A stretch of DNA of 64,000 bases, from IMG/VR virus record IMGVR_UViG_3300032093_008018, positions 18,559 through 82,558 of that record. One strand, given 5' to 3'. Below are positions 1 through 64,000 of this stretch, in pieces. Origin of the DNA: a virus. Its lineage: Duplodnaviria > Heunggongvirae > Uroviricota > Caudoviricetes. How positions within the stretch are numbered: position 1 is the first letter of the stretch; each line of letters starts with the position of its first letter. Made by a program: the position numbers and the translations under genes. The notes under the pieces were generated by a model, which was not told the DNA's origin, searched no databases, and saw nothing but the letters and a program-made list of their open reading frames with translations.

Positions 1-95
1 AACTGTATGGGATGATTTTTGGTCTATCAATAAACTAGTGACTTGTGCTAGAACCTGTGGCACAAATACTGATTTTATAAAACCAAGAGACCAAA

Positions 96-1394
96 TTGTT
101 CAATAAAACATTTTGTCCATTACCATGGATCCATTTAGCTACTAGACCTAACGGCGATGTCCGTTTATGTTGCACTGCTAACGCATCTGGTGCGGGTACC
201 GCAGACAAAGAATCAGGCCTTGTTAAAGATAATGGCGTAAACATGAACTTACAATCACACTCAATTGAGCAAGTGTGGAACAGCAGTTTTATGAAGCAGA
301 CACGGCTACAAATGCTTAATGGAGAACAACCATACAGTTGTACCAAATGTTATCAAGAAGAACTCAACGGTATTGTTAGTAAACGCCAATGGGAAACTGT
401 TGTGTGGAAAGAACGATTAAACCTTGATGCCGTTGTGTCTAGAACAACCCTCGACGGAACTTTGCCTGTAGACATTCCTTACTTTGATTTACGCCTGGGG
501 AATATGTGCCAGTTAAAGTGTATTATGTGTAGTCCACACGATTCAAGTAGTTGGATTAAAGAATGGAAAGCACAGTATCCAAAATACAAAACAATAGAAC
601 TTAAACAAGATCAAGGATGGAACATTGACTTTGACTACACTTGGTATCAAAAAGGTGAATTCTTATCAAGTTTAAGAACGCAATCACACAATATCAAAGA
701 GTTGTACTTTGCAGGTGGTGAACCGTTGCTTATACCAGAACACTATAAAATATTAGAGTTTATGGTTGAAACAGGTAATGCTAAGAACTGTGTACTACGT
801 TATAACAGCAACGGCATGGAACTGCCGGAGAAGTTATTTGAGTTGTGGAATTATTTTAAGCAGGTTAAATTTAACTTTAGTGTAGATGCTTTTGGCCAAC
901 GTAACGATTATATTCGTTATCCTAGTAAATGGAATAATGTTGTTACTAACTTAGAAAGATTAGACGACACACCCGATAACATTATTATTAATATTGCTTG
1001 TGCTGTACAGTTGCTTAACGTATCAAGCATACCAGAATTAGCCAATTGGAAGATTAGCAAGAACTTTAAAAAGATTAATTTGCCACCGCATGGCGCTGGC
1101 ATTATTGGAACACACTTAGTCTACTTGCCCGATTACTTAAATGTACGTGTTCTACCAAAAGAAATTAAAGATCAAGTAGCAAAACGCATTGAATATTTTT
1201 GTGCTAAACATATGGGCTACAAAGACTTTGCTACAGACCCATATGGTGCTCAACGTTGGATGGGATTAATCAAATACATGAATTCAGCAGACTGGACTGA
1301 TAAAATTCCTACACTACTAGATTATTTAGAAACCACAGATACACAGCGTGGAACTAATTATCGAGATGTATTTCCAGAGTTGAGCGTTTTGTAA
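96..1394 (+). CDS. Radical SAM enzyme with N-terminal Cys-rich SPASM/twitch-like module (TTG start; true start may differ)
   Basis: CxxxCxxC motif 'CQLKCIMC'. N-terminal 'FCPLPW...NGDVRLCC...NGEQPYSCTKC' resembles a SPASM-domain opening. Paralog of 3794..5056. Confidence 0.7.
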   Translation: MFNKTFCPLPWIHLATRPNGDVRLCCTANASGAGTADKESGLVKDNGVNMNLQSHSIEQVWNSSFMKQTRLQMLNGEQPYSCTKCYQEELNGIVSKRQWETVVWKERLNLDAVVSRTTLDGTLPVDIPYFDLRLGNMCQLKCIMCSPHDSSSWIKEWKAQYPKYKTIELKQDQGWNIDFDYTWYQKGEFLSSLRTQSHNIKELYFAGGEPLLIPEHYKILEFMVETGNAKNCVLRYNSNGMELPEKLFELWNYFKQVKFNFSVDAFGQRNDYIRYPSKWNNVVTNLERLDDTPDNIIINIACAVQLLNVSSIPELANWKISKNFKKINLPPHGAGIIGTHLVYLPDYLNVRVLPKEIKDQVAKRIEYFCAKHMGYKDFATDPYGAQRWMGLIKYMNSADWTDKIPTLLDYLETTDTQRGTNYRDVFPELSVL

Positions 1395-2221
1395 TAACGG
1401 CTGTTTCTAAAACGTTCAAACCAAGATGGTTTAAATCTTACAACAGGTGTTTTAAATCCTAGTTGGTTAAGCCAAACATTAATAGCCGCAAGTTGTTCGT
1501 CAGTTGCGGCATAGCGTACATATCTGTGGAACCCCATAACTTTAACGTAATCTGTATTATAGGTATCTTGTAAAACAGTTTCGTTAACTGTTTCTCCCCT
1601 CCAAAATATTCTAGCAAATTTACGAGGAACAAATGACTCGTCAACTAGATGATTAGCAAGATATGAATACAATACTAGTTCACCACACTTACCTTTTAAA
1701 TACCAGCTACAAAACTTTTCAATATCACCTAAACTTTTAACTAGTTCAGTACGCCATACAAACGGACATTCTGACGCAAACTGTTTTTCTCTTACAGGGT
1801 CTACATTAAAGTATTCAGCAAATCGTTTAATAACTGGTTCCCAGTTAGAATCATAAGCGATCCAACCGCAACCTAGTACACCTGCCCAGTCAGTCGTACT
1901 GCAAGGTTTAACAAAAAAGTCTTTAGGGTCTAAACATAAAAACTCTTCGTCTTTTATATAGTTGACCATTTTAAGTTTATAAACTTGGTGGCGCTCAAAT
2001 CCATCAGGGACATGCAAGTATTCGTACCATTTAGGAAATAATAAAACAAGTTTATGTTTTGTGTAGTATGGCTCTAACATGTCCTTCCAGCGTTGCTTAT
2101 CTGGAAAACGTTCGTTAATAGTAACCCAATGTGTACATGGCTGTAGAAACTTACTGATGCTTTCGGCCTGTAGTCGCATTACATCAAAATCTTGCTCACA
2201 CGCAATAGTTACTAAATCCAT
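1358..2221 (-). CDS. Hypothetical protein (start moved to internal Met 'MDLVTIACEQ' to remove a 150-nt overlap)
   Basis: Long ORF. The internal ATG at 2221 lies 1 nt from the upstream gene's stop. No recognisable motif. Confidence 0.45.
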   Translation of the reverse strand: MDLVTIACEQDFDVMRLQAESISKFLQPCTHWVTINERFPDKQRWKDMLEPYYTKHKLVLLFPKWYEYLHVPDGFERHQVYKLKMVNYIKDEEFLCLDPKDFFVKPCSTTDWAGVLGCGWIAYDSNWEPVIKRFAEYFNVDPVREKQFASECPFVWRTELVKSLGDIEKFCSWYLKGKCGELVLYSYLANHLVDESFVPRKFARIFWRGETVNETVLQDTYNTDYVKVMGFHRYVRYAATDEQLAAINVWLNQLGFKTPVVRFKPSWFERFRNSRYYKTLNSGNTSR

Positions 2222-2222
2222 C

Positions 2223-2909
2223 TTATATCCTATGGTAGTATTGGTAAAATGCTTCTGCGTATTCACAACGTGCTTCGATACCCCGGTATTTTGCCCAATC
2301 AAGCATGCCTTTACTAGACAAGTAGTTGTCTTGTGGACGCACTTGCGATTTAAAAATTTTAGCAAATGAATCAATTTTTTCTTGTACTACTTGCTCAGTT
2401 AATTCTACATATACATTCGGAGTGTCATAATCTGTTTTATATAACTTATGCACATACGTTGGGTTTTCCAGTATGTACATAGTCTTAGGACAGTAGTTAA
2501 ACGTTGGACGAGTTGCCGCTATCACTGCTTCATAGACAGTAGTGTGATCAATGTGAAAACTAGGACCCATGGTCATAATGATATCTGGCGTAATTTCCAT
2601 AATGGCATTTTCTACTAATTTGACTAGTTTAGAACGAGGAAACAAATCTAACTTGGAATCAAAGTCTAATGGCAATTGAAACTCGCCAGTTGTGGGACGT
2701 ACCCATGTACCATTAGCCCATTTAACAAATTGTTGATACTCTGCTAGACGTTCTTCTCTAGTTACAGTTTTGTGATGTAGTTCTATATCCGAAGCCGCAA
2801 CTAAACAAAAGTAAAAATCATACTGATCTCGATTCTTTAAAAAGAATCCACCGGCACCTATATAACTGTCATCACTATGCGGCTCAATTATTAGAACTTT
2901 TTGTTTCAT
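2223..2909 (-). CDS. PIG-L/LmbE family N-deacetylase
   Basis: N-terminal 'EPHSDDSYIGAGG' matches the (A)HPDDE..G.GG motif. A later 'HIDH' HxDH motif is also present. Confidence 0.65.
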   Translation of the reverse strand: MKQKVLIIEPHSDDSYIGAGGFFLKNRDQYDFYFCLVAASDIELHHKTVTREERLAEYQQFVKWANGTWVRPTTGEFQLPLDFDSKLDLFPRSKLVKLVENAIMEITPDIIMTMGPSFHIDHTTVYEAVIAATRPTFNYCPKTMYILENPTYVHKLYKTDYDTPNVYVELTEQVVQEKIDSFAKIFKSQVRPQDNYLSSKGMLDWAKYRGIEARCEYAEAFYQYYHRI

Positions 2910-3801
2910 TTTTATTCTCTTTAGTTAGCGGAATGTCTGCGGCACATGTACACCAGTCTCTAGTGCAATCAACAGGTTGATTGGGTACAGTAAAGGTGTC
3001 TTGATAGATATTACCTAAACTTCCACCAACACGGCAGGTAGCACGATGTACTTCTCCATCCCAATTGATCATGAGACTTTCGAGACCTGCATTACATTGC
3101 CATCCTTTGAATTGATTTAGATGTTGTTTGATTACATCGTTGGCATGAATGATCTGTTCATCGTCTATGCGGCAATTGGGTTTAGCTGTGGCATTCTTGT
3201 TTAATATCCACTCAAGATCTTGACCTTCGTATCTAAGATCATCAAACACATTGTGATCTCCTTCTGTCCAACGGATACGCCGTACAGCATATCTAATACC
3301 TAGTTCATCAAACTTTTTAACCACTGTACGAACACCGTGCATGTGTTTATAGTGTGCCATTACATTAACATGAAAGTCACGCTCAGTACTGTCATAAAAT
3401 TTCATTATATTATCAAATATTCTCATCCATTCCTGTTCAAAGTGCAGACTGAACACGATGTGATTATAAAACATTTCATGATTTAAATACCATTGATATC
3501 CTCTAGTTCCATTGGTAGTTAAGTTTACCCAAAAAATATCTTTACGTTTGAAATATTCTAATAAGTCTTCTATATCTGGATGCACACAGGGTTCCCCTCC
3601 CGTGAGGCTAATACGCAAAGGTTTACCTATTTCGCAGAGTCTATCTACGGCTCGTTCTAATAAATTTATATCCGTATGCGGACTAAAGTTATCATGTATC
3701 TCTGCAGGGCAATATGAGCAATCGTAGTTACAGCGTTTACCAAGATTCCACTCGATCTTGATTTGATCTTGATGTGGCCATACTGAGGTTATTTTATACA
3801 T
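2884..3801 (-). CDS. Radical SAM enzyme with C-terminal Cys-rich auxiliary (twitch/SPASM-like) region
   Basis: 'CNYDCSYC' CxxxCxxC near the N-terminus. C-terminal 'CTRDWCTC' cysteines. Confidence 0.75.
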   Translation of the reverse strand: MYKITSVWPHQDQIKIEWNLGKRCNYDCSYCPAEIHDNFSPHTDINLLERAVDRLCEIGKPLRISLTGGEPCVHPDIEDLLEYFKRKDIFWVNLTTNGTRGYQWYLNHEMFYNHIVFSLHFEQEWMRIFDNIMKFYDSTERDFHVNVMAHYKHMHGVRTVVKKFDELGIRYAVRRIRWTEGDHNVFDDLRYEGQDLEWILNKNATAKPNCRIDDEQIIHANDVIKQHLNQFKGWQCNAGLESLMINWDGEVHRATCRVGGSLGNIYQDTFTVPNQPVDCTRDWCTCAADIPLTKENKNETKSSNN

Positions 3802-5056
3802 AGGCAGTAAATTCCGGAGTCACTTCTTCAAATCGTTGTTCTCTTGTGACATCAAGTCTATGATTAAATTCTACGCAGTCTTTCCACAGATGGCTTTCGT
3901 CTTTAGAATTAAGAAAATTGATAACACCTTGTATTTGTCCCATAGTTAAATTATAAAGCATTGGATGTTCTTTTATTAATTTAAATTTTTCAATCCGAGG
4001 TTTAACATTTTCTAATCTTTCTATAGCTTGAGTTTTTAGTTCTGGAGGAAGTGTTTGAATAGATAGAACTTTAGGATACTTTACCATATTGGTATAGAAT
4101 ACGATTCCTAAATCATTTAAAAAGTATTCTATCATTTCATCCAGTATTAATACATTACTAATCTGTACAGCTACAGCGCCTACTATTCTACTGACATTAG
4201 GAATAGTCTGTATCTGTTTAATATTGTTAATTAATTCTGACCAACTTGCGTTTCCACGAATGTACTCATAACTTGAACCAATACCATCAATAGAAACATT
4301 TACAGCTACACTTTTAAATTTAGGCCAATATTCCCAAATAGTGCGATTGCTTTTACCTAAAATATTCAGGTTAGTGGCATACTTAATTTCTATTTGATTT
4401 CCGTAAGGAGCTAGCATATCTAGTATGCGATAATGCTGTGGATCCATTAGTGGTTCACCACCAGCAAATTCTACTCGTCTAAAGTAAGGAAGTAATTTTT
4501 TAAAAGAATTCCACCAGTTAGGATTATCCTCAAATTTATCCAAGTAGGGTTTGTTTATAAGATTAAGTTTTCTTACATTTTTAGAAATAAAATTTCCTTC
4601 TTTGTCGTAAAATTCCTCAACCTGTTTCCAATCATTCCAACTAGTGCTATCTGTAGGGTTGCACATTCGACATTTTAAATTGCAAAGATTATTCAATTTA
4701 ATCTCTATTGTTGGAATTTCGAAAGGCATTGTAAAATCTTGATCCATTTTCTTTAATGAATTAGGATAAAGATTAATACGTGCTTCTGGAATTTCTCCTT
4801 TAATGTGTCGCTGTCTTAAACTTTCAACCCCTTGATCTTCTAAACTAAAACAAGGTTCACACTCCGGAGGACGTTCTCCGTTTAAAACTTGTTTACGAAT
4901 GCGTCTCATAGTATCATTATTCCAATGATCTTCTAAAGAAGCATCTTGTATAAATCCAATAGGATAACTGCGACAACAAACTTTAATTGCGCCGTCTTCA
5001 CGTGTTGCTAATCCTGTAAAAGGATGCATACAAAATGTATTATGATTATAGTTCAT
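3794..5056 (-). CDS. Radical SAM enzyme, paralog of 96..1394
   Basis: 'CNLKCRMC' CxxxCxxC. Shares the N-terminal 'FCMHPF...GAIKVCC...NGERPPECEPC' module with ORF 96..1394. Confidence 0.75.
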   Translation of the reverse strand: MNYNHNTFCMHPFTGLATREDGAIKVCCRSYPIGFIQDASLEDHWNNDTMRRIRKQVLNGERPPECEPCFSLEDQGVESLRQRHIKGEIPEARINLYPNSLKKMDQDFTMPFEIPTIEIKLNNLCNLKCRMCNPTDSTSWNDWKQVEEFYDKEGNFISKNVRKLNLINKPYLDKFEDNPNWWNSFKKLLPYFRRVEFAGGEPLMDPQHYRILDMLAPYGNQIEIKYATNLNILGKSNRTIWEYWPKFKSVAVNVSIDGIGSSYEYIRGNASWSELINNIKQIQTIPNVSRIVGAVAVQISNVLILDEMIEYFLNDLGIVFYTNMVKYPKVLSIQTLPPELKTQAIERLENVKPRIEKFKLIKEHPMLYNLTMGQIQGVINFLNSKDESHLWKDCVEFNHRLDVTREQRFEEVTPEFTAYV

Positions 5057-5095
5057 GAACTATTTAACTGGGTTATAGTAGCATATAAATATTTC

Positions 5096-5761
5096 ATGTT
5101 AACAAAAACTAACTATCAAGTTTCTTTAGATTTAATCGAAATTGCATTGAAAGAAATTCCCAGTGATAACTTTAGATATACAATCAATCAACCAACAGAT
5201 TCTTTCTTTTATGATCCTTGGAAAATTAAAGAGGAATTTAAAAATACTATTTGGGAATCTATTTTAAAAACAATCAATGAACCGATCGGTGAAGCTAGGA
5301 TAATAATTTTAGAACCTGGTAAATGTTACCAGGGACACGCTGATATAGATGATCGGTATCATCTAAATTTATGTTCTGATGAATCGTTTTTGATAGATTT
5401 AGAAAACAACGTGTTGTATAAGTTAACAACAGACGGATTTTGGTACAACATGAATGCCGGGATTAGGCATACAGCGATGAATGTTGGACGAGTCACAAGA
5501 ATACAATTAGTTGTTAGACAGTTATTAAAAAACAATATTCTTAAAAACAGCGTTCCGGTATGCATTAAGTTTAATGATATTACTGACGAACATGCGAGGT
5601 TTATTTTTGATGAGAAATTAAGTCCGTTATTAAATCATTTTGATAAGAGTGGGCTTATAAATAAGTTTGAGTATGGGAAAACATTTGTTAAATTTAATAT
5701 CGAAAAAGAATCTAAAGACACACTTAATAAAATGCTTCCAGAAAACTTTGAATTATTATGA
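5096..5761 (+). CDS. Asp/Asn beta-hydroxylase-like Fe(II)/2OG cupin (start moved to 'MLTKTNYQ')
   Basis: HxD...H pattern 'GHADIDDRYHLNL...RHTAMNVGRVTRIQL' resembles the Asp_Arg_Hydrox family. Confidence 0.45.
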   Translation: MLTKTNYQVSLDLIEIALKEIPSDNFRYTINQPTDSFFYDPWKIKEEFKNTIWESILKTINEPIGEARIIILEPGKCYQGHADIDDRYHLNLCSDESFLIDLENNVLYKLTTDGFWYNMNAGIRHTAMNVGRVTRIQLVVRQLLKNNILKNSVPVCIKFNDITDEHARFIFDEKLSPLLNHFDKSGLINKFEYGKTFVKFNIEKESKDTLNKMLPENFELL

Positions 5762-6402
5762 TAATATACACTCCCATTGATATTAAATGTAAAATTCCTG
5801 ATCAAGATTTACTCATAGAATATGTTAAGAAGAATTATTTGGATAAAAATATTATACCTAATGCTTTATTATGTCCATTAGTTGTTAGAAAGGCAGTGAC
5901 CGATTGGAGAGATGCTTCTCAAATTTTTACAGAAGATAAACTTCAAGATCTCACCGATAACGATCCAACTTACTATCGACCCGGAATCAAAGAATTAATG
6001 CCAGAATTAATAGAAATTTTAGAATCTTTGCCATTTAAACAAATTATCGGGGGAGGCCTATATCTTCAAACAGGTCCGGTCGATGCTCATCATGATATAA
6101 CTATTGACTTCACATATCCTAAAAGTCCGGAAAGATATAATGTTTTATTAACTCCTCATTACGATCAAGATTCTTTTTATATTGCAAAAGAGATAACTGG
6201 GGAAAAAATATATCCTAAGATATTAAAAGATTACCCAATTTATGCATTTAATGATCAGAAGATGTTTCATGGAGCAGATCCTGTTTTAGAAAATAGAGTC
6301 ATTATGATCTGTGCAGGATTGATAGATCATGAAAAACATGAAAATCTTATAGAAAGAAGTGCAAATAAATTTAAAGAATATGTAATAAGATATGAGGATT
6401 AA
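5758..6402 (+). CDS. Putative cupin/2OG-oxygenase-like protein
   Basis: 'VDAHHDITI' and 'KMFHGADPVLENRVIM' resemble the facial-triad and Arg motifs of its neighbours. 4-nt overlap with the upstream gene. Confidence 0.35.
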   Translation: MIIYTPIDIKCKIPDQDLLIEYVKKNYLDKNIIPNALLCPLVVRKAVTDWRDASQIFTEDKLQDLTDNDPTYYRPGIKELMPELIEILESLPFKQIIGGGLYLQTGPVDAHHDITIDFTYPKSPERYNVLLTPHYDQDSFYIAKEITGEKIYPKILKDYPIYAFNDQKMFHGADPVLENRVIMICAGLIDHEKHENLIERSANKFKEYVIRYED

Positions 6403-6948
6403 ATGTCAATTAAGTTTATAGGTAATTTTTTTGCAGGAAAATGGGATAGTATAATTGACTCTTTATGTATTGAAGAAGGCGATCGGAGAGCGTTTGGTGT
6501 AGACTTTTATAAGAACTTTGATGGTCGATTTGACAATAACATCCAAATGTTGATTGATGCGGGCTATAATAAAGTTGACACTGTTGAGTGGTTTAATTAT
6601 TATCCTATAAAACATTTTGATAATTCGTGTGTTATAGAATTTGAAAAATTTGTTGGAATGAAATGTGCTAGAGCATGGATTAGTAAAATACGTCCAGGAA
6701 AATATGCTCCAATACATCAAGACATCGATGATAACATTGAAGAATATCTATCTCAGGGAGAAGTAATTCGGTTCAGTACTTTTATCAGTCACCCTTATCC
6801 GGGAGGAGTTTTTGTTTGTAAAAATCAATGTTTTCATTGCGAACTTTCTGGTAATACATATCAGTGGGATCATTACTTAGATTATCATGCAGGTGGTAAC
6901 TGCGGGCTCCATGATCAATTTATGTTTCATTTTTTAGGAATAAAGTGA
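6403..6948 (+). CDS. Cupin-like protein ('W..HxGG' family), paralog of 6945..7508 and 22703..23506
   Basis: 'PIHQDIDD' HxD. C-terminal 'YQWDHYLDYHAGGNCGLHDQFMFHFLG' is shared with its paralogs. Confidence 0.4.
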   Translation: MSIKFIGNFFAGKWDSIIDSLCIEEGDRRAFGVDFYKNFDGRFDNNIQMLIDAGYNKVDTVEWFNYYPIKHFDNSCVIEFEKFVGMKCARAWISKIRPGKYAPIHQDIDDNIEEYLSQGEVIRFSTFISHPYPGGVFVCKNQCFHCELSGNTYQWDHYLDYHAGGNCGLHDQFMFHFLGIK

Positions 6949-7508
6949 TGGCCACATACATTGGAAATTCAAATAAAACAATGAAATGGGAAGATTTAAT
7001 AAATCATCTTAAATTAATACCTCCTAGATTAAGAGGAAACGATCAGGAAGATGATATACATTTAGGAAATCCCAAAGTAGAAAAACTAATTAAGATTTGG
7101 GAAAATGCAGGTTATGATAAAAATAATGCCGCAGCAAAATGGATTGATTATTTGCCTTATGAGCATTTTTCTAATGTATGGGTTGAAAATTTTTCTAAAT
7201 GGATAAATTGTGAACCTGCAGGCTGTTGGGTTAGTGCCGTTCCTCCAGGGTATATAGTTCCTTGGCATCCCGATTATAAGATGCCCAACCAGGAAAAAGA
7301 ATGGTTATCAAAAGGACCAATTGTTCATTATACTTGCTATATATGCGAGCCTAGCTTTGGTCAGGTATCAATAATTGAAAATCATGCTATATACGATCCT
7401 AAACAAGGAGATGTTTATCGTTGGGATGATTGGCAAAATTGGCATGGCGGACTGAATATGGGACTTGAAACAAAATATATGTTTAATTTCTTTGGATGGC
7501 AAAAGTGA
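6945..7508 (+). CDS. Cupin-like protein, tandem paralog of 6403..6948
   Basis: Alignable with 6403 ORF: 'AGYDKNNAAAKWIDYLPYEHF' vs 'AGYNKVDTVEWFNYYPIKHF'. C-terminal 'YRWDDWQNWHGGLNMG'. Confidence 0.4.
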   Translation: MMATYIGNSNKTMKWEDLINHLKLIPPRLRGNDQEDDIHLGNPKVEKLIKIWENAGYDKNNAAAKWIDYLPYEHFSNVWVENFSKWINCEPAGCWVSAVPPGYIVPWHPDYKMPNQEKEWLSKGPIVHYTCYICEPSFGQVSIIENHAIYDPKQGDVYRWDDWQNWHGGLNMGLETKYMFNFFGWQK

Positions 7509-8074
7509 ACACTAATTATGCTATCGATTTATCTATACCGATATCTCATCCGTTAGTAAACCCTGCTATATTAAATCAAACAGGCGACCAAACAGAAATA
7601 TGGTTTGCTAATCATAGTGACGTATCTGATGAGTTTCGATCCTGGCTTGATAGTTTAGGATTAGTAATAACTTATCCTCCTCTTATTTTTTACACACCTA
7701 AAGGCAAGCAATGCGGTATACACATTGACGGACATTCTCCTGACGCAGACCGTGCTGTTATGAATTGGTGTGTACAGGGTGCTGGTAGTATGATGCATTG
7801 GTACAAACTTAAAGAGGGCGAGCAACCATTTGAAACTACGGATACCCAAGCAGGTACACCTTACATACAATACCACCCTAACCAAGTTAATCATTTATAT
7901 TCTCACGTGGTTAAATGGCCTACAATCGTGCAAACTGGCATTCCACATAACATTCACAATAATGTTTGGGAACCGCGTTGGTTAATTAGTTGTGACATTA
8001 GTAGGAAAGAGAATCCAGAAGCGGGACTAACAATAGCAGAATCTTTAGAAATTTTTAAATCATGGATAGCATAG
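7496..8074 (+). CDS. Asp/Asn beta-hydroxylase-like cupin
   Basis: 'CGIHIDGHSPD' HxD. 'IPHNIHNNVWEPRWLIS' matches the family's distal His/Arg motif. Confidence 0.4.
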   Translation: MAKVNTNYAIDLSIPISHPLVNPAILNQTGDQTEIWFANHSDVSDEFRSWLDSLGLVITYPPLIFYTPKGKQCGIHIDGHSPDADRAVMNWCVQGAGSMMHWYKLKEGEQPFETTDTQAGTPYIQYHPNQVNHLYSHVVKWPTIVQTGIPHNIHNNVWEPRWLISCDISRKENPEAGLTIAESLEIFKSWIA

Positions 8075-8235
8075 AACAAGCACGTAAAATATTAAGATCA
8101 GATATACCTTGGTTAGAATTAGATATTTCTTTTAATGCAGATATCTGGAAACAACAGGCATTAGAAGCAGAGCCTCATTATCAAGAATATAGAGAAGGAT
8201 ATAGCTAAGGATGGGGCGGTTGTTGTTTACACGGA

Positions 8236-8709
8236 TTGGGTATTGATAAAACATACACTGCCGACAGGTATGGTTATAATGAATATCATGCTCCTTATCA
8301 ATATACTGATCTAGCATACAAGTGTCCTGTAATTACAGATTTTTGGAAGAATCAATTTCCTGCAGAAAGATATACAAGAATACGTTTTATGAAATTGGCA
8401 CCGTGGAGTAATATAAACTGGCACACCGACGGCGAGATTCCACTGGATATGGATCCATTATTATCTATTCTACCAATTAATATTGCTATAGCTCATCCAA
8501 ATAATTGCGAGATGTTTATAGAAGATAAGAAAGTTCCTTGGAAAGAAGGAAAGATAATTATGATCAATATAAGCAAAAAACATGCCGTTTTTAATCGTAG
8601 CAGTAAACCAAGAGTGCATATGATTGCTAACATTATATTGGGACATAGAACTGCCGAGTTTTGTGAAATGTTAGTAAGATGTTATAATAATCAATATGGT
8701 AAAATTTAA
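8236..8709 (+). CDS. Asp/Asn beta-hydroxylase-like Fe(II)/2OG oxygenase (TTG start; in frame after a 48-aa upstream ORF)
   Basis: 'NWHTDGE...W.EGK...KKHAVFNRSSKPRVHMI' matches the Asp_Arg_Hydrox pattern. Confidence 0.55.
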   Translation: MGIDKTYTADRYGYNEYHAPYQYTDLAYKCPVITDFWKNQFPAERYTRIRFMKLAPWSNINWHTDGEIPLDMDPLLSILPINIAIAHPNNCEMFIEDKKVPWKEGKIIMINISKKHAVFNRSSKPRVHMIANIILGHRTAEFCEMLVRCYNNQYGKI

Positions 8710-9805
8710 TACACCCGAAGGATCTTCAGATATAGTCTATATATTTTTGGACAGAATTAGTCAGTGCCAAACTAAATGGACTGCCGAATTGATGAGGAAC
8801 ATGTCGGATTATGTTCTTAGTAAGATTCTTGGTCACGGATTTAATATTATTCAAGGATTAGATGAAGATGCTATGTTACAAGAAGCCGCCAAAGAATATA
8901 CACATGCAGTTGTATTAAGTACAGGCACAGAGTTCATCAACGGTGATGAATTTTTCCATGAAGTCGAAAAGGAAGTCTACAGCGGCAAAGAATTTTTTAT
9001 CTGGGGTCATATACCAGATAGGGATGATGGTTATTATGAATTACACGAACAATGCTACATAATCAATCTAAAAACTTACAAAGAATTAGGTTGTCCTGTT
9101 ATAGGAAAATTTGAATATTATTCAGCTCATACACAGATAGCACCCAGACGCAGTGAAGAAAATATTCACGACGATTATACTCCTATCTGGGTAACCGGTG
9201 GCGATACCGAACGTCAATATAAACACAAATGGCACGGCTGGAACATTCTTAGTGTTGCGTTTGCTAATAATAAATTTGTGAAACCATTTGCAGATCGTTT
9301 CAGAAAAAACAAAAGATACTATTATCCTAATTATGAACCTGCGTTTATAAAATCGTGCGATTATCTATACGGCAAAAACGAGGTTGCCTCACAAACATTA
9401 TTCTATCCTTACAATACAGAAGAAGTTATAAAAATTAATTGTAGTACACCAATACAACAATTAGTAATTCAAGCAAGTGGATTGCAGTTTATAGAATATC
9501 TTTTAGAATATGGATATGATAAAAATACCGTTGTTCGTTTTGTAGATTATAATTTGTTTGCTTTAGAGTGTATGGAATATATTATAAAGAATTGGGACGG
9601 GTTGAATTATTTAGAATTTGTAAAAACGTATGTTAATAAAAGATCAAGTTTTTTAAAAAATAAAAAACAAGAGTGGATAACGTTAACTGGTGTTGAACAA
9701 CGGATTGATCCTGTAATTTGGAGTGACATTAGTAAAGTCGTTAAATTCGAATTTTCTCATCAAGATTTAGTTCTTAACAAAAATCTCGAAGTAAGCGATT
9801 GCTAG
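8696..9805 (+). CDS. Hypothetical protein
   Basis: 369-aa ORF with tight junctions to its neighbours. No motif recognised. Confidence 0.45.
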   Translation: MVKFNTPEGSSDIVYIFLDRISQCQTKWTAELMRNMSDYVLSKILGHGFNIIQGLDEDAMLQEAAKEYTHAVVLSTGTEFINGDEFFHEVEKEVYSGKEFFIWGHIPDRDDGYYELHEQCYIINLKTYKELGCPVIGKFEYYSAHTQIAPRRSEENIHDDYTPIWVTGGDTERQYKHKWHGWNILSVAFANNKFVKPFADRFRKNKRYYYPNYEPAFIKSCDYLYGKNEVASQTLFYPYNTEEVIKINCSTPIQQLVIQASGLQFIEYLLEYGYDKNTVVRFVDYNLFALECMEYIIKNWDGLNYLEFVKTYVNKRSSFLKNKKQEWITLTGVEQRIDPVIWSDISKVVKFEFSHQDLVLNKNLEVSDC

Positions 9806-10029
9806 ATGCAGTGCCTTCTACTATTGTGCATCTTAGTCATATTTTTAATTACGATCCCGTAGCACCTTTTGTTCCATTAAGACACAGAATATATAATGAG
9901 AATCTATTGTTCAAAAAAATTAAAGAATATAATCCCAATGCCATTATTGTTACTGTAAATAAGGCATCGGAGATTTATAAAGATTCACTTCCTTCGTGGC
10001 ACATGGATGGAGAGTGGAATGATCTATGA
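9799..10029 (+). pseudogene. Truncated fragment of an AspH-like cupin (N-terminal half only)
   Basis: 'LPSWHMDGEWNDL*' matches 'WSNINWHTDGE' of 8236 ORF, then stops. Overlaps the start of the next complete AspH-like gene in another frame. Confidence 0.35.
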
Positions 10030-10552
10030 CATAAACAAATTTATTTTTAAAGATAAAATTAATAAATTTATACCAAAATTAAAAAATGAATTTGTGACTG
10101 TTCACGGTTACGATACTGGTAACATTCCCCTCTACAGCGAATATATTGGAAACAGTTTAGATCCTCAAAATAAATGGAAAATGCTTGTAATTAAAATTAT
10201 GGGCAAATGGGAAGATAAAAATTTATCTCGATACCCAATATTAACTGAACTAGTTAAAAGTTTTGGTGATACTTGTCGTAGTGCAGGTTACAGTGTTTTA
10301 GACGCAGGCGGAGTTGTTCCGATGCACACTGATACAGAAGAAGGTCACGAAAATTATGTTATTTGTCACGTTCCTCTAATTATTCCTCTCGGAGATGTCG
10401 GATTCTCAGAAGGAGATTATCGAGGAAGATGGTTCGAGGGGGAATGTTTTTTATTAGATGTAGAAACTCCTCATTCGGTTTGGAATCACACATCATCTCC
10501 TAGAGTTGTTGTGTTATTAGAACTTCTTAAGGAAGATGTTTATGAAATTTAA
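10007..10552 (+). CDS. Aspartyl/asparaginyl beta-hydroxylase family Fe(II)/2OG oxygenase
   Basis: 'VVPMHTDTEEGHENYVICHVPLIIPL...RWFEGECFLLDVETPHSVWNHTSSPRVVVLLEL' matches the AspH domain. Confidence 0.7.
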   Translation: MESGMIYDINKFIFKDKINKFIPKLKNEFVTVHGYDTGNIPLYSEYIGNSLDPQNKWKMLVIKIMGKWEDKNLSRYPILTELVKSFGDTCRSAGYSVLDAGGVVPMHTDTEEGHENYVICHVPLIIPLGDVGFSEGDYRGRWFEGECFLLDVETPHSVWNHTSSPRVVVLLELLKEDVYEI

Positions 10553-11153
10553 TAATATAGCAATTACTGGTCATACCAGCGGGATTGGCAAAGGATTATA
10601 TGATTATTTTCTTAATTTAAATTGTAGAGTTAAAGGATTTAGCAAAGACAACGGTTTCGATATCGGTGATAGATCTAATCAAGATATTATTATTTCTTAT
10701 ACAAAAGATTGTGATTTGTTTATCAATAATGCCTATCATTATTATTCTCAAGTAGAACTAATGAAATTATGGCACCAACAACATTGGAATGATCCTCATT
10801 TTATTATAAGTACAAGTTCTATAGCTGCAGAACCATTAGCAGATATACCTAAAAATTTTCCATGGCTTAAAAACTACGGAGAAGAAAAATATGCTATTAA
10901 TAAAGTCAGCTGGGATATAAATCATAGCGGTAGTAAATGTAAAAGCATAGTTATTATGCCAGGTGTTTGTCAAACTAATTTTTATAATCCCTATGACACA
11001 GAAAATCAGAATGGTATAGAATTATATAATAAGGTAATGGATACCAATAGCATAATTACAATTGAAGATCTTACAAAGACTGTTGATTTAATTTTACAGA
11101 GTATCAATGGTAGAAACTTTATTTCAAGTATAACGGTACAAAATGGATATTGA
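10536..11153 (+). CDS. Short-chain dehydrogenase/reductase (SDR) family protein
   Basis: 'ITGHTSGIGKGL' TGxxxGxG Rossmann motif. 'NNAY'. 'YGEEKYAINK' YxxxK. Confidence 0.65.
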   Translation: MFMKFNNIAITGHTSGIGKGLYDYFLNLNCRVKGFSKDNGFDIGDRSNQDIIISYTKDCDLFINNAYHYYSQVELMKLWHQQHWNDPHFIISTSSIAAEPLADIPKNFPWLKNYGEEKYAINKVSWDINHSGSKCKSIVIMPGVCQTNFYNPYDTENQNGIELYNKVMDTNSIITIEDLTKTVDLILQSINGRNFISSITVQNGY

Positions 11154-11562
11154 CAATTGGATTGATCGTATTACCCAACCTAGAGATGAACTTGGTGGAT
11201 TTAGCATTTGTCCGTATGCTAAAGGTTCTAAGTATGAAATTATTGAAACTGATGGATCAGATATCGATCCACCTCCTTGGAATTTTGAGCTCATCATTTA
11301 TAAATTACCGAATGACTATTCCGAAGAAGAAATATTTAAAATTGCGAAAGAATATAACAGCATTTATCCAGAGATGGTTTTCTTACCAGATCCTAAAAAT
11401 AGAATAACCTACATTAATGGTATACAAACTAATAATGGAGAACACAATTTAATTCTGTGCCAGTGGAGAGACGAACTGAATAAAGCGAGAGATAAATTAT
11501 CTAAATCTAGTTATTATACGCACTGGAGTGAAGAATATTTAAAAGAGATTTTAGAAACATGA
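11143..11562 (+). CDS. Hypothetical protein
   Basis: 139-aa ORF with a 4-nt overlap to the downstream radical SAM gene. Confidence 0.4.
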   Translation: MDIDNWIDRITQPRDELGGFSICPYAKGSKYEIIETDGSDIDPPPWNFELIIYKLPNDYSEEEIFKIAKEYNSIYPEMVFLPDPKNRITYINGIQTNNGEHNLILCQWRDELNKARDKLSKSSYYTHWSEEYLKEILET

Positions 11563-13046
11563 ATCACGCATTAATTTTTTGTGTTCACGACTTGGCATTA
11601 AGGAGATTGGCAGGCCCATATAGGATAGCCACATTTCTTCGCGAACACGAATGGGATGTAGAGGTAATAGATTACGTTAAATCATTCACGCTAGAAGAAT
11701 TAAAAGAAGTAGCTAAAATGCGTATAAGTTCTAAAACTATTTTTATTGGTTTCAGTTCTTTTTTTAATGCATGGAGCGACGACGTTGATATTTTTATTGA
11801 CTGGATTAAATCTTCTTATCCTTACATTAGAATAATTGTAGGAGGACAAAGTAAACCTCTAATTAATACTAAAAAAGTCGATTACTATATTCACGGCTAC
11901 GGAGAATTAGCAGTATTAGAACTTGCCAGATCTTTTGTAGGAAATTCGAATAATAAAATAACCCTTGATCCGTTATATCTTGGAAAGAAAAAAGTTATTA
12001 GCGCAAATAAACATTATCCTGCTTTTCCTATGAATCGCCTCACAATAAAATATCAAGATCGAGATGATCTACAACCCTGGGAATGGTTGACGATAGAGTG
12101 CTCTAGAGGTTGTAAATTTCAATGTCCATATTGTAATCATCCGGTTCTTGGTGTTAAGGGAGATTATACTCGATCGGCAGAAGATTTTAAGGAAGATATG
12201 AAAGAAAATTGGGAAAGGTGGGGAATCAAAAATTACTACATGGCCGATGAAACTTTTAATGATCATAGTGAAAAAATAGAAAAATATTCAGATGCTATAC
12301 AACAATTAAATCTTGATACTATTTTTGCAGGATTTATTCGTGCAGACCTTTTAGTTTCTAGAAGAAGAGATTGGGAACCTTTATTAAAGATGGGATTTGT
12401 TGGACATTTTTATGGTATAGAAACTATGAATTATGAAACAGCAAAATTTATTGGAAAGGGAATGAGACCGGAAAAACTCGGAGATGGATTAATCGAAGTA
12501 AAAAATTATTTTTTAAGCAATGGTCCTTACAGAGGGGCACTCGGAATAGTAGTAGGACTTCCGCACGAAACATTAGAAAGTCAGATAAAAACTTTTAATT
12601 GGATTGAAAAAAATTGGCAAGGTGAATGTGTCCATGCATTTCCTTTAGAAATACACGGATCAGAAACTAATGATGTGCAATCTACTATATCAAAAGATAT
12701 GGGAAAATATGGGTATCGACATTCAGATATACCCGAGCCAGAACCTCCAGAGGAAGTCAAATTTTTTGGATCGGCCGAAACACGAGTGAAGCAAGCTAAC
12801 GATAAAGTTATATGGGAAAATGATAACATGACTTATGCAGATGCGTGTAAAATAGTCGATGACTTTTATGTTAAAATTGTAAGAGATGAGATTATAATGA
12901 AATCTAGCATCTGGACTTTTGCTGATTATACCTATCCCGATATTCCTCTTCAAGAAGTATTAGATAAAGTAAAATATTTTGATGCTCCTAAAAATCGAAC
13001 AGGTCCGAGAGAGCGAGAATATGTAGAAAAAAAGTTAAACAAATGA
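11559..13046 (+). CDS. B12-binding (class B) radical SAM enzyme
   Basis: 'SRGCKFQCPYC' CxxxCxxC after a ~180-aa N-terminal domain. Paralog of 20119, 26879 and 28482 ORFs (shared 'YYMADETFNDHSEK'). Confidence 0.75.
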   Translation: MNHALIFCVHDLALRRLAGPYRIATFLREHEWDVEVIDYVKSFTLEELKEVAKMRISSKTIFIGFSSFFNAWSDDVDIFIDWIKSSYPYIRIIVGGQSKPLINTKKVDYYIHGYGELAVLELARSFVGNSNNKITLDPLYLGKKKVISANKHYPAFPMNRLTIKYQDRDDLQPWEWLTIECSRGCKFQCPYCNHPVLGVKGDYTRSAEDFKEDMKENWERWGIKNYYMADETFNDHSEKIEKYSDAIQQLNLDTIFAGFIRADLLVSRRRDWEPLLKMGFVGHFYGIETMNYETAKFIGKGMRPEKLGDGLIEVKNYFLSNGPYRGALGIVVGLPHETLESQIKTFNWIEKNWQGECVHAFPLEIHGSETNDVQSTISKDMGKYGYRHSDIPEPEPPEEVKFFGSAETRVKQANDKVIWENDNMTYADACKIVDDFYVKIVRDEIIMKSSIWTFADYTYPDIPLQEVLDKVKYFDAPKNRTGPREREYVEKKLNK

Positions 13047-14083
13047 TTTATACTAATTGGGATCCGCTTAAAGAAATTATAGTAGGTAACTGTTTTGTTG
13101 ATCATAGTCGAAATAAATTATCTCAAATTTTTATCGAAACTAAAGAAGATTTAGATAATCTAGCAGACTATTTGATTAAAATGGGAATTAAAGTATATCG
13201 TCCCGATGTAACCTATTTTAAAGAAGATATTGATCTAAGCAATTTTAAAATTAAATATGCAACTGCTCCTATTGTTCCCCGAGATCAATATCTAGTTTAT
13301 GGAAATACCATCTATCAAACATATACTAGTATGCCTGATAGATATTTAGACAGCATAAATTACACACATATTTTTAAGGAATTTTTTGATAGAGGTTATA
13401 ATTGGATAAGCATGCCTCCACCAAAATTAGATACACTAGTAGATAGATGGTGGGCAAACGGTGAATATGTCTATCACGAGCAATTAAAGAATCAAGTTCT
13501 ATGGCATACAGCTACAATGTTTAAGTGCGGAGACAAATTAATTACTAATATCAAAGGACCGGGAAATACTCTTGGACTCGAATGGATGAAACGTAATCTT
13601 CCAGAAAATACTATTATTGATGCAGGCAATACACATCAGAAAGGTTTTGGACACATAGATCACGGATGGTTTATGACTAACGATGATCTAATTTTTTGCG
13701 TAAACAAAACTTGGGTACCAGAACCGTTGCATAATAAGCAGATAGTAGAGCTACAAGATCATTTTGAGAAATTCGACGATACAAAATTTATCAATGACTA
13801 TCGAAACACAACAGGCAAATTTAGTGATGCTTGGATCGATAAGTGGCTAACCGAATGGAAAGGGTATGCACAAGAAGTGTTTTTTGATAGTAATGTTTTA
13901 GTTATTGACAGCAACAATATTTTATTCAGCAATCATCAGCCCGGTATTTTTAAAGTCATGGAACGTTACAGCATTAACTGTCATGTAGTACCACAACGCC
14001 ACGGATTATTCTGGGAAGCAGGAATCCACTGTTTAACTTTGGATCTATCTCGTGAGGGTAGAAATCGATCTGTAATCAGTTAA
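13043..14083 (+). CDS. Amidinotransferase superfamily enzyme (AGAT/StrB1-like)
   Basis: C-terminal 'FWEAGIHCLTLDLSREGR' resembles the catalytic-Cys segment recalled for glycine amidinotransferases ('GGFHCWTCDVRRRG'). Confidence 0.55.
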   Translation: MIYTNWDPLKEIIVGNCFVDHSRNKLSQIFIETKEDLDNLADYLIKMGIKVYRPDVTYFKEDIDLSNFKIKYATAPIVPRDQYLVYGNTIYQTYTSMPDRYLDSINYTHIFKEFFDRGYNWISMPPPKLDTLVDRWWANGEYVYHEQLKNQVLWHTATMFKCGDKLITNIKGPGNTLGLEWMKRNLPENTIIDAGNTHQKGFGHIDHGWFMTNDDLIFCVNKTWVPEPLHNKQIVELQDHFEKFDDTKFINDYRNTTGKFSDAWIDKWLTEWKGYAQEVFFDSNVLVIDSNNILFSNHQPGIFKVMERYSINCHVVPQRHGLFWEAGIHCLTLDLSREGRNRSVIS

Positions 14084-15229
14084 GGCTTGTAAAAATCGAT
14101 ATTCAATGTCTTCAAACCAATCGGAAGGTGCATCGAGAGGAATAACAAACAAAACTCCAGTTCCACCTTCGTTCCACATTCCGGCATTAATCCCATATTG
14201 ATATAAAAATCTTTCAAATGTACTGTCCATGGGCTTTTCGTTTAGTAATACTAGATTAAATAAAAGTCCATAATTATTATAATCCTTAATTAATTCTTTG
14301 TCTTTAAATCGCTGACACATTAATTTCCCCCATCTTTCTAATTTAGGTTGATTAATTAATAACTGTTCTCGATCTAATATATTCATATATTCTAATGCAG
14401 AATAAATCCCACTTAGATTGAAACTGTAACTAAAGCCATGCACAAAAACATCATATTTAATTTTATCAAATATTTTTTGATTAGCACAAACGGCACTGAG
14501 AGGAAAATAACCTCCGGTTAATGCTTTACCCATTGTAAAAATATCTGGAATTATTCTTCCAGTCCAACCAAAAAAAGAACCAGTCTTTCCTCCGCACACG
14601 GCGATGTCATCAACAATAAGAACTATATTTTTGCGAGTGCATTCTTCTCTAAGCCCGTTCCAAAAGTTTTCACCAGGATCGTATAATCCGTTTTGCCAAC
14701 TGGCAGTTTCTACAACTACGGCACATAAATCTTCAGTAATCATCTCTAAGTTGTAATCGCTGATGACACATCTTGAATCTTTTCCGAATACATCTGTCAT
14801 ATAAGTAGCATCACTGACACTGCTACTTAAAAATGTACTTCCATGATAAGATTTTCGAAATCCCAAAAATTTATTTTTTTTGTTATACATTTGAGCTAAC
14901 CTTAGTGCTCCTTCGATCGCATCGCTTCCACTCAATGCAAATGCACTTTTGTATCCTCCGCTCATTTTACTAATTCGATCGGTTAATTCTAACACAGCAT
15001 CATTTGTTGTGTAGAATTCTCCGCCGCAAAATGGATTATTGATCATTCTAAGAGATACGAAATCAATAATGTCTTTTCTTTTAAATCCTAGGGGAAAACA
15101 ACCGCAGGCACCCAAACTTAGATCTAAATACTGATTACCATTTTCGATAAACCCATAGTCAGTATATTCTTCTATTTTACGAATCGGTTGTTGATTATTT
15201 TTTGAATAGGGAAATATAATATTGGTCAT
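14045..15229 (-). CDS. Class III PLP-dependent aminotransferase
   Basis: 'VDDIAVCGGKTGSFFGW' matches 'DEVxTGxGRTG'. 'MGKALTGGYFPLSAV' carries the PLP Lys. 'GSDAIEGALRLA'. Confidence 0.8.
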   Translation of the reverse strand: MTNIIFPYSKNNQQPIRKIEEYTDYGFIENGNQYLDLSLGACGCFPLGFKRKDIIDFVSLRMINNPFCGGEFYTTNDAVLELTDRISKMSGGYKSAFALSGSDAIEGALRLAQMYNKKNKFLGFRKSYHGSTFLSSSVSDATYMTDVFGKDSRCVISDYNLEMITEDLCAVVVETASWQNGLYDPGENFWNGLREECTRKNIVLIVDDIAVCGGKTGSFFGWTGRIIPDIFTMGKALTGGYFPLSAVCANQKIFDKIKYDVFVHGFSYSFNLSGIYSALEYMNILDREQLLINQPKLERWGKLMCQRFKDKELIKDYNNYGLLFNLVLLNEKPMDSTFERFLYQYGINAGMWNEGGTGVLFVIPLDAPSDWFEDIEYRFLQALTDYRSISTLTR

Positions 15230-15858
15230 AAAAAACTCAGTGACAACGAAATTCTTTTTTTATGTGGATCTAAATTTTCTACACTATGAATAGTTTTAGT
15301 ATCTAGTTTGTGCCAGGCGCATTCTTTTATTTTAATTTTTTCTACTAAATCTAATCTGTCATATGGAAATACTGTTTGAGCATATGTTTTTAAATGACTG
15401 TATTCTACCTTTGGAGTCCAAAAACATGTGGAGGTTTTATCTCCTCCTGTTTCTATGATATAATTGTAAGCGTAATTTCTCATTTCATCAATGTGTGGGG
15501 TGATTGTTTTTCCACTATGCATTGATTGTATGCTAATGTGTATTACATCAAGATCGATATTCTCTCTAACCCATTTTTTAATTTCATCGTTAACTTCTAA
15601 AAAATCAAAATTTGCTAGATCATCAAAATATTTGAAAGCATCAGATAAATGATAACCCAAAGAATCCTGCGAATTATATTCTATACCAACAATAGCATCA
15701 ATAATTTCTTGGCTTGCTTCTATGTTTAGATTTTTTCTAGCATATTCGACGAATGATGCCGAGTTTTGAAAATTATGAATAGGGTGTTCTACTATGTGAA
15801 TTATTTGATCTCTAATATATTTTGGTACGGGCGGTAAGTCAACATAAGTAAGATACAT
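15226..15858 (-). CDS. Putative cupin/2OG-oxygenase-like protein
   Basis: 'HIDE' HxD. C-terminal 'HSVENLDPHKKRISLSLSFL' resembles the His...Arg-ISxSF ending of TIGR02466/AspH-like proteins. Confidence 0.4.
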   Translation of the reverse strand: MYLTYVDLPPVPKYIRDQIIHIVEHPIHNFQNSASFVEYARKNLNIEASQEIIDAIVGIEYNSQDSLGYHLSDAFKYFDDLANFDFLEVNDEIKKWVRENIDLDVIHISIQSMHSGKTITPHIDEMRNYAYNYIIETGGDKTSTCFWTPKVEYSHLKTYAQTVFPYDRLDLVEKIKIKECAWHKLDTKTIHSVENLDPHKKRISLSLSFL

Positions 15859-15875
15859 GCGGTATTTATAGACTT

Positions 15876-16478
15876 ATGCCAACTAAAGAAATTTTTCCCA
15901 TACTGATTCATACAGCAGAGTATTCTGGAGATATTAAACAACTTCAGAATATGTTATTCCCTAAGATACAACCGTGGTTTGAAGAAACCAAAAAGAATAA
16001 TCAATCGAGCATACGCGGAAAAGGTATATGTTCATATAACATAAAACGAGATTTAAATTTAGATCCATCCTTTATTGAATTAACTGAATTTATAAACAAA
16101 GAAGCAGGAACATATTGGAACAGATTAGGATATAGTAAATCAGGTAAACCAGGTGTTTATGAAATGTGGGTGAATCGATACGAACAAGAATCATTTATTG
16201 ATATGCATAATCATAGTCCTATACACATGACTGCTAGTTTTTATCTTCAGCATCCTACAAATGGTGGAAATATTATATTCGAACATCCCAATGCTATCTT
16301 GCTAAAACACCAGCCATATGATTTTGATCAAATGCGTTACAAATCATTTGAGCAAGAAATTACCGTGAAAACAGGAATGTTAATAATATTTCCCGGGTAT
16401 ATAAATCATAAAACTCAACCCAATCTTTCGAATGAAGATAGAATTATTATAGGATCCAATATATGCAACGTCATTTAG
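15876..16478 (+). CDS. 2OG-Fe(II) oxygenase superfamily protein (TIGR02466-like)
   Basis: 'HNHSPIHMTASFYLQHP' and 'INHKTQPNLSNEDRIIIGSNI' match the pattern of a family common in marine phages. Confidence 0.55.
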   Translation: MPTKEIFPILIHTAEYSGDIKQLQNMLFPKIQPWFEETKKNNQSSIRGKGICSYNIKRDLNLDPSFIELTEFINKEAGTYWNRLGYSKSGKPGVYEMWVNRYEQESFIDMHNHSPIHMTASFYLQHPTNGGNIIFEHPNAILLKHQPYDFDQMRYKSFEQEITVKTGMLIIFPGYINHKTQPNLSNEDRIIIGSNICNVI

Positions 16479-17101
16479 AACCAGAAATAATGAATGAAAA
16501 AAATCAAGTATTGGCGTTTCATCACGGTAGTAGAGATTATGGAATCAAGGGATTTCTTGACTTTTATAAAAAATATGTCAATCTCAAAAAAGGTAAAGTA
16601 GTCGATTTGGGATGTGGTACTGGATCGTATCTATTTGCATTAGAGACGCAATATCCAGACCTATTAATAACCGGCTATGACGCGAGTGAGTATATGATAG
16701 AACTTGGACAAACTATTGTAGAAAATATCAGTAGTGGAGTACGATTAAGATGCGAATATTTTAAAAATGTTAAAGATTCTGCTGATTGCGTAATATCAAC
16801 TAATACACTTCATCACATACATGATTCTAATATTTTTTGGAACTGTGTAAAGAATATTTCAAACAATGTATTCATTATGGATTTGGTTCGTCCTAAAAAC
16901 AAAGATATTGCAAAAAAAATTGTTGGTCAATTGGCTGAAAAAGATAGCGAATTATTTAAAAACGATTATTACAATTCGCTCTTAGCAGCATTCAATGCCG
17001 ACGAATTAAGACAGCAGATTTTAGATACAAAATTAAATCTAATTATCGAGGGAAATACTGATTTTCTACAAGTAGCAATTATATATGGCCAAATACAATA
17101 A
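16463..17101 (+). CDS. Class I SAM-dependent methyltransferase
   Basis: Motif I 'VVDLGCGTGSY'. Acidic residue 'GYDASEYM'. 'ISTNTLHH'. Confidence 0.7.
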   Translation: MQRHLEPEIMNEKNQVLAFHHGSRDYGIKGFLDFYKKYVNLKKGKVVDLGCGTGSYLFALETQYPDLLITGYDASEYMIELGQTIVENISSGVRLRCEYFKNVKDSADCVISTNTLHHIHDSNIFWNCVKNISNNVFIMDLVRPKNKDIAKKIVGQLAEKDSELFKNDYYNSLLAAFNADELRQQILDTKLNLIIEGNTDFLQVAIIYGQIQ

Positions 17102-18146
17102 AATTAAAAATATACAAATTGAAACTAGCACGATTTGTAATGCTGCCTGTCCACAATGTCTCAGAGAATGGTACGAAGGAGATCATAGCTTTTTTAAACA
17201 AACTTATATCCCAACAGAATTCTATGAAGAAAGAATACCAGATCAAATTTATAATGATTTAGAAAGAATAAATTTTTGTGGAACAATGGGAGATCCGTGT
17301 GCGGCACCTAATTTTATAGATGTTTGCAGAATAATAAAAAAGAAAAATCCGAATATAAAATTAACTATAGCAACAAACGGAGGATTGAGATCCGTCGAAT
17401 GGTGGAAAGAATTAGCATCTGTATTAGATCGGACTGATATAGTTATTTTTGGCATTGACGGGCTAGAAAATACAAATTGGATTTATCGAGTAAATGTGAA
17501 GTGGAATAAATTAATGGAGAATGTGAAAGCATTTATTGATGCAGGCGGACATGCCTGGTGGCAATTTATTGTTTTTAAACATAACGAAAAACAAATTGAA
17601 GAAGCTAGAAATTTTTCTCAACAAATGGGATTTAAGAATTTCTTTACTATCTATAATAATAGATTCTTTGTTGAAGAACTTTTTGGAAGAGAAACGTTTG
17701 GTGCCGACGGAAAAAGATTAGAACCTCCAACCATAGAAGAAGAAAAATCAATACTGCTAAAACTTGATAAAAAATCAACTGAAGAGTGGGGAGAGAATTC
17801 CGAGAAGTCTTGTATAAAATGTCAGTCATTAGAAAAGGACGAATTATACATTGATGCCGACACACATCTATTACCGTGTTGTTTTATAGCAGGCGCAAAA
17901 TTTACATTGAACCCGACAGATCCGGACGGGTACTATAAATTATGGACAACCTACGGAGGAGATAAGTTAAAATTATCTTCGCACAACTGGAATGATATTT
18001 TAAACAGTGAATTTTATCTAGAACTAGAAAGGAGTTGGACTAAGAAATTTTCAGAAGGAAGATTGCTTGTTTGCTCCGGAGCATGTTCAGTTGACTTGGA
18101 TGCAAAATTTACCTTATATGTAAACACAAAAGATGCAAAAATATAA
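17085..18146 (+). CDS. Radical SAM/SPASM-domain enzyme (anSME/PqqE-like architecture)
   Basis: N-terminal 'CNAACPQC' CxxxCxxC. C-terminal 'CIKCQS...LLPCCFIAG...CSGACS' SPASM-like cysteines. Confidence 0.75.
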   Translation: MAKYNKIKNIQIETSTICNAACPQCLREWYEGDHSFFKQTYIPTEFYEERIPDQIYNDLERINFCGTMGDPCAAPNFIDVCRIIKKKNPNIKLTIATNGGLRSVEWWKELASVLDRTDIVIFGIDGLENTNWIYRVNVKWNKLMENVKAFIDAGGHAWWQFIVFKHNEKQIEEARNFSQQMGFKNFFTIYNNRFFVEELFGRETFGADGKRLEPPTIEEEKSILLKLDKKSTEEWGENSEKSCIKCQSLEKDELYIDADTHLLPCCFIAGAKFTLNPTDPDGYYKLWTTYGGDKLKLSSHNWNDILNSEFYLELERSWTKKFSEGRLLVCSGACSVDLDAKFTLYVNTKDAKI

Positions 18147-18885
18147 TACTATAGGATTCTTTGGAGATAGCTTTTGCGCAGAGATAGAAAATCATCATAG
18201 CTTATGGTTTAGGTATGACACCTATATAAAAAAATTAAAAAAACATTATTCTTGTGATATAGTAAATCTTGGATATGGAGGGTCGGGCATATGGGATTGT
18301 TATCTAACACAGCTAAAACCATTAATAGACCAAAATAAAGTTCCCGATATATCTGTATTTGTATGGAGTTTACCGGGTCGATTATATCATAAAAAAGTAA
18401 GAAGACTAAATAGTGCAGATGCAATTAATCCAAAATTTCATACATTTAATCCATTATATTGGAAAGTATGGAAAGCTGCTCAATTATATTATAATGAATT
18501 GTTTAATTGGGAAAAAGAGGAACTTGAATATATTTCTGCATTAAGATATTTCGACGACGAAATTTTATCAAAATTACCTACAAAAATTATTCATCTATGG
18601 ACTGCCGGTAAAACAAGTGATTGGTCTACTGACAGTACAAAACCAAATAATGTTACGTATCATCATACATGGAAGCACGGAGTTGAGATTCGTCCCCCAT
18701 TATTAAGTTTAAGTTTAACTGATCATGATATAAAAATTTTACAAACAGATCAAAGAGCTAATCACCTCGATGGGGAAATAAAAAATACCTTAGTTTTTAA
18801 TTGGATAAAACATAGCATTGAAAATTATCAAAATGGATTGTGTTTAGATTTTACAGATAAAGTGGAAACTTTTTGGAACCAATGA
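18133..18885 (+). CDS. Putative SGNH/GDSL-like hydrolase
   Basis: N-terminal 'IGFFGDSFCA' GDS motif and 'GYGGSG'. Weak evidence. Confidence 0.35.
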   Translation: MQKYNTIGFFGDSFCAEIENHHSLWFRYDTYIKKLKKHYSCDIVNLGYGGSGIWDCYLTQLKPLIDQNKVPDISVFVWSLPGRLYHKKVRRLNSADAINPKFHTFNPLYWKVWKAAQLYYNELFNWEKEELEYISALRYFDDEILSKLPTKIIHLWTAGKTSDWSTDSTKPNNVTYHHTWKHGVEIRPPLLSLSLTDHDIKILQTDQRANHLDGEIKNTLVFNWIKHSIENYQNGLCLDFTDKVETFWNQ

Positions 18886-20126
18886 CTCCAGCATATATTT
18901 TTTATTCTCTAAACATCAACGGAAAATTAATTGTTTCGGCAAAAGACATTGACGGAAATGATATTTTTACAGATAACATAATAAGTGAAAAAATAAAACA
19001 ATTATCCACTAACGTATCTGTTATTGTTTTTAATATGTTTAGCGGATTTTCTATTGACATCCCATCGACTATCCTTAGAGATTTAGAATTTATTAAATCA
19101 TTTAAACATCATATATTTTTTCATGGAATGGAACCCGCGGTTAAACTTATTGAAGATAGAATTATTGAATCTCCAGAATATCAGCCAGTATATGAATTTT
19201 TAACTGTTTATCATAATCTTGTTACTCCAAATACATTAGAGTATATTGACAATGATTTTTCAATTAAATCAAGTTTTAGAAAATGGGCTAGAGCTTTAAA
19301 GACTAAACCTAAATTTGCAGTATCTTGTGTTGACAACCTATTGTACGGAAAAGTTCTATTAAATTTTACAATGTTATTTTTTAAATCTTCTTCTGATCCA
19401 GAAATGTTTTTTAGAACAACATTCCAAGAAATTAGGAAACAATACCGCCACACACATTTATTCAACTCTTTTAATAGACAGCGTCGCTGGAATAGAGAAT
19501 TAATATTTTACCTACTGTGGAAAAATAATCTATTAGACGATGGAATTTTATCCATGCATCAAAAAAATTATAATTTAAGATTTTTAAAAATATGTGAAAA
19601 ATTTAATTTAAATGTCTCTGAGGAAGAATTAAATCAAATTAATAAACTTCTTCCTATTAAGATAGACAATTTAGAAATACCAAATTTTAAATTAACCCAC
19701 GGTACGCACGAATATTTTGTTTCAAATTTTTACAATGATCAAATGTTTATGGCGCCGATTAATGTTGTCACTGAGACCTTTTTTGTTCAAAATATCATAA
19801 CACACAGTGAAAAAATTTTAAGACCTATTTTACTAGGGCAAATTATCTTACCTTTAGCTACATATAATCTATGCCATGCTTTGGAAGAAAAATTTAATTT
19901 TAAATTTTCAAAATCAACATTAGAAATTGATAAAATTAAAGATCCAGTTGAAAGAGCAAATGCAGTTATTAAAAAATTAATTTTTTTTAAAAATGATCAA
20001 AAATCACTATATCAGGAATTAGATTATGTTAATGATAACTATAATCATAACCTTGATATGATTCTGCTAAATTCTTCAGATAACATATTATTAAATATTA
20101 AAAAGTTAGTGAAAAAATATGTTTAA
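18873..20126 (+). CDS. Hypothetical protein
   Basis: 417-aa ORF. No motif recognised. Confidence 0.45.
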   Translation: MEPMTPAYIFYSLNINGKLIVSAKDIDGNDIFTDNIISEKIKQLSTNVSVIVFNMFSGFSIDIPSTILRDLEFIKSFKHHIFFHGMEPAVKLIEDRIIESPEYQPVYEFLTVYHNLVTPNTLEYIDNDFSIKSSFRKWARALKTKPKFAVSCVDNLLYGKVLLNFTMLFFKSSSDPEMFFRTTFQEIRKQYRHTHLFNSFNRQRRWNRELIFYLLWKNNLLDDGILSMHQKNYNLRFLKICEKFNLNVSEEELNQINKLLPIKIDNLEIPNFKLTHGTHEYFVSNFYNDQMFMAPINVVTETFFVQNIITHSEKILRPILLGQIILPLATYNLCHALEEKFNFKFSKSTLEIDKIKDPVERANAVIKKLIFFKNDQKSLYQELDYVNDNYNHNLDMILLNSSDNILLNIKKLVKKYV

Positions 20127-21912
20127 CGTTTATCTTTTACAACCACAATATACAGCAGTAATCAACGGACAAGCCAATCATTGGATACCTTATAGTGTTG
20201 GAACCATTTGGTGTTATGCTATTCAATATCCAGAAATTGCAGAAAATTTTACGCTGGCTGGTTTGATTTTTAAAAGAGAAAAAATAGAAGATGCCATATC
20301 TAAAATTGAAAATCCGTCATTATGTGGGTTTAGTTGTTATATGTGGAATCGCCTTTATTGTTTAGAATTTGCAAAACAAATTAAAGAAAAATGGCCTTCG
20401 TGTGTTATTGTTTTTGGGGGGCCGGAAGTTAATTCTGGGTTTTTAGAATACGATTTTATTGATTCAATAGTCCAGGCCGAAGGCGAAGAAACATTTGTTG
20501 AAATATTAAGAAGAATAAAAAATCAACAACCTATCGAAAAATTCATGCCAAAAAAACGCATGAAGGATTTATCAGTTATTCCAAGTCCATACACAACAGG
20601 AATATTTGATAAAATCATAGAAGAAAATCCGAATGCAGTTTGGGCTATGACATTAGAAACCAATCGGGGTTGTCCATATTCCTGCACATTTTGCGATTGG
20701 GGCAGTCTTACTTACAGTAAAGTTGCTAAATTTGAACTTGAAAAAATTTATAGCGAAATAGAGTGGATACGAGATCGACCAATTTCTTATGTATATCTCG
20801 CAGATGCAAACTTTGGAATATTCAAAGAAAGAGATTTAGAGATTGCTAAAAAATTAAGAGAAGTAACAGATAGTAACCCAAAAGTAGAAGTAATGAGTAT
20901 TATTACTGCAAAAAATAGTACGGAAAATATTTTTATGATTGGGCAGGTTTTGGGACCAAAATATTTAGGAGTTTCTATTGCATTGCAAAGTTTCAATGAA
21001 GATACTTTAGATGCCATAAAACGTAAAAATTTACCTACAAACAATTTAGAAGAATTGTTAGAAATGAGTACAAAATATAATGTTCCCACTTATACAGAAT
21101 TAATTCTGGGAATGCCTAATGAAACTTTAAAGAGCTGGAAAGAGGGATTTACTCGAGTAATTGAATTAGGACAACACAATGTAGTTGAAATGTATTGGAC
21201 TCAACTGTTGACAAATAGCGAACTTGCTTCTGCTACCAGCAGACTGATGCATGGAATAAAAGCAGTTAAGTGTCATGATTATATCGACATGCATAGCGAA
21301 ACGAACGACGGCATTTCAGAAACTATAGAAATAATTTGCGAAACTAAAACGATGTCCAGAGAAGAAATGGTCGATGGATATATGTACGGATGGATGATAA
21401 CAAAATTTCACTTTACTGGATACTCTCAAATTATTTCAAGATATTTAAGAGTTAATAATGATATTTCATATCAACAGTTTTATGATGATTTTTATGAATT
21501 TTTAAAAACTGATCCGTTAACAAAACAAGAATATGATAAAATGAAAAATCTTGTTCGACAGTTTTTAACTTTTGGAAAAATAGATGACGGACCGGGACAC
21601 ATATTACACAAACGAAGTAATGAATGGTTATACGATCATCGTCACGAATTGATAAGAAAAGTTATTGATTTTTCAAAAAAGTTTAATAATATACCACAAT
21701 GGGTGATTGATCTTCAATCAACTTTTATATTCGATATTGAGCATACATATCCTATTAGAATACAAGGCAGTTGCGATATAGTTAATAAGAAAAAAGAAAA
21801 TGTATTTTACGAGGTTGTTCCAAAAATTAAAGATATTAAAGGTTTAAGTTTAGTTTCTATGAGACGTAGAGGTTCTTTAAAAAATTTATTAATTGTTAAT
21901 TCTTATGAATAA
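20119..21912 (+). CDS. B12-binding (class B) radical SAM enzyme
   Basis: 'TNRGCPYSCTFC' CxxxCxxC after a ~185-aa N-terminal domain ('VIVFGGPEV'). Paralogous to 11559, 26879 and 28482 ORFs. Confidence 0.75.
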   Translation: MFNVYLLQPQYTAVINGQANHWIPYSVGTIWCYAIQYPEIAENFTLAGLIFKREKIEDAISKIENPSLCGFSCYMWNRLYCLEFAKQIKEKWPSCVIVFGGPEVNSGFLEYDFIDSIVQAEGEETFVEILRRIKNQQPIEKFMPKKRMKDLSVIPSPYTTGIFDKIIEENPNAVWAMTLETNRGCPYSCTFCDWGSLTYSKVAKFELEKIYSEIEWIRDRPISYVYLADANFGIFKERDLEIAKKLREVTDSNPKVEVMSIITAKNSTENIFMIGQVLGPKYLGVSIALQSFNEDTLDAIKRKNLPTNNLEELLEMSTKYNVPTYTELILGMPNETLKSWKEGFTRVIELGQHNVVEMYWTQLLTNSELASATSRLMHGIKAVKCHDYIDMHSETNDGISETIEIICETKTMSREEMVDGYMYGWMITKFHFTGYSQIISRYLRVNNDISYQQFYDDFYEFLKTDPLTKQEYDKMKNLVRQFLTFGKIDDGPGHILHKRSNEWLYDHRHELIRKVIDFSKKFNNIPQWVIDLQSTFIFDIEHTYPIRIQGSCDIVNKKKENVFYEVVPKIKDIKGLSLVSMRRRGSLKNLLIVNSYE

Positions 21913-22150
21913 TCTTCAAGAAGAAATTTATAACATAATTGCAATGACAAACGAAATGGATACTCCGGCTGATATTATGTATAGCATTAGCAAATTTATA
22001 AAAAACATTGACCATGTAGATTATAAAGATTATTTAGAAAGTGATGAATTTAAACAATGGTTAGATAATAACGAAGAATTTATTAAATCTTGGAAAAATA
22101 TTAATACCTTTGTGTTAATGATGATAGAAAAAGAAAAAGACTATCTATAA
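21893..22150 (+). CDS. Hypothetical small acidic protein
   Basis: 85-aa ORF packed between its neighbours. Confidence 0.35.
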   Translation: MLILMNNLQEEIYNIIAMTNEMDTPADIMYSISKFIKNIDHVDYKDYLESDEFKQWLDNNEEFIKSWKNINTFVLMMIEKEKDYL

Positions 22151-22716
22151 ACTTTATTATAAATTTCTTTTAATGCATCTTCTGGCCATTTAATATAGTC
22201 CGTAAACGCTCTTTCAACAAGTAAACCCATATCTAGTGTCTTGCTATCTCCTAGCAAGAAATTAACAAGCTCTTCACGTCTAGGATTCAATATAGGTTTA
22301 TAGAAGTCCATATGTATGGGCTGTTCGCTATAATCGCTAGAACTATAAAATGCATATGCATGTAGTTGTCCATTCTTATCTGAGTAGAAGTACTTGGGAT
22401 AAAAGCTAGGTTTATATATTTGTTCTTTATGCAAATCAGATACTATTTGCTCTAACTGTTCTTTATAATCCTTCGGTAACCAATCCTCACAGGTATTACC
22501 ATACCATTCAAAACATATTTGTCTGAATGGTTTTAATAGATGTATGTTCTGCGGTGCCCAAGAATACCTTGACAATCTTTCAAGATATCTACATTCTCTA
22601 GTATATACTTCATTAACTAGGTCATCGGGATATCTATCACCCTCCGGATTAAATTCCATTACTGCAAGATTATCTACAATGTCTAGTGAAAATATGCCGT
22701 GATCAATAGCTGTCAA
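22141..22716 (-). CDS. Hypothetical protein, paralog of 23515..24219 (possible kinase-like fold)
   Basis: 'KPSFYPKYFYSDKNGQLHAYAFY' aligns with 'HKYSMHPSSYFVVNGQLKSINYFF' of 23515 ORF. Confidence 0.4.
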   Translation of the reverse strand: MTAIDHGIFSLDIVDNLAVMEFNPEGDRYPDDLVNEVYTRECRYLERLSRYSWAPQNIHLLKPFRQICFEWYGNTCEDWLPKDYKEQLEQIVSDLHKEQIYKPSFYPKYFYSDKNGQLHAYAFYSSSDYSEQPIHMDFYKPILNPRREELVNFLLGDSKTLDMGLLVERAFTDYIKWPEDALKEIYNKVYR

Positions 22717-23506
22717 GGTGATCTACTCCTAGTTGTTTACGAAATGCTTCTGTAAATTTGCCGTCAATGCGTAGGCTATAGCTCTGTTCCATAATACGTT
22801 CTCCGCCATGCCAATCTACGTCATTCCACCAGGCGGCTCTAGTATTAAGATATGTTTTATTTTTTGTTTCTGGATCCCATAAGTACATGGCTTTTTTTGT
22901 ATTTGGTCGAACATGTATAAACTCGTTGCAATGTGGCTTAACAACATCGATACCATTCTTAGCATCTAAGTCTCTGTGTTCAAACGGAATGCCATCGGCT
23001 TCACAATGGAAGAATATAACACGGCCAATGTCTTTGAACACTGTGCCTACTAGGCTTTCAACCCACTTAACTACGTTAGGAAAATGTTCTGCTTCTGGAG
23101 TTAGTTTGCGTGGTGCTGTTCGATCATCCCATGAGCCTTCTTCCCACAAGTAATAGTAAATGTAAGGATCGTAGGCACCCATTGCCATTTTCAAATAACG
23201 AGTAAACTTATTACGCTGTTGGAAGTTTTTAAAATCTGTAGGCATTAGTTTTATGCCGGTTTGATATATAGGATCATCTTTAGGCAACTCCATAAATTCA
23301 TCCATGGCTTGATATATTGGTTTCCAGCTTAGTTTATAACTCATATTATCAAAATTAAAACCGGGCTTCATCCAAGTGCCTTCTTTAGCATTTTCTCGTG
23401 CTAGAGCAAAACCAGTTAAAATTTCAGGTTGTAGTTGCTCAAACTTGGCCATATCCAAATATGGTTCCATGTTAAAGTAGGGTTGTTCGTTTATACCTTT
23501 GATCAT
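22703..23506 (-). CDS. Cupin-like protein of the 'W..WHGG' family
   Basis: 'FHCEADGIPFEHRD' and C-terminal 'WWNDVDWHGGERIM' parallel the 6403 and 6945 ORFs. Confidence 0.4.
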   Translation of the reverse strand: MIKGINEQPYFNMEPYLDMAKFEQLQPEILTGFALARENAKEGTWMKPGFNFDNMSYKLSWKPIYQAMDEFMELPKDDPIYQTGIKLMPTDFKNFQQRNKFTRYLKMAMGAYDPYIYYYLWEEGSWDDRTAPRKLTPEAEHFPNVVKWVESLVGTVFKDIGRVIFFHCEADGIPFEHRDLDAKNGIDVVKPHCNEFIHVRPNTKKAMYLWDPETKNKTYLNTRAAWWNDVDWHGGERIMEQSYSLRIDGKFTEAFRKQLGVDHLDSY

Positions 23507-23514
23507 TATTTTTC

Positions 23515-24219
23515 TTGATAATTAAATGTATGGATTATGAATATTATTACAACAATGTTCCTGGAGTTGGTTTAACAAGGAACAACCTTATTTACACCAG
23601 CTTGATCAGTCGTGATAAAAAAACTTTTGTCCAATGGTATCATAATGATAGTGAATATCATAAAGGGAATAATGAAGTTGTTGATTCGAATCTGATGAAT
23701 GCTAAGTGGAATCGTGAAGTAAAATATCTTATAGAAATGGCCCGGAAGTATGAAGATAAAGTTCCAAAAATATTAGAAATAAATCATAAAGAACAAAAAA
23801 TTTATTTGTCTATAGATGGTTTAGACTTTTGGAATCGTGCAGGATGTGTTACTGAAAATTATGATAAAGTATTACCAGATTGGAAAGATCAGATGTGTAA
23901 AATTATCACAGCCCACAAAAGTTTAGGATTACACAAATATAGTATGCATCCCAGCAGTTATTTTGTTGTTAACGGTCAGCTTAAAAGCATTAATTATTTT
24001 TTTACATATCATGAAGAAGAACCTAATATTAGCATTAAAGATGTTGAAAGTCACATCCACTCTAATAGACAAGCAGAAATGCGTAAGCATTTAAAAACAC
24101 TGAACATCGAATGGCATACACCGCAACCTTGGAAAATAATGGACCAATTATGTTGGGAGAGTTTTAGAACAAACTATCCTCAAGATTTTATAGAAAGTGT
24201 AAAAGAATGTATAAAATAG
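23515..24219 (+). CDS. Hypothetical protein, paralog of 22141..22716
   Basis: Shared motif with 22141 ORF. Divergently arranged. Confidence 0.4.
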   Translation: MIIKCMDYEYYYNNVPGVGLTRNNLIYTSLISRDKKTFVQWYHNDSEYHKGNNEVVDSNLMNAKWNREVKYLIEMARKYEDKVPKILEINHKEQKIYLSIDGLDFWNRAGCVTENYDKVLPDWKDQMCKIITAHKSLGLHKYSMHPSSYFVVNGQLKSINYFFTYHEEEPNISIKDVESHIHSNRQAEMRKHLKTLNIEWHTPQPWKIMDQLCWESFRTNYPQDFIESVKECIK

Positions 24220-24752
24220 TTCCATGGTCGGAAGATTTAGATCTTACTGAATTTTATGCCGAGGCAAAATCTAGAGGTTTCGTAAATAACTCAAGTCAAG
24301 CAGCAATGATCGATTGTTTTAAAAATGAAGTACGTTGGAACATCTGGATATTATATTATAATGACCACCCTGTTGGATCTGTGGCGGCACATACTTTAGA
24401 CGATCTTGGATATAGGATTTGTGCTAGAACATGTGTATTAACCAATCACTTACCTAAAATAACTTTAAGAACAATTAATCAAATTAAAAATCATCAACAT
24501 ATTACTGCACAGTTTTTTATGCCCACTTGTATTGAATGGGTAGGCAATCATGATATGTATATTACTAGTCACGAAAGCGAAGTTGGCACACAAAGATTAG
24601 TTCATACAATATGGGGGCCCACATTAGAATCTACAGGAGTGCTGACCAGAGCGTTTGATCATAATTATAGAGGTCATAAACAAACGTTCTGGAAACTTAA
24701 TAAAAATATATTTTTAGATCAATTATCAAAGGTAGATAGATGGACACAATAA
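24207..24752 (+). CDS. Hypothetical protein
   Basis: 181-aa ORF. No motif recognised. Confidence 0.4.
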   Translation: MYKIVPWSEDLDLTEFYAEAKSRGFVNNSSQAAMIDCFKNEVRWNIWILYYNDHPVGSVAAHTLDDLGYRICARTCVLTNHLPKITLRTINQIKNHQHITAQFFMPTCIEWVGNHDMYITSHESEVGTQRLVHTIWGPTLESTGVLTRAFDHNYRGHKQTFWKLNKNIFLDQLSKVDRWTQ

Positions 24753-25819
24753 GTTTATGCGAACATTGTTATAGACACGTTTCTGCTAAAAAGTTTATAC
24801 GAGATGGTAGCGTGTGGATGAGTAAAGAGTGTCCGGAGCACGGTTATAGTGAATATATGATAGAACGCGATTCAGACTTTTATAAGAGTTTAGAATTTGA
24901 TCCGTACGGATACGATGTGCCCAGTGGTATTATGATTGAAGTTACAGATCGCTGTAATTTAAAATGCCCGCACTGTTATCATGAACCAGAAAATGCAACA
25001 ACAGACAAACCCTTAGGATTAATACTTCAACAAATTGAAAGTTGGCCTGAAGATGCTGGTAGCGTTATCCTTGCAGGTGCTGAACCTACACTACGTAAAG
25101 ACTTACCTGAACTAATTAGAAACATCAGACATGTACAAACTCGCCTAGGCAGAACACACCAGGATATTACAATTTTAACTAATGGTGTTAAGCTCGCTGA
25201 TAAGCAGTGGACTGAAGAAATAGCCAAGGCTGGATGTCGTGCTGTGATGGTAGGACTTAACCATCATTCGTACCAAGGTGATACTGTACATCAAAAACAG
25301 TTACAAGGTATTGAGAATTGTAAGGCTGCTGGCATTGTTGTTTACTACGTAGGTTATACATTAGAAAACTTAAATCACATTCCAGAAGTACTAGAAGAAA
25401 TACAAAAACTAGGAAATAATGCCTTACAGTATCGTGTACGTGCTGGCAGCGACATTGGTCGCAACCCGGATGAACCTCGTTATTATCTTAGTGACCATGT
25501 AAAAGCAATTAAGGACTATGTAGACAGCAAAGGATGGACATGGGAAAAGATACCTGCAGATGATAATCTGTATCATTATATGGTTAAGATTAACGGTATC
25601 ACACATAGATTAATACAATGGAGCGATCCTAAAACCATTGATATGGAAGAGCTACGATGTGGTCCGTGGTGTGACTTTGTACCTAATAAACCTATTAGTA
25701 ATTTTCTACATCAAATCATGCTACGTGACGCGGCTGTAAACAAGAATATGATATTATATGACACCGTTCCGGAACGTTATAGATTTCGTAGCAGAGAGGA
25801 TATGAGGATAGATCCCTAA
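24740..25819 (+). CDS. Radical SAM enzyme with N-terminal Cys/His zinc-ribbon-like segment
   Basis: 'TDRCNLKCPHC' CxxxCxxC. N-terminal 'CEHCYRH...ECPEHG'. Confidence 0.75.
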   Translation: MDTISLCEHCYRHVSAKKFIRDGSVWMSKECPEHGYSEYMIERDSDFYKSLEFDPYGYDVPSGIMIEVTDRCNLKCPHCYHEPENATTDKPLGLILQQIESWPEDAGSVILAGAEPTLRKDLPELIRNIRHVQTRLGRTHQDITILTNGVKLADKQWTEEIAKAGCRAVMVGLNHHSYQGDTVHQKQLQGIENCKAAGIVVYYVGYTLENLNHIPEVLEEIQKLGNNALQYRVRAGSDIGRNPDEPRYYLSDHVKAIKDYVDSKGWTWEKIPADDNLYHYMVKINGITHRLIQWSDPKTIDMEELRCGPWCDFVPNKPISNFLHQIMLRDAAVNKNMILYDTVPERYRFRSREDMRIDP

Positions 25820-26169
25820 GCCTGTCTTTCTACAAAGTTTAATTTGATGCTGGTTGGATTAAAAAATTCTTTAACAGTAGCAATAACTATTTCTGCTTTA
25901 AATTCTTTACAGCTAAACAAATCAATATAAGCATCAGCAGTCTTGTTTACAAAATGACAATTTATATTACTTGTAGTAATCATTTGTAATACACTATATC
26001 CTTCATTGTCTGTTCCTGGTAATAAATTTTCAATGATCATTTTTCCGTGCGCTTCCATTTCAACACGTTTTATTAATGTATATACAAATGCCCATATGTG
26101 ATCTTTATCTTTAATTTTTTTTAAATCACAACCGGCACAATCTAACATAATATGATAACCCCAAGACAT
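25816..26169 (-). CDS. S-adenosylmethionine decarboxylase (SpeH/class 1b) fold protein, divergent
   Basis: 'GYHIMLDCAGCD' matches 'HxxxDxYGCD'. 'ITTSNINCHF...YIDLFSCK' aligns with 'SESHISIHTWPE...AIDLFTCG' but has TSN in place of ESH. Confidence 0.45.
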   Translation of the reverse strand: MSWGYHIMLDCAGCDLKKIKDKDHIWAFVYTLIKRVEMEAHGKMIIENLLPGTDNEGYSVLQMITTSNINCHFVNKTADAYIDLFSCKEFKAEIVIATVKEFFNPTSIKLNFVERQA

Positions 26170-26855
26170 TATAACTCCTCAAGAATTAATCTAGCCAAAT
26201 TATTATGTGCTTCTTGATCGTAATGATAAAATGGTAATTTTTTATACATTTTGAATTCACACCAATTTACATAATTCTCACAACTTTCAAAATTAAAAAC
26301 ATTATCTACCTTTGGTATAATTTCTGGAAACAACGGTAAATGTAAAAAATCAGTAGCCCATCCTGTACATAAATTATCTACTATAAACATTAATTCATTT
26401 AAATTATTATAAGGACGAAGCATTTCATTAACAAACAGATCGTTAATTGGATGAATCATGGTTCCATCAACCTTACCTTTCCATTGCATACCAACTTGTA
26501 TGAATTTATCTTTATCTCTACCTAAGAAATTGCCAACGTCTGGATAGTAAAATTCTGTTCTATCTGTACATGTATACCCAAACAATACTAAACTATTTGG
26601 ATGTTCTTGTAATGCGTTGACTAATAATCTTAGACTACGAGCATTACTTCCGCCAGTCATTGCATAATTATAACAAGGAATATTTAATTTATCAGCAACC
26701 ACTTGAGGAAAGGCTAATTTTTTTCCAGAATCATCTGCTTGTTCTATTGTTATTTTACCTCTGGTATAATCTTCAAAAGTATATTGATTTGATAATTCAC
26801 ATCCAGCAACATGACTATCTCCAAATGCTAGAACTGAATTAAATTTTTTTACCAT
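26169..26855 (-). CDS. Putative SGNH/GDSL-like hydrolase
   Basis: N-terminal 'VLAFGDSHVAG'. Weak evidence. Confidence 0.35.
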   Translation of the reverse strand: MVKKFNSVLAFGDSHVAGCELSNQYTFEDYTRGKITIEQADDSGKKLAFPQVVADKLNIPCYNYAMTGGSNARSLRLLVNALQEHPNSLVLFGYTCTDRTEFYYPDVGNFLGRDKDKFIQVGMQWKGKVDGTMIHPINDLFVNEMLRPYNNLNELMFIVDNLCTGWATDFLHLPLFPEIIPKVDNVFNFESCENYVNWCEFKMYKKLPFYHYDQEAHNNLARLILEEL

Positions 26856-26878
26856 AGATATCTCACTTAAATAACTAG

Positions 26879-28489
26879 ATGTTTAATGTCATACTATTTA
26901 CCGATGCTCCCTATCCTCATCATAAAATTAGAGGTTATGGTGTGCATAGAATTGCTAGTCAAATTAGAACAAATGGTTACTCTTGTCTTGTCATTGATTT
27001 TAGTTCGGCACTAACATTTGATAGATATAAAGAAATTATTGATAATTCAGTGGGACCAGAAACTCTTATGGTTGGTTTTAGTACAACTTGGTTACCTTAT
27101 AGATGGCCGGAAAAACCAGGAGAATTTACCAATCAGATTCCCGGACACCATATTGGGGAACAACATGAATTAAGTCATTTAAAGTCAGAGATGCACGATT
27201 GGAGAAAAGATAATTTAGTGGTTAAATTTGGAAAGAATGAAGTTGAAGAATGGTTGTTATATCCTAAAACAATTAATTCAAAATTAAAAATTGTATTAGG
27301 TGGTGCAAAAGCAGATTTTTATATGGATCTAAAAAATATAGATCATGTTATTTTTGGAATTGCCGAAACTGAAACTATTGATTTATTAGATCGACTATCG
27401 GGAAAAACAAAACGCATATTTGGAAAATATATCGATCACGATAGAAAAGCTCATGCTCCTACATGGGATTTTAGAGAAAGTAGCACACAATACACAGAAT
27501 ATGATTTTATACAACCTCAAGAAACTCTTAACTTAGAAGTAGGTCGCGGATGTAGATTTAAATGTTCGTTCTGCAACTTTCCTCTTATTGGTCAAAAAAA
27601 TGTCAATGATTATTTAAAATATCCAACTATTATTCGTGACGAGTTGTTAAAAAATTACGAACTTTGGGGTACTACTAAGTATTTTATTGTGGATGATACA
27701 TTTAATGACAGCACTGAAAAATTAGAAATGTTGGCCAAGGTAATGAGCGACTTGCCTTTTAAAATTAAATTTTGGTGTTATACCCGAGTTGATCTATTAG
27801 CCGCACATCCCGAACAGATGGAACTGTTAAAAGAAATAGGCATAGCAGAAACATTTTTTGGTCTTGAAACTTTTAATGACAAGAGCTCAAAAACTATTGG
27901 TAAGGGAATGCCATCAAGTCGCCGTAAGGATACTTTATATAGAGCAAAAGAAGTGTGGGGTGATCGAGTATGGTTAGAAGGGGGTTTTATGATTGGCCTT
28001 CCTCACGAAACCCAGGCTAGTTGGAGAGAAACCGTTGATTGGTTAAAGCGTAGAGATTGTCCGCTAGATATTTCGACAGTATATCCTCTCAATATAATTA
28101 AAAAAACCGATAGAAATAAATGGTTCCCTACTAGTTGGTTTGACGAAAACTACGAAAAGTTTGGATATCAATTTCCTAAGGACGGAGTAGACGGAATGTT
28201 ATATTGGGAGAAAGATGATACCGATATTAAAAATTTTTATCAAGCACAAGAAATAGCCGACATTACCACTAAAGAATTAGCATCATATCAAAGAATACGT
28301 CAGGGAGATTTTTATGTTAGTTCTTTCAATCATCCAATACTTGGAAATAGAGAGTTTACTATCGATATGCCAAAGATAGAATATAATAATTTAATAAATT
28401 CTATAGACTTTAATCAACTGTTTTATGATCATACCAATAAAGAATATTTTCAACCGTTGTTAAACTATCTTAAAAATAAAAATGTTTGA
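26879..28489 (+). CDS. B12-binding (class B) radical SAM enzyme, tandem duplicate 1
   Basis: 'VGRGCRFKCSFC'. N-terminus near-identical in pattern to 28482 ORF ('MFNVILFTDAPY...GYGVHRIASQIR'). Confidence 0.8.
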   Translation: MFNVILFTDAPYPHHKIRGYGVHRIASQIRTNGYSCLVIDFSSALTFDRYKEIIDNSVGPETLMVGFSTTWLPYRWPEKPGEFTNQIPGHHIGEQHELSHLKSEMHDWRKDNLVVKFGKNEVEEWLLYPKTINSKLKIVLGGAKADFYMDLKNIDHVIFGIAETETIDLLDRLSGKTKRIFGKYIDHDRKAHAPTWDFRESSTQYTEYDFIQPQETLNLEVGRGCRFKCSFCNFPLIGQKNVNDYLKYPTIIRDELLKNYELWGTTKYFIVDDTFNDSTEKLEMLAKVMSDLPFKIKFWCYTRVDLLAAHPEQMELLKEIGIAETFFGLETFNDKSSKTIGKGMPSSRRKDTLYRAKEVWGDRVWLEGGFMIGLPHETQASWRETVDWLKRRDCPLDISTVYPLNIIKKTDRNKWFPTSWFDENYEKFGYQFPKDGVDGMLYWEKDDTDIKNFYQAQEIADITTKELASYQRIRQGDFYVSSFNHPILGNREFTIDMPKIEYNNLINSIDFNQLFYDHTNKEYFQPLLNYLKNKNV

Positions 28490-30038
28490 TGTTATTCTTT
28501 TTACTGACACTGTAGAATTTAATATTAAATCTAGAGGTTATGGTGTACACAGATTAGCCAGTCATATACGCAATTATGGTTATAGCTGTTTAGTAATTAA
28601 TTTTAGCTCTCTTGTTACTTGGGAAATATACACTGAAATATTAGATAAAGCAATTGGACCAAACACATTACTAGTTGGCTATAGTACAACATGGATGCCT
28701 TTTAAGTTTCCTGATATTGGTGTTAGAACCAGTAATCCGGGAGAAGGAACAGGAACAGATAAAGAACGATTTGAGATTCCAAGTTTAGTTACTGAGTTTG
28801 CTCGAGATAATTATAAACCCTGGATCGATTATGTCAAACAATGTAATTTAAAAACAAAAACAATGTTGGGTGGTGCAAGGATTGATTTTTATCTTAATGC
28901 TCCTACAGATTATGTTATAGTCGGATTAGGAGAAACTGAAACTATTGATTTGTTAGATTCTCTGTCGGGAAAAACAAAAAGGATATTTAATAGAATTATA
29001 GATCATGATCGTAAGGCGCACAATCCAACATGGGATTTTAAATTAAGTACTACTTCATATACGTCCTGGGATTTAATACAACCTCAAGAAACTTTAAATT
29101 TAGAAGTCAGCAGAGGTTGTAAATTTAAATGTGCCTATTGCTCGTATCCTTTGATAGGACAGAAAACAGTCAACTATCTTAAACAAGCTGATGTTATACG
29201 TAGAGAACTCTTAGAAAATTATGAACAATGGGGAACAACAAAATATTTTATTGTTGATGATACGTTTAATGATAGTACAGAAAAGATGCAGATGTTTGCA
29301 GATGTTAGTCAGAGTTTGCCTTTTGAATTAAAATTTTGGTGTTATCTAAGAGCAGATTTATTAGCGGCACACCCAGAGCAAATACAATTACTAAAAGATG
29401 CCGGTATAGCAGAAACTTACTTTGGTCTAGAAACATTTAATCCAAAAACTGCAAAGTTTATTGGTAAGGGGATGGCTAGTGAAAGATTAATAGATACTAT
29501 CTATCAGTGTAAAGAAATTTGGGGAGATCGAAGTTACATTGCTTCGGGGATTATTATAGGTTTACCTTACGAAAGTACAGATACAATTTATAAGGCTGTT
29601 GAATTTTTTAAAAGAAAAGATTGCCCAATAGATTTAGCTAACACATTTCCTTTAAGTATTATTGGTAATCACAATATTATGAAATACATGTATATGAGTG
29701 AAATTGATCGCAATTATTCAAAGTATGGTTATTATTTTCCTAATCCCGATATAAATTTCTTTAGTTGGAGAAAAGATGATGATACTGATATAAACAGCTA
29801 CGAACAGGCCGAATTACTTTCGCAAGAATTAAATTCTACATTGAAGAATAAGCCGTATCGAGGAGATTTTTATATTAGTAGTTTTAATGATAGTAGACTA
29901 AGCAATAGAGAAAAAAATTTAGATTTAACAGATAAAGAATATCAAAATTTAATTAAGTCTATTAATTTTACAGAAATGTTTAAAGAAACAATAATAAGAG
30001 ATTATTTTAAACCTCTTATCCTAAAGTTATCCAACTAG
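28482..30038 (+). CDS. B12-binding (class B) radical SAM enzyme, tandem duplicate 2
   Basis: 'VSRGCKFKCAYC'. N-terminus 'MFDVILFTDTVE...GYGVHRLASHIR'. 8-nt overlap with copy 1. Confidence 0.8.
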   Translation: MFDVILFTDTVEFNIKSRGYGVHRLASHIRNYGYSCLVINFSSLVTWEIYTEILDKAIGPNTLLVGYSTTWMPFKFPDIGVRTSNPGEGTGTDKERFEIPSLVTEFARDNYKPWIDYVKQCNLKTKTMLGGARIDFYLNAPTDYVIVGLGETETIDLLDSLSGKTKRIFNRIIDHDRKAHNPTWDFKLSTTSYTSWDLIQPQETLNLEVSRGCKFKCAYCSYPLIGQKTVNYLKQADVIRRELLENYEQWGTTKYFIVDDTFNDSTEKMQMFADVSQSLPFELKFWCYLRADLLAAHPEQIQLLKDAGIAETYFGLETFNPKTAKFIGKGMASERLIDTIYQCKEIWGDRSYIASGIIIGLPYESTDTIYKAVEFFKRKDCPIDLANTFPLSIIGNHNIMKYMYMSEIDRNYSKYGYYFPNPDINFFSWRKDDDTDINSYEQAELLSQELNSTLKNKPYRGDFYISSFNDSRLSNREKNLDLTDKEYQNLIKSINFTEMFKETIIRDYFKPLILKLSN

Positions 30039-30945
30039 TTCCGTTCCACCCTTTAAATTGTTTGTTGTTGCCATCAAATACTATCCAACCTTCTTTGGGA
30101 TTATCTGGCAAACTTGTATAGCTTTTTGTTTTTAAAATTGGTGCTTCAAATACTCCGTCGCCACCAAAGTTAAACTTTGTTGGATTTTCAAAAATATCAT
30201 CTTTCCCATTTGAAGTAATAACGCAAATTCCTGTCGGTGAAGATCCATCATTATTAAAATTTTTGATAGCAATTAATCCTGCACCATATCCCATTTCAAT
30301 TCCGCCATCTTGAAAAGAAATAATTCCCAAAGCATGGCCATCTGGAAAACTTAAAGCAGAATTAGGAAGTTCAATTTGACTGGTGAATTTTAACCAAGAA
30401 GATGTAATATCAACATTAAAATTTGCTGTTTCAGTATTAGTATTTTTTGAAATTCCATCGATTTGAAAAACTTTAGAATCAAGAACATCAAAGTCTGTAA
30501 AATCTACATGGAACCCTTTTGTTTGAAATCTAGTATATACACCATCTATTAATATTTCTTTTGTAGTAACTGAATCAAATATTCCTTCTTGAGAATAAAT
30601 TAACGGAGATCTTATAGATCCTAAAAATTGATGAGATGTTTCTGATTTTCTAACAAAGTCACTAGTATCGGGAATTATTGATCTATCAAAATCAATATTA
30701 ATTCCGTCTGGTGCCGGTGTTATATTGATTCCATGTCCACTTCTAAAATTGAATGAATCATTACTTAAATTAACGGTTTCAATTCTATCGTCATCATTAA
30801 CCTTAAATTTAAATGTTGATTGAATATCAACATTTGCAGCCCATACTAGTCTACCTCTAGCATCAACTGTGAAAGAAGGAATCTGGGTGTTGTTTCCATA
30901 AGTTCCGGGAGTAACTCCCGACATAGCTATTTGTACTGGTTGCAT
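30016..30945 (-). CDS. Hypothetical protein (possible virion/carbohydrate-binding protein)
   Basis: 309 aa, Gly/Asn/Thr-rich beta-like sequence. C-terminal 'GWIVFDGNNKQFKGWNGTSWITLG'. Converges on and overlaps the 3' end of the radical SAM gene. Confidence 0.35.
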   Translation of the reverse strand: MQPVQIAMSGVTPGTYGNNTQIPSFTVDARGRLVWAANVDIQSTFKFKVNDDDRIETVNLSNDSFNFRSGHGINITPAPDGINIDFDRSIIPDTSDFVRKSETSHQFLGSIRSPLIYSQEGIFDSVTTKEILIDGVYTRFQTKGFHVDFTDFDVLDSKVFQIDGISKNTNTETANFNVDITSSWLKFTSQIELPNSALSFPDGHALGIISFQDGGIEMGYGAGLIAIKNFNNDGSSPTGICVITSNGKDDIFENPTKFNFGGDGVFEAPILKTKSYTSLPDNPKEGWIVFDGNNKQFKGWNGTSWITLG

Positions 30946-30982
30946 ATTTAAAAATCCGTTTTGATGTAATATTTATCGCAAT

Positions 30983-31651
30983 TCAAATTAAAGAGCGATG
31001 GCAAACTTCACCCTGATTTATAGCTTCTAAATTTTGTGCTATCATTTTTAATAAGCGTTTAAACGGATAATCGTTATAAAACCAGTAATAATAATCCGCT
31101 AGATAACAGTCATCTTTAACTGCGCTGTTTATATCGCAAAGATGTTTTAGTGCATCAACTCCATATTTACGGTGAAGATTATGTGCTATGTTTACTGAAT
31201 AAGCAAACATTTCATCTGGATCTAGATAATAATCTCTTTGACGATCCCCAGTTTCGTCAATGCTTGCACAATCTCCTCGAAGATAAAATTGACGTCTGTG
31301 TATAGTTTCGTGACAGAGCGTATCAGCAACATCGTAAATTAACTGTTGCTTTAGATCTTCTGTAATGGGGAATTTCTTTTTAAAGCTAGAGCAGCAGATC
31401 TGTAACTCTATATCTCTAACATAATCAGAATCAAAAAAACCATTTATTCCAAAACAGTCTTTGGTAATTTTTGATCTTTGATAAGTTACCTTAATTTTAG
31501 TTTTAGAAGGTAACATTTTTTTGAGGATTTTGATCAGTTCCTCAGAACTTATTTTTTCAGTAGTTAACAGTCTATCCGTGAGATATACTATTACCCTATT
31601 CGGATCAATTATTTTATTTTCGGTAAACAATCCTTCCTTTGGAAAGGTCAT
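30983..31651 (-). CDS. Putative HExxH zinc metallopeptidase-like protein
   Basis: '[11 protein letters not shown]' HExxH motif. Confidence 0.4.
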
Positions 31652-31832
31652 AGGGGCTAAACTCCAAAGTTACTGTATCACCTAACAGAATTTTAATGTT
31701 GTTCTTCCTAATTTTACCGCTAGAATAAGCATATACTACTGTTTGGGTATCTGCTAATTTTACACGATAAGTTGTGTTGGGCAGAACTTCTACAATAGTT
31801 CCGTCGAACTTAATAATATCTTCTTTAGACAT
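31614..31832 (-). CDS. infA: Translation initiation factor IF-1
   Basis: 72 aa: '[62 protein letters not shown]' closely matches bacterial IF-1. Confidence 0.85.
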
Positions 31833-31834
31833 AT

Positions 31835-32392
31835 TTATAACAGATGATCTGCAACGTTGAGATCTATGACTTCCTGGGATGATAGATAAACATCACTGGC
31901 GGGCAGTAATTTCTTTTTGACTACGCTAGGAGCAAGTCCTGTAGCGTCTTTTAATATTTGTACCATTTTTTCATTACATAAATCATTTTCTCGCATAGTA
32001 GCTTTAAGGTCATGATATTTGTTATCCATACTTTCTGAAAACTGATGACACATAAAACTAGTATTACGAGCTGCGTATCTTTCACCTTGATCACCGCTGG
32101 CAAAAATTAAAAATGCTGCACTCATTACAGCACCGATACCAACAGTTCTAATTGTGTGATTACTGCTACGCATTACATCAATTAAGGCAAATGCTTGATA
32201 AAGATCACCGCCTGTTGAATTAACGTATAAAGTTAATGTTTTTTCCTTTGACTCTAGGTTTTCGTAAACAATCCATTTTATAGCACTTTTGATCGTGTCC
32301 TCATTTATTTCTCCCACTAAGAAATGTATACTGTTTCCGAGTAGTTCGATATCAATACGATCTTCGGCATTGAAGTCCTCGATTTTTTTCAC
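31835..32392 (-). CDS. clpP: ATP-dependent Clp protease proteolytic subunit ClpP-like (GTG start)
   Basis: '[17 protein letters not shown]', '[14 protein letters not shown]' (Ser) and 'FMCHQF' (His) match ClpP motifs. RBS GGAG upstream of the GTG. Confidence 0.8.
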
Positions 32393-32463
32393 AAATGCTC
32401 CATTTGATTAACTATGTACTTATCTAGAGTTTAGATTTCATACATATTTAATTAACTGCGCAC

Positions 32464-32736
32464 TTAATCTTTTGCCCAATTATTGGTTTCATGATCCCAG
32501 TGCCTGCTATCGTAAAAATTAAAAATTACTTCATAGCCCAAAAATGCCAGGCACAGGAATATTCCTGCATGATCTTGTCGAACACTGTATTGTATATCAA
32601 CACCTATAACATCATGAGTTTTATCAATCTGCGCTTCCCAAAACTTGTGTTTAAAAGGAGTAGTTCCAGACCACTGTTTGATGTTCTCCCAACGATCGCT
32701 CCAGGGATTGCTGATATTAAAAAATAATCTAAACAT
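32464..32736 (-). CDS. Hypothetical protein
   Basis: 90-aa ORF. Confidence 0.3.
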   Translation of the reverse strand: MFRLFFNISNPWSDRWENIKQWSGTTPFKHKFWEAQIDKTHDVIGVDIQYSVRQDHAGIFLCLAFLGYEVIFNFYDSRHWDHETNNWAKD

Positions 32737-32738
32737 TG

Positions 32739-33149
32739 TTAATAAGGTTCTTTAAAAACATCGATAGCTTCAGTGTCTACATTTTCAACCATATGTAACA
32801 TAAAGCGATATTGATCCCAAGCAGTTTTTACTGCTTCGCTGTCGGAATGAGATGTAGGAAAGATATCAACCCAAACTGCATTTTCTGGTTGGGCATGTCT
32901 TGGTATTCCCTGTTTGCGAGGTTGTAGAACTTTGTTTTGATTCCAAAGTGCAAGACCTACTTCCATGCAATCTTTTTCATTGTAGCCAAGGAGATAACTA
33001 GGTTCTGTTAGATAGTTAAGAATAACATTACGTACATGCTTCTCGTCATGCATACAAGTTGCTGCAATAATAAATGCAACATCTTCGAGTTCAACATCAC
33101 CGTTAACGATGTCACGAATACAGCGTCCAAAACTAAAACCAATTTTCAT
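32739..33149 (-). CDS. Hypothetical protein
   Basis: 136-aa ORF. Confidence 0.4.
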   Translation of the reverse strand: MKIGFSFGRCIRDIVNGDVELEDVAFIIAATCMHDEKHVRNVILNYLTEPSYLLGYNEKDCMEVGLALWNQNKVLQPRKQGIPRHAQPENAVWVDIFPTSHSDSEAVKTAWDQYRFMLHMVENVDTEAIDVFKEPY

Positions 33150-33205
33150 TTAAGTTACCTATATATTATTAAACAAGTTAATTATATACTCATTAACTTC
33201 AAAAG

Positions 33206-33427
33206 TCAATTGGTTTTCCATTTTAATTGAAACATTAAAACATCTTTAGAATCTTTAAATCGATATTCTGCCACGTGATCGAACATCATTGATACATCTG
33301 AAACATCTTGAACATGATAGTCAACAAAACTTTGACATTGAGCTTTGGCCCAATCTGCCGCTGTTTGAAAATATTCTAAGGATCTATCGTAGACTATTTT
33401 TGAATCATCGAGATATACTACTAACAT
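33206..33427 (-). CDS. Small protein with conserved C-terminal 'F-LKW' module (family member 1)
   Basis: C-terminal 'WAKAQCQSF...DVLMFQLKWKTN'. Confidence 0.5.
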   Translation of the reverse strand: MLVVYLDDSKIVYDRSLEYFQTAADWAKAQCQSFVDYHVQDVSDVSMMFDHVAEYRFKDSKDVLMFQLKWKTN

Positions 33428-33688
33428 TTAAGACCATTTCATGGCAAACATACTGGCGTCCTGTTCATTTTGAAAATACCAAGCACGGCAGTTAGATTCT
33501 CTTATATCTCGAAATTTACTTTGACAGTGTTCCATACACCACGTGAGTTTTTCATTAAAGTCGTCGTCACCTTCTAATCGTACAATATGATAACCATTTA
33601 AGATAGACATCAGTTTATCATCTTCTAATAATACCGAACCCACTTTTTTGTGAGCCATAGTAATAAATTGTTTTGGATTATCTTTCAC
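33428..33688 (-). CDS. Small protein, 'F-NE-DA-MF-LKW' family member 2
   Basis: C-terminal 'WCMEHCQSKF...WYFQNEQDASMFAMKWS'. Confidence 0.5.
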   Translation of the reverse strand: MKDNPKQFITMAHKKVGSVLLEDDKLMSILNGYHIVRLEGDDDFNEKLTWCMEHCQSKFRDIRESNCRAWYFQNEQDASMFAMKWS

Positions 33689-34080
33689 TCACCAAACCTC
33701 AACAACCATTCTGTTAATGCCGGACCCATTAGCTTGGCTCTAATTTGATATTTGTAACCAAATATACTGGTATCAGCCATTCGATACCACGTTGGGGTAT
33801 CCACGGCATTTTTCATTACCCACTGTCCTTGTTCACTTTTCTCCCACTCCCATAGAGGAGTAGCAGCGTAAAGATCTGGATCTTCAACATCCCCCATCGA
33901 GAATTGATGAACTATTATCTCTTTAACTTCTTCCACGCGATCTCCTTCGGGGGTGTTTATTATAACATACTTATTTGTTACCGGCCAACGAATCTTGTCT
34001 TTATGATTTGAAGAATATCGATCAGAAAGATATTCATTAATTTGAAAAGTTCTGTCGATATCCTTATACCATCTTGCCAT
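33685..34080 (-). CDS. Hypothetical protein
   Basis: 131-aa ORF inside the small-gene array. Lacks the family motif. Confidence 0.4.
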   Translation of the reverse strand: MARWYKDIDRTFQINEYLSDRYSSNHKDKIRWPVTNKYVIINTPEGDRVEEVKEIIVHQFSMGDVEDPDLYAATPLWEWEKSEQGQWVMKNAVDTPTWYRMADTSIFGYKYQIRAKLMGPALTEWLLRFGE

Positions 34081-34083
34081 GTA

Positions 34084-34395
34084 TTACATCCATTTTAATT
34101 GAAACAGTGTCGCTTCTTTATCTTCTTTAATAAAAACGGTGTACATGGGATCGCCACCGTTAAATCGGTGTGTGCAATCTGTCGTAGGACACATCTTAGC
34201 CATCCATTCTTCAAACTCATGATCGTCTTCGGGATATACCCAACAGTACCAACCACGAGGAGGAGGTCCTAAAGGGAAATGGCTACTGGGGTTAGGCACT
34301 GTCTTGCCGTCCTCAAAACGCCAATGGTGTACAGAAGTTTTTATAACCATTTTAAAGTAAACATCAAATAATCTTGTTCGTTGAGAAAGAACCAT
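34084..34395 (-). CDS. Small protein, family member 3
   Basis: C-terminal 'WMAKMCPTTDC...FIKEDKEATLFQLKWM'. Confidence 0.5.
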   Translation of the reverse strand: MVLSQRTRLFDVYFKMVIKTSVHHWRFEDGKTVPNPSSHFPLGPPPRGWYCWVYPEDDHEFEEWMAKMCPTTDCTHRFNGGDPMYTVFIKEDKEATLFQLKWM

Positions 34396-34571
34396 TCATA
34401 GCTTCCCGGTACGCCTCGACCTTGCCAAAATGTACACCATGTACCTTCTCTATATCCTATAGCTTCCCATCTAGGACCAAACTTTTCCTTGCACCATTCT
34501 GCAGCTTTTCCATGATTGGTTCTATCAGTAACTGTTTGGTAAGGAAAATCTCTAGCAGTTTTCATAACCAT
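34341..34571 (-). CDS. Small protein, family member 4
   Basis: C-terminal 'WCKEKFGPRW...WFFLNEQDYLMFTLKWL'. Confidence 0.5.
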   Translation of the reverse strand: MVMKTARDFPYQTVTDRTNHGKAAEWCKEKFGPRWEAIGYREGTWCTFWQGRGVPGSYEWFFLNEQDYLMFTLKWL

Positions 34572-34825
34572 TTTAGTGTAAAGTTAACAGCATCACCTTC
34601 ATTCTCAAATACAAAAGTGCTTCCTCTATGTTCAAAAGGATTTTTAATATTTTCTTCGCACCACATTAAAATATTCACAGAATGTTTACGACTAAAGAAT
34701 CTGGTTAATGTGACTTTCTTCCATCCGCAGGATTTGACCAACATATCAGAAAGAATATGAAAGTCCATTTCACTTTGCATCTGTGTAGCTAGTTCTTGAG
34801 TTATTTCTTCTTCTAAATTATTCAT
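34562..34825 (-). CDS. Small protein, family member 5
   Basis: C-terminal 'WCEENIKNPF...FVFENEGDAVNFTLKWL'. Confidence 0.5.
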   Translation of the reverse strand: MNNLEEEITQELATQMQSEMDFHILSDMLVKSCGWKKVTLTRFFSRKHSVNILMWCEENIKNPFEHRGSTFVFENEGDAVNFTLKWL

Positions 34826-35195
34826 AATGTCTTTCTATATCTTTTTCAAAGATACCCCACCCTAATCTAGTTCTAGGTGTATTCTTTCTAGACTGTACAC
34901 AGAGGTAACCTTCTTCATCAATGGATACAGTCCATTGATGATATTTTTTGTCGTAGAGAAAGTCTTGTAACTGTGCCACTAGAACTGCAGGCATTTTAAG
35001 ATCAGTATCAATAGCTGCTAAAGGCCCAGTCTTACCTCTTAAAATTTCTTGTAGTTTTAATTTTTCTAAACTATCTTGATTAAGAGGAGTAAATGACATC
35101 CTGTCATATAATGACAGGTGCCGAGATTTAGCTTCAACTTTATTAAAGTCGTGCTCTCTTATAATAACTTTTCGTCTTAAAAGTTTTATCGCCAT
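34818..35195 (-). CDS. Hypothetical protein
   Basis: 125-aa ORF in the array. No family motif. Confidence 0.4.
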   Translation of the reverse strand: MAIKLLRRKVIIREHDFNKVEAKSRHLSLYDRMSFTPLNQDSLEKLKLQEILRGKTGPLAAIDTDLKMPAVLVAQLQDFLYDKKYHQWTVSIDEEGYLCVQSRKNTPRTRLGWGIFEKDIERHYE

Positions 35196-35578
35196 TTTAA
35201 TACAAACACCATTCTATCTACTTCATTGTGGAACCAGAACTTGCGATTGTTCATGTACCAACGCTGTGCAGGATCTGGTGCTTTCTCGTTACCCCACATG
35301 TGTTCCCCAACTGAACCAAATGTTTCTACGCACCACGCTTCCATTTCTCGCCATACTCCACCAACTGGTTCTACACAATAATATCTAGCACCGTAGACTG
35401 TGCCTTCTGTGAGCTTAAGATCTTCTACAGGACGAGCATGAATATCTTCCCACAATCTTTGAAAAGCCTGAGTTGAAAAGGCACTCTTGCCTAAATTGCG
35501 TCCAGTAATTGTTGTCATACCTTTACCTTTATACTGTGTCATTTTATCTAAAAGGTTTAGTTGCCACGGTTGTATCAT
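35186..35578 (-). CDS. Small protein, family member 6
   Basis: C-terminal 'WCVETFGSVG...FWFHNEVDRMVFVLKWR'. Confidence 0.5.
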   Translation of the reverse strand: MIQPWQLNLLDKMTQYKGKGMTTITGRNLGKSAFSTQAFQRLWEDIHARPVEDLKLTEGTVYGARYYCVEPVGGVWREMEAWCVETFGSVGEHMWGNEKAPDPAQRWYMNNRKFWFHNEVDRMVFVLKWR

Positions 35579-35877
35579 TTCAATCTATTTCCTTCTGCGG
35601 TGCCCCAACGTAGCATAAACATTGTAGCATCTCTGTCGTTTTCAAATTGAAAATATAGTGCGTGGACATGCTCTAATCGCCAAAGTCCAGAACAATTATC
35701 TTCACACCACTTTCTCATGAGATCTAAAGATTCATATCCTATTGTGTCAAAGTTTATACGATAACTAAAGACAGCTCGAGATCTTGTAGCTAAAACTTGT
35801 TTAAGTTTAGTCCCAAGTTCTATGTCGTTCGGCAATCCATTCTCTTCCATCGTATTCCTCAACAATCCAATCAACAT
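35575..35877 (-). CDS. Small protein, family member 7
   Basis: C-terminal 'WCEDNCSGLW...YFQFENDRDATMFMLRWG'. Confidence 0.5.
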   Translation of the reverse strand: MLIGLLRNTMEENGLPNDIELGTKLKQVLATRSRAVFSYRINFDTIGYESLDLMRKWCEDNCSGLWRLEHVHALYFQFENDRDATMFMLRWGTAEGNRLK

Positions 35878-36133
35878 CTGCAGGAATCTCTACGATTTTT
35901 AATTCGGCGTAAGAACCGTTGGCTTTTTCGCCCATTTCATTGATTATTTGAATTAGATAGGGATCGTCTCTTGATATATCTCGATCCCAAAATTTTTCAT
36001 CAGTTATACCGGTGAGCTCTCGATATTTTTCAATTGCTTGATCACTAAGGCTAAATCCGCCGTGGCAAATGTTAATCACCACTCGGCGGATTCCTTTTAT
36101 TTCTTCAATAAGTCTTTGATTAGTTAAAGTCAT
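35807..36133 (-). CDS. Hypothetical protein
   Basis: 108-aa ORF. Confidence 0.4.
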   Translation of the reverse strand: MTLTNQRLIEEIKGIRRVVINICHGGFSLSDQAIEKYRELTGITDEKFWDRDISRDDPYLIQIINEMGEKANGSYAELKIVEIPADVDWIVEEYDGREWIAERHRTWD

Positions 36134-36390
36134 TGATAAACAGCAGGTTTAAATCCAGTATTAGGTTGTTTGTTTCCTTTTGTGGATTCTTCAACAAACA
36201 CAATGTTATATCCGTCAAACACAGTGTCAATTGATTCATTGGGACCTATGCCTTTTTGTACTCGGCGTAGTTTAACTTCTATAGAGGAAATTTTTTTACC
36301 TGTTTGTTCTTCTACTATTTTTTTTATTATTTCCTCTACAATAGTTGAAGATATATCAGTTGTCATAGTGATATTGAAATTATAATTCAT
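36130..36390 (-). CDS. Hypothetical protein
   Basis: 86-aa ORF. Confidence 0.35.
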   Translation of the reverse strand: MNYNFNITMTTDISSTIVEEIIKKIVEEQTGKKISSIEVKLRRVQKGIGPNESIDTVFDGYNIVFVEESTKGNKQPNTGFKPAVYQ

Positions 36391-36558
36391 AATTATTAAT
36401 CTTTCTTTTCTTGTTTCTGTTGCTTATCCTGCTCAACAGTTTCTGGTTTCCAGATTTGATCTTTAATATAACTGGCTCCAAACCACCCCCAGGCGGAGAA
36501 AAAACCCCACATCATAATTTCTAATATCACTAATTAACCTCTAAGAAATAATCCTACA

Positions 36559-37356
36559 TTATTGTTTGGGTAACATCAAAGCGTTAAAGTTTGAAGGCAC
36601 TACAATAGTCTGCACTTGACCGTTCTTAATACCTTCGGAGATATTTAACATGGCTTGGGCCTGCATGAATGCAATTGATGCACCTGAGTTGTTAGCCAAT
36701 GCTGCCATACGACGGCTTTCGGCTTCAGCAGTCTTAACTTCAACTTCCTTCTGCTTCAACTCGTTCTTTGAACGAACTAATGCGTTAGCTGATTCAACCA
36801 CACTGTCTGCTGGCACAACATTACGAATCAGCACTTGACTAATCATAATAGTACCGTCCAACTTTTCTTCTGACAAGTTGCGAACGATCTCGTCTTGGAT
36901 GAACTTCTCCATTTCGCCACGATTGTCTGCCATGTCCAAGGCTTCGTACTTACGTGCGGCTTTGTAGATAGCATTACGAGCATTCTGAACAATGTAGTTA
37001 TACATCACATAAGTGTCGCCTTTGAAGTCAGCGTGGAAAGCCTTGTTCTTGGTAGCATACAGTTCTGATACTTGTTGTGGGTTGATGTTGTAAACAACCA
37101 CAGCATCAAAGTCTTTCATTGTGCTATTATCTTTGGCCACAGGAGTCATGTTCTCTAGTGTGACGTTGACATCCTTGATAGGGAATGTAAGCACGTCGCC
37201 AATCAATACCTGATTAAACGAACCAGGCAATAGTTCACCAGGTTGAACCTGTTTGTCAAAACCAACTCGTACACCAACCTCACCGGTTTCAATACGAGTA
37301 CAGCCAGTTGCCAACACAGCGGCAGCGATAAGGCCAAGAGTTGCGATACGTTTCAT
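36559..37356 (-). CDS. SPFH/band-7 (prohibitin-like) lipoprotein
   Basis: Lipobox 'LATGC'. SPFH-like core. C-terminal coiled-coil 'KQKEVEVKTAEAESRRMAA'. Confidence 0.7.
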   Translation of the reverse strand: MKRIATLGLIAAAVLATGCTRIETGEVGVRVGFDKQVQPGELLPGSFNQVLIGDVLTFPIKDVNVTLENMTPVAKDNSTMKDFDAVVVYNINPQQVSELYATKNKAFHADFKGDTYVMYNYIVQNARNAIYKAARKYEALDMADNRGEMEKFIQDEIVRNLSEEKLDGTIMISQVLIRNVVPADSVVESANALVRSKNELKQKEVEVKTAEAESRRMAALANNSGASIAFMQAQAMLNISEGIKNGQVQTIVVPSNFNALMLPKQ

Positions 37357-37368
37357 GTGTGTAAATCC

Positions 37369-37545
37369 TTAAAATAAAAAAACAAATAGCGATAATGCTA
37401 TGAAAGTTAGTGTAGCAAGACCTAGACTGTATGTCAAGGTTTTTATACTATTCCAACGTTCTTTTCCTGAAGTATATCTCCAAGATTCGATTACAAAATG
37501 AAATACAACAGCAACAACTAAGAACGACAGTACAACTTTAATCAT
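37369..37545 (-). CDS. Small two-TM membrane protein (58 aa, not in the ORF track)
   Basis: 'MIKVVLSFLVVAVVFHFVIESWRYTSGKERWNSIKTLTYSLGLATLTFIALSLFVFLF'. ATGA start/stop overlap with the upstream gene. Confidence 0.4.
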   Translation of the reverse strand: MIKVVLSFLVVAVVFHFVIESWRYTSGKERWNSIKTLTYSLGLATLTFIALSLFVFLF

Positions 37546-38051
37546 GCTTGGTGTTCCTTGATTGCTGATTTTACAGCTTCCTCAACTAATTGATTAAATG
37601 TTATATCTTTATCATGTGCAAATTTCATGTAACGAAATAGTTCGTCATCCGTAAATTCTACTTGAACTTGAACCCGAGTGTCGTAATCTTCCTCATTTAC
37701 AATTGCCTGTGCTTTTTCTAAAAAGTCTTCATCGACATCTAGATCAACATAATTAACATCATCCCATGCTTGATTACCTAACACACCACGATCCTCAGAT
37801 TCGTCATCGTGATCCGTCTTATAATCAGTATTAATCAATCTATAGGCACGTTGATTTTTATAATCATATGCGCTGGCTTCGTAGACTTCTTGAGTTTTAG
37901 TATCGAATACAATACTAACAGAATGCCCGTCTTGATCGCCAGACCATGAATCTAATCTATAAGCATTAGGACCGTAGCATTGCCACATATACTCACTACC
38001 TTCAGTGATACGGTAGTCAACGGTTTCCATGAACTGTTTTAAGGTAATCAT
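37542..38051 (-). CDS. Hypothetical acidic protein
   Basis: 169-aa Asp/Glu-rich ORF. Confidence 0.45.
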   Translation of the reverse strand: MITLKQFMETVDYRITEGSEYMWQCYGPNAYRLDSWSGDQDGHSVSIVFDTKTQEVYEASAYDYKNQRAYRLINTDYKTDHDDESEDRGVLGNQAWDDVNYVDLDVDEDFLEKAQAIVNEEDYDTRVQVQVEFTDDELFRYMKFAHDKDITFNQLVEEAVKSAIKEHQA

Positions 38052-38260
38052 TTCTTAAGTTCCTTTTCTTTAGGTTGATCCATTAAAGGTTCTTGATGCA
38101 TGAACTGCGGAGGATATACATCAAATTTCCACATCTTAACAGGTTTCCAATACCTATGAAGAATATTGTTAATAATAACTAATCCCACAACTATAACTAT
38201 AAAACCAATCATAGTTAAAACACTACCTGCTAAAAATACTGCTGCTTGATTCATATCCAT
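38048..38260 (-). CDS. Small membrane protein
   Basis: One hydrophobic helix 'AAVFLAGSVLTMIGFIVIVVGLVIIN'. Confidence 0.4.
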   Translation of the reverse strand: MDMNQAAVFLAGSVLTMIGFIVIVVGLVIINNILHRYWKPVKMWKFDVYPPQFMHQEPLMDQPKEKELKK

Positions 38261-38652
38261 TACTTCTCTTCCTTTGGTTGATAATTTTCTGTTCTGGCTC
38301 GTTTATAATCAAACCAGGATAATATTTCTTGTGGTTCTTTACCTTCACATGTTTTAGTAATATGATATGACATTATATTTTTTAGATATGAATAAACATC
38401 ATGATCCATTATCTTACTGTCCCAAGCTCGAGTTTCAAATGCGTTAGTATAATATAATTTCTTATAATTTGTCAACCTTGCATTTTTCATTTCTGGAGTA
38501 GCATAAATTCCAAACTGTTCTACTGCCATAGCAAGTGCATAGCTGTGTGGCATAACAACACCATTCCAATAGACGATATAATCATCGTGATGTTCTAGAT
38601 ACATTAAAACTGGTCTTGGATCTAATAAACTCCAACTGTGTTCTGCTCTCAT
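38260..38652 (-). CDS. Hypothetical protein
   Basis: 130-aa ORF. Confidence 0.4.
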   Translation of the reverse strand: MRAEHSWSLLDPRPVLMYLEHHDDYIVYWNGVVMPHSYALAMAVEQFGIYATPEMKNARLTNYKKLYYTNAFETRAWDSKIMDHDVYSYLKNIMSYHITKTCEGKEPQEILSWFDYKRARTENYQPKEEK

Positions 38653-39284
38653 AGATAATCCTCTGCAGGGTTAAATTCCCAACGACCTACTGGATTGTGT
38701 TGAATTGCTTCTAATAATCCGTCTACTGGACGATACCCGTAGGTCCAATATTTGATAAGGCGCTTGAGTGCATCTGCTTGTAAAGGCATACGCATTCTTA
38801 AGTTGCGTTCACGAATATCCTTGGCTGTATGATTGCCTAACAAGTAGGTATTTCCATCAGTAGCAACTTGACAAACTGATAGATCAAAACTATCAATGAC
38901 TTTTTGCATATCAGTAAAATAGTTTTTCTTAATTATTTGTACAGTCCATGTCTGATCATCTTTTGAAACTTCTAATGTAACAGCGTTATCTGATTTGTAT
39001 TTTTCTGTACAGGCCATTGAAGCAAAAATTTTCTGTTGTAACTGCTCTGCCTGCATGGGAGAAGAACAATATACATCTATGTCGCTTTCCCCTACAGGAA
39101 TTCCTTGATACCAACGTAAACCAGCACCGCCAGCAATCCAAGGACCTTTTTCAAAATTAGGATTGATTACAGATACTGGAAACCAATCTTGATAATGGAT
39201 AGTTGGATATCGTACTACTTGAATACTAGGAAGATTCCTAGTTTTATCTTCATATGACCAAATATCACCTAAATTAAAACTCAT
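38649..39284 (-). CDS. Hypothetical protein (start moved to 'MSFNLGDIW', coupled by an ATGA overlap to the upstream small ORF)
   Basis: ORF. A nucleotidyltransferase-like 'GESDIDVYC' segment is possible. Confidence 0.4.
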   Translation of the reverse strand: MSFNLGDIWSYEDKTRNLPSIQVVRYPTIHYQDWFPVSVINPNFEKGPWIAGGAGLRWYQGIPVGESDIDVYCSSPMQAEQLQQKIFASMACTEKYKSDNAVTLEVSKDDQTWTVQIIKKNYFTDMQKVIDSFDLSVCQVATDGNTYLLGNHTAKDIRERNLRMRMPLQADALKRLIKYWTYGYRPVDGLLEAIQHNPVGRWEFNPAEDYL

Positions 39285-39460
39285 GAGCAATGCCTTACTA
39301 ACTGTCCAATAACAGCAACTACCATATACATACCAATAATAGCCAGACCAACAGTCCAAACAATTTTAGATGTTTCTTCTCGATGACTGCGCCAGTCCAT
39401 AAAGGTACAACCACTGCCAAACAAAGAAGCAAATCCAATTATTAATAATGGTAGTGCCAT
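39281..39460 (-). CDS. Small membrane protein (59 aa, not in the ORF track)
   Basis: 'MALPLLIIGFASLFGSGCTF...VWTVGLAIIGMYMVVAVIGQLVRHCS'. RBS GGAGATTAAA-ATG. Confidence 0.4.
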   Translation of the reverse strand: MALPLLIIGFASLFGSGCTFMDWRSHREETSKIVWTVGLAIIGMYMVVAVIGQLVRHCS

Positions 39461-39461
39461 T

Positions 39462-39935
39462 TTAATCTCCTGTATTTTCTTTTGTAAGTTCGCACATTAA
39501 CATAAAATGATCATACGCCTTTCGAACACTTTCATGTTTTAAAAGTTTATCTGCTTCTTCCTGCATAGCTTTAATACCTGCTTCTGCACAATCATGAATG
39601 CTCAATCCTTGTAAGGTACAAAGTTCATCGCCAAATGCTTTGGCCAATGCTTCCCAGGCTTTCTTCTGCTGAGGAGTAATTGGAGAACGAGGAGGACGTA
39701 GTTCAGCGGCTTTGGCGATAGCCCTACAGATTTTGTCTTCGGCAACACGACCCGCAGCAATCATAGGAGCATAAGCTGGATCAATCTTAAAGCGACGACT
39801 AGTGCCGCCGGGGTATACAGACACAAGATGATCCCCTTTGGGGAAACTATCTAATAGTTCGTTGTCATATTCTGCTACCGGAATATAACGGCGACCTTCT
39901 TTTCTATAAAATAGGATGGGGGATTTGGAAATCAT
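39462..39935 (-). CDS. Hypothetical protein
   Basis: 157-aa ORF downstream of a consensus sigma70 promoter. Confidence 0.45.
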   Translation of the reverse strand: MISKSPILFYRKEGRRYIPVAEYDNELLDSFPKGDHLVSVYPGGTSRRFKIDPAYAPMIAAGRVAEDKICRAIAKAAELRPPRSPITPQQKKAWEALAKAFGDELCTLQGLSIHDCAEAGIKAMQEEADKLLKHESVRKAYDHFMLMCELTKENTGD

Positions 39936-40713
39936 AGTCTATGTCTTTATCAAAAACTCTTTCATCAACAATATGATTATACATGATTTCCTTAACTTTG
40001 TCAATACGATGCGCTTTGTTTTTAGCACCCAAGACAATTACAACATAAGTGTTATTGAACTTTTCAACTACCATTGCCACACACCATCCAGCTGGGTTGG
40101 TATACCCTGTTTTAGACACCACTACAGTATCAAATTCAAAAAGTATTGGTGTATTAGTATTATGCAAATGAATAGTTCTAATTTTCTTTTTATATTTGGT
40201 TTCAAATAATGCCTGTTTCTTAATGCTAATTTCTCTAATTTTAGAATATTTTTGAGCCGTTGTCATCATTAAACTAAGATCGTGAATAGAAGATACGTTT
40301 TTTCTACTCAATCCTGTTGGATCATCAAAGTTGGTATTATACATTTTAAGTTGATTGGCTTTGCGATTCATCTGGATTAGAAACTCCTTCCTACCTCCGG
40401 GAAAATTTCTAGCCAATGTTTCTGCAGCGCCATTATCACTTCGTACCAACATAGCAGTTAGTATTTGTTCGAGAGTATACTCTTTACGAGGTAGCATTCC
40501 GGTGCCAGTTTTAATTTTATCAGATAACGATTTATAGTAGTCTAATACAATCATAGCAGTCATAATTTTTGTTATGCTGGCAATTGGTCGTACTTCATCT
40601 AATCTATCGCCCATGACAATTTTATCATTGGTGATATTATAAAGATAAGAGTTGGATTCGGCCCAACTCTTAATAGGGAACAACAGGATTAATAAGATTA
40701 AATTTCTATACAT
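39904..40713 (-). CDS. Secreted D-alanyl-D-alanine carboxypeptidase (PBP-type serine peptidase)
   Basis: Signal peptide. SxxK 'SITK', SxN 'SDN' and KTG 'SKTGYT' motifs are all present. Confidence 0.8.
   Translation of the reverse strand: MYRNLILLILLFPIKSWAESNSYLYNITNDKIVMGDRLDEVRPIASITKIMTAMIVLDYYKSLSDKIKTGTGMLPRKEYTLEQILTAMLVRSDNGAAETLARNFPGGRKEFLIQMNRKANQLKMYNTNFDDPTGLSRKNVSSIHDLSLMMTTAQKYSKIREISIKKQALFETKYKKKIRTIHLHNTNTPILFEFDTVVVSKTGYTNPAGWCVAMVVEKFNNTYVVIVLGAKNKAHRIDKVKEIMYNHIVDERVFDKDIDYDFQIPHPIL
39976..40004 (-). promoter_or_regulatory. Perfect sigma70-consensus promoter TTGACA-N17-TATAAT inside the 3' end of the DD-carboxypeptidase gene, facing gene 39462..39935
   Basis: Minus-strand read: TTGACAAAGTTAAGGAAATCATGTATAAT. 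Confidence 0.45.
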
Positions 40714-41507
40714 AATGAAGGGTTCCAGTTAGTGTCTTCACTCCACCCACTTGCCTGATGATAACCTCTAGGATTACAAACTATCCTAGTTTCTCCAATC
40801 ATATAGTCAAAGCAATGATGTGTATGGCCATGCGTCCACAATTTAATATTAGGATTATCTAACATGATATTAGAGAGATCACTGTGATATGCACCGTTCA
40901 TTATGTAATCATTCTTATATTGTTCATGCACACTTAACCAACTTGGAGAATGATGTCCAACTACTACGCACTGTTTATCTTTGTGTTCTTTAACAACATG
41001 TTTAATATAATCTACTGTTTGACGATGACGTTCGGCAGTGTCGGCAGGTTTAAGATTTCGATATCCAGCCTGATCATTACGAATAGCACGATAATCGTTC
41101 ATCATGTCTCGGACGGCATGCATAGTTAATGGATCGTACTTATTCATGTCTGTCCATAATGTTCCACCAACAAAAACTACATCGTCGATAATTTTAGTAT
41201 CTCTCTCCAACATGTAGATATTATCATGTACACCGCAAGCCATGCGCATTTGTTCAACACTACCTACCCAATGACCATCACTATAAAATTCATGATTGCC
41301 CATTATGTAGATAACATGAGGAAACTGAAAGCTCATTCGTTTTAGAAAGTCACGAAAACGAATACCGTATTCACTTTGAGGTTTTAGAACTTTACTGGCG
41401 ATCATAATGTCACCGCCAAGAATTAAGACATCGATATTATCATCATTCTTAATATCGAAGCAATCTGAAAATTCTAAATGGAGATCTGATACTAATCTAA
41501 TTTTCAT
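40698..41507 (-). CDS. Calcineurin-like metallophosphoesterase
   Basis: 'SDLHLE', 'LGGDIM', 'GNHEF', 'VVGHH' and 'HGHTHH' motifs. Confidence 0.8.
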   Translation of the reverse strand: MKIRLVSDLHLEFSDCFDIKNDDNIDVLILGGDIMIASKVLKPQSEYGIRFRDFLKRMSFQFPHVIYIMGNHEFYSDGHWVGSVEQMRMACGVHDNIYMLERDTKIIDDVVFVGGTLWTDMNKYDPLTMHAVRDMMNDYRAIRNDQAGYRNLKPADTAERHRQTVDYIKHVVKEHKDKQCVVVGHHSPSWLSVHEQYKNDYIMNGAYHSDLSNIMLDNPNIKLWTHGHTHHCFDYMIGETRIVCNPRGYHQASGWSEDTNWNPSLCIEI

Positions 41508-41578
41508 CGTCTATTTACCAACTGAATAATATGTAGATTATAGCAGATAGTTTGGACAAAGTCAATAATAAATAAAGG

Positions 41579-41788
41579 ATGAAAAATTTTGAATACGAGT
41601 GGGTGGTTAATAAAAAAGGAATTCTGTTAGATCCAGAATTTGATTCAGATGGATTAGGCTGGAAGGGCGGAGACTATTTTAAATTAGTCAATGTAAATGG
41701 ACGGCAGTATTTGGTCAAACAAGACGATTTGATTAAATTTTTAAAAGACGGAGAATTATTTGGTCAAAAATCTGTCGACAAACTCTAA
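41579..41788 (+). CDS. Hypothetical small protein
   Basis: 69-aa ORF. The only plus-strand ORF in this stretch. Confidence 0.3.
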   Translation: MKNFEYEWVVNKKGILLDPEFDSDGLGWKGGDYFKLVNVNGRQYLVKQDDLIKFLKDGELFGQKSVDKL

Positions 41789-42457
41789 AAGTAATTTGTG
41801 ATGAGAACCTTTATGCCAGTGACGTGGCATCCAACTATAACTGTTGTACCAATGCCGTTCGCTTTCCAAATGGCAACCAATTAGTGCAATGTTATTTTTA
41901 ATAATAGCCATTGGATCACCATTAGCATACGTTGACACTGTTTCAAACTTTGAACGATCCCCAACAAAAGTACAACCATCATAAAAATACATTTTTTCTG
42001 ATCTATTAAACCATTTAACATCTATGGCTTTAGCATGTGGTCTTTTTGTATCTGTGTTAGGACGTTTGATATATTGTTCTACTCTAATATCTTCTAATAT
42101 ATCAAAGTAATCTTTATCTGCCCAATATGCTCCCATGCAGATACCAAGATACTTTCCGCCACGATTTATAAATTTTTTTATACTTTTAATATGGTTTGGT
42201 AAAAGATAGTCAAAAGCATCACTGTCCCCAAACCCACCGGGAAAGCAGACCATATCAAGATTGTTGAAAAAATCGTCTTCTATCTCATGCTTAGTGAAAA
42301 TTTTAAAAGAATAGTGCGGATACAGTGCTTGCATGATTCCGTTCCCGCTCTGAACGGAACATTTTGGCTGGTGTAAAAATAAACCTATTTTACCATTCAT
42401 TGAACACCTATAAGGAATTGATTCATATTTTATCGCCCGATATCGCTGGCTCGGCAT
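41756..42457 (-). CDS. Class I glutamine amidotransferase-like domain protein
   Basis: 'FPGGFGDSDA' and 'GKYLGICMGAYWA' resemble the GATase1 nucleophile elbow. Confidence 0.35.
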   Translation of the reverse strand: MPSQRYRAIKYESIPYRCSMNGKIGLFLHQPKCSVQSGNGIMQALYPHYSFKIFTKHEIEDDFFNNLDMVCFPGGFGDSDAFDYLLPNHIKSIKKFINRGGKYLGICMGAYWADKDYFDILEDIRVEQYIKRPNTDTKRPHAKAIDVKWFNRSEKMYFYDGCTFVGDRSKFETVSTYANGDPMAIIKNNIALIGCHLESERHWYNSYSWMPRHWHKGSHHKLLLEFVDRFLTK

Positions 42458-42755
42458 CGACTCCTATGGAAACAATACAGTATAAATTTTCATCCCATTG
42501 TTCAACCAATGTCCATGTTTTAGTAGTAGGATTCATATACAGGACTGATTGCAAATAACCCTGACTATTTCCTATAACTCGCATAGAGGAAAACTTTAGT
42601 ACGGGTTGTTCTTGATATTTTGTTAAAACAGGGGTTAATTCCTGTTCAGTAACACATACTAGTTTTGTTGGATAGACTACTTCTGCTTGAGCAAATAACG
42701 GTGAAAAGAAAGCCGCTACTAGCGACAATCTTAGTATATCTAGTAACGGCTTCAT
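42423..42755 (-). CDS. Small secreted protein
   Basis: Signal peptide 'LSLVAAFFSPLFAQA'. Confidence 0.4.
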   Translation of the reverse strand: MKPLLDILRLSLVAAFFSPLFAQAEVVYPTKLVCVTEQELTPVLTKYQEQPVLKFSSMRVIGNSQGYLQSVLYMNPTTKTWTLVEQWDENLYCIVSIGVDAEPAISGDKI

Positions 42756-42777
42756 AATTTAGCTCCTGAATATATAG

Positions 42778-43242
42778 TTATTTATTGGCTAACGGGTTAT
42801 CCATGGCTTTCTGTATCTTAGTGTCTACTTCTTTGCGCAACTGCCTAATATCCTGATCAACTTCTCTCTGTTGTTGTTTAGAACTACGTTCTACTGTCTC
42901 TACGACTTGTTCAAGTTTACGCAAATCCTGCTTTAAATCATTTTTAATATCACGTGTGTAGTCTGTGGTTTTTTGACTGTTTTCTTCAATTACTGACAGA
43001 CGCTTGTCAAACTCGCTTAAATCTGGTGCTACATATTTGGCTATTTTTTCCTTCATATCTATATAGCCCTTATATACTTCAAATGCTCCATAGAGTCCTC
43101 CAATTACAGATGATATAATACCCGCGGCAATCATAAGTTTGGCCGGAGTAAAACTATACCCACCTATGCTTATTACTGTGTCCTTGCTGGTAATCTCCTG
43201 TAATTTATCTACTGCTTTGTTTAGATCTTTATCTTCTGCCAC
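42778..43242 (-). CDS. Single-TM coiled-coil membrane protein (paralog A)
   Basis: 'KDTVISIGGYSFTPAKLMIAAGIISSVIGGLYGAFEVYKGY' followed by a coiled coil. Confidence 0.45.
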   Translation of the reverse strand: MAEDKDLNKAVDKLQEITSKDTVISIGGYSFTPAKLMIAAGIISSVIGGLYGAFEVYKGYIDMKEKIAKYVAPDLSEFDKRLSVIEENSQKTTDYTRDIKNDLKQDLRKLEQVVETVERSSKQQQREVDQDIRQLRKEVDTKIQKAMDNPLANK

Positions 43243-43254
43243 TTGCTCCTCTCC

Positions 43255-43908
43255 TTATTGAGACAATGGATTGTCCAATGCTTTCTTAATTTTGTCATCT
43301 ACTTCTTTTCTTAACGCACGTATTTCAGCTTGCGTTTCTTTTTGATTTCTAGCCATCTCTTGATTATTACGAGCTATTTCTTGATTAATTTCTTTAACAG
43401 TCTGATCGCTATATCTTCTAACTTCTTTAAGAGTACCGTCAACATCTCTCTTTATCTCCTTGACCGTTTGGTCAGTATCTCTTGCAGTTTGTTTAGAACT
43501 ACGTTCAACATTTTCAACTACATTTTCTAGTCTACGGACATCATTCTTTAAATCAATCTTGATGTTGTCAGTGTATTCGACCATCTTGCTGGTGTTGGCA
43601 TCTAACACTTCCATCTTCTTATAGATTTCAGTTAAGTCGGGTGTGACATACTCGGCAATCTTTTTCTTCATGCCCATGTAATCCTTGTACACTTCAAAAC
43701 ATCCATATAACCCACCCAGTGTTGATGAAATCAGCGTAGCTGCTACCATAAGTTTAGCAGGAGTAAATTCATAGCCGCCGATACTGATAACAGTGTCTTT
43801 GCTGGCATATTTTTTCATTGCTGCATCTGCTTCGTCAATTTTTTTGTTTACGTCTACTTTTTCTTCGCTCATTTTATTTTGTTCCTCTAAAAAAACCCCA
43901 AGGGTCAT
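43255..43908 (-). CDS. Single-TM coiled-coil membrane protein (paralog B; likely true start 'MSEEKV' at 43872)
   Basis: 'KDTVISIGGYEFTPAKLMVAATLISSTLGGLYGCFEVYKDY' followed by an extended coiled coil. Confidence 0.45.
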   Translation of the reverse strand: MTLGVFLEEQNKMSEEKVDVNKKIDEADAAMKKYASKDTVISIGGYEFTPAKLMVAATLISSTLGGLYGCFEVYKDYMGMKKKIAEYVTPDLTEIYKKMEVLDANTSKMVEYTDNIKIDLKNDVRRLENVVENVERSSKQTARDTDQTVKEIKRDVDGTLKEVRRYSDQTVKEINQEIARNNQEMARNQKETQAEIRALRKEVDDKIKKALDNPLSQ

Positions 43909-44012
43909 GTAATTTTTTTTCTACCTTTTTAGGTTCTTTATAATACCAAACGGCCACTGACACTAGCACTAACACTTCTAATAGATAAAAAATCATAAAT
44001 GCTTCAAACATT

Positions 44013-45848
44013 TTATTGTCCTGAAATATTATATTGTTGTTCTATCATTCTTTGGTGTAGTGCATCACTACCTCCAGACAAACCTCTTAACAACCTTTGA
44101 TTATCAACAGTTCGCTGTCCTCGATAAATTTCTTTACTTTGATAAAACTGTGCATCTTTTAATTGTGAATTAAGATATTGATTAAAATCCATCGGTGCTT
44201 TTGCTAATGTGGTAGGATCTGGTCCTCCCTCCATACCTTCTACTGCTCCACCTCTTCTTACACTAGGTCCTGCCTTTTGATTAGTATCTGGAACTGTTTG
44301 AATTGGTGTTATCAGTAAATTAATATTATCAGTTGGTCCGGAAGATTTTTGTGCAGTATTATTTTTGCCTTCATCCTTTTTATCTTCAAACTTGTCATCA
44401 TTAAATGATTGAGATCTATTATTTTGTAAAGTTAATCCAGAACCTAATGCTATACTAGTTCCGTCATTAGGACCTATACTAGCTTGACTCATTACTATTG
44501 CTTGTTCTGATGTAGCCAATGCTGTACGTTCTGTAGCTGCCACTGCTGCCATGGCTACAGCAAGAGCTCTAGGATCTACACGTTTTCTGTCAGATTCTCT
44601 ATTGGCGGTTTCTCTATTGGCGGATTCTGTTTTATTTTCTTCTCTTGTCGATTCTTTTATTGCTTCTTTAGTAGAAGCAGTTTGACCAGTGGGTATGCTA
44701 ATTTGACCGCTGGTAGTTAATTCAACTCCGCCCACATCTGTAGTCACAAGTGTTTCAGTTCTAGTAGGATCGGCCAATGATACTGTTGGTGACGATGCTT
44801 GTGCAGTTGAGGTTGAAGATGTAGGGATTGGCGAACTGGTCGTTGTTGCAGTTTCCGTTGATTCGGTTTGTTTATCCTGCAGATCTTTAAGAACTTTTGC
44901 CTGTGCATAACCAGGGCATTGTGTATTATAAAGTGCATTCAACGAACATTGATTATTAAAGAAAGCCTGTGCGTAACCTGGACATCCTGGATCGTATAAT
45001 GCATTTATTGAACACTGCTGTGAATAATAAGCCTGCGCATAACCAGGGCAAGTGGGATCATACAAAGCATTGATTGAACATTGTTGTGTATAATAAGCCT
45101 GTGCGTAACCCGGACATGTACTATCATATAAGGGATTTATTGAACATTGATAATTTTTAAATGCTTCTGCATATCCAGTACAGGATACACTACTAAGAGG
45201 ATTTATCACGCATTGATCAACTGAATATCTTAGACTAAAATTAACATTATTAATTTCTGGACCGTAAGGTCCTGCCCACCCATTATTATCACGACCAACA
45301 AATCCATAAGTAACATTTCCTAATGTACTAGCAGAGTATGGTGTTGTAAAATTTCTTGAAAAATTAAAGTTAGTCCAATTAAATTTGTAGTTTAGATCAT
45401 ATGAATCATACTCTACTACGCTACCATTAGAGTTTTTAAAATGCACATAAGCGTTTAGATAATCTACGCGACCATCGTCCCACCCATTACCATTCTTAGC
45501 CATAAAACTAAAAGTATATCCGTTAACTTGTAATCCAGTACCGGAATTAGGTAACACATTTGCTATGGCCTGGCTCTGATATAAGTCTGTCGTACCAAAT
45601 GAGAAGTTTATACTTCCACCCGGACGAACAATTGCGTTTGGTCCACAATATCCTGGATTGCCCCAACTCCAGCAGGTGAGATTGTCTTGATACACTCCCC
45701 CAACCCAAGGAGTCGTTCCGGAACCAGCAACAGTAGGAAGAACTATGTTGCCGGTGGTATACTCAACGCCAGGTTCTTGAGCGTTAGAATAGTGCGAAAA
45801 GCAGAGCGCCAAGCAAAGCGCCGAAGCCAGTTTTCTTATAGAAATCAT
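44013..45848 (-). CDS. Secreted protein with 5 tandem ~20-aa Cys repeats and a Ser/Thr-rich linker (start at the internal Met preceding the signal peptide)
   Basis: Signal peptide 'MISIRKLASALCLALCFSHYSNAQE'. Repeats 'QCSINALYDPTCPGYAQAYY' x5. Confidence 0.5.
   Translation of the reverse strand: MISIRKLASALCLALCFSHYSNAQEPGVEYTTGNIVLPTVAGSGTTPWVGGVYQDNLTCWSWGNPGYCGPNAIVRPGGSINFSFGTTDLYQSQAIANVLPNSGTGLQVNGYTFSFMAKNGNGWDDGRVDYLNAYVHFKNSNGSVVEYDSYDLNYKFNWTNFNFSRNFTTPYSASTLGNVTYGFVGRDNNGWAGPYGPEINNVNFSLRYSVDQCVINPLSSVSCTGYAEAFKNYQCSINPLYDSTCPGYAQAYYTQQCSINALYDPTCPGYAQAYYSQQCSINALYDPGCPGYAQAFFNNQCSLNALYNTQCPGYAQAKVLKDLQDKQTESTETATTTSSPIPTSSTSTAQASSPTVSLADPTRTETLVTTDVGGVELTTSGQISIPTGQTASTKEAIKESTREENKTESANRETANRESDRKRVDPRALAVAMAAVAATERTALATSEQAIVMSQASIGPNDGTSIALGSGLTLQNNRSQSFNDDKFEDKKDEGKNNTAQKSSGPTDNINLLITPIQTVPDTNQKAGPSVRRGGAVEGMEGGPDPTTLAKAPMDFNQYLNSQLKDAQFYQSKEIYRGQRTVDNQRLLRGLSGGSDALHQRMIEQQYNISGQ
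44898..45215 (-). repeat. Five imperfect 60-bp tandem coding repeats
   Basis: Encodes the C-x-xN(P/A)LYD-x-xCPGYAQA units. The nucleotide periodicity is visible. Confidence 0.6.
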
Positions 45849-46614
45849 CACTCTTTGGTTCCTCAGTTTTTGGCCACTTGTTAGGATTTTCATTCCATGC
45901 TACACGAGCCTGTTCACCAATCACACCTTCATAAGGACAAGGTGTGCCAGCATTCCACATAGCATCAAAAACTCTACGATCCTGACACATTGTAGCTACC
46001 GCAGCAACTTTCATTCCCATATCATAAAGTGTCTTGGCGTTTTTTAATCTTTCGCAATTCATATCTCTTACTGTACCACCACTACTGACACCTAATATTT
46101 GTGTTTGAACAGCACCACTGGTTCCTGTAGTACATAAATCATTATTGCCACCGCTCATCATTGCAGGTGCAATGGCAGTTGGTGGAGGTTGAATTACTTT
46201 TTGTGTAATATTACTGTCATTAATATTACGATTGGTCATATCACCACTGTTGATATTTTGATTTACATTATTGTTTTGATTGGTACTGGTTGCTGTACTG
46301 GTACTAGTGTTTACATTAGTATTATTATTTGTATTAGTGTTAGCACTGGTTGTATGACCGGTATTAATATTGTTGTTGGTATTAACACTCGTACTAGTAC
46401 TGGTATTTTGGTTTACATTGGTATTGACACTATTACTGTTAACTGTACTGGTGTTTATATTATTATTAGTGTTGGTACTGGTGCTGTTAACCGTGCTAGT
46501 ACTTGTTGAGTTATTATTGGTATCTACTAAACTTTTACTATCATACGTTGTTTGCGAAAATGCAGGGGTGGTTAAAGATCCCAGCAATACGCCCGTTATT
46601 ATTATTTTTTTCAT
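45784..46614 (-). CDS. Secreted Asn/Ser/Thr-rich low-complexity protein with Cys-containing C-terminal domain
   Basis: Signal peptide 'LLGSLTTPAFSQ'. ~120 aa of N/S/T repeats. C-terminal hydrophobic tail. Confidence 0.45.
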   Translation of the reverse strand: MKKIIITGVLLGSLTTPAFSQTTYDSKSLVDTNNNSTSTSTVNSTSTNTNNNINTSTVNSNSVNTNVNQNTSTSTSVNTNNNINTGHTTSANTNTNNNTNVNTSTSTATSTNQNNNVNQNINSGDMTNRNINDSNITQKVIQPPPTAIAPAMMSGGNNDLCTTGTSGAVQTQILGVSSGGTVRDMNCERLKNAKTLYDMGMKVAAVATMCQDRRVFDAMWNAGTPCPYEGVIGEQARVAWNENPNKWPKTEEPKSDDFYKKTGFGALLGALLFALF

Positions 46615-46703
46615 TTTTTCTCGCTCCCGGGATATTGGGTTATTATTATTTAAGGAGAAGAGGAGAGATATTAAAACACTAGATTATGGTGTCTTAATTA
46701 AAT

Positions 46704-46922
46704 TTAATTTTTTAATGTAATTGTACGAGGTGTACCAAATAACCTCATAGCCGATGACACTTTACGATCAAATCCGCCACCACTTTTATTGTATTGTGGA
46801 AGAAACCATTGGCCATTACGATCTTGACGCATACCAATATCCCGAGCGGCCTGCGTGTCATCTACTTGAAAGTAGTGAAGTTTGATAAGCTGTGGTTTTG
46901 ATTCTATTTCTGTAAAACGCAT
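46704..46922 (-). CDS. Hypothetical small protein
   Basis: 72-aa ORF. Confidence 0.3.
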   Translation of the reverse strand: MRFTEIESKPQLIKLHYFQVDDTQAARDIGMRQDRNGQWFLPQYNKSGGGFDRKVSSAMRLFGTPRTITLKN

Positions 46923-46929
46923 TGAATAT

Positions 46930-47610
46930 TTAGTTTATTTCTGGAAATAAACAATCTTGAATAAAATGCTTAACATCTTCTTCACTAAGCCCCAAACTAA
47001 CCATAACTCTAGGGGTGTGCGGATTTTGTTTTTGATTCTGTGCGTAATAATTTTGCTCAAACGTTGTATCTGCAACTTTGTGATTTGTTTCGCCTACTGT
47101 TTCTAAATAATGATTTACTAGAATGTTCGCTAGACCGCTAATTTGAGATAATTCTGATTCTTCTTGCACATTGCCAGCGGCCACCATGTGTGAACTGAAT
47201 ATACGTTGCGCCCATTCAGGTAGTTCACGTTTGCGGATCCATTCGTATCTACTGACTTCTTCAGCAAAATATTCGATCATAGGATGCTGTTTATCAGCTG
47301 TTGGGCTGTAGTCTATAAAACAACCTGTGATTTTATTTTTTCCTGCAATTACATCAAATCCAAAAATAGGAGCAGGATTGTGTATGTGAGGAAAGATGCA
47401 GCAATGCATCATCCAAAGGCCCTTTGAGGATCGGGCGTCAACTACGTCGACATGAGCTCTGCGATAATGATCGCTGCACCAAACTCTATTTACCCAACCC
47501 GGTTGATTAAATCTTTCCATTCCGGGCTCAAAAGTTTCAATGCCTGTCTCTGAAAATCTTTTTTCTAACAGTTTTTGTATTTCAATTAGACTGTTCCAGA
47601 CCTGACTCAT
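46930..47610 (-). CDS. Ferredoxin-dependent bilin reductase (PebS/PcyA/PcyX family)
   Basis: 'RRAHVDVVDARS...HCCIFPHIHNPAPIFGFDVIAG...GCFIDYSP' FDBR signature. Confidence 0.75.
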   Translation of the reverse strand: MSQVWNSLIEIQKLLEKRFSETGIETFEPGMERFNQPGWVNRVWCSDHYRRAHVDVVDARSSKGLWMMHCCIFPHIHNPAPIFGFDVIAGKNKITGCFIDYSPTADKQHPMIEYFAEEVSRYEWIRKRELPEWAQRIFSSHMVAAGNVQEESELSQISGLANILVNHYLETVGETNHKVADTTFEQNYYAQNQKQNPHTPRVMVSLGLSEEDVKHFIQDCLFPEIN

Positions 47611-48148
47611 TATACAATTCTCTCATCATTTTAATGGCCCATTCAAACGCAACTCTTGCTTCGTCTCCTAGGTCATCAGTTAGTTCTGCACGTATGGACA
47701 TTTTTAATGCATCTGCATCTTTAAAATCATAAAAACGACCTTTGCTAATATGTGCTACTTGTTTTTTAATTATTTGACCACCATACAGATCTCCCATATG
47801 TCGACAATATAGATGAGCTTTGATTTTAGGACGATGCGCAGGATCACGAACTAAATTTAAGAGATAGTTGTAATAGTCTATAGTTCCAGGTAACCATTTG
47901 TAATTGTGATCAACACCTGCGATCTCAATAAAGTCTTGATAGATTGCGTGTGTTCTTTCTAAACCAGGAAGATTTTTAAAATTGCCTTCTACTCGATTAC
48001 CTAACTCTATAGCATTATAAATTAATACTAACTGATAAAGGTAGTTGGCATAATCTTCTTTAGTAATTTTTCCGCTAAGTAACATCTTAGCAAATTGGGT
48101 TGTTTCTGCTTCGTGATGAAGATCTTTGGTAATTTCTTTTAAACTCAT
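47582..48148 (-). CDS. Heme oxygenase
   Basis: 'LKEITKDLHHEAETTQFAKMLLSGKITKEDYANYLYQ' matches the HO proximal-helix signature. Confidence 0.75.
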   Translation of the reverse strand: MSLKEITKDLHHEAETTQFAKMLLSGKITKEDYANYLYQLVLIYNAIELGNRVEGNFKNLPGLERTHAIYQDFIEIAGVDHNYKWLPGTIDYYNYLLNLVRDPAHRPKIKAHLYCRHMGDLYGGQIIKKQVAHISKGRFYDFKDADALKMSIRAELTDDLGDEARVAFEWAIKMMRELYNESGLEQSN

Positions 48149-48158
48149 AGTTTTTTAT

Positions 48159-48416
48159 TTACTTAGGCCCGTATCTCAGTATCATCATTGTGGCATCTAT
48201 TTCTTTATCTAATTTTATACAAAATGTATGAATTGTTTTTTCATATTGCCAACGCTCACCTACTGGCCCTAGAATTTCTGTAAAGAAGCTTATAAAATTC
48301 TTTCTTCCTTTTTTACCCAAATTATATCTTCTAAGGTCGTGAAAAATTATCCAAAAAGAAAACCGACTAGTTTCAGCGTTCATATATCGTATGAACTTAA
48401 ACTCGTCGGCTGTCAT
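48159..48416 (-). CDS. Small protein, distant member of the 'DATMF-L-W' family
   Basis: C-terminal 'FCIKLDKEIDATMMILRYGPK' resembles 'FENDRDATMFMLRWG'. Confidence 0.35.
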   Translation of the reverse strand: MTADEFKFIRYMNAETSRFSFWIIFHDLRRYNLGKKGRKNFISFFTEILGPVGERWQYEKTIHTFCIKLDKEIDATMMILRYGPK

Positions 48417-48725
48417 TTATTTGTCTTCTTCGATTGTAATTTGTAAAGGATGACCGTGTTGTCTGCAAACGGTTGTTGCATCAATAGACTTTTGTTCTGC
48501 AATTTCGTGTGTGTATAAACCAACAACAGCACTGCCCGTGTTGTGTATTTCTATTGTGATCTGCTCGGCAGATTGTTCACTGTGCCTAAAAATAGTAACC
48601 AAAAGAGCAACAACAAATTCCATGGGAGTATAATCATCGTTTAAGAATACTACCTTCCAATGATTGGGTGGTTGAGTTTCAACTGTCTTTGTTACTTCTT
48701 TGATTTTAGTTTCTACGTCTGCCAT
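48417..48725 (-). CDS. clpS: ATP-dependent Clp protease adaptor ClpS
   Basis: 'WKVVFLNDDYTPMEFVVALLVTIF...GLYTHEIAEQK...HGHPLQITIEE' matches ClpS. Confidence 0.8.
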   Translation of the reverse strand: MADVETKIKEVTKTVETQPPNHWKVVFLNDDYTPMEFVVALLVTIFRHSEQSAEQITIEIHNTGSAVVGLYTHEIAEQKSIDATTVCRQHGHPLQITIEEDK

Positions 48726-48739
48726 ATTTCCTCTGTAGG

Positions 48740-48773
48740 TTAATTAAGGGGAAGTTTCCTTCCCCTTAATTAT
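48740..48773 (-). terminator. Perfect 14-bp stem-loop between hsp20 and clpS (attenuator or stability hairpin; weak U-tract)
   Basis: TTAATTAAGGGGAAG-TTTC-CTTCCCCTTAATTA. Confidence 0.4.
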
Positions 48774-48774
48774 A

Positions 48775-49212
48775 TTACTTAATGTCTACAATGTCAATGA
48801 CTTTCGGTTTCGCAGACTCTGGAACATTACGGACCAACTTAATGGTTAACATACCATTTTTGGTTTCCGCTCCAGTAACTTCAATATGTTCTGCTAGAGG
48901 AAATTCTTTAACAAAATCGCGAGTAGCAAGACCGCGATGAATGTATTGTTCTGGCGCATGATCTGTAGCCATGCTTTCACCTTTAACAATAAGAATTCCG
49001 TCCTCTACAGTAACAGAAATTTCTGTTTTATCAAATCCAGTAACTGCTAATTGAATCTCATACTGATTTTCACCAGTTTTAAGAATGTTGTGAGGTGGAT
49101 AGTTATTAGATACACTATTAGAAAAACGTCTTTCCATTTGATCAAACAGTGTGTCAAATCCAATAAGAGCTCTGTTAAGAGCTGTAATTTGTGCTAACTG
49201 ATTATTATTCAT
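48775..49212 (-). CDS. Small heat-shock protein (Hsp20/alpha-crystallin)
   Basis: Alpha-crystallin domain. C-terminal 'NGMLTIKLVRNVPESAKPKVIDIVDIK' matches the IbpA/B pattern. Confidence 0.85.
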   Translation of the reverse strand: MNNNQLAQITALNRALIGFDTLFDQMERRFSNSVSNNYPPHNILKTGENQYEIQLAVTGFDKTEISVTVEDGILIVKGESMATDHAPEQYIHRGLATRDFVKEFPLAEHIEVTGAETKNGMLTIKLVRNVPESAKPKVIDIVDIK

Positions 49213-49303
49213 ATTAATCTCCTTTTAAAGTAAGAATATGAGCTTTATGCTCAATGTTGCGGCCCATTAGGTACCGCAACATTATACACACATATGTGTA
49301 TTC

Positions 49304-51217
49304 TTAAGATGCCTTGCCTTCAGTTGCTGTAAAGGAAGCATCGATCACTTCACCATCAGTTGGCTGCGGTGCAGATTGTTCTGCTTTGGCAGCTTCGCGT
49401 TTGGCTTTAATTTTTTCAAACAAAGGTTTTGCAGCATCGGCTACATTGAAAGGACCTTTCTTAATTTCTTCAATGTCACTATTATCATTGACTAATTTTT
49501 CAGCAGCCTCTAGTGCATCTTCAATTATTTTCCATTCTTCTTCTGTAGCAAGATCTTTTTCTGCTTCTAATTCTCTGCGAATTGTATACAGTTCAGATAA
49601 TGCACCATTACGTGTTTCAATAACTTCACGTGCTTTTTTATCTTCTTCTGCATATTGTTCTGCTTCAGCGATCATACGTTTGATTTCATCTTCAGTAATG
49701 CCGCTATTAGCTTTAATGGTAATTTTATTTTCTTTACCAGTATTTTTGTCTTTGGCACTTACGCTTAAAATACCATTAGCATCAATATCAAATGTAACTT
49801 CAATTTGAGGCATACCACGTGGTGCTGGATCAATACCTTCAAGATTAAATTCGCCTAACAATTTGTTATGATGTGCCAATTCGCGTTCTCCTTGGAACAC
49901 ACGAATAGTAACAGCAGGTTGATTGTCATCAGCTGTACTGAAAATTTGATTTGCCTTAGTTGGAATAGTAGTATTCTTAGCAACCAGTTTGGCCATTACA
50001 CCGCCTACTGTTTCAATACCCAAAGTTAATGGAGTAACATCTAACAATAGGACATCTTTACGATCACCACCCAACACAGCACCTTGGATAGCAGCACCAA
50101 CTGCTACTGCTTCGTCTGGGTTAACATCTTTACGTGGCGCTTTTCCAAATAAACGTTCTACTTCTTCTTGTACCTTTGGCATGCGAGTTTGGCCGCCAAC
50201 TAGAATAACTTCGTCGATCTGATCTGCGGTAACTCCGGCATCTTTCATAGCAATACGACAAGGTTCTAATGAACGTTGAATTAAATCGTCAACTAACTGT
50301 TCCAATTTTGCCTTGGTAATTTTTACCACTAGATGTTTAGGACCACTAGCATCGGCAGTAATGTATGGAAGATTAACTTCAGTTTGTGTAGAATTAGATA
50401 ATTCAATCTTAGCTTTTTCAGCAGAGTCCTTAAGACGTTGTAGTGCCAACATATCTTTAGTTAGATCAATGCCTTGCTCTTTCTTAAATTCCTCAACCAG
50501 ATAATCCATAATGCGCTGGTCAAAGTCTTCACCGCCTAAGAATGTATCGCCGTTTGTTGACAATACTTCAATTTGTTTGTCGCCTTCGACGTTGGCAATC
50601 TCAATGATACTGATATCAAATGTGCCACCACCTAAGTCATACACCGCAATCTTACGATCAGCTTTGTCTGTCTTGTCAACACCGTAGCTTAATGCAGCCG
50701 CAGTAGGTTCGTTAATAATACGTAGAACTTCTAAGCCAGCGATTTGACCGGCATCTTTAGTTGCCTGTCTTTGACTATCATTGAAGTAAGCAGGCACTGT
50801 AATAACAGCCTGTGTAACTTCATGCCCTAAATAGTCCTCTGCAGTCTTTTTCATCTTGCGAAGAACTTCTGCAGACACCTGTGGAGGTGCCATTTCTTTT
50901 CCTTGTGCGCGAATCCAAGCATCACCATTTGTTGCCTTGACAATTTCATAAGGCATTAGGTCAATGTCCTTCTGAACAGCCTGTTCATTGAACTTACGTC
51001 CAATTAACCGCTTAGATGCATAAATTGTGTTTTTGGGATTAGTTACCGCCTGACGCTTTGCTGAAGCACCTACTAAAATATCGCTGTCTGTATAAGCAAC
51101 AATACTCGGAGTTGTTCTTGCGCCTTCTGAGTTTTCAATTACTTTGGATTTGCCGTTTTCAATAACAGCTACACATGAGTTTGTGGTACCCAAATCGATA
51201 CCGATGATTTTTGACAT
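49304..51217 (-). CDS. dnaK: Hsp70 chaperone DnaK (start at '[18 protein letters not shown]' with RBS AAGGAG)
   Basis: Canonical Hsp70 motifs throughout: 'IDLGTTNS', 'DLGGGTFD', '[11 protein letters not shown]'. Confidence 0.95.
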
Positions 51218-51298
51218 ATTTTTCTCCTTAAAAAGTAAGAATTTAATGAGCACTGAGCTCGTTACAATTAGCCCATTGGGTGCTAATTGCGTTTTTAT

Positions 51299-52378
51299 TT
51301 ATCTCGTAAAGACATCATTAAATTGCATATTGACCCTAATAAATGTAGTACATTTAGATAATTGTTTAAGACTTGCAGCACCTACATATGTGCAAGAACT
51401 ACGCAGTCCGCCCAACATATCCAAAATTGTACTTTGGACCGGGCCCTTATACGGTACTCTTACCGTACGTCCTTCTGATGAACGATATTCAGCTATGCCA
51501 CCATGATGCTTGTTCATAGCAGTATTTGAACTCATTCCATAGAATTCTACATATTTTTTAATTTCATAATCATTTGAAAACATATCTTTTTGAAGTTTTG
51601 AAAGTTCGTGCATTTCTTCAATAACTTCACCGCCGCCCTCATCATGACCGGCTAACATGCCTCCTAACATTACAAAGTCTGCTCCGGCGCCAAACGCCTT
51701 AGCAATGTCACCGGGACACACACAACCACCATCAGCAATAATATGGCCGCCGAGACCATGAGCAGCGTCAGCACACTCAATAATAGCACTGAGCTGAGGA
51801 TAACCGACGCCAGTTTGTATCCTAGTTGTACAAACACTGCCTGGACCAATGCCCACTTTGATAATATCTGCTCCACGTAAAATTAACTCCTGTGTCATGT
51901 CTGCGGTAACAACGTTACCTGCGATAATTGTGTGATTAGGAAATGCCTCACGCACTTCTTCTACATAGTCCCCGAAGTGTTCGCTATATCCATTTGCTAC
52001 ATCTATACAGATAAATTTTATTTCGGAATAAGAATTAAGTATGTTACTTAATCTTTCAAAGTCCTTTTCGGAAGTCCCTGTGCTTACTGCGAAATGATTG
52101 CCTCCTATATCTTGTACGGTTGTTTCAAAGTATACCGTACTGATATTCTTAACTAGGCAAGTGAACATTTTGTGTTGATATAGAGCATGAGCCATTTCTA
52201 GTGTACCAACACCGTCCATGTTACTGGCCATAATCGGAACTCCTGTCCACTCGGCGCGACTGTGTTTAAATTTGTAAGTCCTTGTTAAGTCAACTTCTTT
52301 GCGACTTGATAAAGTACTGCGCTTAGGACGAATAAGAACATCTTTGAAATCTAATTTGATTTCATCTTCGATTCTCAT
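51299..52378 (-). CDS. guaC: GMP reductase (IMPDH/GuaC family, no CBS insert)
   Basis: '[23 protein letters not shown]' matches the GuaC N-terminus. Catalytic loop '[11 protein letters not shown]'. Confidence 0.9.
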
Positions 52379-52956
52379 CTTGAATCCTTTAATGGAGAAA
52401 GCAATTGGCCGTCTAATGTCGACGATGTTCGCAATCTACGGAAAACATTTTGCACACCAATTGCTTGATTATAAGAATCGTGTAACGCATGGTGAGCTAA
52501 TACTTCAGGGCGGTCTGGATTGATACCAAGATCAAAAATTGTTCTAGTATCTCTTACTTGCCAGAAACTCCAAGGGTAACCTTTTCCCATTTTGCGAAAT
52601 ACTGTTTCTAAAATAACAACGTCAAAGCCAGCACCGTGACTCCATACACGTTTAGCACCCCAACAGAATTTATAAAGTTGATTCATAGCACTAACAATAT
52701 CAACTCTACCTTCGGTTCCAAATGCTTCGTCTTGAGCTGCTTGACTTTGTTTTGCCCACCATTCAAGAGTATCTTGTGATGTAGCTAATCCTAACCGATC
52801 ACAACTGTCAATATCTACACGTAGATAAAAACTTTCCATTGCTGGTTCTTTTAATTCTTGCCCAAACGGATCAAATTTCACTGCGCCAATACTTAAAATT
52901 GCAGCATCAGGAGTGGTGGCAAGGGTTTCGAGGTCTATCATTATATCTGAGTTCAT
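52375..52956 (-). CDS. DEDDh-family 3'-5' exonuclease
   Basis: Exo I 'MIDLETL'. Exo III '[10 protein letters not shown]'. 4-nt overlap with guaC. Confidence 0.65.
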
Positions 52957-52962
52957 AGTACT

Positions 52963-52991
52963 ATTATAAACTACTTTCTTTCAGATGTCAA
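52963..52991 (-). promoter_or_regulatory. Perfect sigma70-consensus promoter TTGACA-N17-TATAAT, 6 nt upstream of the exonuclease ATG (leaderless mRNA predicted)
   Basis: Minus-strand read: TTGACATCTGAAAGAAAGTAGTTTATAATAGTACT-ATG. The -35 element overlaps the S21 stop codon. Confidence 0.5.
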
Positions 52992-53227
52992 TAGAGTTTA
53001 GGTGGTAATTCTTGTGAACGTAATTGTTTGCGCCAACGTGCCTTAGCCGCTGATTTTTTACGCTTACGTTCTGTAGTAGGTTTTTCGTAAAATTCTTTTT
53101 TACGGAGGGTGTCAAGTGTGCCGGATTCTTCTATTTTTTTCTTAAAACGTCTAAGAGCACGATTAATATCTTCGCCATCTTTAACTGTAACTACACTACC
53201 AGAAGGTTTATTCGTAAATTTGTTCAT
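52988..53227 (-). CDS. rpsU: Ribosomal protein S21
   Basis: 'INRALRRFKKKIEESGTLDTLRKKEFYEKPTTERKRKKSAAKARWRK' matches bacterial S21. Confidence 0.85.
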   Translation of the reverse strand: MNKFTNKPSGSVVTVKDGEDINRALRRFKKKIEESGTLDTLRKKEFYEKPTTERKRKKSAAKARWRKQLRSQELPPKLY

Positions 53228-53600
53228 ATTTCCTGATATATTCTAATAAAGTATCTTTAAAATCTGTTGCATCATATATATCTCTAATATTTACGAGAGA
53301 TAAATTTCTGAGAGGACCAAAATAAAACGAATTTGGTTGTGCAGCTAGATATCCATTTATCTCTCCACATTCTGTACTTGCATTAAAGACAATTAGATTA
53401 CTTTTTGTCTTTTTATCAAATAACCATTTTTCGTCATCTCCATCGTTCCAAACATATACAACAGTGTCAACTATATATTCCATATCATTTACGATGTCAG
53501 AAAGAAACTGTGTTTGATCTACGGTTAGATTTACGCACAATATTCTAAAAGCATCTACCAGTATATCATCTGGCTCAGTAACCAAAGTAATTTTATTCAT
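53208..53600 (-). CDS. Hypothetical protein
   Basis: 130-aa ORF. Confidence 0.4.
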   Translation of the reverse strand: MNKITLVTEPDDILVDAFRILCVNLTVDQTQFLSDIVNDMEYIVDTVVYVWNDGDDEKWLFDKKTKSNLIVFNASTECGEINGYLAAQPNSFYFGPLRNLSLVNIRDIYDATDFKDTLLEYIRKYEQIYE

Positions 53601-53971
53601 TAGATTTTAGATAATACTTCTGCAACGATTTCAGCATCTTCGACTGACAAGTCTTCCGGTTTTATTTCACGAGACCGCAATTTTTTAATAAACGTCATAA
53701 TTCTAATTAGCTCGGGATCTTCTTCATTATAAATTTCTAGATCCAAAGAACTTAAATTGTCTTTGTTTAGATTTCTATATATTCTATCGCGTGGGGTAAA
53801 GTTATCTTCTACTGGTTGTCTTTCTTTAATTTTTTTCCAAACTGTAGAATTGCTTTGTTCGCTGTTCTGTTGATAGCCTTCTATTCTAAGCGGCTCTTTT
53901 TGACCTGTTCCTTGCCTTCCTTCTCGAACCAAGTCAACTCTTTTTTTTTGGTCTCTTCTTCGTCCGCCCAC
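53600..53971 (-). CDS. Hypothetical basic/acidic protein
   Basis: 123-aa ORF. Overlaps the upstream gene's end, so the start is uncertain. Confidence 0.3.
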   Translation of the reverse strand: MGGRRRDQKKRVDLVREGRQGTGQKEPLRIEGYQQNSEQSNSTVWKKIKERQPVEDNFTPRDRIYRNLNKDNLSSLDLEIYNEEDPELIRIMTFIKKLRSREIKPEDLSVEDAEIVAEVLSKI

Positions 53972-55200
53972 TCTTTAGCTTTTTCGGCTTCTTCAGTTTG
54001 AGGATTTTCCTCAGCCCATTTCTTAGCTTCTTCAGTTGCAATTAGTTCTTCTTTAAGCCTGTTGGCTTCTTCCTCTGCAGCTTTCTCTGCCTCCTCAATC
54101 ATTTTATTCCATTGATCAATAGGCATTGGAGTTTCTTCCAATTCTTCTACTTTTTCTTTAACACGATTTTCAGCTTTTTTCAAAAAATCTGGAGTATCTA
54201 AAGGATTAACTGTTGCATCCGGAAATGGATCTACATTGTTAGGTTTTTCTGTCGCAACTTTTTCTAGATCAATAGATTCATTATGACGATCTTCGGCTTC
54301 AACAAGAGTATCTATCTTAGCAGGAAATGGCCAAGGTGCTGGAGGTACTTCAGGTGGAAGTACCGGACCTTTTACTCCATTAGAAAAGTCATACTCATCG
54401 TGCATTTCATCGTTGACTTTTTTCTGTTCGCGATTCCACTGGAATGTCATTTGTGCTGCCAACAACATGATAACTGCCAATGGATCAAACACAATAACAA
54501 TAAGGATAATTACCCAGGTAACAGCTTTCTCTAGCATGTTTACATCGGCACCTTTATCACCGTAGATAAACTTAGCAATATATTTTAGAGGGCCAACTTC
54601 TGCTTCTACTTTACGAACTTCTGCTGCAATTGGAGAACGTTCTGCTTGTAACTGAGAAATATTTTTTTGAGCTTTGGCAATATCTGCTTGCAATGCTGCA
54701 CGTTCTTTTGCTTGATTACGACGAATTTGTACAGCACGTTCTGCTCCTCGATCAGTGTCTGTACGACCCAACATTTGATCAACTTGTGCATCCATTTGGC
54801 TCAAAGCTTTCTTGGCTGCGTCTATGTTATCTCGTTCTGTTTTAATTTTTTCGTCATACACAGCAATCTTACTTTGTACATCGCCGCTGACTAAATTTTG
54901 ATCGGTATGTGCCTTTGACAGAAATCCAAAGATACCCATAGAAGTAATAATCATCAATACTACTACAGAAATACTCATGTAGTATTTCATAAAACGTGGA
55001 GCACGTTCCCAGTTGGCTTTTAACCAGCTGGCGCAAACTAGTTTGGCAACCTCTAACGTTGTTCCCATAATATAGATAGGAATAACAGCCGCAGAGAAAA
55101 TAGCGGCCAAACCAACTACTGAGTAGTAGATTGCGACCGCTGAAATTGTTAAACCAGTTAGTAGTAGTAGATAGGCTAGTAGCATTAAGCTATTATGCAT
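53881..55200 (-). CDS. Membrane protein with N-terminal TM helices and long acidic coiled-coil tail
   Basis: 3-4 hydrophobic helices, then a Glu/Lys-rich coiled coil. Confidence 0.45.
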   Translation of the reverse strand: MHNSLMLLAYLLLLTGLTISAVAIYYSVVGLAAIFSAAVIPIYIMGTTLEVAKLVCASWLKANWERAPRFMKYYMSISVVVLMIITSMGIFGFLSKAHTDQNLVSGDVQSKIAVYDEKIKTERDNIDAAKKALSQMDAQVDQMLGRTDTDRGAERAVQIRRNQAKERAALQADIAKAQKNISQLQAERSPIAAEVRKVEAEVGPLKYIAKFIYGDKGADVNMLEKAVTWVIILIVIVFDPLAVIMLLAAQMTFQWNREQKKVNDEMHDEYDFSNGVKGPVLPPEVPPAPWPFPAKIDTLVEAEDRHNESIDLEKVATEKPNNVDPFPDATVNPLDTPDFLKKAENRVKEKVEELEETPMPIDQWNKMIEEAEKAAEEEANRLKEELIATEEAKKWAEENPQTEEAEKAKEWADEEETKKKELTWFEKEGKEQVKKSRLE

Positions 55201-55888
55201 TCACCAAGGTAACTGTGTCAACCAGTGTCACTGTCACATCAGTATGAGCAACCTTTGGAGTTACTGGGGATGCAACTGTAACCGTTTCTTGACCACCACC
55301 GATGCCGTCATAAACTCTAGCAGACTTTTGAAATACGTCTGTTGATGAATTAACAGCAGTAGAAACGTTAGTTAGATAATCGGCATATCCTTTAGTAATA
55401 CCACGAACTATCATTTCTTTAACAGCTAATGCAGTTGTGGTACAACTAGTTGCACTGCCAAGAGTTTCATGATCAGTCATTTTGGCTGCTCCACCGGAAA
55501 TTCTTCCCTCGGCAATTAACTGAGCTTGAACACCAGGCAATACAAATGCATCACGATCATATCTAACTGTGAAAGAAAGTGCAGTAGTAACATCATCTGC
55601 TACATCTAGAGTTGATGGGCCTGCTTCTGTAGCAGTAACATCTAAAATTTGGCAATCACTGTGCTTTGACAGGTTGCTGATAATTGCTTCCCAACGTAAG
55701 TTACCTCTAGCACGACGTCTTGAATTTGCTAAAGTTGTGTTCATTGTTGCGAAAGAATCGCCGCTATCAGGTTCAACACTACCCGAAGTCGTATTAGCGG
55801 CTGTGGAATCATAACCACTAAGATCAATAGTTACTCTATAAAAATTAGGACTTAGTTGGTTTGTGTCTTGTTGGAATCCTGAGGCCAT
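55193..55888 (-). CDS. Hypothetical protein (possibly structural; locally higher GC)
   Basis: 231 aa, Thr/Ser/Val-rich. No motif recognised. Confidence 0.4.
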   Translation of the reverse strand: MASGFQQDTNQLSPNFYRVTIDLSGYDSTAANTTSGSVEPDSGDSFATMNTTLANSRRRARGNLRWEAIISNLSKHSDCQILDVTATEAGPSTLDVADDVTTALSFTVRYDRDAFVLPGVQAQLIAEGRISGGAAKMTDHETLGSATSCTTTALAVKEMIVRGITKGYADYLTNVSTAVNSSTDVFQKSARVYDGIGGGQETVTVASPVTPKVAHTDVTVTLVDTVTLVNA

Positions 55889-55912
55889 AAAAATATCTCC
55901 TTAATGTTATAT

Positions 55913-56344
55913 TTATTCATTGACCCACATCCACCTGTCGTTTGTCTTATTATAACAGGCCGTATTTTTTAGGCGTTTTTCAGTTTCATGGGCAATTACT
56001 CTAATATATATCCTTCTGCAATAACCATTGCCTGAGGGATATGTCATAATTGGGGTAGATTCGCCGCTGGCATTTCCTCTAAACCAACGTACACTTTGCC
56101 CATTATCTGCGTACATTATCGCATGGGTTATGCTTTGGTGATAAGCTACACTTTCTTCAGTTGATAGTGTTTTAAACCATCCAAAACTAAGATCAGAAAG
56201 ACGATTTATAAAATCACCACCTGAATATTCAAAAAATTTAGGATTATTAAAATCAGATGCTAATGCATTACTGAACATTAATGATTTCCCAATTACGACC
56301 GTCAAAACAACTAATCGCACGATACGGAACATCTTTGCCTCCAA
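55913..56344 (-). CDS. Secreted hypothetical protein
   Basis: Signal peptide 'LVVLTVVIGKSLMFSNALA'. Confidence 0.4.
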   Translation of the reverse strand: MEAKMFRIVRLVVLTVVIGKSLMFSNALASDFNNPKFFEYSGGDFINRLSDLSFGWFKTLSTEESVAYHQSITHAIMYADNGQSVRWFRGNASGESTPIMTYPSGNGYCRRIYIRVIAHETEKRLKNTACYNKTNDRWMWVNE

Positions 56345-56582
56345 CTTTCATATAACTAGTAAAATAACCACAATTGTCCGCCATACCTAGACGTTTTGAA
56401 GTTACACGTTCAACCTGATCATCAGTACATTTGACAGTAGTCTCACTATTAACAGTATCACCGTTCTTAGATTTTATTGTTTGATAAGTGTGACAATACT
56501 GCGGCTTTTCGGCTGCAATTTTAGGGGCAGAACTACAGCCCGCTAAAATTACAGCGGTAGCAGCAATAATCAATAATTTCAT
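56268..56582 (-). CDS. Lipoprotein
   Basis: Lipobox 'AVILAGCSS'. Confidence 0.45.
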   Translation of the reverse strand: MKLLIIAATAVILAGCSSAPKIAAEKPQYCHTYQTIKSKNGDTVNSETTVKCTDDQVERVTSKRLGMADNCGYFTSYMKVGGKDVPYRAISCFDGRNWEIINVQ

Positions 56583-57058
56583 TATTGTGCTTTCTGTTTA
56601 GCTTCGTTCATCAATTGTTCAAATGTAGACTTTTTCATTTCAAGCCGTACATAAGTGTAGTGGCGTCCATTCATCGTAAAGTGGCCTTTTTCGGTCTTGA
56701 CGTGACGACGAATAGCAGTATCAGTAACTTTGTAAGAAATCAGTGTACGAGTAGTTTTCTTATCGTCTTTGATATCAATTACAGTTTCAGAGTTTACTGT
56801 ACCATTAATGCGTTTTGCAAAGTTATTCATTGCAATTGCATCCATTTGCTCTTCAGCAGCCTGTGCGTATGCTGATTCACCTGCACCGCAGGCATAGACA
56901 TAGTCTTCTTTCCACCAGAACCAGCCTTTGATGCCTTCTTGTGCGCAATCCTGATACCAACTAGGTTGAGCATAAGTTTTACGTTCTGGAATATCTTTCA
57001 TAGACGAACAGCCTGTAATAGCCGCTGCCATTAAGCCTACTAAAATTGCCTTTTTCAT
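56582..57058 (-). CDS. Lipoprotein (start moved to 'MKKAILVGLMAAAITGCSS' with RBS)
   Basis: Lipobox 'ITGCSS'. RBS AGAAAGAGG upstream of the internal ATG. Confidence 0.45.
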   Translation of the reverse strand: MKKAILVGLMAAAITGCSSMKDIPERKTYAQPSWYQDCAQEGIKGWFWWKEDYVYACGAGESAYAQAAEEQMDAIAMNNFAKRINGTVNSETVIDIKDDKKTTRTLISYKVTDTAIRRHVKTEKGHFTMNGRHYTYVRLEMKKSTFEQLMNEAKQKAQ

Positions 57059-57139
57059 AATGCCTCTTTCTGTGTGTGTTAAGACAGTTACTAATATAAC
57101 ACCGCAGTCGACCAAAGTCAACTACGGTGATTACCAAAA

Positions 57140-57451
57140 TTACTTAAAGAAAATCAGTGACATGAATACAGCTTGAAGAATAAAACCAAATCCAATTGTT
57201 GCTACATTGAGCATGTCTTTGATTAACACGGCTCTAAAGAACAACAAGGTTAGTCCACCCCAAACCATTAGAATGATATCAACGCCAGGTAGCTTGTCAG
57301 TTAATCCCATCATAACTGCAAGAAACGTTGGCAAGGTTGATGCATGAATCACAATAGTAGCTAACCAACCCAAAGCTTCGCTACTGATGTGACTTAATTT
57401 GGTAGATAAAAATTCTCTGCATTTATTAAACAACAACTCAAACTTTTCCAT
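57140..57451 (-). CDS. Small 3-TM membrane protein (holin-like candidate)
   Basis: Three hydrophobic helices. Located next to the SleB-type hydrolase. Confidence 0.4.
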   Translation of the reverse strand: MEKFELLFNKCREFLSTKLSHISSEALGWLATIVIHASTLPTFLAVMMGLTDKLPGVDIILMVWGGLTLLFFRAVLIKDMLNVATIGFGFILQAVFMSLIFFK

Positions 57452-57460
57452 TCTTAATCC

Positions 57461-58000
57461 TTATTTGTAAAATATATGACGACCAATTTTGCCAATCTTT
57501 TCTCTACCCCATTGAGGGTTCACGTAATCAGCATGATAATACATGGCTTCTTTCATAACGTCAAGTCTAAAGTTTTCTAACAATACTTTTTTAGCAACAC
57601 GATATGATTCGTCGTACATTTCTTTGCTACGAATTGGTTTGCTTTTACCGTGACCTTCGCAGTACCAACTAAATTGGCAAACTACTTTTTCATAGAAAAC
57701 ATTCTTTTGGTATATAACACCGCAAATATCATTTGGGAATTTGCCGCTGGATGCACGGTTCATTGTAACCTGTGCTACCGCAACTTTACCCTCAAATGGT
57801 TCGCTGGCCGCTTCGTGATAGATATTTCTAGCCAAGCAATCTAACTGACGCTCACGTTCACGAATTGTGACAACATCAGAATAAGAAACTCCTGCTGTCT
57901 GTTTTAATTGATTTAGTTTTACGGCTGTAACAGCTTTAATAGACATTACTGTTAGTACTAACCCAATAATCAAAATTATAGGTTTTATTACTTTTTCCAT
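57461..58000 (-). CDS. Cell-wall hydrolase, SleB family (candidate endolysin)
   Basis: 'LARNIYHEAASEPFEGKVAVAQVTMNRASSGKFPNDICGVIYQKN...FSW' matches the SleB catalytic domain. N-terminal TM/signal segment. Confidence 0.8.
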   Translation of the reverse strand: MEKVIKPIILIIGLVLTVMSIKAVTAVKLNQLKQTAGVSYSDVVTIRERERQLDCLARNIYHEAASEPFEGKVAVAQVTMNRASSGKFPNDICGVIYQKNVFYEKVVCQFSWYCEGHGKSKPIRSKEMYDESYRVAKKVLLENFRLDVMKEAMYYHADYVNPQWGREKIGKIGRHIFYK

Positions 58001-58300
58001 TTTGTATCTCCTTTCATTTGGTGTAATACGAACTTCATATTACATTACATTAAGGGAGTAAACTTCACGAGGCTCTAAATGAAGAACCCTGGGTTCGTGT
58101 AGTTGTCTCCATTGGACGCACAATCTCATAACTTGTGTGCCTTTGGAGCCTTGACCGCCCGAATCTCACGGGTTTCCAATTGGCCAAGACTCGCGGAACC
58201 GTTTCAGCTTTTGACATACTTTGGTTCTACTATCTTAGTTTCTTTGCGAAACGTATTTTTATATAGCATATATCACTCATTTTGGTACTAAAATGTGGTA

Positions 58301-58672
58301 TTATCGCCTCATTTTGGCAATTTCTACAGCTTCTTCGTCTGAAAAAATTGGAACAGCATTACTTTTATGCATAGTGCCAATACCTTTAACTTTTGTACCA
58401 GTATAAACTTTCTGCTCTGGTTTAGTACAAGGTCCAGCAGTAAAAGGAAGACTAGGAATCTTTGGAGTCTCTCTTATAGGTGCTGATTTGGCCTTTAATG
58501 GTTCAAATTTTTTCTGTTTACTAGTTTTTGGCACATCATACTTTTCTAACAACGACTGCCAAGAATCTTGTAACTCGCGAGACTTACGTGCTTCTTCAGC
58601 ATTACGAAATTTACGTTTGCTTTTTTTCTTGCCTGTGGTACTGAGCCACGGACCTTCCAAATGCATACTCAA
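58301..58672 (-). CDS. Hypothetical Lys-rich protein
   Basis: 123-aa ORF. Confidence 0.35.
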   Translation of the reverse strand: MSMHLEGPWLSTTGKKKSKRKFRNAEEARKSRELQDSWQSLLEKYDVPKTSKQKKFEPLKAKSAPIRETPKIPSLPFTAGPCTKPEQKVYTGTKVKGIGTMHKSNAVPIFSDEEAVEIAKMRR

Positions 58673-58732
58673 AGTATATCTCCAAAATTAGTTACTGAGC
58701 ATATAGTATAACATATTTGCAATAAAAGTCAA

Positions 58733-58761
58733 GAAAAAACCCGCCGGAGCGGGTTTTGATT
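58733..58761 (-). terminator. Bidirectional Rho-independent terminator immediately 3' of the pqqA-like gene
   Basis: AAAAAA-CCCGC-CGGA-GCGGG-TTTT(GATTTTTG). Confidence 0.65.
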
Positions 58762-58775
58762 TTTGATACTATGTA

Positions 58776-58847
58776 TTAGCGATTAGCGATGTACATAGTG
58801 ATCTCAAAACCATAACGCATCTCGGTTGCTTCTGGCTTGGTCCACAT
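58776..58847 (-). CDS. pqqA: PqqA-like precursor peptide (23 aa, not in the ORF track)
   Basis: '[23 protein letters not shown]' matches my recollection of PqqA ('MWTKPA.TDLRIGFEVTMYF..R'), including the conserved Glu and Tyr. RBS AAAGGAGAA lies 5 nt upstream. Confidence 0.7.
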
Positions 58848-58955
58848 AATGCTTCTCCTTTTTAACAACAATAAAAACATACTATTGCAACAGTATGTAT
58901 CTGCATTATATGATAAAAACTACCAGAAAACCATAGTGAAATTCATTAAAATAGG

Positions 58956-59135
58956 CTAATTGATCTGTTTACCCCACTCAATTTTTAGCCAAAATCGTTC
59001 ATGTATGTAGTGGGCAACAGTCATAAAAATATTAATAACGATAGCTCCTGCCAATCCTGTCCATGCCGCAGTTATAAGAGTTGCGGTAATTCTCCATGTA
59101 ATTGCTCGTGTTAGTGTTCGTTTGTGTGTTTCCAT
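58956..59135 (-). CDS. DUF2061-like small membrane protein (59 aa, not in the ORF track)
   Basis: 'METHKRTLTRAITWRITATLITAAWTGLAGAIVINIFMTVAHYIHERFW' resembles the 'METHKRS..KAI.WR' DUF2061 signature recalled from memory. Confidence 0.45.
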   Translation of the reverse strand: METHKRTLTRAITWRITATLITAAWTGLAGAIVINIFMTVAHYIHERFWLKIEWGKQIN

Positions 59136-59145
59136 TTAGTGTGTC

Positions 59146-59168
59146 CAAAAAAAAGCCCCATTAGATGG
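59146..59168 (-). terminator. Rho-independent terminator downstream of the porin gene
   Basis: Minus-strand read: GCCCCATCTAATGGGGC followed by TTTTTTTT. Confidence 0.6.
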
Positions 59169-59193
59169 GGCATTATAAATGCCAAGTTATTTA

Positions 59194-60606
59194 TTAAAAA
59201 CTTAGTTGGCTTCTAAACATAACAGCACGTTCGCCGTTTACACGACTACCTGAACTGCCTACTAGACTATCAAATTTTGTGTCTACATAATTTAACATAA
59301 AACGTAGGTTGTCTGTGCAGAACCAGGTAACACCATATGTCATAGCAGTAGCACGATTTGATTTGCCGGTAGCTACAGTAATGTCACTGGCATCAAACTC
59401 ACTCATACGTACACCAACTTGCCATGCACCACGACCACCTTTGTCCAAAGGATTAGCAGGTTTGATCCAACCAAATGCGCCATCTTTATATGAGTGTGAC
59501 TCACCTGTTAGATTATACACAGCTTGCACATAGTATCCATTTATTTTCTGATCGTTACCTGTTGCAGGATCATAATTAAATTGAAAATGTTCGCCTTGCA
59601 CCTTAAATGCATTATAAGCAAATGCAGCTTCGAGGCCTTGACGTGTTCTTGTAGTTGCACCGCTAAGAGCAGATCCTGTAAACCATCCTGATTGCATACG
59701 TGATTCTGTTCTACCACTTGCTGGAGCTACACCGCTTTTGATTTCACCTGTACTATAAGCGGCACCTAAATGTGCTGTATATGCTTTGCTTCCGGTTAGT
59801 TCAGCGATGTTTGTAGTTACACGACTAATGTAGTCAAAGCCATCAAACTCGGCACTCTTATTGCTCTTACCTCTGCTTAATGCTAGAGCGTATGTTAAGC
59901 CAGGCTTAGGAATACCATGTAACATAAATCCAGTTTCTTTAGCAGGTATAAACTCTGTATCATTTTGACCAATTAAACTGCGTTCCATAAAGTCAAGATT
60001 GTTTGAACTTGTTAACTGCTCAAGACTGAATGGCATCTTGAATAAACCAAATTGAAACTGTGCTTCTGGATTTGCAGCATAGTTGACCCACATTTCATCT
60101 GCTGTACTCGATGTTGAACTAAAACCATCACTGGCACCAAAGTTTGCTAATAATTGATATTTGAAATCTTTGGCAAACTGACCTCTTACTCCAAATCTGG
60201 CTCGTCGTGCTTCAGCAGTATTCTGGTACGAATCTGTGGTTTGACCTGTACCGTAATCCGGGGAGTACTGACGATAGTCCATATGTAGTCGACCTGTAAG
60301 CTGGACGGTGTTGCCGCCATCTTTGCTTTTGAGTCCAATTCCGTTTTCTGTGACTGATCCGTCATTAACTCTGGCCTGTCTGTATTTGACTGAGTCGCTG
60401 ACATCTCTGTCAATTCTCTGTTCAATAAACTTTTTGTTTTCTTCTTTTTCTTCATATTCTTTAAGTTTAATATCATATTCTTTCTGTGTAAGAATATTTT
60501 TATTTTTTAGAATTTCAAGTGTGTCTTTGTATTCGTCTGCGTGTGCAGGTGCAGGTATAAATGCTGTCACAGATGACGCCAGCATTACCTTAAGTAATGT
60601 TTTCAT
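59194..60606 (-). CDS. Phosphate-selective porin O/P family outer-membrane protein
   Basis: Signal peptide. N-terminal coiled segment then Gly/Tyr-rich beta-barrel. C-terminal 'FRSQLSF'. Adjacent to pstS. Confidence 0.55.
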   Translation of the reverse strand: MKTLLKVMLASSVTAFIPAPAHADEYKDTLEILKNKNILTQKEYDIKLKEYEEKEENKKFIEQRIDRDVSDSVKYRQARVNDGSVTENGIGLKSKDGGNTVQLTGRLHMDYRQYSPDYGTGQTTDSYQNTAEARRARFGVRGQFAKDFKYQLLANFGASDGFSSTSSTADEMWVNYAANPEAQFQFGLFKMPFSLEQLTSSNNLDFMERSLIGQNDTEFIPAKETGFMLHGIPKPGLTYALALSRGKSNKSAEFDGFDYISRVTTNIAELTGSKAYTAHLGAAYSTGEIKSGVAPASGRTESRMQSGWFTGSALSGATTRTRQGLEAAFAYNAFKVQGEHFQFNYDPATGNDQKINGYYVQAVYNLTGESHSYKDGAFGWIKPANPLDKGGRGAWQVGVRMSEFDASDITVATGKSNRATAMTYGVTWFCTDNLRFMLNYVDTKFDSLVGSSGSRVNGERAVMFRSQLSF

Positions 60607-60628
60607 TTTAAATCCTTATAAAATAGAT

Positions 60629-60648
60629 CCGCCAGTGATCACTGGCGG
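60629..60648 (-). terminator. Intrinsic terminator/attenuator hairpin between pstS and the porin gene
   Basis: CCGCCAGTGATCACTGGCGG palindrome followed by ATCTATTTTAT on the minus strand. Confidence 0.5.
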
Positions 60649-60658
60649 TGGGTACTGC

Positions 60659-61684
60659 TTACTTCCAAATAGCGTTGCTATCCTTATCTTTTAACTGAGT
60701 CTTCCAATGATTCTGTACTAATGTAATAACAGATTGTGGAAGATGTACATATTCTAAATCTGTAGCCATCTGCCCGCCGTTCTTGTAACTCCAATCAAAG
60801 AACTTAAGAACTGCACGACCTGTTAGTGCATCCTCTTGTTGCTTATGCATGAGAATGAAACTGGCACCTGTAATAGGCCAAGCGTCCTTGCCTTTTTGGT
60901 CTGTTAGCAATAGATAGAACCCTGGAGCATTTGCCCAGTCTGCACCTGCTGCCGCTGCCTTGAATGTATCATCGCTAGGCTGTACAAAGTTGCCATCACG
61001 ATTTTTGACTTGTGCGTGTGGAATCTTGTTGCGTTTAGCATAGGCATATTCTACATAACCAATACTATTTTTTAGTTGTTGGACCACAGCACTTACACCT
61101 TCATTGCCCTTACCACCTACACCCATTGGCCATTTGACTGCGGTGCCGTCTTTGACTTTATCTGCCCATTCTTTATTAGTCTTGCTTAACCAGTTAGTCC
61201 ATATAAAGGTTGTACCTGAACCATCACTGCGGTGAACCACAGAGATATTTGCATTAGGTAATTTTAATCCTGGATTGATTGCTGTGATGCTGGGATGATC
61301 CCACTTGACGATCTTACCCATATAGATGTCAGCAATAATGTCTGAGGTAAGTTTAAGTTGTCCTGCACCAATACCATCAATGTTTACAATCGGCACAACT
61401 CCGCCAATGATTGCAGGGAATTGCATTAGACCGTCTTTGTCTAATTCGTCTTGTTTTAGTGGCATGTCACTGGCGCCAAAATCTACAATCTTAGCTTTGA
61501 TTTGACGGATGCCGCCGCCTGAACCAATTGATTGATAGTTGAGTCCGATGCCTGTTGCTGCTTTATATGCTTCGGCCCATTTTGAATAGATAGGATAAGG
61601 AAATGTTGCCCCTGCTCCTGTTAGATCCGCTGCATGTGCTGAAACGGTCAATGCCGCCAGTAGTGTCAGTATGATTTTTTTCAC
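60659..61684 (-). CDS. pstS: Phosphate ABC transporter substrate-binding protein PstS (GTG start, RBS AAGGAG)
   Basis: 'GAGATFPYPIYSKWAEAYK...GSGGG...VVHRSDGSGTT' matches PstS. Confidence 0.9.
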   Translation of the reverse strand: MKKIILTLLAALTVSAHAADLTGAGATFPYPIYSKWAEAYKAATGIGLNYQSIGSGGGIRQIKAKIVDFGASDMPLKQDELDKDGLMQFPAIIGGVVPIVNIDGIGAGQLKLTSDIIADIYMGKIVKWDHPSITAINPGLKLPNANISVVHRSDGSGTTFIWTNWLSKTNKEWADKVKDGTAVKWPMGVGGKGNEGVSAVVQQLKNSIGYVEYAYAKRNKIPHAQVKNRDGNFVQPSDDTFKAAAAGADWANAPGFYLLLTDQKGKDAWPITGASFILMHKQQEDALTGRAVLKFFDWSYKNGGQMATDLEYVHLPQSVITLVQNHWKTQLKDKDSNAIWK

Positions 61685-61715
61685 TGTAATCTCCTTGTGT
61701 GAGTGAATAAAAAGA

Positions 61716-61740
61716 AAGGTACAACACTATGTTGTACCTT
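61716..61740 (-). terminator. Intrinsic terminator after ahpD, ~30 nt upstream of the pstS RBS
   Basis: AAGGTACAAC-ACTAT-GTTGTACCTT followed by TCTTTTTATT on the minus strand. Confidence 0.55.
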
Positions 61741-61780
61741 CTTATTTAAGAGACCTAAGATTACAGTTCTGTTACGGCGA

Positions 61781-62296
61781 TTAACTATTTAGTACTCTGG
61801 ATACACTGGTGATAACTGCCGCTATGCGCCCAATATCACGTAATTGTTCTACTGTATATCCTTCTTGCTTGAGTGTTTCATAATGTGCTTTCACACAAAA
61901 ATGACACTTGCCAACAATACTAGCAGATAAAGAATATGCTTCAAATCTTGCTTTAGTAGTGCCGCCATGTGTAGTAATTGCGTTCATACGCAACTGTGCC
62001 GGTAATCCTGTTAGATTAGGATCCTCAGCCATTTCAACGAATGGGTACCATACATTGTTCATGGCCATTAGACTAGCTGCGGTAACTGCTGCTTCAGCTT
62101 CTTTCTTATCTATTGCCTGACTCTGCATCCAAGTCCACAGTTTACTATTACCTGTGGCAAAAGCCGCTGCGATAGCAACAGCTTCTGCTTCTTCTTGGGG
62201 TAGAGTAGAACGCTTAACTACTGCATCAATGTTAAGACGAGTGTCTTTAGCATAGTCCGGAATAGTTTCTTTAATTTGATCTACCCAAGCAGTCAT
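61781..62296 (-). CDS. ahpD: AhpD-like alkylhydroperoxidase (carboxymuconolactone decarboxylase family; start at 'MTAWVDQIK')
   Basis: 'GKCHFCVKAHYE' CxxC...H core. The ATG overlaps the peroxiredoxin stop as TAATG. Confidence 0.7.
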   Translation of the reverse strand: MTAWVDQIKETIPDYAKDTRLNIDAVVKRSTLPQEEAEAVAIAAAFATGNSKLWTWMQSQAIDKKEAEAAVTAASLMAMNNVWYPFVEMAEDPNLTGLPAQLRMNAITTHGGTTKARFEAYSLSASIVGKCHFCVKAHYETLKQEGYTVEQLRDIGRIAAVITSVSRVLNS

Positions 62297-62829
62297 TACA
62301 GTGTCTCTCCGCCAACTGTACGGTTGCAAGCACAAAGTTCACCTGTTTGCAATGCGTCTAATACACGAAGTGTTTCTTCTGGTGAGCGACCAACATTCAA
62401 GTTGTTGACAGTAATGTGTTGGATAACATTCTCTGGATCAACAATGAATGTTGCACGAAGTGCAGCACCTGCTGGAGCATAGAATACGCCAAGCTGATCA
62501 ATAAGGCTCAATTCGTTACGCTGTGTATCAGCAAACTGAACATGTTTGATTTTTTTAAGATCTTCATGGGCTGCTTGCCATGCCAGTTTACAGAATTCGT
62601 TATCTGTTGAACCAGTTAGTAATACTGCGTCACGATCGGCAAAATCACTATTCAATTTATCGTATGCTACGATTTCTGTTGGGCATACAAATGTAAAGTC
62701 TTTTGGATAGTAAACAATTACTTTCCACTTACCTTCGTATGACTTTTCAGTAATGGTAAAGAAATCATCTTTACCAGGATTAACGCCGGTTACGGCAAAT
62801 GCTTCAATTTTATCACCAACTGTTTTCAT
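62296..62829 (-). CDS. ahpC: Peroxiredoxin (AhpC/TSA family)
   Basis: 'DFTFVCPTE' peroxidatic Cys motif. C-terminal 'CAC' resolving region. Confidence 0.9.
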   Translation of the reverse strand: MKTVGDKIEAFAVTGVNPGKDDFFTITEKSYEGKWKVIVYYPKDFTFVCPTEIVAYDKLNSDFADRDAVLLTGSTDNEFCKLAWQAAHEDLKKIKHVQFADTQRNELSLIDQLGVFYAPAGAALRATFIVDPENVIQHITVNNLNVGRSPEETLRVLDALQTGELCACNRTVGGETL

Positions 62830-62975
62830 TTTATCTCCTTAAGTGTGTGTTGAAAACGTAAAGAACAACAAGTTCTATGTATAACTATACATTTAGTTAT
62901 CCTATAAATCAAACAAAATCTATAGATTTTGTCTAATATTTTTCAATGACGATAATAGGATTTTTCAATATCAAA

Positions 62976-63866
62976 TTATCCGACAATCTGTTTAGACTTT
63001 AAACCATCTATAAATTTTTTATAAACTTCTATACCTTCGTCCCAAGAATCTACATTTACATAACTCTGTCTATCTTGCCACTTAGGTTCTAGATTAGTTT
63101 CGTTTTTAACAAATTCATTAAAACTATTTCTAAATTTATCATTATTCCATTTGCCTGCATGCCAAATGGTAACCATAAAGTAACCACTCTTACGTGGACT
63201 AATACCTACGTTGATCCCAGATCCTCCTACACCATTTGTACTGAGATATCTTGATCTTACATTCGTGAATAAACCAGGATGTTGGTCTGCTTTTTCTTGT
63301 AACATTTCTGAAAAGTCTACAGACGCTGATGTAGATCCGTTTGATGATACTCGACGAATCTTTTTATCTTTAAGCATACCTGGCCGAATCAAAGGAATGA
63401 AGTCTACATACTTTGAATTATTAACTTCAAAACATACAGCACTCATCAACCAAATCTGTACAGGTGTATTTTCATTGCACCAACGAACAAATCCTTTGAT
63501 ATGCTCATCTGCATCTTCGCAAAGTAAAATACCTTCTGAACATTCTTTTTCGTACATATAATAAAGAATCTTGCTGGCATGAATTGAATCAAGCCAGCCA
63601 GTACAATCTTGGCTTTCAATTACATACGCAACTACGTTTTCTGAATCGCGGATTACAAGATCAACACGTTTTGAATCAATCGTATGATCCTCTGGTTTGA
63701 CTGTATAATCATCGTCATAGTCTGCAGAAATAGCATTAATCAAACGTTTGGCAGTTTGAATATCTTGAGAGATGAACTTGGTGAAGGCAACTTCACCGCC
63801 AAAAAGTTCTTTAATAGAGGTACGTTTCATAAGAGTTATTATATAGTCTTTAGAATAAAAACTCAA
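62976..63866 (-). CDS. Hypothetical protein
   Basis: 296-aa ORF. No motif recognised. Confidence 0.45.
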   Translation of the reverse strand: MSFYSKDYIITLMKRTSIKELFGGEVAFTKFISQDIQTAKRLINAISADYDDDYTVKPEDHTIDSKRVDLVIRDSENVVAYVIESQDCTGWLDSIHASKILYYMYEKECSEGILLCEDADEHIKGFVRWCNENTPVQIWLMSAVCFEVNNSKYVDFIPLIRPGMLKDKKIRRVSSNGSTSASVDFSEMLQEKADQHPGLFTNVRSRYLSTNGVGGSGINVGISPRKSGYFMVTIWHAGKWNNDKFRNSFNEFVKNETNLEPKWQDRQSYVNVDSWDEGIEVYKKFIDGLKSKQIVG

Positions 63867-64000
63867 AAAAAAGTTACCGAAGTAGCCTTTGCTATATTAG
63901 GTTTAATATTCTAACTTAAATAAAAGGCATAAATATATTTGAGACTTCTTAAAGCAATTCTTTCGCTGTTAAGCCTTATATGCCAATATTATATTGGGAG

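Follow-up and report, generated by a model that had tools for sequence, protein, structure and literature searches.

At the left of the 64,000-nucleotide stretch that was analysed (hereafter the window) lies a 32-kb block encoding some 35 enzymes, which belongs to an uncultured, widespread freshwater giant (jumbo) phage and not to a cellular biosynthetic gene cluster. This setting is established by an identical locus in IMG/VR (L023), by relatives on scaffolds of 378,878 and 372,995 bp, by flanking genes for a Gad2 anti-defence homologue, IF-1, S21, ClpP, ho1/bilin reductase, PstS, Hsp20 and RNR, and by the lack of tRNA genes and Rfam matches throughout the 64-kb window. An earlier note had placed the island at positions 96-30038, of which the left limit had to be moved: the block continues for about 2.1 kb beyond the window edge with two further radical SAM (rSAM) genes, encoding 351 and 328 aa. 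Base 1 maps within the 351-aa gene, a paralogue of 17085-18146 of which only the 3′ end (1-105, + strand) falls inside the window; the 328-aa gene lies further left. The PF04055 matches of the pair fall in 13696-15730 of locus L013. Together with the nine inside the window, this gives 11 rSAM genes in about 32 kb, alongside approximately ten iron oxygenases, at least two glycosyltransferases and several amino-group enzymes. This density of enzyme families is unusual and, in line with the note, the complete island corresponds to no characterised pathway.

The island has a coding density of 98.6%, nine strand switches and a GC content of 0.329, versus 0.373 in the remainder of the window. None of its proteins contains a transmembrane-like segment. 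Two secreted, Ser/Thr/Asn-rich phage proteins are encoded 14 kb away, and a ‘tail-fibre-like’ ORF near the island has no detectable homologue among GenBank phages.

Nine ORFs score above the Pfam threshold for PF04055 and contain exactly one CxxxCxxC motif each, in agreement with the rSAM count given previously; the extra Cys-containing modules reported for five of them were also recovered. The product of 96-1394 (+) combines PF04055 with PF13186 and matches the NCBIfam model for rSAM proteins with an N-terminal twitch/SPASM domain (N_Twi_rSAM, NF033640) with 418.7 bits, the cutoff being 170 bits; it has 4186 homologues at E ≤ 1e-10. A second N_Twi protein, encoded by 3794-5056 (−), scores 342 bits and is a paralogue of the first (E = 4e-49). 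The rSAM protein of 24740-25819 (+) carries an N-terminal Zn-ribbon (PF23545) and partially matches TrsS and Tes, while C-terminal Cys-rich clusters, read directly from the translations, mark 2884-3801 (−; rSAM motif CNYDCSYC) and 17085-18146 (+). The family of the latter is common to Campylobacter phage CP220 (gp083, E = 9e-20) and 14 Bdellovibrionota loci.

The remaining four had been described as B12-binding class B enzymes. This is borne out for 20119-21912 (+), in which PF02310 passes its threshold (34.9 versus 32.1 bits) and a partial match to NF033712 (177 bits) points to a C-methyltransferase of the KedN5-like type. For 11559-13046 (+) the PF02310 match is sub-threshold (20.4 bits), and partial matches to TIGR04072 and PhpK are consistent with a class-B-like enzyme. 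No PF02310 match was found in the tandem genes 26879-28489 and 28482-30038 (both +), which match B12-rSAM NCBIfam models (TIGR04072, PhpK, HpnJ) only partially; they are paralogous to each other (E = 1e-187) and to 11559-13046 (E = 1e-47 to 1e-53). Homologues of the 20119 protein (45% identity) in other phages are found in an operon with the order GT1, rSAM, DegT aminotransferase, NDP-sugar 4,6-dehydratase-type SDR and, last, a DUF6492 protein. Such homologues also move without the remaining island.

An HxD...H iron-binding triad is conserved in ten island proteins, matching the earlier estimate of about ten AspH-like or 2OG cupins in number, with family assignments of differing strength. PF05118 is passed by two AspH-like hydroxylases, 8236-8709 (+, 51.2 bits) and 10007-10552 (+, 77.5 bits), and PF13759 (2OG-FeII_Oxy_5) by 15876-16478 (+). 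Five small cupin-type Fe(II) oxygenase candidates lie in tandem at 5024-8074 (+; ORFs starting at 5024, 5758, 6403, 6945 and 7496); PF05118 is sub-threshold in the first (5024-5761), and hhalign weakly links 5024, 6403 and 6945 to the AspH-like family (62-66% probability). The family-conserved triad is the basis of the oxygenase call for 5758, 6403, 6945, 7496, 15226-15858 (−) and 22703-23506 (−). In the last, HRD...H is invariant; this protein is the most conserved of the island, with 77-90% identity in relatives. It is encoded between two protein-kinase-like paralogues, 22141-22716 (−) and 23515-24219 (+), which align to each other with 100% hhalign probability and find Bud32 and Ser/Thr kinases in profile searches against the PDB (E = 6e-4).

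Profile searches also upheld the class III PLP aminotransferase (14045-15229, −; PF00202, 138.9 bits), the class I SAM methyltransferase (16463-17101, +; Methyltransf_25/31/12/11), the pyruvoyl-type AdoMetDC-fold protein (25816-26169, −; PF02675, 64.7 bits) and the PIG-L/LmbE-type de-N-acetylase (2223-2909, −; PF02585, 34.1 versus 28.2 bits), the last in a variable cassette missing from several relatives. The amidinotransferase (13043-14083, +) was recovered by a phmmer search of the PDB, with HsvA (3e-21) ahead of StrB1 (2e-19), SxtG and AGAT; its catalytic Cys motif GIHCLTLD aligns with SFHCATLD, and it shares 28% identity with CP220 gp086. The proposed SDR and two SGNH hydrolases keep motif-level or sub-threshold support: 10536-11153 (+) has an N-terminal TGxxxGIG-type motif with sub-threshold Epimerase and adh_short matches, 18133-18885 (+) an N-terminal GDS motif and no profile match, and 26169-26855 (−) a sub-threshold Lipase_GDSL match (E = 0.033). 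Three further ORFs encode a 139-aa protein (11143-11562, +), a small acidic protein of 81-85 aa that is called in all copies and matches no family (21893-22150, +), and a 181-aa protein with a non-significant GNAT hint (24207-24752, +; E = 0.22).

The statement that the island lacks a glycosyltransferase did not hold. The product of 18873-20126 (+) has a GT-B fold; this gene is variable and has only seven homologues, and therefore lies outside the conserved core. A two-domain protein at 8696-10030 (+) joins an N-terminal GT-A/nucleotide-diphospho-sugar-transferase fold to a C-terminal class-I methyltransferase-like fold. Its ORF (8696-9805) is shortened by a 1-bp deletion that causes a frameshift near 9800, the intact protein having 444 aa, and for its N-terminal domain a nucleotidyltransferase function is as plausible as a glycosyltransferase one. 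In eight of 13 long representatives, 8696-like proteins are fused to an 8236-type AspH-like domain (four N-terminally, four C-terminally), and such a fusion also occurs in locus L078. Because this fusion recurs elsewhere, the 8236 hydroxylase is probably functionally coupled to the adjoining 8696 protein. A third possible transferase, the DUF6492-like protein of 1358-2221 (−), lies in a variable cassette and scores 17.2 bits, sub-threshold, with PF20102; its homologue in locus L009 passes this model (29.1 bits) and sits in an NDP-sugar operon.

Over 20 viral contigs retain the gene order at 50-90% amino-acid identity and carry every ORF in intact form. Gain or loss among relatives affects the PIG-L/DUF6492 cassette, the AdoMetDC-fold gene, which is absent in close relatives, and the 18873/20119 pair; lineages also differ by inversion or rearrangement of the complete block with respect to its flank. 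Outside phages, the N_Twi rSAM family forms tandem arrays of up to seven copies in Bdellovibrionota (predatory Bdellovibrio-like bacteria). Six island families (N_Twi, 17085-type and 2884-type rSAM, AspH-like, 8696-like and amidinotransferase) occur together again in chromosomes of this phylum that differ in GC content (0.42-0.50), and three of the six are co-located in CP220. The Bdellovibrionota arrays neighbour two GT2 families (10 and 5 loci), a NodU-type carbamoyltransferase, DegT, a GDP-mannose-dehydratase-like SDR, a PfkB kinase, an Asn-synthase-type amidotransferase and MFS transporters. In cyanophage S-SCSM2R, the amidinotransferase adjoins KdsA/KdsB, glycosyltransferases and 2OG oxygenases. 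The nearest precedents, both themselves uncharacterised, are the rSAM-plus-amidinotransferase modules of Campylobacter phages CP220/CPt10 (PMC2853527) and the tandem dioxygenase arrays of cyanophages such as Syn9 (PMC2938197).

Our preferred explanation, held tentatively and at somewhat less than even probability, is that the island specifies a pathway of soluble, cytoplasmic enzymes for the assembly and very heavy tailoring of a sugar- or aminosugar-type moiety, which is attached to a cytoplasmic acceptor in the infected cell. We infer that the genes form one pathway, as their conserved order and the recurrence of six families in Bdellovibrionota and three in CP220 argue for one functional unit. 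Sugar chemistry is suggested by the GT-A fold of the 8696 protein, the 20119 operon, the Bdellovibrionota neighbours and the S-SCSM2R amidinotransferase setting, and a cytoplasmic location by the lack of membrane segments. The fusions of 8236-type with 8696-type domains also speak for this reading. All substrates assigned to the island enzymes are putative. The acceptor, we speculate, is most likely a phage-encoded protein, virion or secreted; if so, cassette turnover across lineages would diversify a surface or recognition structure.

The sugar would be installed by two or three transferases, namely the GT-B protein 18873, the GT-A/methyltransferase-like 8696 and possibly the DUF6492-like 1358, with the AspH-like 8236 making or preparing the site for its partner 8696. 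Oxygen-independent oxidation, epimerisation or C-C chemistry may be the task of the twitch/SPASM-type rSAM enzymes, C-methylation at unactivated carbons that of the four B12-type enzymes, and hydroxylation that of the cupin oxygenases. Amino groups would be exposed by the PIG-L deacetylase, introduced by the class III aminotransferase and guanidinylated by the amidinotransferase, and the methyltransferase, SGNH-like and kinase-like proteins might finish the decoration.

Several observations count against a sugar product. No enzyme of activated-sugar synthesis was found in the island, which has no clear nucleotidyltransferase, 4,6-dehydratase or DegT-type aminotransferase. About 21 redox enzymes stand against two or three transferases, far more tailoring than any known glycan pathway shows. 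The GT-B gene lies outside the core, and the best-conserved block, 22141-25819 (kinase-like, oxygenase, 181-aa and Zn-ribbon rSAM proteins), is unconnected with sugar chemistry. AspH-family enzymes of known substrate act on proteins and lipids, not on sugars. The nine strand switches and the cassette turnover also suit a set of independent functions.

AspH enzymes are known above all as protein hydroxylases, which favours a direct modification of side chains in a phage protein or peptide, similar to RiPPs/proteusins or to methyl-coenzyme-M reductase. AspH-like and other cupins would hydroxylate, B12-rSAM enzymes C-methylate and SPASM/twitch enzymes epimerise or cross-link residues; transferases would finally add sugars at the hydroxylated positions, in the manner of collagen lysyl hydroxylase-glycosyltransferases. 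LH3 and Mimivirus L230 are bifunctional enzymes of this kind, and the hydroxylase-GT-A fusion resembles them. Iyer et al. (PMC2938197) proposed that beta-hydroxylase clusters of phages and bacteria act on tail-collar and collagen-like proteins. The two secreted Ser/Thr/Asn-rich proteins might serve likewise, and weak, partial matches of the rSAM enzymes to NCBIfam models for peptide maturases and RiPP C-methyltransferases point the same way. Nevertheless, we regard this explanation as unlikely: every peptide-maturase match lies far under its cutoff, the PIG-L, aminotransferase, amidinotransferase and SDR families are small-molecule or sugar enzymes, and the 20119 subfamily is housed in NDP-sugar operons. 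No precursor-like small ORF, leader-peptide family or RiPP recognition element was found in or beside the island, as the earlier note had observed for precursors. Of the two settings it had offered, the proteusin/RiPP one thus gains no support, whereas the aminosugar/aminocyclitol-like one is favoured by the two GT folds, the KedN5-like rSAM in an NDP-sugar operon and the GT2, carbamoyltransferase and DegT neighbours in Bdellovibrionota.

A diffusible small molecule (aminoglycoside/aminocyclitol-like, polyamine-derived or guanidinylated), which the phage would use during infection to poison competitors, as a signal or as a cofactor, is likewise improbable. The family set overlaps that of aminoglycoside pathways (twitch rSAM, B12-rSAM C-methylases, PIG-L, aminotransferase, StrB1-like amidinotransferase), the amidinotransferase finds its best PDB match in the polyamine amidinotransferase HsvA, an AdoMetDC-fold enzyme is present, MFS transporters and carbamoyltransferases adjoin the Bdellovibrionota arrays, and similar S-SCSM2R genes are annotated as ‘antibiotic synthesis genes’ (PMC12801897). 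However, Pfam scans of all island ORFs found no scaffold-forming enzyme (inosose/inositol-phosphate synthase, PKS, NRPS or terpene cyclase), the island holds no exporter, self-resistance gene or any membrane protein, and close relatives dispense with the AdoMetDC-fold gene.

The island might also yield no single product, being a hyperplastic ‘parking lot’ in which this phage lineage gathers unrelated auxiliary enzymes, each working on host metabolites by itself. In cyanophages, genes for AdoMetDC homologues and 2OG oxygenases commonly stand alone. The strand switches, the gain and loss of cassettes, the rearrangement relative to the flank, the lower GC content and the separate occurrence of 20119 homologues all agree with this idea. 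Against it stand the joint recurrence of at least six families in distant genomes (Bdellovibrionota and, partly, CP220), the fusion of domains encoded by adjacent genes and an order conserved over 50-90% amino-acid divergence, and we give it little credence relative to a glycan-tailoring pathway.

Jumbo phages often modify their own DNA, and in 2013 Iyer and colleagues reportedly described kinase-like proteins and carbamoyltransferases in predicted DNA hypermodification systems. Yet hypermodification of phage DNA against host nucleases is very unlikely in spite of the uniformly soluble island proteins. In such a scheme, bases hydroxylated by the oxygenases would receive sugars from the transferases, in the manner of base J and T4 glucosyl-hmC, and the other island enzymes would elaborate the sugar. 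Against it, the 64-kb window has no match to TET/JBP, thymidylate-synthase-type hydroxymethylase, aGPT-Pplase, DpdA or DNA methyltransferase, the profile-matched oxygenases are of AspH and 2OG-FeII_Oxy_5 rather than nucleic-acid types, homologous arrays adjoin GT2 and MFS genes in the chromosomes of Bdellovibrionota, and the dADG modification of CP220 is accounted for by FolE, QueD, QueE, QueC and DpdA3, not by its rSAM module.

The block of enzyme genes under study (hereafter, the island) comprises 35 tightly packed ORFs between window positions 96 and 30038, arranged in nine strand blocks with a coding density of 98.6%. The genes that the earlier note placed in this interval are present, but its left boundary does not hold, as the window opens inside the island: a 137,979-bp contig from the same population carries two further radical SAM (rSAM) genes, encoding proteins of 351 and 328 amino acids, ahead of 96-1394, with a run of small ORFs after this pair. 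With these two genes, the island extends over approximately 32 kb and contains 11 rSAM genes. The GC content is 0.329 for window positions 1-30038 versus 0.373 for 30039-64000. No transmembrane-like segment was detected in any island protein. A 1-bp deletion near window position 9800 cuts the ORF 8696-9805 to 369 amino acids, compared with 444 on a JGI contig that is otherwise 99.9% identical; the deletion reflects either a mistake in the assembly or a true inactivating variant in the population.

The nine rSAM proteins previously read from their CxxxCxxC motifs were all recovered in the window by profile search, each ORF exceeding the Pfam PF04055 gathering score (32-70 bits versus a cutoff of 29.5) and containing exactly one such motif. 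Two of them, 96-1394 and 3794-5056, cover the NCBIfam model NF033640 ("twitch domain-containing radical SAM protein") from end to end, with 418.7 and 342.2 bits, respectively (cutoff 170); their SPASM/twitch module is N-terminal, and the family is referred to below as N_Twi. A PF23545 Zn-ribbon is found at the N-terminus of 24740-25819. Four B12-binding class B enzymes had also been proposed, of which 20119-21912 stands, as it contains a PF02310 B12-binding domain above threshold (34.9 bits versus 32.1) and partly matches the KedN5 family of cobalamin-dependent C-methyltransferases. For the other three, which are mutual paralogues with only partial matches to B12-rSAM NCBIfam models, PF02310 is sub-threshold in 11559-13046 (20.4 bits) and gave no match in 26879-28489 or 28482-30038 in the Pfam scan. 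Homologues of 20119-21912 with 45% identity occur in unrelated IMG/VR phages lacking the rest of the island, in an operon encoding a GT1 glycosyltransferase, an rSAM enzyme, a DegT/EryC1 sugar aminotransferase, an NDP-sugar 4,6-dehydratase-type SDR, and a DUF6492 protein homologous to window 1358-2221.

Support for the "about ten" hydroxylases claimed alongside these enzymes is graded. The Asp/Asn beta-hydroxylase profile PF05118 (cutoff 22.6 bits) is passed by 8236-8709 (51.2 bits) and 10007-10552 (77.5 bits), PF13759 identifies 15876-16478 as a 2OG-FeII_Oxy_5 protein, and 5024-5761 reaches a sub-threshold 17.2 bits with PF05118. This profile did not match the ORFs starting at 5758, 6403, 6945, 7496, 15226, or 22703. 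These six rest on a family-conserved HxD...H triad as candidate oxygenases; overall, nine ORFs contain an HxD/E...H facial triad that is retained, with at most one exception, among the 4-15 members of each family. Additionally, a weak profile-profile link connects 5024, 6403, and 6945 to AspH-like proteins.

Among the remaining enzymes, Pfam searches bore out the PIG-L deacetylase (2223-2909), the class III aminotransferase (14045-15229), the SAM methyltransferase (16463-17101), and the AdoMetDC-fold protein (25816-26169) exactly as first assigned. The amidinotransferase likewise proved correct, though its own profile is silent: 13043-14083 yields no PF02274 match at E ≤ 0.01, nor any other Pfam match, while phmmer against the PDB aligns it with five solved amidinotransferases (E 3e-21 to 4e-13), including HsvA (3e-21), StrB1 (2e-19), SxtG, and AGAT. 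Its C-terminal catalytic-Cys motif, GIHCLTLD, aligns with SFHCATLD of the solved enzymes. For the SDR and the two SGNH hydrolases, the backing consists of motifs or sub-threshold matches. The paralogues 22141-22716 and 23515-24219 match Bud32 and Ser/Thr kinases in profile searches, weakly but coherently.

No glycosyltransferase had been recognized in the island when it was first described. This no longer applies, given that the predicted structure of 18873-20126 contains two Rossmann-like domains superposing on solved GT-B enzymes, making the protein a putative GT-B glycosyltransferase. The 8696 protein is a candidate for a GT-A-fold glycosyltransferase or nucleotidyltransferase, a class defined here by a single Rossmann-like nucleotide-sugar-binding domain plus, for glycosyltransferases, a DxD motif. 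Its intact 444-residue form (8696-10030) was modeled with a pLDDT of 79, and the C-terminal domain of the model superposes on class I methyltransferases. The family counts 608 representatives in a library of 1.84 billion proteins. In 8 of the 13 longest members examined, an AspH-like domain of the 8236 type is fused to the 8696-type domain, N-terminally in four and C-terminally in four, and one such fusion is found in a locus from the Bdellovibrionota (L078). These fusions of what are neighboring genes in the island are strong evidence that 8236 and 8696 would act on the same substrate. PDB sequence and profile searches returned nothing significant for 22703, 1358, 24207, 18873, or 8696, and hhalign revealed no link between the DUF6492-like 1358 protein and the 8696 family.

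The island is widespread. At E ≤ 1e-10, the N_Twi protein 96-1394 has 4186 homologues, the best 120 of which are all at least 72% identical, and with more than 4000 metagenome relatives of a single island protein the phage group carrying it is abundant. The gene order of the island is retained on more than 20 IMG/VR contigs, with amino-acid identities of 50-90%. Relatives differ by cassettes: the DUF6492/PIG-L pair is swapped for extra rSAM genes, the AdoMetDC gene is variable, and the 18873/20119 pair is missing. The best-conserved block is 22141-25819, in which the 22703 protein (22703-23506) is 77-90% identical. In most relatives (L024, L026, L028, L029, L033, L040, L042, and L043), a flank encoding IF-1 and a metallophosphatase adjoins the first rSAM genes of the island, while in the window and in L021 it adjoins the last ones, indicating that the whole island has been inverted or rearranged between lineages.

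Numerous contigs from freshwater metagenomes encode identical island proteins, and IMG/VR contains the same locus (L023). Two island proteins have close homologues on scaffolds of 378,878 and 372,995 bp, amid small, phage-like genes; complete scaffolds of this kind include ENA ERZ19026195 GROS21-1 scaffold_28 (378,878 bp) and JGI 3300008111 Ga0114344_1000088. No capsid, portal, or terminase gene was found within the 85 kb reached around the window, and the window itself contains neither tRNA genes nor Rfam matches, rRNA included. We conclude, on indirect grounds, that the window is probably jumbo phage DNA, as supported by its IMG/VR membership, a Gad2 homologue, singleton IF-1 and S21 genes, the 373-379 kb scaffolds, and the lack of tRNA and rRNA genes. 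A cellular origin, raised by the presence of DnaK, GuaC, and PstS genes, was dropped in view of the IMG/VR matches, Gad2, and the genes carried by the 373-379 kb scaffolds.

Outside phages, an alignment of N_Twi proteins was used to scan one genome per prokaryotic species, yielding 80 loci that belong nearly all to the Bdellovibrionota, although this taxonomic skew may be partly technical, as the scan relies on two short peptide patterns. N_Twi genes of the Bdellovibrionota form tandem arrays with a mean of 2.7 and a maximum of 7 copies. Their neighbors include homologues of island proteins, namely two further rSAM families (the 17085 and 2884 types), AspH-like and 8696-type proteins, and an amidinotransferase. 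Other recurrent neighbors are two GT2 families, seen at 10 and 5 loci, along with a carbamoyltransferase of the NodU type, additional B12-rSAM enzymes, a DegT aminotransferase, a GDP-mannose-dehydratase-type SDR, a PfkB kinase, an Asn-synthase-type amidotransferase, and an MFS transporter. When the unplaced neighbor families were compared with the island families by hhalign, AspH, amidinotransferase, and SDR were the only links. The best of these loci, with a GC content of 0.42-0.50 versus 0.33 for the phage, are genuine bacterial DNA and not mis-binned phage. Seven N_Twi paralogues each are present in L072 (Bdellovibrionales), where they form a head-to-tail run, in L065 (labeled "bacterium"), and in L047, which lies on a 1.27-Mb contig and is labeled Candidatus Parcubacteria, an unusual combination for that group. 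In the cultured Bdellovibrio sp. HCB2-146, three N_Twi genes and an amidinotransferase gene are located at about 1.858-1.866 Mb of NZ_JBLEQP010000001.1.

Radical SAM enzymes are rare in phages, and 11 of them in one block beside ten O2-dependent oxygenases go beyond anything characterized. A close counterpart is found in the Campylobacter phages CP220 and CPt10, which contain 11-12 rSAM genes per genome and an "interchangeable module" of five rSAM genes and a glycine amidinotransferase (Timms et al. 2010, PMC2853527). As in the island, a compact rSAM and amidinotransferase module in a large lytic phage is exchanged between related phages. CP220 gp086 shares 28% identity with 13043-14083 across 93% of its length, the 17085-type rSAM family includes gp080, gp083, and gp084 (E 1e-12 to 1e-20), and the module is followed by two genes for GT-A-fold "nucleotide-diphospho-sugar transferases". 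On the other hand, CP220 lacks N_Twi rSAM, B12-rSAM, cupin oxygenase, PIG-L, aminotransferase, and GT-B genes; its module measures approximately 9 kb versus 32 kb for the island, and host and habitat differ. Moreover, the CP220 module is itself unexplained and thus supplies no mechanism for the island. That this module is a DNA-modification pathway was rejected, since other genes account for dADG in CP220.

A second counterpart is the T4-like cyanophage Syn9, with ten tandem 2OG/JmjC dioxygenases of unexplained role; such cyanophage arrays were described beside tryptophan-halogenase-type enzymes (Iyer et al. 2010, PMC2938197). Like the island, they represent a hyperplastic region of a large aquatic phage in which numerous small Fe(II)/2OG-type oxygenases have diverged from one another, and 2OG-FeII_Oxy_5 proteins occur in both. 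Unlike the island, they contain no radical SAM enzymes; conversely, the profile-matched oxygenases of the island are of the AspH type, one being coupled to a putative GT-A-fold protein, and Pfam scans of the island gave no match to a tryptophan-halogenase-type gene. In cyanophage S-SCSM2R, an amidinotransferase gene lies beside KdsA/KdsB, glycosyltransferase, and 2OG oxygenase genes. Virus-encoded glycosylation machinery, namely the chlorovirus and mimivirus glycan clusters and the Mimivirus L230 hydroxylase-glycosyltransferase, also ranks among the nearest systems. None of CP220/CPt10, Syn9, and S-SCSM2R unites rSAM batteries, oxygenase batteries, and transferases on the scale of the island, and in the literature we found no description of rSAM-rich phage islands or of N_Twi arrays in the Bdellovibrionota. 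We therefore regard the island as a new and greatly expanded form of a type of phage locus that is known but unexplained.

As to its product, our leading but tentative reading, which we hold to be somewhat short of probable, is a soluble pathway in which a sugar- or aminosugar-type moiety would be made, heavily tailored, and moved to a cytoplasmic acceptor. As acceptor, we prefer a phage protein over a free small molecule, and the latter over phage DNA. Where the substrate hydroxylated by an AspH enzyme is known, it is a protein or a lipid; collagen-like viral proteins are modified by pairs of a hydroxylase and a glycosyltransferase; and two secreted phage proteins located 14 kb from the island are extremely Ser/Thr- and N-x-S/T-rich; these three points favor a protein. 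Several features weaken the sugar reading: nucleotide-sugar synthesis genes are not recognizable, the GT-B gene is variable between relatives, redox enzymes outnumber transferases to an unprecedented degree, and the conserved kinase-like/oxygenase/rSAM core has yet to be linked to sugars. The block may not even constitute a single pathway. If it does, it would offer new enzymology for the N_Twi rSAM family, the 444-residue 8696 family with its 608 representatives, and the AspH-like partner of the latter, a novel mode of decoration by viruses of themselves or their hosts, and an initial clue to what the rSAM modules of Campylobacter phages and the cyanophage oxygenase arrays do. The Bdellovibrionota link provides culturable organisms for testing.

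A broader proposal, which we regard as rather unlikely, is that the island and the Bdellovibrionota arrays belong to an undescribed class of modification systems common to two bacterial predators, jumbo phages and Bdellovibrio-like bacteria. Batteries of N_Twi and B12 rSAM enzymes, together with pairs of an AspH-like hydroxylase and a GT-A-fold transferase, would build a hyper-tailored glycan or glycan-protein for prey or host recognition or evasion, diversified by cassette swaps.

Aminoglycoside/aminocyclitol and proteusin-type RiPP pathways were suggested in the earlier note as possible settings. The island is neither an antibiotic cluster nor a RiPP cluster of the cellular kind. For the aminoglycoside setting, the overlap in enzyme classes stands: the butirosin (BtrN), gentamicin (GenK/GenD1), and streptomycin (StrB1) pathways share with the island twitch rSAM enzymes, B12-rSAM C-methyltransferases, PIG-L-type deacetylases, aminotransferases, amidinotransferases (StrB1, E 2e-19), and glycosyltransferases. 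The island differs, however, in its N-terminal (permuted, NF033640) twitch, a class III instead of a DegT-type aminotransferase, ten O2-dependent oxygenases, and its location in a phage genome. Furthermore, Pfam scans detected no cyclitol-forming enzyme (2-deoxy-scyllo-inosose or inositol-phosphate synthase) in any island ORF, and the island contains no resistance gene, exporter, or other membrane protein. Proteusin pathways such as that of polytheonamide share B12-rSAM C-methyltransferases, other rSAM enzymes, and Fe/2OG hydroxylases, while the amino-group and sugar enzymes of the island have no counterpart there; no RiPP precursor peptide and no NHLP or Nif11 leader was found, and neither the only small ORF of the island (acidic, 81-85 residues) nor the left-hand small ORFs have leader-like or core-like features.

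Regarding DNA hypermodification, no entry enzyme (TET/JBP, dNMP hydroxymethylase, aGPT-Pplase, or DpdA) is encoded within the 64-kb window and 10 kb beyond. Genes for GTP cyclohydrolase I (12982-13740 of locus L009) and a QueD-like protein (3286-3891 of the CP220 locus) lie close to rSAM/sugar modules. These enzymes catalyze the first steps of 7-deazaguanine synthesis, and the genes probably represent a separate, neighboring DNA-modification pathway. For an O-antigen or capsule locus, Pfam matches to phosphoglycosyltransferase, Wzx/Wzy, ABC transporter, and nucleotide-sugar genes are lacking, as are transmembrane segments. Hopanoid side-chain tailoring, whose enzymes (HpnH/I/J/K/O/P/R) form a strikingly similar set of families, was rejected as a main reading, as no cyclase, lipid enzyme, or membrane protein is present; NCBIfam does give genuine matches to HpnJ, HpnR, and Tes, though these score far below cutoff.

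The flank encodes IF-1, ClpP, ClpS, Hsp20, DnaK, a Gad2 homologue, heme oxygenase and bilin reductase, GMP reductase, S21, PstS, a phosphate porin, ribonucleotide reductase, and, as a weak call, a tail-fibre-like protein. The Gad2 homologue (anti-Gabija; 38649-39359, minus strand; precomputed Pfam PF26128) backs the viral origin of the window. Host-like genes are densely grouped at 49304-52378 and 59194-61684 (both minus strand), comprising full-length DnaK, GuaC-type GMP reductase, PstS, and an OprO/P-type phosphate porin, with Hsp20, ClpS, ClpP, IF-1, and ribosomal protein S21 nearby; DnaK shares 69% identity with gamma-proteobacterial copies that occur in phage records. Neither megablast with 24 kb of flank nor tblastn against GenBank phages with three large flank proteins and the tail-fibre-like ORF identified a known phage relative. 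At 46930-48148 (minus strand), heme oxygenase (ho1) lies beside a ferredoxin-dependent bilin reductase, a pair typical of cyanophages, whereas the other host-derived genes look proteobacterial; a cyanobacterial host, suggested by this pair, is opposed by the proteobacterial-type DnaK, PstS, OprO/P, and GuaC.

Both secreted proteins, which are possible glycosylation acceptors and have no homologue in GenBank phages, are encoded on the minus strand. The larger (44013-45893, 626 amino acids) combines a signal peptide with a Ser/Thr-rich, mucin-like stretch and five tandem copies of a Cys motif of approximately 20 residues, QCSINALYDPTCPGYAQAYY. The smaller (45784-46614, 276 amino acids) also carries a signal peptide and, at its C-terminus, a hydrophobic anchor; it includes a low-complexity region extremely rich in Asn, Ser, and Thr and crowded with N-x-S/T. 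Immediately adjoining the island, 30983-31651 (minus strand) encodes a 222-residue protein that, judging from its HExxH motif, may be a metalloprotease.

Follow-up and report, generated by a model that had tools for sequence, protein, structure and literature searches.

A conserved phage cassette of highly diverged AspH/Cpz10-superfamily oxygenase genes with a probable role in a tailoring pathway

Nine genes within a 64,000-nucleotide stretch of viral DNA, referred to here as the window, appear from their sequences to be old and strongly diverged representatives of a single superfamily centred on AspH/Cpz10 (PF05118), whose members are Fe(II)- and 2-oxoglutarate (2OG)-dependent oxygenases. Together with one oxygenase gene of a different family (PF13759) they are considered likely to form a conserved phage cassette which carries out distinct oxidations in a tailoring pathway. 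Among the “auxiliary” genes of large aquatic phages that lack an explanation, small 2OG oxygenase genes rank with the most frequent, and the window presents an unusually dense and order-conserved case.

The genes, named by their first or lowest position, are collected in Table 1. The ORFs between 5096 and 10552 are present on the plus strand as described in a preliminary description of this DNA, and those from 5096 to 14083 constitute a single, tightly packed block with overlapping starts and stops. The same description proposed an unbroken tandem run of cupin genes; six oxygenase genes do stand in a row, but a gene for a non-cupin 444-aa protein separates them from 10007. The start at 5096 is backed by 4 of 6 aligned homologues (L001, L002, L083 and L089), while the ORFs of the other two (L084 and L085) reach further upstream, similar to an ATG of the window at 5024. 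The cassette oxygenases are small (180–270 aa), single-domain proteins, and the genome is that of a large uncultured phage.

Table 1. Oxygenase genes of the window and the genes packed among them, with predicted metal- and 2OG-binding residues or other remarks.
Positions	Strand	Gene or product	Residues or remarks
5096..5761	+	Cpz10-like Fe(II)/2OG beta-hydroxylase, 221 aa	H81, D83, H125, R135
5758..6402	+	Orphan oxygenase-like gene, 5758/22703 clan, 214 aa	H111, D113, H171, R180
6403..6948	+	2OG-oxygenase-fold protein, 6403/6945 family, 181 aa	H105, D107, H162, Q172 (family: Lys)
6945..7508	+	6403 paralogue, 187 aa	H108, D110, H167, K177
7496..8074	+	DSBH oxygenase-fold protein, 7496 family, 192 aa	H76, D78, H151, N155, R161
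8062..8709	+	AspH-family (PF05118) oxygenase gene, 215 codons, in-frame TAA 8206-8208	H121, D123, H174, R184
8696..10029	+	444-aa non-cupin protein gene, split by 1-nt deletion	
10007..10552	+	AspH-family (PF05118) oxygenase, 181 aa	H107, D109, H156, R166
13043..14083	+	Amidinotransferase	Last gene of same co-directional block
14045..15229	-	Class-III (omega) aminotransferase	Pfam PF00202, E 2.4e-40
15226..15858	-	Probable DSBH oxygenase, 15226 family, 210 aa	H122, D124, H191, R202
15876..16478	+	2OG-Fe(II) oxygenase, other family	PF13759
22703..23506	-	Oxygenase-like protein, 5758/22703 clan, 267 aa	H177, D179, H233, R246

The HxD/E…H…R signature by which these ORFs were initially recognised is present in them, in the form of an H-x-D with a distal His and, 9–13 positions on, a basic residue, which in 6403 is replaced by Gln172. 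As evidence, however, the loose pattern occurs at a rate close to chance (24 matches among the 88 ORFs of the window; shuffles gave 17.2 ± 3.2), and the case for oxygenases therefore rests on other tests. The strict form HxD…H-x3-N-x4-6-[RK] is found in 7 window ORFs, compared with 0.6 expected, and 6 of these 7 are among the candidate genes. The seventh, 62296-62829 on the minus strand, is a peroxiredoxin with a chance match.

At the family level, kinship with AspH was found for three genes only (5096, 8062/8236 and 10007, all AspH/Cpz10-like), while the remaining six of the nine fall short of PF05118 on their own. Against the gathering threshold of PF05118 (Asp_Arg_Hydrox, 22.6 bits), ORF 8236, whose homologues are 214–237 aa long, and 10007 scored 51.2 bits (E 1.7e-13) and 77.5 bits (E 1.3e-21), respectively, whereas 5096 stayed below it (17.5 bits, E 0.0038), and a search of 5758, 6403, 6945, 7496, 15226 and 22703 returned zero matches. 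At the clan level, hhalign joins all nine genes into one AspH/Cpz10-centred superfamily. The AspH clan is linked to the 6403 clan at 95.7%, to the 7496 clan at 93.5% and to the 5758/22703 clan at 82.9%, values that may be inflated by the pooling of sequences from iterative searches, though six neighbouring control families stayed at or below 3.7%. 15226 reaches the superfamily via the 7496 clan only (96.0%, E 4e-9). Families compared without clan pooling gave just 13–48% to other clans. A cluster network was also computed as remote-homology evidence among the families. The initial label of AspH-like paralogues is thus retained in the sense of Fe(II)/2OG cupins that are mostly very remote kin of AspH, but as a family-level assignment it does not extend beyond the three genes.

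Conservation of the putative ligands was assessed in alignments of 7–108 homologues, the larger of which comprise 85, 63, 56 and 108 sequences. The metal triad H-x-D…H is kept in all nine genes, being invariant or at least 90% conserved, and no paralogue has lost its metal ligands on alignment. Where a 2OG-binding Arg was anticipated, eight genes have Arg or Lys 9–13 positions after the distal His: at +10, R in 5096, 7496, 8062 and 10007 and K in 6945; at +9, R in 5758 (a column that is always R/K); at +11, R in 15226; and at +13, R in 22703. The exception, Gln172 of 6403, is shared by 6 of 85 members of its family. Furthermore, AF2 models for two families (pLDDT 94.6 and 94.1), analysed with DSSP, place the H-x-D at a strand end, the His on a later strand and the R/K at the start of the following strand, and these models have the DSBH/cupin fold of the Fe(II)/2OG oxygenase superfamily.

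The nearest relatives differ from gene to gene. The family profile of 5096 (A7) matches Cpz10 (PDB 7V4F/7V4O/7V4P) at E 1.9e-17 with the ligands aligned; Cpz10 is a 182-aa αKG β-hydroxylase of caprazamycin biosynthesis with the residues H115/D117/H160/R170 (PDB 7V4F/7V4M-P; PMC9814697). The 10007 profile (A1) matches the catalytic domain of human AspH (5apa, E 1.9e-7), aligning the HT(D/G) and H…R segments. 6945 and 6403 share 30–32% identity by BLASTP (E ~1e-26) and occur together in alignments A3/A4. By fold comparison they resemble AspH less than they do prolyl/lysyl hydroxylases and PiuC, although no sequence-level match to prolyl/lysyl 4-hydroxylase- or PiuC-type oxygenases was obtained and 6403 carries its Gln at the usual 2OG-binding position. 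None of the 63 members of the 7496 family matches PF05118. For 5758, 91 homologues were collected, none with a Pfam domain; in 56 sequences of its family H111, D113 and H171 never vary and R or K always occupies position 180, and the family aligns with that of 22703 by hhalign at 97.6% (E 3e-12). The latter comprises 326 representative clusters, and in 108 diverse members its H, D, H and R are at least 90% conserved (alignment numbering being one lower than in Table 1). In the 8 homologues of the 15226 family H122, D124, H191, K201 and R202 are invariant, with no Pfam or PDB match for 15226. The assignment of 5758, 22703 and 15226, drawn solely from profile-profile links and the invariant H-x-D…H…R/K residues, is probable. 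Overall, three orphan families of ~90 to >300 sequence clusters each, with no Pfam model, appear to be hidden AspH/Cpz10 relatives.

Previously counted as a further AspH-like copy, 15876 instead belongs to another oxygenase family, PF13759 (2OG-FeII_Oxy_5, gathering threshold 27 bits), which it matches over its full length with 59.5 bits (E 4.4e-16). hhalign gave no link between 15876 and the AspH-like clans (≤3.4%).

Within the PF05118 family, which includes human AspH, LpxO and OlsC, 8062-8709 and 10007 align to the catalytic core, including the H…R(+10) element. The OlsC and LpxO equivalog models of NCBIfam (cutoffs 450 and 500) gave just 32.9 and 17.6 bits for 10007 and 13.4 and 12.9 bits for 8236. 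AspH proper (EC 1.14.11.16) combines a TPR domain with a two-His H-x-G site, neither of which is seen in the cassette. Its proteins are of 181–267 aa, with a single domain, no TPR or membrane anchor, and an H-x-D motif, such that only the catalytic core aligns.

The same gene order recurs in 15 viral contigs (L096-L110), where orthologues are 45–86% identical to those of the window. The paralogues, in comparison, are at most ~32% identical to each other, a value reached by 6403/6945 alone, with most pairs giving no significant BLAST match. The suggestion of a diversifying family is therefore not sustained; the fixed order indicates old paralogues that are individually conserved and not recently expanding, with 5758 found in just 8 of 16 related loci, the window counted. 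Sequence searches gave no match to an isolated phage. Cyanomyophages (T4-like) carry 1–5 small 2OG-Fe(II) oxygenase genes per genome (PMC3037559), and in pelagimyophages AspH is a core gene, with radical SAM cassettes within a host-recognition island (PMC7029224); the oxygenase genes of both are often in variable regions with radical SAM cassettes (PMC3037559; PMC7029224). The window resembles these large aquatic phages in having several small (~180–255 aa) 2OG oxygenase genes (PMC3037559; PMC7029224), but differs in that ten lie inside 18 kb, including a run of six consecutive genes, that their order is shared by 15 contigs and that they adjoin amidinotransferase and aminotransferase genes.

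The oxygenases lie inside an island of tailoring enzymes that includes the amidinotransferase, the aminotransferase, methyltransferases and nine radical SAM enzymes, neighbours which point to a defined pathway over generic 2OG consumption. The amidinotransferase profile (A12) matches HsvA (5wpi, E 1.9e-27) and StrB1 (1bwd, E 1.2e-25), in addition to AGAT and SxtG, while the BioA/ArgD-type matches of the aminotransferase in NCBIfam are under cutoffs. No precursor peptide, NRPS/PKS or glycosyltransferase was found in the DNA studied. By analogy with family chemistry, strands II and VII of a double-stranded beta-helix would supply the H-x-D…H triad that binds Fe(II), and the Arg/Lys at the start of strand VIII would bind the C5 carboxylate of 2OG, with O2 then being used to hydroxylate an unactivated C-H bond. 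The separate conservation of the genes in a fixed order, their packing with the amidinotransferase and their island neighbours suggest that each oxygenase catalyses an oxidation of its own, not duplicated by the others, within a tailoring pathway that the phage encodes. The target of this pathway may be a small metabolite of amino, guanidino or nucleoside type, a peptide or a cell-envelope component. Should the cassette prove to make or modify a particular molecule, it would demonstrate that long tailoring pathways occur in phages and would provide compact hydroxylases that differ in specificity; otherwise, the assignments are still of use in correcting the annotation of many metagenomic proteins.

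Several hydroxylations of one substrate, as put forward in the preliminary description, are plausible. A fuller but less likely version would make the entire 30-kb island a multi-step biosynthetic or hypermodification pathway in which each of the nine paralogues oxidises a different position of one scaffold. Its parts would be the amidinotransferase, omega-aminotransferase, an SDR-like protein, methyltransferases, nine radical SAM enzymes and ten 2OG oxygenases, and its product, formed in the course of infection, a guanidino/amino compound, peptide or envelope component that is both heavily hydroxylated and methylated. This would amount to a natural-product-like pathway in a large phage, with three enzyme families outside curated libraries.

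It is also conceivable, though rather unlikely, that the genes encode strict AspH-type protein hydroxylases acting on Asp/Asn or other residues of virion proteins, host proteins or a ribosomally synthesised peptide, in which case the radical SAM enzymes of the twitch and B12 types would mature peptides in the manner of heavily modified RiPPs. Such a role would agree with the PF05118 membership of 8236 and 10007, the resemblance of the 6403 fold to protein prolyl/lysyl hydroxylases, and the pelagimyophage precedent of a core AspH and radical SAM cassettes in a host-recognition island (PMC7029224). In addition, two twitch-domain radical SAM proteins exceed the NF033640 cutoff and several B12-rSAM genes weakly match RiPP C-methyltransferase models. 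However, the enzymes are bare 180–220-aa cores like Cpz10, lacking a TPR or substrate-docking domain, and carry H-x-D where animal AspH has H-x-G. The island is fully packed, its sole small unassigned ORF (21893-22150) has no obvious core-peptide features, and the amidinotransferase and omega-aminotransferase better fit small-molecule chemistry.

That several orphans (5758, 15226, 22703 and 6403) are cupins without catalytic activity, or fall outside the cupins altogether, with a coincidental shared motif, is improbable. The near-chance frequency of the loose motif would allow it, as would the lack of any Pfam, NCBIfam, PHROG or PDB sequence match for these families, the sequence-based assignment of the first three and the missing basic residue of 6403. 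Nevertheless, across 56–108 diverse homologues the H, D, H and basic positions do not vary or are at least 90% conserved, and hhalign sets all four collinear with those of the 6403 and 10007 families. The clan links of 83–96%, compared with ≤3.7% for controls, likewise argue against coincidence, and PF05118 is the sole Pfam family matched repeatedly by the 22703 family (weakly, by 8 of 108 members, every other family being matched by at most one). Least credible is that the genes act independently of their neighbours, in 2OG drain or sensing or in AlkB/TET-like nucleic-acid repair or modification, as 2OG modulation and DNA repair have been proposed for cyanomyophage 2OG-Fe(II) oxygenases (PMC3037559) and the window also encodes the host-like stress/nutrient genes PstS, phosphate porin and DnaK, since nine distinct, fixed-order paralogues are hard to square with a generic 2OG sink, their best relatives (Cpz10, AspH, prolyl/lysyl hydroxylases) hydroxylate amino-acid-type carbons, unlike AlkB/TET, and they are in tight translational coupling with biosynthetic-type enzymes.

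Two adjacent genes of the array are damaged. ORF 9799-10029 had been regarded as a truncated cupin on account of its ‘WHMDGE’, but is the frameshifted C-terminus of an unrelated protein: it aligns with the last ~76 residues of intact 439–444-aa homologues in every related contig, and the motif corresponds to their natural C-terminus (WHMNGDWNGL*). DNA alignment with L090, L091, L093 and L094, all >99.5% identical to the window outside their own deletions, shows a G missing after 9800. This 1-nt deletion, a -1 frameshift, splits 8696-10029 into ORFs 8696-9805 and 9799-10029, which led to the latter being taken for a truncated copy. The 444-aa protein has no Pfam, PHROG, NCBIfam or PDB match. 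The genuinely damaged oxygenase copy is 8062-8709, which truly begins at the ATG at 8062 and of which the ORF finder gave only 8236-8709. It is interrupted by an in-frame TAA that homologues read through, the near-identical L091 having GAA. The 8062/8696 pair is damaged in 4 of 5 contigs >99.5% identical outside deleted segments, hence at least this pair looks dispensable, and these near-identical variants with different lesions in one gene pair constitute natural knock-outs.

The seven ORFs that the preliminary description had listed as consecutive (5096, 5758, 6403, 6945, 7496, 8236 and 10007, each named by its start) do exist, all on the + strand, and from 5096 to 14083 each gene either adjoins the next or shares 4-23 nt with it, in an operon-like arrangement. 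Every named ORF contains an H-x-D motif and a distal His, followed 9-13 positions further on by a basic residue, except in 6403. The loose signature (HxD/E…H…R) occurs in 24 of the 88 ORFs of the window against 17.2±3.2 after shuffling, and alone is weak evidence; the stricter HxD…H-x3-N-x4-6-[RK] returns 7 matches against 0.6 expected, six of which are candidates. The 2-Cys peroxiredoxin gene near the end of the window, which matches this strict expression by chance, was rejected as a further oxygenase copy.

Searches of Pfam, PHROGs and NCBIfam with single proteins recognised 8236, 10007 and, weakly, 5096, and none of the rest. For the AspH family (PF05118, Pfam), E-values were 1.7e-13 for 8236 and 1.3e-21 for 10007, with 5096 below threshold. 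A joint family profile of 10007 and 8236 matches the human AspH catalytic domain (E 1.9e-7), the alignment including both the HT(D/G) segment and the H…R segment, and the 5096 family profile matches Cpz10 (PDB 7V4F and related entries; E 1.9e-17). In the caprazamycin pathway Cpz10, with a length of 182 aa, serves as an αKG-dependent β-hydroxylase; its triad is H115/D117/H160, 2OG is bound by R170, and its authors place it closest to aspartyl/asparaginyl β-hydroxylases (PMC9814697).

The remaining genes of the tandem fall into families devoid of any Pfam domain. ORFs 6403 and 6945, which share 30-32% identity, are paralogues within a family of 89 members; H105, D107, H162 and N166 are found without exception in an alignment of 85 sequences. 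The presumed 2OG-binding Lys is present in 77/85 relatives and is replaced in 6403 by Gln172 (codon 6916-6918); an HDQ or similar variant is also seen in five other members. The invariant residues of the 7496 family (115 members) are H76, D78, H151, N155 and R161, and a scan of all 63 members of this family gave nothing useful. PDB profile searches with the 7496 and 6403/6945 families produced no significant match. AlphaFold models built on the 6403/6945- and 7496-family alignments are confident (pLDDT 94.6 and 94.1), and in both, H-x-D sits at the end of one strand, the distal His on a later one and the R/K position at the start of the strand that follows, the layout expected for the fold in 2OG oxygenases.

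Similar residue conservation extends to three further families. The 5758 family (91 members, no Pfam domain) has invariant H111, D113 and H171, with R or K always at position 180, and is homologous to the 22703 family (hhalign 97.6%, E 3e-12). The latter comprises 326 representative clusters, with H, D, H and R each ≥90% conserved among 108 diverse members; 8 of these 108 weakly match PF05118, the sole family to recur. In the 15226 family H122, D124, H191 and K201/R202 are retained, and no database match was obtained (ten members scanned; PDB profile search without a significant match). A scan of ten of the divergent clusters gave nothing useful, and cluster look-ups yielded no product names. 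The two genes flanking 22703, 22141-22716 (-) and 23515-24219 (+), form a homologous pair: whichever of them is the starting point, iterated family searches end with one common set of 14 ORFs (BLASTP being weak, E 0.1), their orthologues are conserved in related loci, and neither has a database match.

Linking these families required pooled alignments. With shallow alignments (3-13 sequences per family) hhalign links were limited to 6403/6945 and 10007/8236, and deeper single-family profiles still gave motif-length matches only. The ORFs of 36 viral loci were pooled and clustered; comparison of the cluster profiles connected the families in a network by way of intermediate clusters that come from phages further removed, and no cupin-to-control pair scored above 9.4%. 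Linked clusters were merged into clans before the final hhalign, and strong links appeared only after this pooling. The AspH/Cpz10 clan then matched the 6403 clan at 95.7% (E 9.7e-9), the 7496 clan at 93.5% (E 2.4e-7) and the 5758/22703 clan at 82.9% (E 9.2e-6), and the 7496 clan matched that of 15226 at 96.0% (E 4.1e-9). Comparisons of any clan with six non-cupin neighbour families stayed at ≤3.7%, and those of the 15876 (PF13759) clan with any other clan at ≤3.4%. The evidence placing 5758, 22703 and 15226 in a putative AspH/Cpz10 superfamily is good but not conclusive, because the pooled alignments derive from iterative searches.

The order 5096-(5758)-6403-(6945)-7496-8236-[444-aa gene]-(10007) recurs in 15 viral contigs, with 5758, 10007 and the second copy of 6403 type each absent from some of them. 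Orthologues are 45-86% identical, whereas appreciable identity between paralogues is confined to 6403/6945 (~32%), most pairs having no significant BLAST match. The proposal of a diversifying paralogue family was not borne out, and the expansion is not a recent one; judged from these sequence comparisons, the set is one of old, stable, distinct enzymes. More distant phages carry other gene combinations. On one such contig, L118 (IMGVR_UViG_3300021519_000071), some ten small genes belonging to the 7496-type clan stand in tandem at ~5200-14900, distributed over both strands.

A supposed truncated cupin copy at 9799-10029 proved to be something else. Every related locus has, just before its 10007 homologue, a gene for a single protein of 439-444 aa, and the 9799 ORF aligns with the last ~76 residues of these proteins, which end …WHMNGDWNGL before the stop codon; ‘SWHMDGE’ thus belongs to the normal C-terminus of a protein unrelated to the cupins. 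The 444-aa protein had no match in Pfam, PHROGs, NCBIfam or the PDB (including a PDB profile search). In the DNA alignment its gene (8696-10029) shows a 1-nt gap in the window. L091, a near-identical contig from another sample, differs from the window at just three positions in 6.5 kb (T/G at 8206, G/A at 8215 and one extra G after 9800), and the extra G is also present in L090, L093 and L094.

The neighbouring ‘8236’ gene starts at ATG 8062 and is interrupted by an in-frame TAA at 8206-8208, where L091 has GAA; its homologues have 214-237 aa. A recoded stop at 8206 was rejected, as all other ORFs read normally with code 11 and the near-identical contig has GAA. The window itself has two lesions in the gene pair 8062-10029, the nonsense codon at 8206 and, at 9800, a -1 frameshift. 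This pair of neighbours is hit by different deletions in contigs from other samples whose identity to the window is >99.5% outside the missing segments: ~8251-8403 is missing from L090, 8584-8816 from L093 and 8717-8817 from L094, the last two sharing the right breakpoint. The pair is intact in L091 and in the 96.8%-identical L092 and L095. These lesions represent either recurrent inactivation, as population variants, or an assembly artefact.

The cassette lies among further enzyme genes, the first 30 kb of the window being densely packed with them. The amidinotransferase, to which Pfam is blind at E ≤ 0.01, is also homologous to AGAT and SxtG, and a class-III aminotransferase, an SDR-like protein and a SAM methyltransferase are encoded nearby. 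Nine radical SAM genes occur within 30 kb: two of twitch-domain type (passing the NF033640 cutoff), four B12-binding (one KedN5-like) and three further ones; one of the proteins bears an HMPTM-type zinc ribbon. The 117-aa protein of 25816-26169 (-) was considered as a possible proenzyme of S-adenosylmethionine decarboxylase (AdoMetDC) type; phmmer against PDB sequences gave no match, and the idea was set aside as an unconfirmed lead.

Coordinates of enzyme and host-like genes accompanying the oxygenase cassette
Feature	Position	Strand	Remarks
Radical SAM	96-1394		
Radical SAM	2884-5056	-	
Radical SAM	11559-13046		
Radical SAM	17085-18146		
Radical SAM	20119-21912		
Radical SAM	24740-25819		
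Radical SAM	26879-30038		
Amidinotransferase	13043-14083	+	End of co-directional block; profile matches HsvA (1.9e-27), StrB1 (1.2e-25)
DnaK	49304-51253	-	Host-like, in minus-strand remainder of window
Phosphate-selective porin O/P	59194-60606	-	Host-like
PstS-like phosphate-binding protein	60659-61684	-	Host-like
2-Cys peroxiredoxin	62296-62829	-	FTFVCPTE motif

The most likely reading is that of a set of distinct Fe(II)/2OG hydroxylases that would differ in the site or substrate on which they act and would work in a tailoring pathway encoded by the phage; their catalysis, a pathway in common and the class of substrate are what we infer. A small-molecule target is favoured because of the bare-core size of the enzymes and the relationship to Cpz10. 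The main rival is a peptide, protein or envelope component as target. A precursor peptide, NRPS/PKS and glycosyltransferase were sought in the window and none was found.

Multiple small 2OG oxygenase genes in phages are themselves already known. T4-like cyanomyophages carry several 2OG-Fe(II) oxygenase genes of this kind, for which 2OG modulation or DNA repair has been proposed (PMC3037559), and in pelagimyophages AspH is a core gene and a variable island carries radical SAM cassettes (PMC7029224). What appears new here is how dense the cassette is (ten oxygenase genes within 18 kb), that its gene order is conserved, that three orphan families are recognised as relatives of AspH/Cpz10, and that an amidinotransferase and an aminotransferase accompany it.

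The G+C content of the window is 28-41%, and a search for tRNA genes in it found none. The minus-strand remainder also encodes a D-Ala-D-Ala carboxypeptidase and an SPFH protein. Its DnaK is ~66-80% identical to those of Burkholderiales and other Betaproteobacteria (~70% to Burkholderiales), which together with the porin and PstS-like genes is suggestive of a host that is Gram-negative and possibly betaproteobacterial; a DnaK-based scan of genome contigs recovered no related locus. Among isolated phages no match was obtained by megablast with 5-15 kb of the window or by tblastn with 10007, 7496 and a 626-aa ORF. The source would be a large uncultured tailed phage, given its IMG/VR membership and BFVD matches to ‘uncultured Caudovirales phage’. 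Many viral contigs in IMG/VR, the longest of 352 kb, carry syntenic relatives, and the exact 10007 protein is present on 19 metagenomic contigs, the longest of the 0.2-1 Mb class.

Follow-up and report, generated by a model that had tools for sequence, protein, structure and literature searches.

The window analysed here, a stretch of 64 kb, carries genes for an Hsp70 (DnaK), a small heat-shock protein (Hsp20), the adaptor ClpS, a ClpP-family protease, initiation factor IF-1 and ribosomal protein S21. The question is what genome these genes belong to and what they would serve there. In a preliminary description they were read as a dispersed set with which a virus might remodel host protein quality control, a reduced cellular genome being the alternative.

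Gene content and layout

All six genes were recovered at the positions given in Table 1, all on the minus strand. The confidence with which they had been recognized is justified for DnaK, IF-1 and S21, all three above curated equivalog cut-offs; Hsp20, ClpS and ClpP belong clearly to their families yet have diverged (Hsp20 scores 117 bits against NCBIfam IbpA, under the cut-off of 212). The set is not dispersed as described. DnaK, Hsp20 and ClpS follow one another directly, separated by 91 and 49 nt, and their co-oriented run also includes S21, 1.8 kb upstream of DnaK; ClpP and IF-1 form an adjacent pair 16 kb away. Of 80 related viral loci, about 70 keep the block S21–exoRNase–GMP reductase–DnaK–Hsp20–ClpS (73 have Hsp20, 71 ClpS and 69 S21). 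S21 and IF-1 are, as had been noted, known viral auxiliary genes (PMC9723584). Across the six genes dN/dS is 0.09–0.21 (DnaK 0.087, ClpP-like protein 0.12, IF-1 0.14, S21 0.16, Hsp20 0.21), values that are approximate because dS is saturated (about 2). Heme oxygenase and bilin reductase genes (46930..48148) adjoin ClpS downstream; they are listed as context, outside the proteostasis set.

Table 1. Features of the window on which the analysis is based
Feature	Coordinates	Strand	Details
Tail-fibre-like ORF	30016..30945	-	Weak PHROG matches at N- and C-termini; late-type motif at 30970-30977
IF-1, 72 aa	31614..31832	-	Pfam 74.7 bits; NCBIfam infA equivalog 98.9, cut-off 61
Diverged ClpP-family serine protease, 185 aa, GTG start	31835..32392	-	Pfam CLP_protease 103.8 bits
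Ferredoxin-dependent bilin reductase	46930-47610	-	Pfam match; kept in 54/80 loci
Heme oxygenase	47582-48148	-	Pfam match; kept in 58/80 loci
ClpS N-degron adaptor, 102 aa	48417..48725	-	Pfam ClpS 99.6 bits; under NCBIfam equivalog cut-offs
Perfect sigma-70 consensus	48769..48797	-	Upstream of ClpS; followed by 14-bp palindromic hairpin 48741-48772
Small heat-shock protein (Hsp20), IbpA-like, 145 aa	48775..49212	-	Pfam HSP20 59.9 bits
Structured Hsp20 leader	49210..49287	-	Same family as DnaK leader; R1 63.7 bits, E 2e-12; fold z-score -4.7
DnaK/Hsp70, 637 aa	49304..51217	-	Pfam HSP70 838 bits; NCBIfam DnaK equivalogs 969 (cut-off 648) and 901 (cut-off 822)
Structured DnaK 5' leader	51215..51295	-	Two covarying hairpins and SD-occluding hairpin (UUCUUACUUUUUAAGGAG); covariance model R1 69.9 bits, E 5e-14; fold z-score -3.0
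T4-late-promoter-like motif GATAAATA	51296..51303	-	86 nt upstream of DnaK ATG; matches 7/8
GMP reductase	51299..52378	-	NCBIfam equivalog 555, cut-off 397; in 21/80 loci
Rv2179c-like 3'-5' exoribonuclease (exoRNase)	52375..52956	-	Pfam PF16473 134 bits; in 64/80 loci
Perfect sigma-70 consensus (TTGACA-17-TATAAT)	52963..52991	-	12/12 match; just upstream of exoRNase–GMP reductase run
Ribosomal protein bS21, 79 aa	52988..53227	-	Pfam Ribosomal_S21 70.2 bits; NCBIfam S21p equivalog 66.8, cut-off 29

DnaK and ClpS

The true start of DnaK is an ATG (MSKIIG), not the upstream GTG. The protein is indeed a full-length Hsp70, aligning with Escherichia coli DnaK end to end. Residues K70, R167, N170, E171 and T173, the D194–D201 loop and the VLLLDVTPL linker are conserved, and the partner interfaces (R167/N170/T173 and the linker) are intact. 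A phylogeny, which had been suggested for identifying the donor lineage, placed the phage DnaKs as a monophyletic group (100/100 bootstraps) beside those of Burkholderiales, the nearest cellular homologues (67–76% identity). The phage lineage would have captured a cellular dnaK once, long ago, and kept it since under purifying selection. The N-degron pocket of ClpS is likewise intact, its motif NDDYTPMEFV aligning with solved ClpS structures, as does the conserved His.

The absence of dnaJ and grpE beside dnaK, and of clpX beside clpP, holds locally, in the window and in roughly 10 kb to its left and to its right, where the ClpX probe also gave no match. With a J-domain probe, dnaJ was found beside dnaK in 57 of 59 cellular loci and in 0 phage loci. 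Since no gene for DnaJ, GrpE, ClpA or ClpX was found in about 94 kb of this phage genome, use of these partners is only assumed.

Promoter-like motifs

Only six [TG]ATAAATA sites occur in the window, that of DnaK among them. The late-type motif is present in 59 of 64 unique DnaK leaders, and it also precedes, at a distance of 29–32 nt, the tail-fibre-like ORF (30977) and the tail-spike genes of L253, L258 and L260. The tail-fibre assignment is tentative because tblastn against GenBank phages gave no match. The motif precedes bS21 in two of 59 leaders, and the bS21 of the window has no copy of its own. Sigma-70-like sites were found upstream of exoRNase in 36 of 50 unique related leaders (two mismatches at most) and in 24 of 68 unique related ClpS leaders. 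All of these assignments are consensus matches, from which promoter function is predicted.

Structured leader of the chaperone genes

DnaK and Hsp20, together with GroES in relatives, have in common a leader of three hairpins with strong covariation. The exact motif ATTCTTACTTTWWAAGGAG occurs in the window only before DnaK and Hsp20 (0.14 expected). In 3.3 Mb the leader motif was found 166 times, 158 times before DnaK or Hsp20 and four times before GroES. Every one of the 86 matches of the covariance model lies at a chaperone gene, 80 cellular dnaK loci gave 0 matches and the leader is absent from ten other genes tested. Paired cells amount to 94.5% (76.5% in shuffles) and double-change cells to 224 (against 68); slid controls did not exceed 0.064, the unslid value being 0.381. 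Covariation is strong in hairpins 1 and 2, while the Shine–Dalgarno (SD) helix is almost invariant and so cannot be proved in this way.

A search of 4227 Rfam families placed sub-threshold ROSE_3 and ROSE_2 matches exactly on both leaders of L065 (26.5 against a gathering score of 43 and 22.8 against 65). In the predicted folds the SD is occluded by a hairpin in which the G of UUGCU bulges out. An A takes its place in about half of the leaders, including both in the window, which read UUACU instead of U(U/C)GCU. Predicted SD accessibility increases from 0.10–0.21 at 5 °C to 0.34–0.39 at 45 °C, a gradual opening that is a thermodynamic prediction only, and is flat at 0.45–0.7 for most other genes; the SD of a non-chaperone Hydrolase_2 gene is also predicted to be occluded. 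On these models the chaperone leader resembles a bacterial heat-sensing switch, the ROSE RNA thermometer. It is a more novel element than the gene set, as chaperone, Clp and translation genes have already been reported in jumbo phages.

A serious competitor, which we hold to be the less probable of the two, is that the leader does not sense temperature and acts either as a constitutive expression element (a 5' stabilising hairpin, a T7-gene-10-like 'epsilon' translational enhancer and a strong SD) or as a binding or processing site for a phage-encoded regulator, of the RegA/RegB type, by which the level or timing of the chaperones would be set. Its sequence ATCTTACTTTATAAGGAGATA resembles the T7 gene 10 leader, TTAACTTTAAGAAGGAGATATA, and the lack of variation in the SD helix beside two covarying hairpins, the ROSE scores under gathering, the A in place of the bulged G and the modest predicted opening are all compatible with such an element. 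However, confinement to three different chaperone genes is the pattern of a stress-type regulon and is unexpected for a generic enhancer, the Rfam families that land on both L065 leaders are ROSE thermoregulators, and a predicted SD accessibility far below that of most other genes of these phages is the opposite of what an enhancer would give.

ClpP-family protease and IF-1

Judged by its sequence, the 'ClpP' of the window is a diverged paralogue. It remains under every NCBIfam ClpP cut-off (87.9 against 249), an alignment with PDB ClpPs (about 66 bits) matches up its Ser-His-Asp triad, and the profile match begins at position 12, the N-terminal axial-loop region being unmatched. The diverged form is encoded on at least 129 viral contigs. 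Its gene is 2 nt from that of IF-1, an adjacency that recurs in 26 of 80 related loci, and in 17 of the 80 it lies directly downstream of a second, canonical ClpP (207 bits). ClpX is encoded by ten related phages, in several of them near the tandem ClpPs; the premise of scattered genes without partners is valid only locally.

A role outside proteostasis, in maturation of the capsid (prohead) as a ClpP-related S14 protease, is unlikely for this protein. Although it is diverged from cellular ClpP and among the PHROGs matches head maturation proteases best (phrog_94, 79 bits), cellular ClpP models score above the NCBIfam head-maturation model, against which it reaches 51.7 (cut-off 120). It has a stand-alone full ClpP fold that is not fused to scaffold or capsid, its gene stands among IF-1 and small ORFs and not among portal or capsid genes, and the tandem arrangement with ClpX near corresponds to a ClpXP1P2 layout. 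The prohead protease of T4-superfamily phages is, moreover, of the gp21 type.

Proposed function

We consider it likely that, as a whole, the observations reflect a jumbo phage related to Rak2 and Atu_ph07, with a once-captured dnaK and a late, conditional chaperone cassette. Timing, thermosensing, partner usage and substrates enter this mechanism as proposals. DnaK, the IbpA-like small heat-shock protein and ClpS would be held together as one cassette, with the diverged ClpP, IF-1, bS21, a large tRNA array and tmRNA elsewhere in the same genome. DnaK and Hsp20 would be transcribed from a T4-late-type promoter of the same type as precedes the tail genes; their mRNAs would carry a stabilising stem-loop at the start, and their leaders would end in a hairpin that hides the SD in the manner of a ROSE thermometer. 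From this combination of cis-elements it is proposed that chaperone synthesis is late, strong and conditional, under tight control alongside the virion genes. The small heat-shock protein may hold aggregation-prone phage proteins, which the phage DnaK would refold with DnaJ and GrpE of the host (or encoded at a distance by the phage). If this is true, chaperone action would sustain mass production of a very large virion. ClpS, expressed from host-type sigma-70 promoters, would dock on host ClpA and steer ClpAP to N-degron substrates. The diverged ClpP may join a canonical ClpP in the role of a ClpP2-like subunit, the partner being encoded by the phage itself in some relatives and by the host here, and IF-1, bS21, the tRNAs and tmRNA would bias and protect translation.

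Remodelling of host protein quality control, as suggested in the preliminary description and also proposed for Atu_ph07 (PMC6102473), is plausible for ClpS and ClpP, whereas the cis-elements of DnaK and Hsp20 suggest folding or anti-aggregation of the phage's own proteins. There is little reason to expect that the chaperone and Clp genes act mainly in counter-defence, against chaperone-dependent immunity (toxin–antitoxin–chaperone systems, DnaJ-dependent NLR-like sensors) or by degrading defence proteins. This idea has been raised for the DnaJ and DnaK of moraphages (PMC12619734) and for the patchily distributed ClpP and ClpS of jumbo phages (PMC7824862), and early expression would be compatible with the host-type sigma-70 promoters of ClpS. 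The promoter motif of DnaK, however, is of the late type that it shares with tail genes, rather than of an early type. Counter-defence genes typically turn over fast, whereas almost every member of the clade has DnaK, Hsp20 and ClpS, passed on by vertical descent, and defence-related partner genes were not recognised nearby.

Source of the sequence and host

In the 64 kb window there were 0 rRNA, tRNA or Rfam matches and no ribosomal-protein operon was found. The same contig also encodes a tail spike, a virion structural protein, a phage exonuclease, a class I RNR and a glutaredoxin, and, outside the window, a dense array of 17 tRNAs and a tmRNA of betaproteobacterial type. Inspection of the remaining contig, a check suggested earlier, revealed virion genes, but major capsid, portal and terminase were not seen on any contig bearing the DnaK module; in two portal-based scans T4-type portals were abundant in the same samples and shared no contig with it. 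The identical DnaK protein was found on 23 metagenome contigs, one of 0.2–1 Mb, and at least 595 IMG/VR viral contigs (up to 353 kb) encode DnaK at 73–82% identity. DNA polymerase B, taken from a 19 kb relative in the clade (L072) and not from the window's own contig, is 41–49% identical to those of Phosso, Atu_ph07 and Rak2-like jumbo phages. The sequence is viral and its source a very large bacteriophage with probably a betaproteobacterial host. More closely, the phage would be a jumbo myovirus-type member of the T4 superfamily with relatives in the Rak2/Atu_ph07 group; its host most likely belongs to the Burkholderiales.

A cellular region, whether the reduced genome of a symbiont or host DNA joined to phage sequence by faulty assembly or binning, is so improbable as to be effectively excluded: the genes are typical cellular housekeeping genes, the DnaK is only slightly nearer to other phage copies (77–82%) than to Burkholderiales DnaK (up to 75%) and the contig has tRNAs and tmRNA, but rRNA, a ribosomal-protein operon and the dnaJ neighbour usual at cellular loci are all missing, the gene order is repeated on the 23 independent assemblies of the exact DnaK and on hundreds of viral contigs, the DnaKs of phages group in a clade of their own, the contig bears the tail spike, virion protein and phage exonuclease, and the phage-specific leader does not occur at cellular dnaK loci.

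Comparison with known systems

Atu_ph07 carries ClpX, ClpA, ClpB, ClpP, ClpS, DnaJ and also Hsp20 (PMC6102473, PMC7824862). Atu_ph07 and the Rak2-like jumbo phages are the nearest relatives by DNA polymerase and have large tRNA sets and genome-scattered Clp and chaperone genes in common with the phage described here. They differ in that tblastn found no DnaK in them, in that a conserved DnaK–sHsp–ClpS cassette and a shared structured leader are not reported there, in their hosts (Alpha- and Gammaproteobacteria, against Betaproteobacteria here) and in the absence of nucleotide-level similarity.

ROSE-like RNA thermometers of ibpA and hsp genes are defined in Proteobacteria (PMC11342760). As in Rfam ROSE, ROSE_2 and ROSE_3, the 5' UTR of a small heat-shock gene has two or three hairpins, the last of which pairs a U-rich UUGCU imperfectly with the SD, with a bulged G between a U·G and a C–G pair. 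In contrast to these, the leader is virus-encoded, also precedes dnaK and groES, scores under Rfam gathering, has A at the bulge in half of the phage copies and is missing from those cellular dnaK loci of Burkholderiales that were examined; thermosensing is here a prediction. Heteromeric ClpP1P2 proteases (for example of Mycobacterium, Listeria and Pseudomonas), PDB entries of which were among the matches of the ClpP-like protein, offer a parallel to the tandem canonical and diverged ClpPs of the relatives; the diverged phage copy keeps the catalytic triad, and the phage of the window retains this copy only.

Moraphages (Perez-Hernandez et al., 2025, PMC12619734) are uncultured large phages from freshwater with Bacteroidota as hosts; DnaK, DnaJ, Hsp20 and a ClpA-like ATPase are encoded by some of them, the DnaK being read as a host-derived auxiliary chaperone. 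Their DnaK nests in Flavobacteriaceae and occurs in only eight of 25 genomes, whereas here it lies beside Burkholderiales and is monophyletic across at least 595 contigs, in a different phage lineage and with no DnaJ found. Comparable in bS21 are the freshwater phages that encode this protein (Chen et al., 2022, PMC9723584) and huge phages with translation genes. There bS21 has been proposed to take over ribosomes late in infection, and in published genomes genes for Hsp20 and Clp protease often lie no more than ten genes away from it. The hosts of those freshwater clades are Bacteroidetes and their bS21 lies among capsid, portal and terminase genes, whereas bS21 here lies upstream of the exoRNase–GMP reductase–DnaK run.

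Identification of the genes

All six genes named in the preliminary description were found, on the minus strand of the window (64 kb, G+C about 0.35). DnaK, IF-1 and bS21 scored above NCBIfam equivalog cut-offs and Hsp20, ClpS and ClpP above Pfam gathering thresholds. DnaK is full-length (NF001413, 969 bits versus 648; TIGR02350, 901 versus 822.55). When it was aligned with E. coli DnaK over residues 1-622, K70, R167, N170, E171 and T173 were conserved, as were the DLGGGTFD loop and the linker VLLLDVTPL; by this alignment the protein retains its catalytic sites, the linker between the domains and the residues that contact DnaJ. For Hsp20 the best NCBIfam models were IbpA and IbpB, both under cut-off (117 versus 212), and an I-x-I-like VIDIV is seen at the C-terminus. 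ClpS scored under the NCBIfam equivalog cut-offs (99.5 versus 149) and keeps the N-degron pocket (NDDYTPMEFV and the pocket His, aligned to 3DNJ and 3G1B).

The assignment of ClpP held at the level of the family. The Ser-His-Asp triad aligns with those of solved ClpPs (about 66 bits), but the protein fails the housekeeping-ClpP equivalogs (best NCBIfam 87.9 versus 249; TIGR00493 70.4 versus 308.6). Judged from these scores, it is a clear ClpP-family member but a strongly diverged paralogue, not 'the' ClpP. A phage head maturation protease is unlikely: the protein reached 51.7 bits versus the NCBIfam Clp_rel_HeadMat cut-off of 120, and the capsid-module context is absent, its neighbours being IF-1 and small ORFs.

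Locations of the genes, RNAs and sites discussed. Positions without a prefix are those of the window; L-numbers denote related viral or metagenome loci or contig pieces, of which L085 and L089 extend the contig of the window.
Feature	Location	Strand	Details
IF-1	31614-31832	minus	NCBIfam infA equivalog 98.9 versus 61.15
ClpP-family protease	31835-32392	minus	Pfam 103.8 bits versus gathering 20.2
ClpS	48417-48725	minus	Pfam 99.6 bits versus gathering 23
Hsp20, IbpA-like	48775-49212	minus	Pfam HSP20 domain 59.9 versus gathering 20.8
DnaK	49304-51217	minus	start at ATG (MSKIIG), not the upstream GTG
bS21	52988-53227	minus	NCBIfam S21p equivalog 66.8 versus 28.95
Radical-SAM/SPASM island	1-30000 and L089:11256-16985		about 30-35 kb; at least eight radical-SAM/SPASM enzymes
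Eight small paralogous ORFs	33206-35877 and 48159-48416	minus	73-130 aa
Envelope-related auxiliary genes	36559-37356, 39904-40713, 40698-41507, 57461-58000		Hydrolase_2 at 57461-58000
Two secreted low-complexity proteins	44013-46614		
Heme oxygenase and bilin reductase	46930-48148		directly downstream of the chaperone cassette
Palindromic hairpin	48741-48772		perfect, 14 bp
Porin, PstS, AhpD-like and AhpC genes	59194-62829		
Permuted tmRNA	L085:7926-8407		about 0.4-0.9 kb past window position 64000
tRNA array	L089:17778-20749		17-18 genes; about 2.7-5.7 kb before window position 1
tRNA with CUA anticodon	L110:8891-8965		tRNA-Pyl per ARAGORN
Canonical/diverged ClpP tandem (example)	L148:2359-2979 with 4148-4705		
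ClpX of relatives (examples)	L166:4520-5698; L027:8514-9653		
GroES-GroEL insertion	L008:11950-13873		
Isocitrate lyase	L260:721-1929 / L292:10001-11209		402-aa ORF
CsgG, curlin-repeat and FecR-domain proteins	L020:15651-16955; L041:17728-18702; L014:16963-18141		

Arrangement, origin and conservation of the cassette

The genes are not really dispersed, contrary to the first description: they form one co-oriented run (bS21, an Rv2179c-like exoribonuclease, GMP reductase, DnaK, Hsp20, ClpS, a small ORF, heme oxygenase and bilin reductase) plus a pair of adjacent genes, ClpP and IF-1, 16 kb from the DnaK run. Neighbours were counted by tblastn within 10 kb in 80 IMG/VR loci fetched through DnaK. 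Hsp20 lay near DnaK in 73 of these loci, ClpS in 71, bS21 in 69, the exoribonuclease in 64, heme oxygenase in 58 and bilin reductase in 54. The diverged ClpP was located on at least 129 viral contigs; many of these bear DnaK too, at a DnaK-ClpP spacing of 17-21 kb. IF-1 comes next after ClpP in 26 of 80 related loci.

The donor of DnaK was sought by phylogeny. The nearest cellular DnaKs (67-76% identity) are almost all from Burkholderiales and include those of Rubrivivax, Limnohabitans, Polynucleobacter, Rhodoferax and Methylophilaceae. A neighbour-joining analysis took in 75 DnaKs from phages and 70 from bacteria, and one bipartition with a bootstrap of 100/100 set all phage copies apart. This monophyly implies that dnaK was probably captured once, long ago, and inherited vertically thereafter. 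Pairwise dN/dS against relatives, for which values are approximate because dS is saturated, was 0.09 for DnaK, 0.12 for ClpP, 0.14 for IF-1, 0.16 for bS21 and 0.21 for both ClpS and Hsp20. Genes of this kind are usually listed as isolated curiosities; here they make up a conserved, vertically inherited cassette under purifying selection on hundreds of environmental contigs, which argues for a core role in how these large phages infect and against transient acquisition from the host.

Partner genes

The lack of partners noted in the preliminary description holds locally; other members of the clade have more of them. J-domain and ClpX probes were each checked with a positive control before their negatives were used. 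A J-domain probe that detects dnaJ next to dnaK at 57 of 59 cellular loci gave no match in the window or in 172 viral/metagenome loci. The phage DnaK thus lies outside the grpE-dnaK-dnaJ operon context of cells, which is a feature of context and not of the protein family. Neither ClpX nor ClpA was found with the diverged ClpP in the window or its flanks, and no Clp ATPase was seen in the approximately 94 kb of this phage's genome examined.

In relatives, canonical ClpP (207 bits) lies immediately upstream of the diverged copy in 17 of the 80 ClpP loci (among L113-L168), and full-length ClpX, 44-53% identical to the E. coli probe, was found in ten related loci, beside the ClpP pair or directly upstream of DnaK. 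GroES-GroEL is inserted between DnaK and Hsp20 in L008, L023, L057 and L058, giving in L008 the order DnaK, GroES, GroEL, Hsp20, ClpS; GroEL of the relatives scores 818 bits to solved GroEL. The window lineage keeps the diverged ClpP only. As ClpX and canonical ClpP occur in the clade, and a Clp set with DnaJ is reported for phage Atu_ph07, the lack of partners is a local fact, and what the window phage has seems to be a cut-down form of a fuller clade repertoire. The series from canonical plus diverged ClpP, with or without ClpX, to diverged ClpP alone raises the question of whether a phage subunit can invade the host Clp protease.

Genomic context

The alternative that the stretch comes from a reduced cellular genome was examined through rRNA operons, and none was found; neither tRNA, tmRNA nor rRNA is present in the window, and no Rfam family reaches its gathering score there. 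The viral interpretation is supported by several lines. An identical DnaK protein was present with the same neighbours on 23 independently assembled contigs, one of them of 0.2-1 Mb. DnaK at 73-82% identity occurs on at least 595 IMG/VR contigs of up to 353 kb, and contigs of relatives reach 214-364 kb, IMGVR_UViG_3300044640_001495 and 3300021963_000021 measuring 353-364 kb. The window itself sits inside a 138-kb JGI contig, 3300008111 Ga0114344_1000088. Just past the right edge of the window are a permuted tmRNA, glutaredoxin and class I ribonucleotide reductase, together with a phage exonuclease, a tail-spike protein and a virion structural protein; past the left edge are further radical-SAM genes and a dense 17-tRNA array. 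One small window ORF belongs to a PHROG common to PhiW-14/ACP17-type myoviruses, and one clade member has, beside its DnaK, a family B DNA polymerase that shares 41-49% identity with the enzymes of Phosso, Atu_ph07 and Rak2-like jumbo phages. A nucleotide search of GenBank phages with 23 kb gave no match, nor did tblastn of the tail-fibre-like ORF among phages.

The inspection for structural genes was answered in part: the contig carries the tail spike and the virion protein, but capsid, portal and terminase were not found on any module-bearing contig in contig walks (those from the two window edges covered 10 kb each, and the tail-spike walk reached L253) and two portal-based scans. These scans, with the Atu_ph07 portal and then with a portal from the same sample, returned hundreds of T4-type portals, none of which shared a contig with the DnaK, ClpP or tail-spike sets; portal fragments were not assignable to the clade by tetranucleotide composition. 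These genes are the chief missing piece; the remaining lines of evidence all favour a virus, probably a jumbo phage of the T4 superfamily.

The tmRNA is of betaproteobacterial type (beta_tmRNA, 136 bits; tmRNA_permuted, 153 bits) and encodes an unusually long tag of 27 residues, ANDNAFDFTAMSFTGNTVANDSKFALAA, ending in ALAA. Tags of relatives (L039, L044, L053, L080, L099) are short (ANDEQFALAA) or otherwise extended. All end in LAA, the ClpXP/ClpAP degron, which links the tmRNA to the Clp genes. In relatives, 18-31 tRNAs lie just downstream of ClpP (arrays in L104, L122, L124, L125, L129 and L159). The CUA tRNA of L110 could be an amber suppressor.

Other genes around the cassette

The radical-SAM/SPASM island also contains many cupin/Asp-Arg-hydroxylase-like and 2OG-oxygenase paralogues and holds aminotransferase, PIG-L deacetylase, methyltransferase and SGNH-type ORFs. 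It lies between the tRNA array and the tail-fibre/IF-1/ClpP genes. Since the tRNA array of relatives is just 1-10 kb from ClpP and almost no homologues of island ORFs occur in the 80 ClpP loci, the island looks like a lineage-specific hypervariable insertion, which may serve glycan, peptide or DNA modification. The eight small paralogues share a C-terminal motif of approximately (F/W)xFxxExDAxxFxLKW, and one copy directly follows ClpS. For several of the copies, 19-41 of 80 related loci have a conserved counterpart. Many small ORFs, these included, were scanned against PHROG and Pfam and fell into no family.

The bilin reductase is a PcyA/PebS-like, ferredoxin-dependent enzyme (99 bits to the PcyA model, under cut-off), and with heme oxygenase it is carried by a phage that probably infects non-photosynthetic Betaproteobacteria. 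Downstream of this pair, relatives carry CsgG (the curli secretion channel), curlin-repeat and FecR-domain proteins. The equivalent place in the window is taken by two secreted low-complexity proteins, one of 626 aa with QCSINALYDPxCPGYAQAYY repeats and the other Asn/Thr-rich and of 276 aa. The envelope-related genes encode an SPFH/Band 7 lipoprotein, a D-Ala-D-Ala carboxypeptidase (Peptidase_S11), a calcineurin-like phosphoesterase and a cell-wall hydrolase of SleB type (Hydrolase_2).

Towards the right end of the window lies a block with a phosphate-selective porin O/P, PstS (equivalog 439 versus 339), an AhpD-like CMD protein and an AhpC peroxiredoxin. Few relatives have the porin (1/80 loci) or PstS (2/80 loci), and AhpC and AhpD occur in about 20; part of the block looks like a recent host-derived addition. 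An isocitrate lyase, a glyoxylate-shunt auxiliary gene, was found on at least 181 IMG/VR contigs and also in phage C48C1. It is 60% identical to enterobacterial AceA and 86-100% identical among many related viral contigs. In a 106-kb relative that bears ClpP too, it precedes the tail-spike gene by about 8 kb; glycosyltransferases, an endonuclease and an oxygenase lie upstream of it.

Structure of the chaperone leader RNA

DnaK and Hsp20 are preceded by a common structured leader seen nowhere else in the window. Its pattern in the clade runs from (T/G)ATAAATA through a stem-loop and often a second short hairpin to AUCUU(G/A)CUU...AAGGAGAU...AUG; the stem sequence of the first stem-loop varies freely with pairing kept. 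A regular-expression scan of 3.3 Mb returned the leader 166 times (83 before DnaK, 75 before Hsp20 and 4 before GroES, which in relatives bears the same structure). A covariance model built from 22 curated seeds matched 86 times in 2.8 Mb of viral DNA, always at DnaK, Hsp20 or GroES genes and on the gene strand, and had no match in 0.57 Mb of cellular dnaK loci. Across 70 distinct matches 94.5% of cells were paired versus 76.5% in shuffles, and double-sided changes numbered 224 versus 68; slid-partner controls collapsed. The match alignment was fitted to the model, and an independent seed alignment gave the same pattern. RNAalifold on a plain MAFFT alignment missed hairpin 1; MAFFT misaligns the variable stems. 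The SD helix is nearly invariant, and its pairing is a prediction.

A CIRCE/HrcA operator, considered for the DnaK hairpin (TTAGC-N9-GCTAA), was rejected: the Hsp20 copy has unrelated stems with the same loop. A permissive Rfam scan of 48.0-53.6 kb gave a weak IMES-4 match only, with no ROSE at E up to 1. The IMES-4 match (27.6 bits, E 0.22, under gathering) falls on a palindromic hairpin (TAATTAAGGGGAAG/CTTCCCCTTAATTA) between a sigma-70 -10 box and the ClpS start, which could be an Hsp20 terminator or a ClpS regulatory site.

Promoter motifs and possible timing

Six near-perfect sigma-70 consensus promoters were found in the window versus 1.4 expected, a number reached in 0 of 100 shuffles. 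Five share the strand of the genes and sit shortly before a start codon, as at ClpS and the exoribonuclease, and such sites recur in relatives. A sigma-32 promoter for the chaperone genes was ruled out by sequence reading, there being no CTTGAA -35 element.

The T4 late promoter, TATAAATA, lies about 6-8 nt ahead of the transcript start. The motif [TG]ATAAATA stands ahead of 59 of 64 unique DnaK leaders in the clade. It occurs in only six copies in the window, one of them 86 nt before DnaK, where the late-type motif reads GATAAATA, and another intergenic, 32 nt before the tail-fibre-like ORF. The tail-spike genes of this phage and of two relatives likewise have it 29-31 nt upstream. As this T4-late-type motif is common to DnaK and tail genes, we infer that DnaK and Hsp20 would be expressed late, together with virion genes. 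In most relatives Hsp20 directly follows the DnaK stop codon, and its leader has the hairpins without the late-type motif, which suggests that dnaK-hsp20 forms a bicistron there.

Possible function of the leader

In its published definition, a ROSE-like thermometer sets a U(U/C)GCU stretch against the SD and has a bulged G between a U.G and a C-G pair (PMC11342760). The leader lies in the 5' UTR of heat-shock genes with the SD inside the 3'-most hairpin, according to the predicted fold and the scans. RNAfold placed the SD in a hairpin across from UUGCU, where a bulged G has a U.G pair on one side and a C-G pair on the other, and CUUGCUU with a predicted bulged G was present in 73 of 134 unique leaders of relatives. 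In L065, the ROSE_3 and ROSE_2 models land exactly on the DnaK and Hsp20 leaders at scores of 26.5 and 22.8, under the Rfam gathering values of 43 and 65; the leader is therefore called ROSE-like in its modelled working principle and is not filed as a member of the ROSE family. For the two window leaders, the predicted SD accessibility is 0.05 and 0.02 at 5 C and 0.26 and 0.34, respectively, at 45 C; that of most other genes is higher and flat with temperature.

Two caveats apply to these predictions: the two window leaders read CUUACUU, with A at the bulge position and hence neither U(U/C)GCU nor the bulged G, and the unrelated Hydrolase_2 gene also has an SD that is predicted to be occluded. 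A serious rival is that the leader acts as a constitutive stabiliser-plus-enhancer or as a protein-binding site. The thermometer reading is the bolder one and is judged less likely than not: this widespread clade of probable jumbo phages may possess a miniature heat-shock regulon in which DnaK, an IbpA-like sHsp and sometimes GroES-GroEL stand behind one virus-specific ROSE-like thermometer. The unit would be driven by a late promoter, and the phage would itself sense temperature or folding stress and tune the chaperones to virion production independently of host sigma-32. If true, this would be the first described RNA-thermometer-controlled chaperone regulon in a virus; virus-encoded environmental sensing would then reach the translation control of chaperones and bear on the influence of temperature on the dynamics of phages and hosts in lakes. 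Among all the elements described, the leader RNA most deserves further work: shared between chaperone genes and covarying, it offers a concrete and inexpensive experimental handle on viral control of borrowed proteostasis machinery.

Comparison with known phages

All of these gene types have been seen before in large phages. ClpP, ClpS, Hsp20 and DnaJ are known in jumbo phages (PMC7824862), and Atu_ph07, the nearest cultured relative, is reported to carry ClpX, ClpA, ClpB, ClpP, ClpS and DnaJ at scattered positions (PMC6102473). bS21 with Hsp20 and Clp genes nearby occurs in published phages (PMC9723584), and DnaK, DnaJ and Hsp20 in the 'moraphages' that infect Bacteroidota (PMC12619734). DnaK is also found in Lak and other huge phages. 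No publication on this clade or on a phage ROSE-like element was found in a literature of incomplete coverage. Compared with the known large phages, the present clade differs in a Burkholderiales-like DnaK that is fixed in a very large clade, in a conserved DnaK-sHsp-ClpS cassette, in its series of canonical plus diverged ClpP, and in a virus-specific, chaperone-restricted structured leader.
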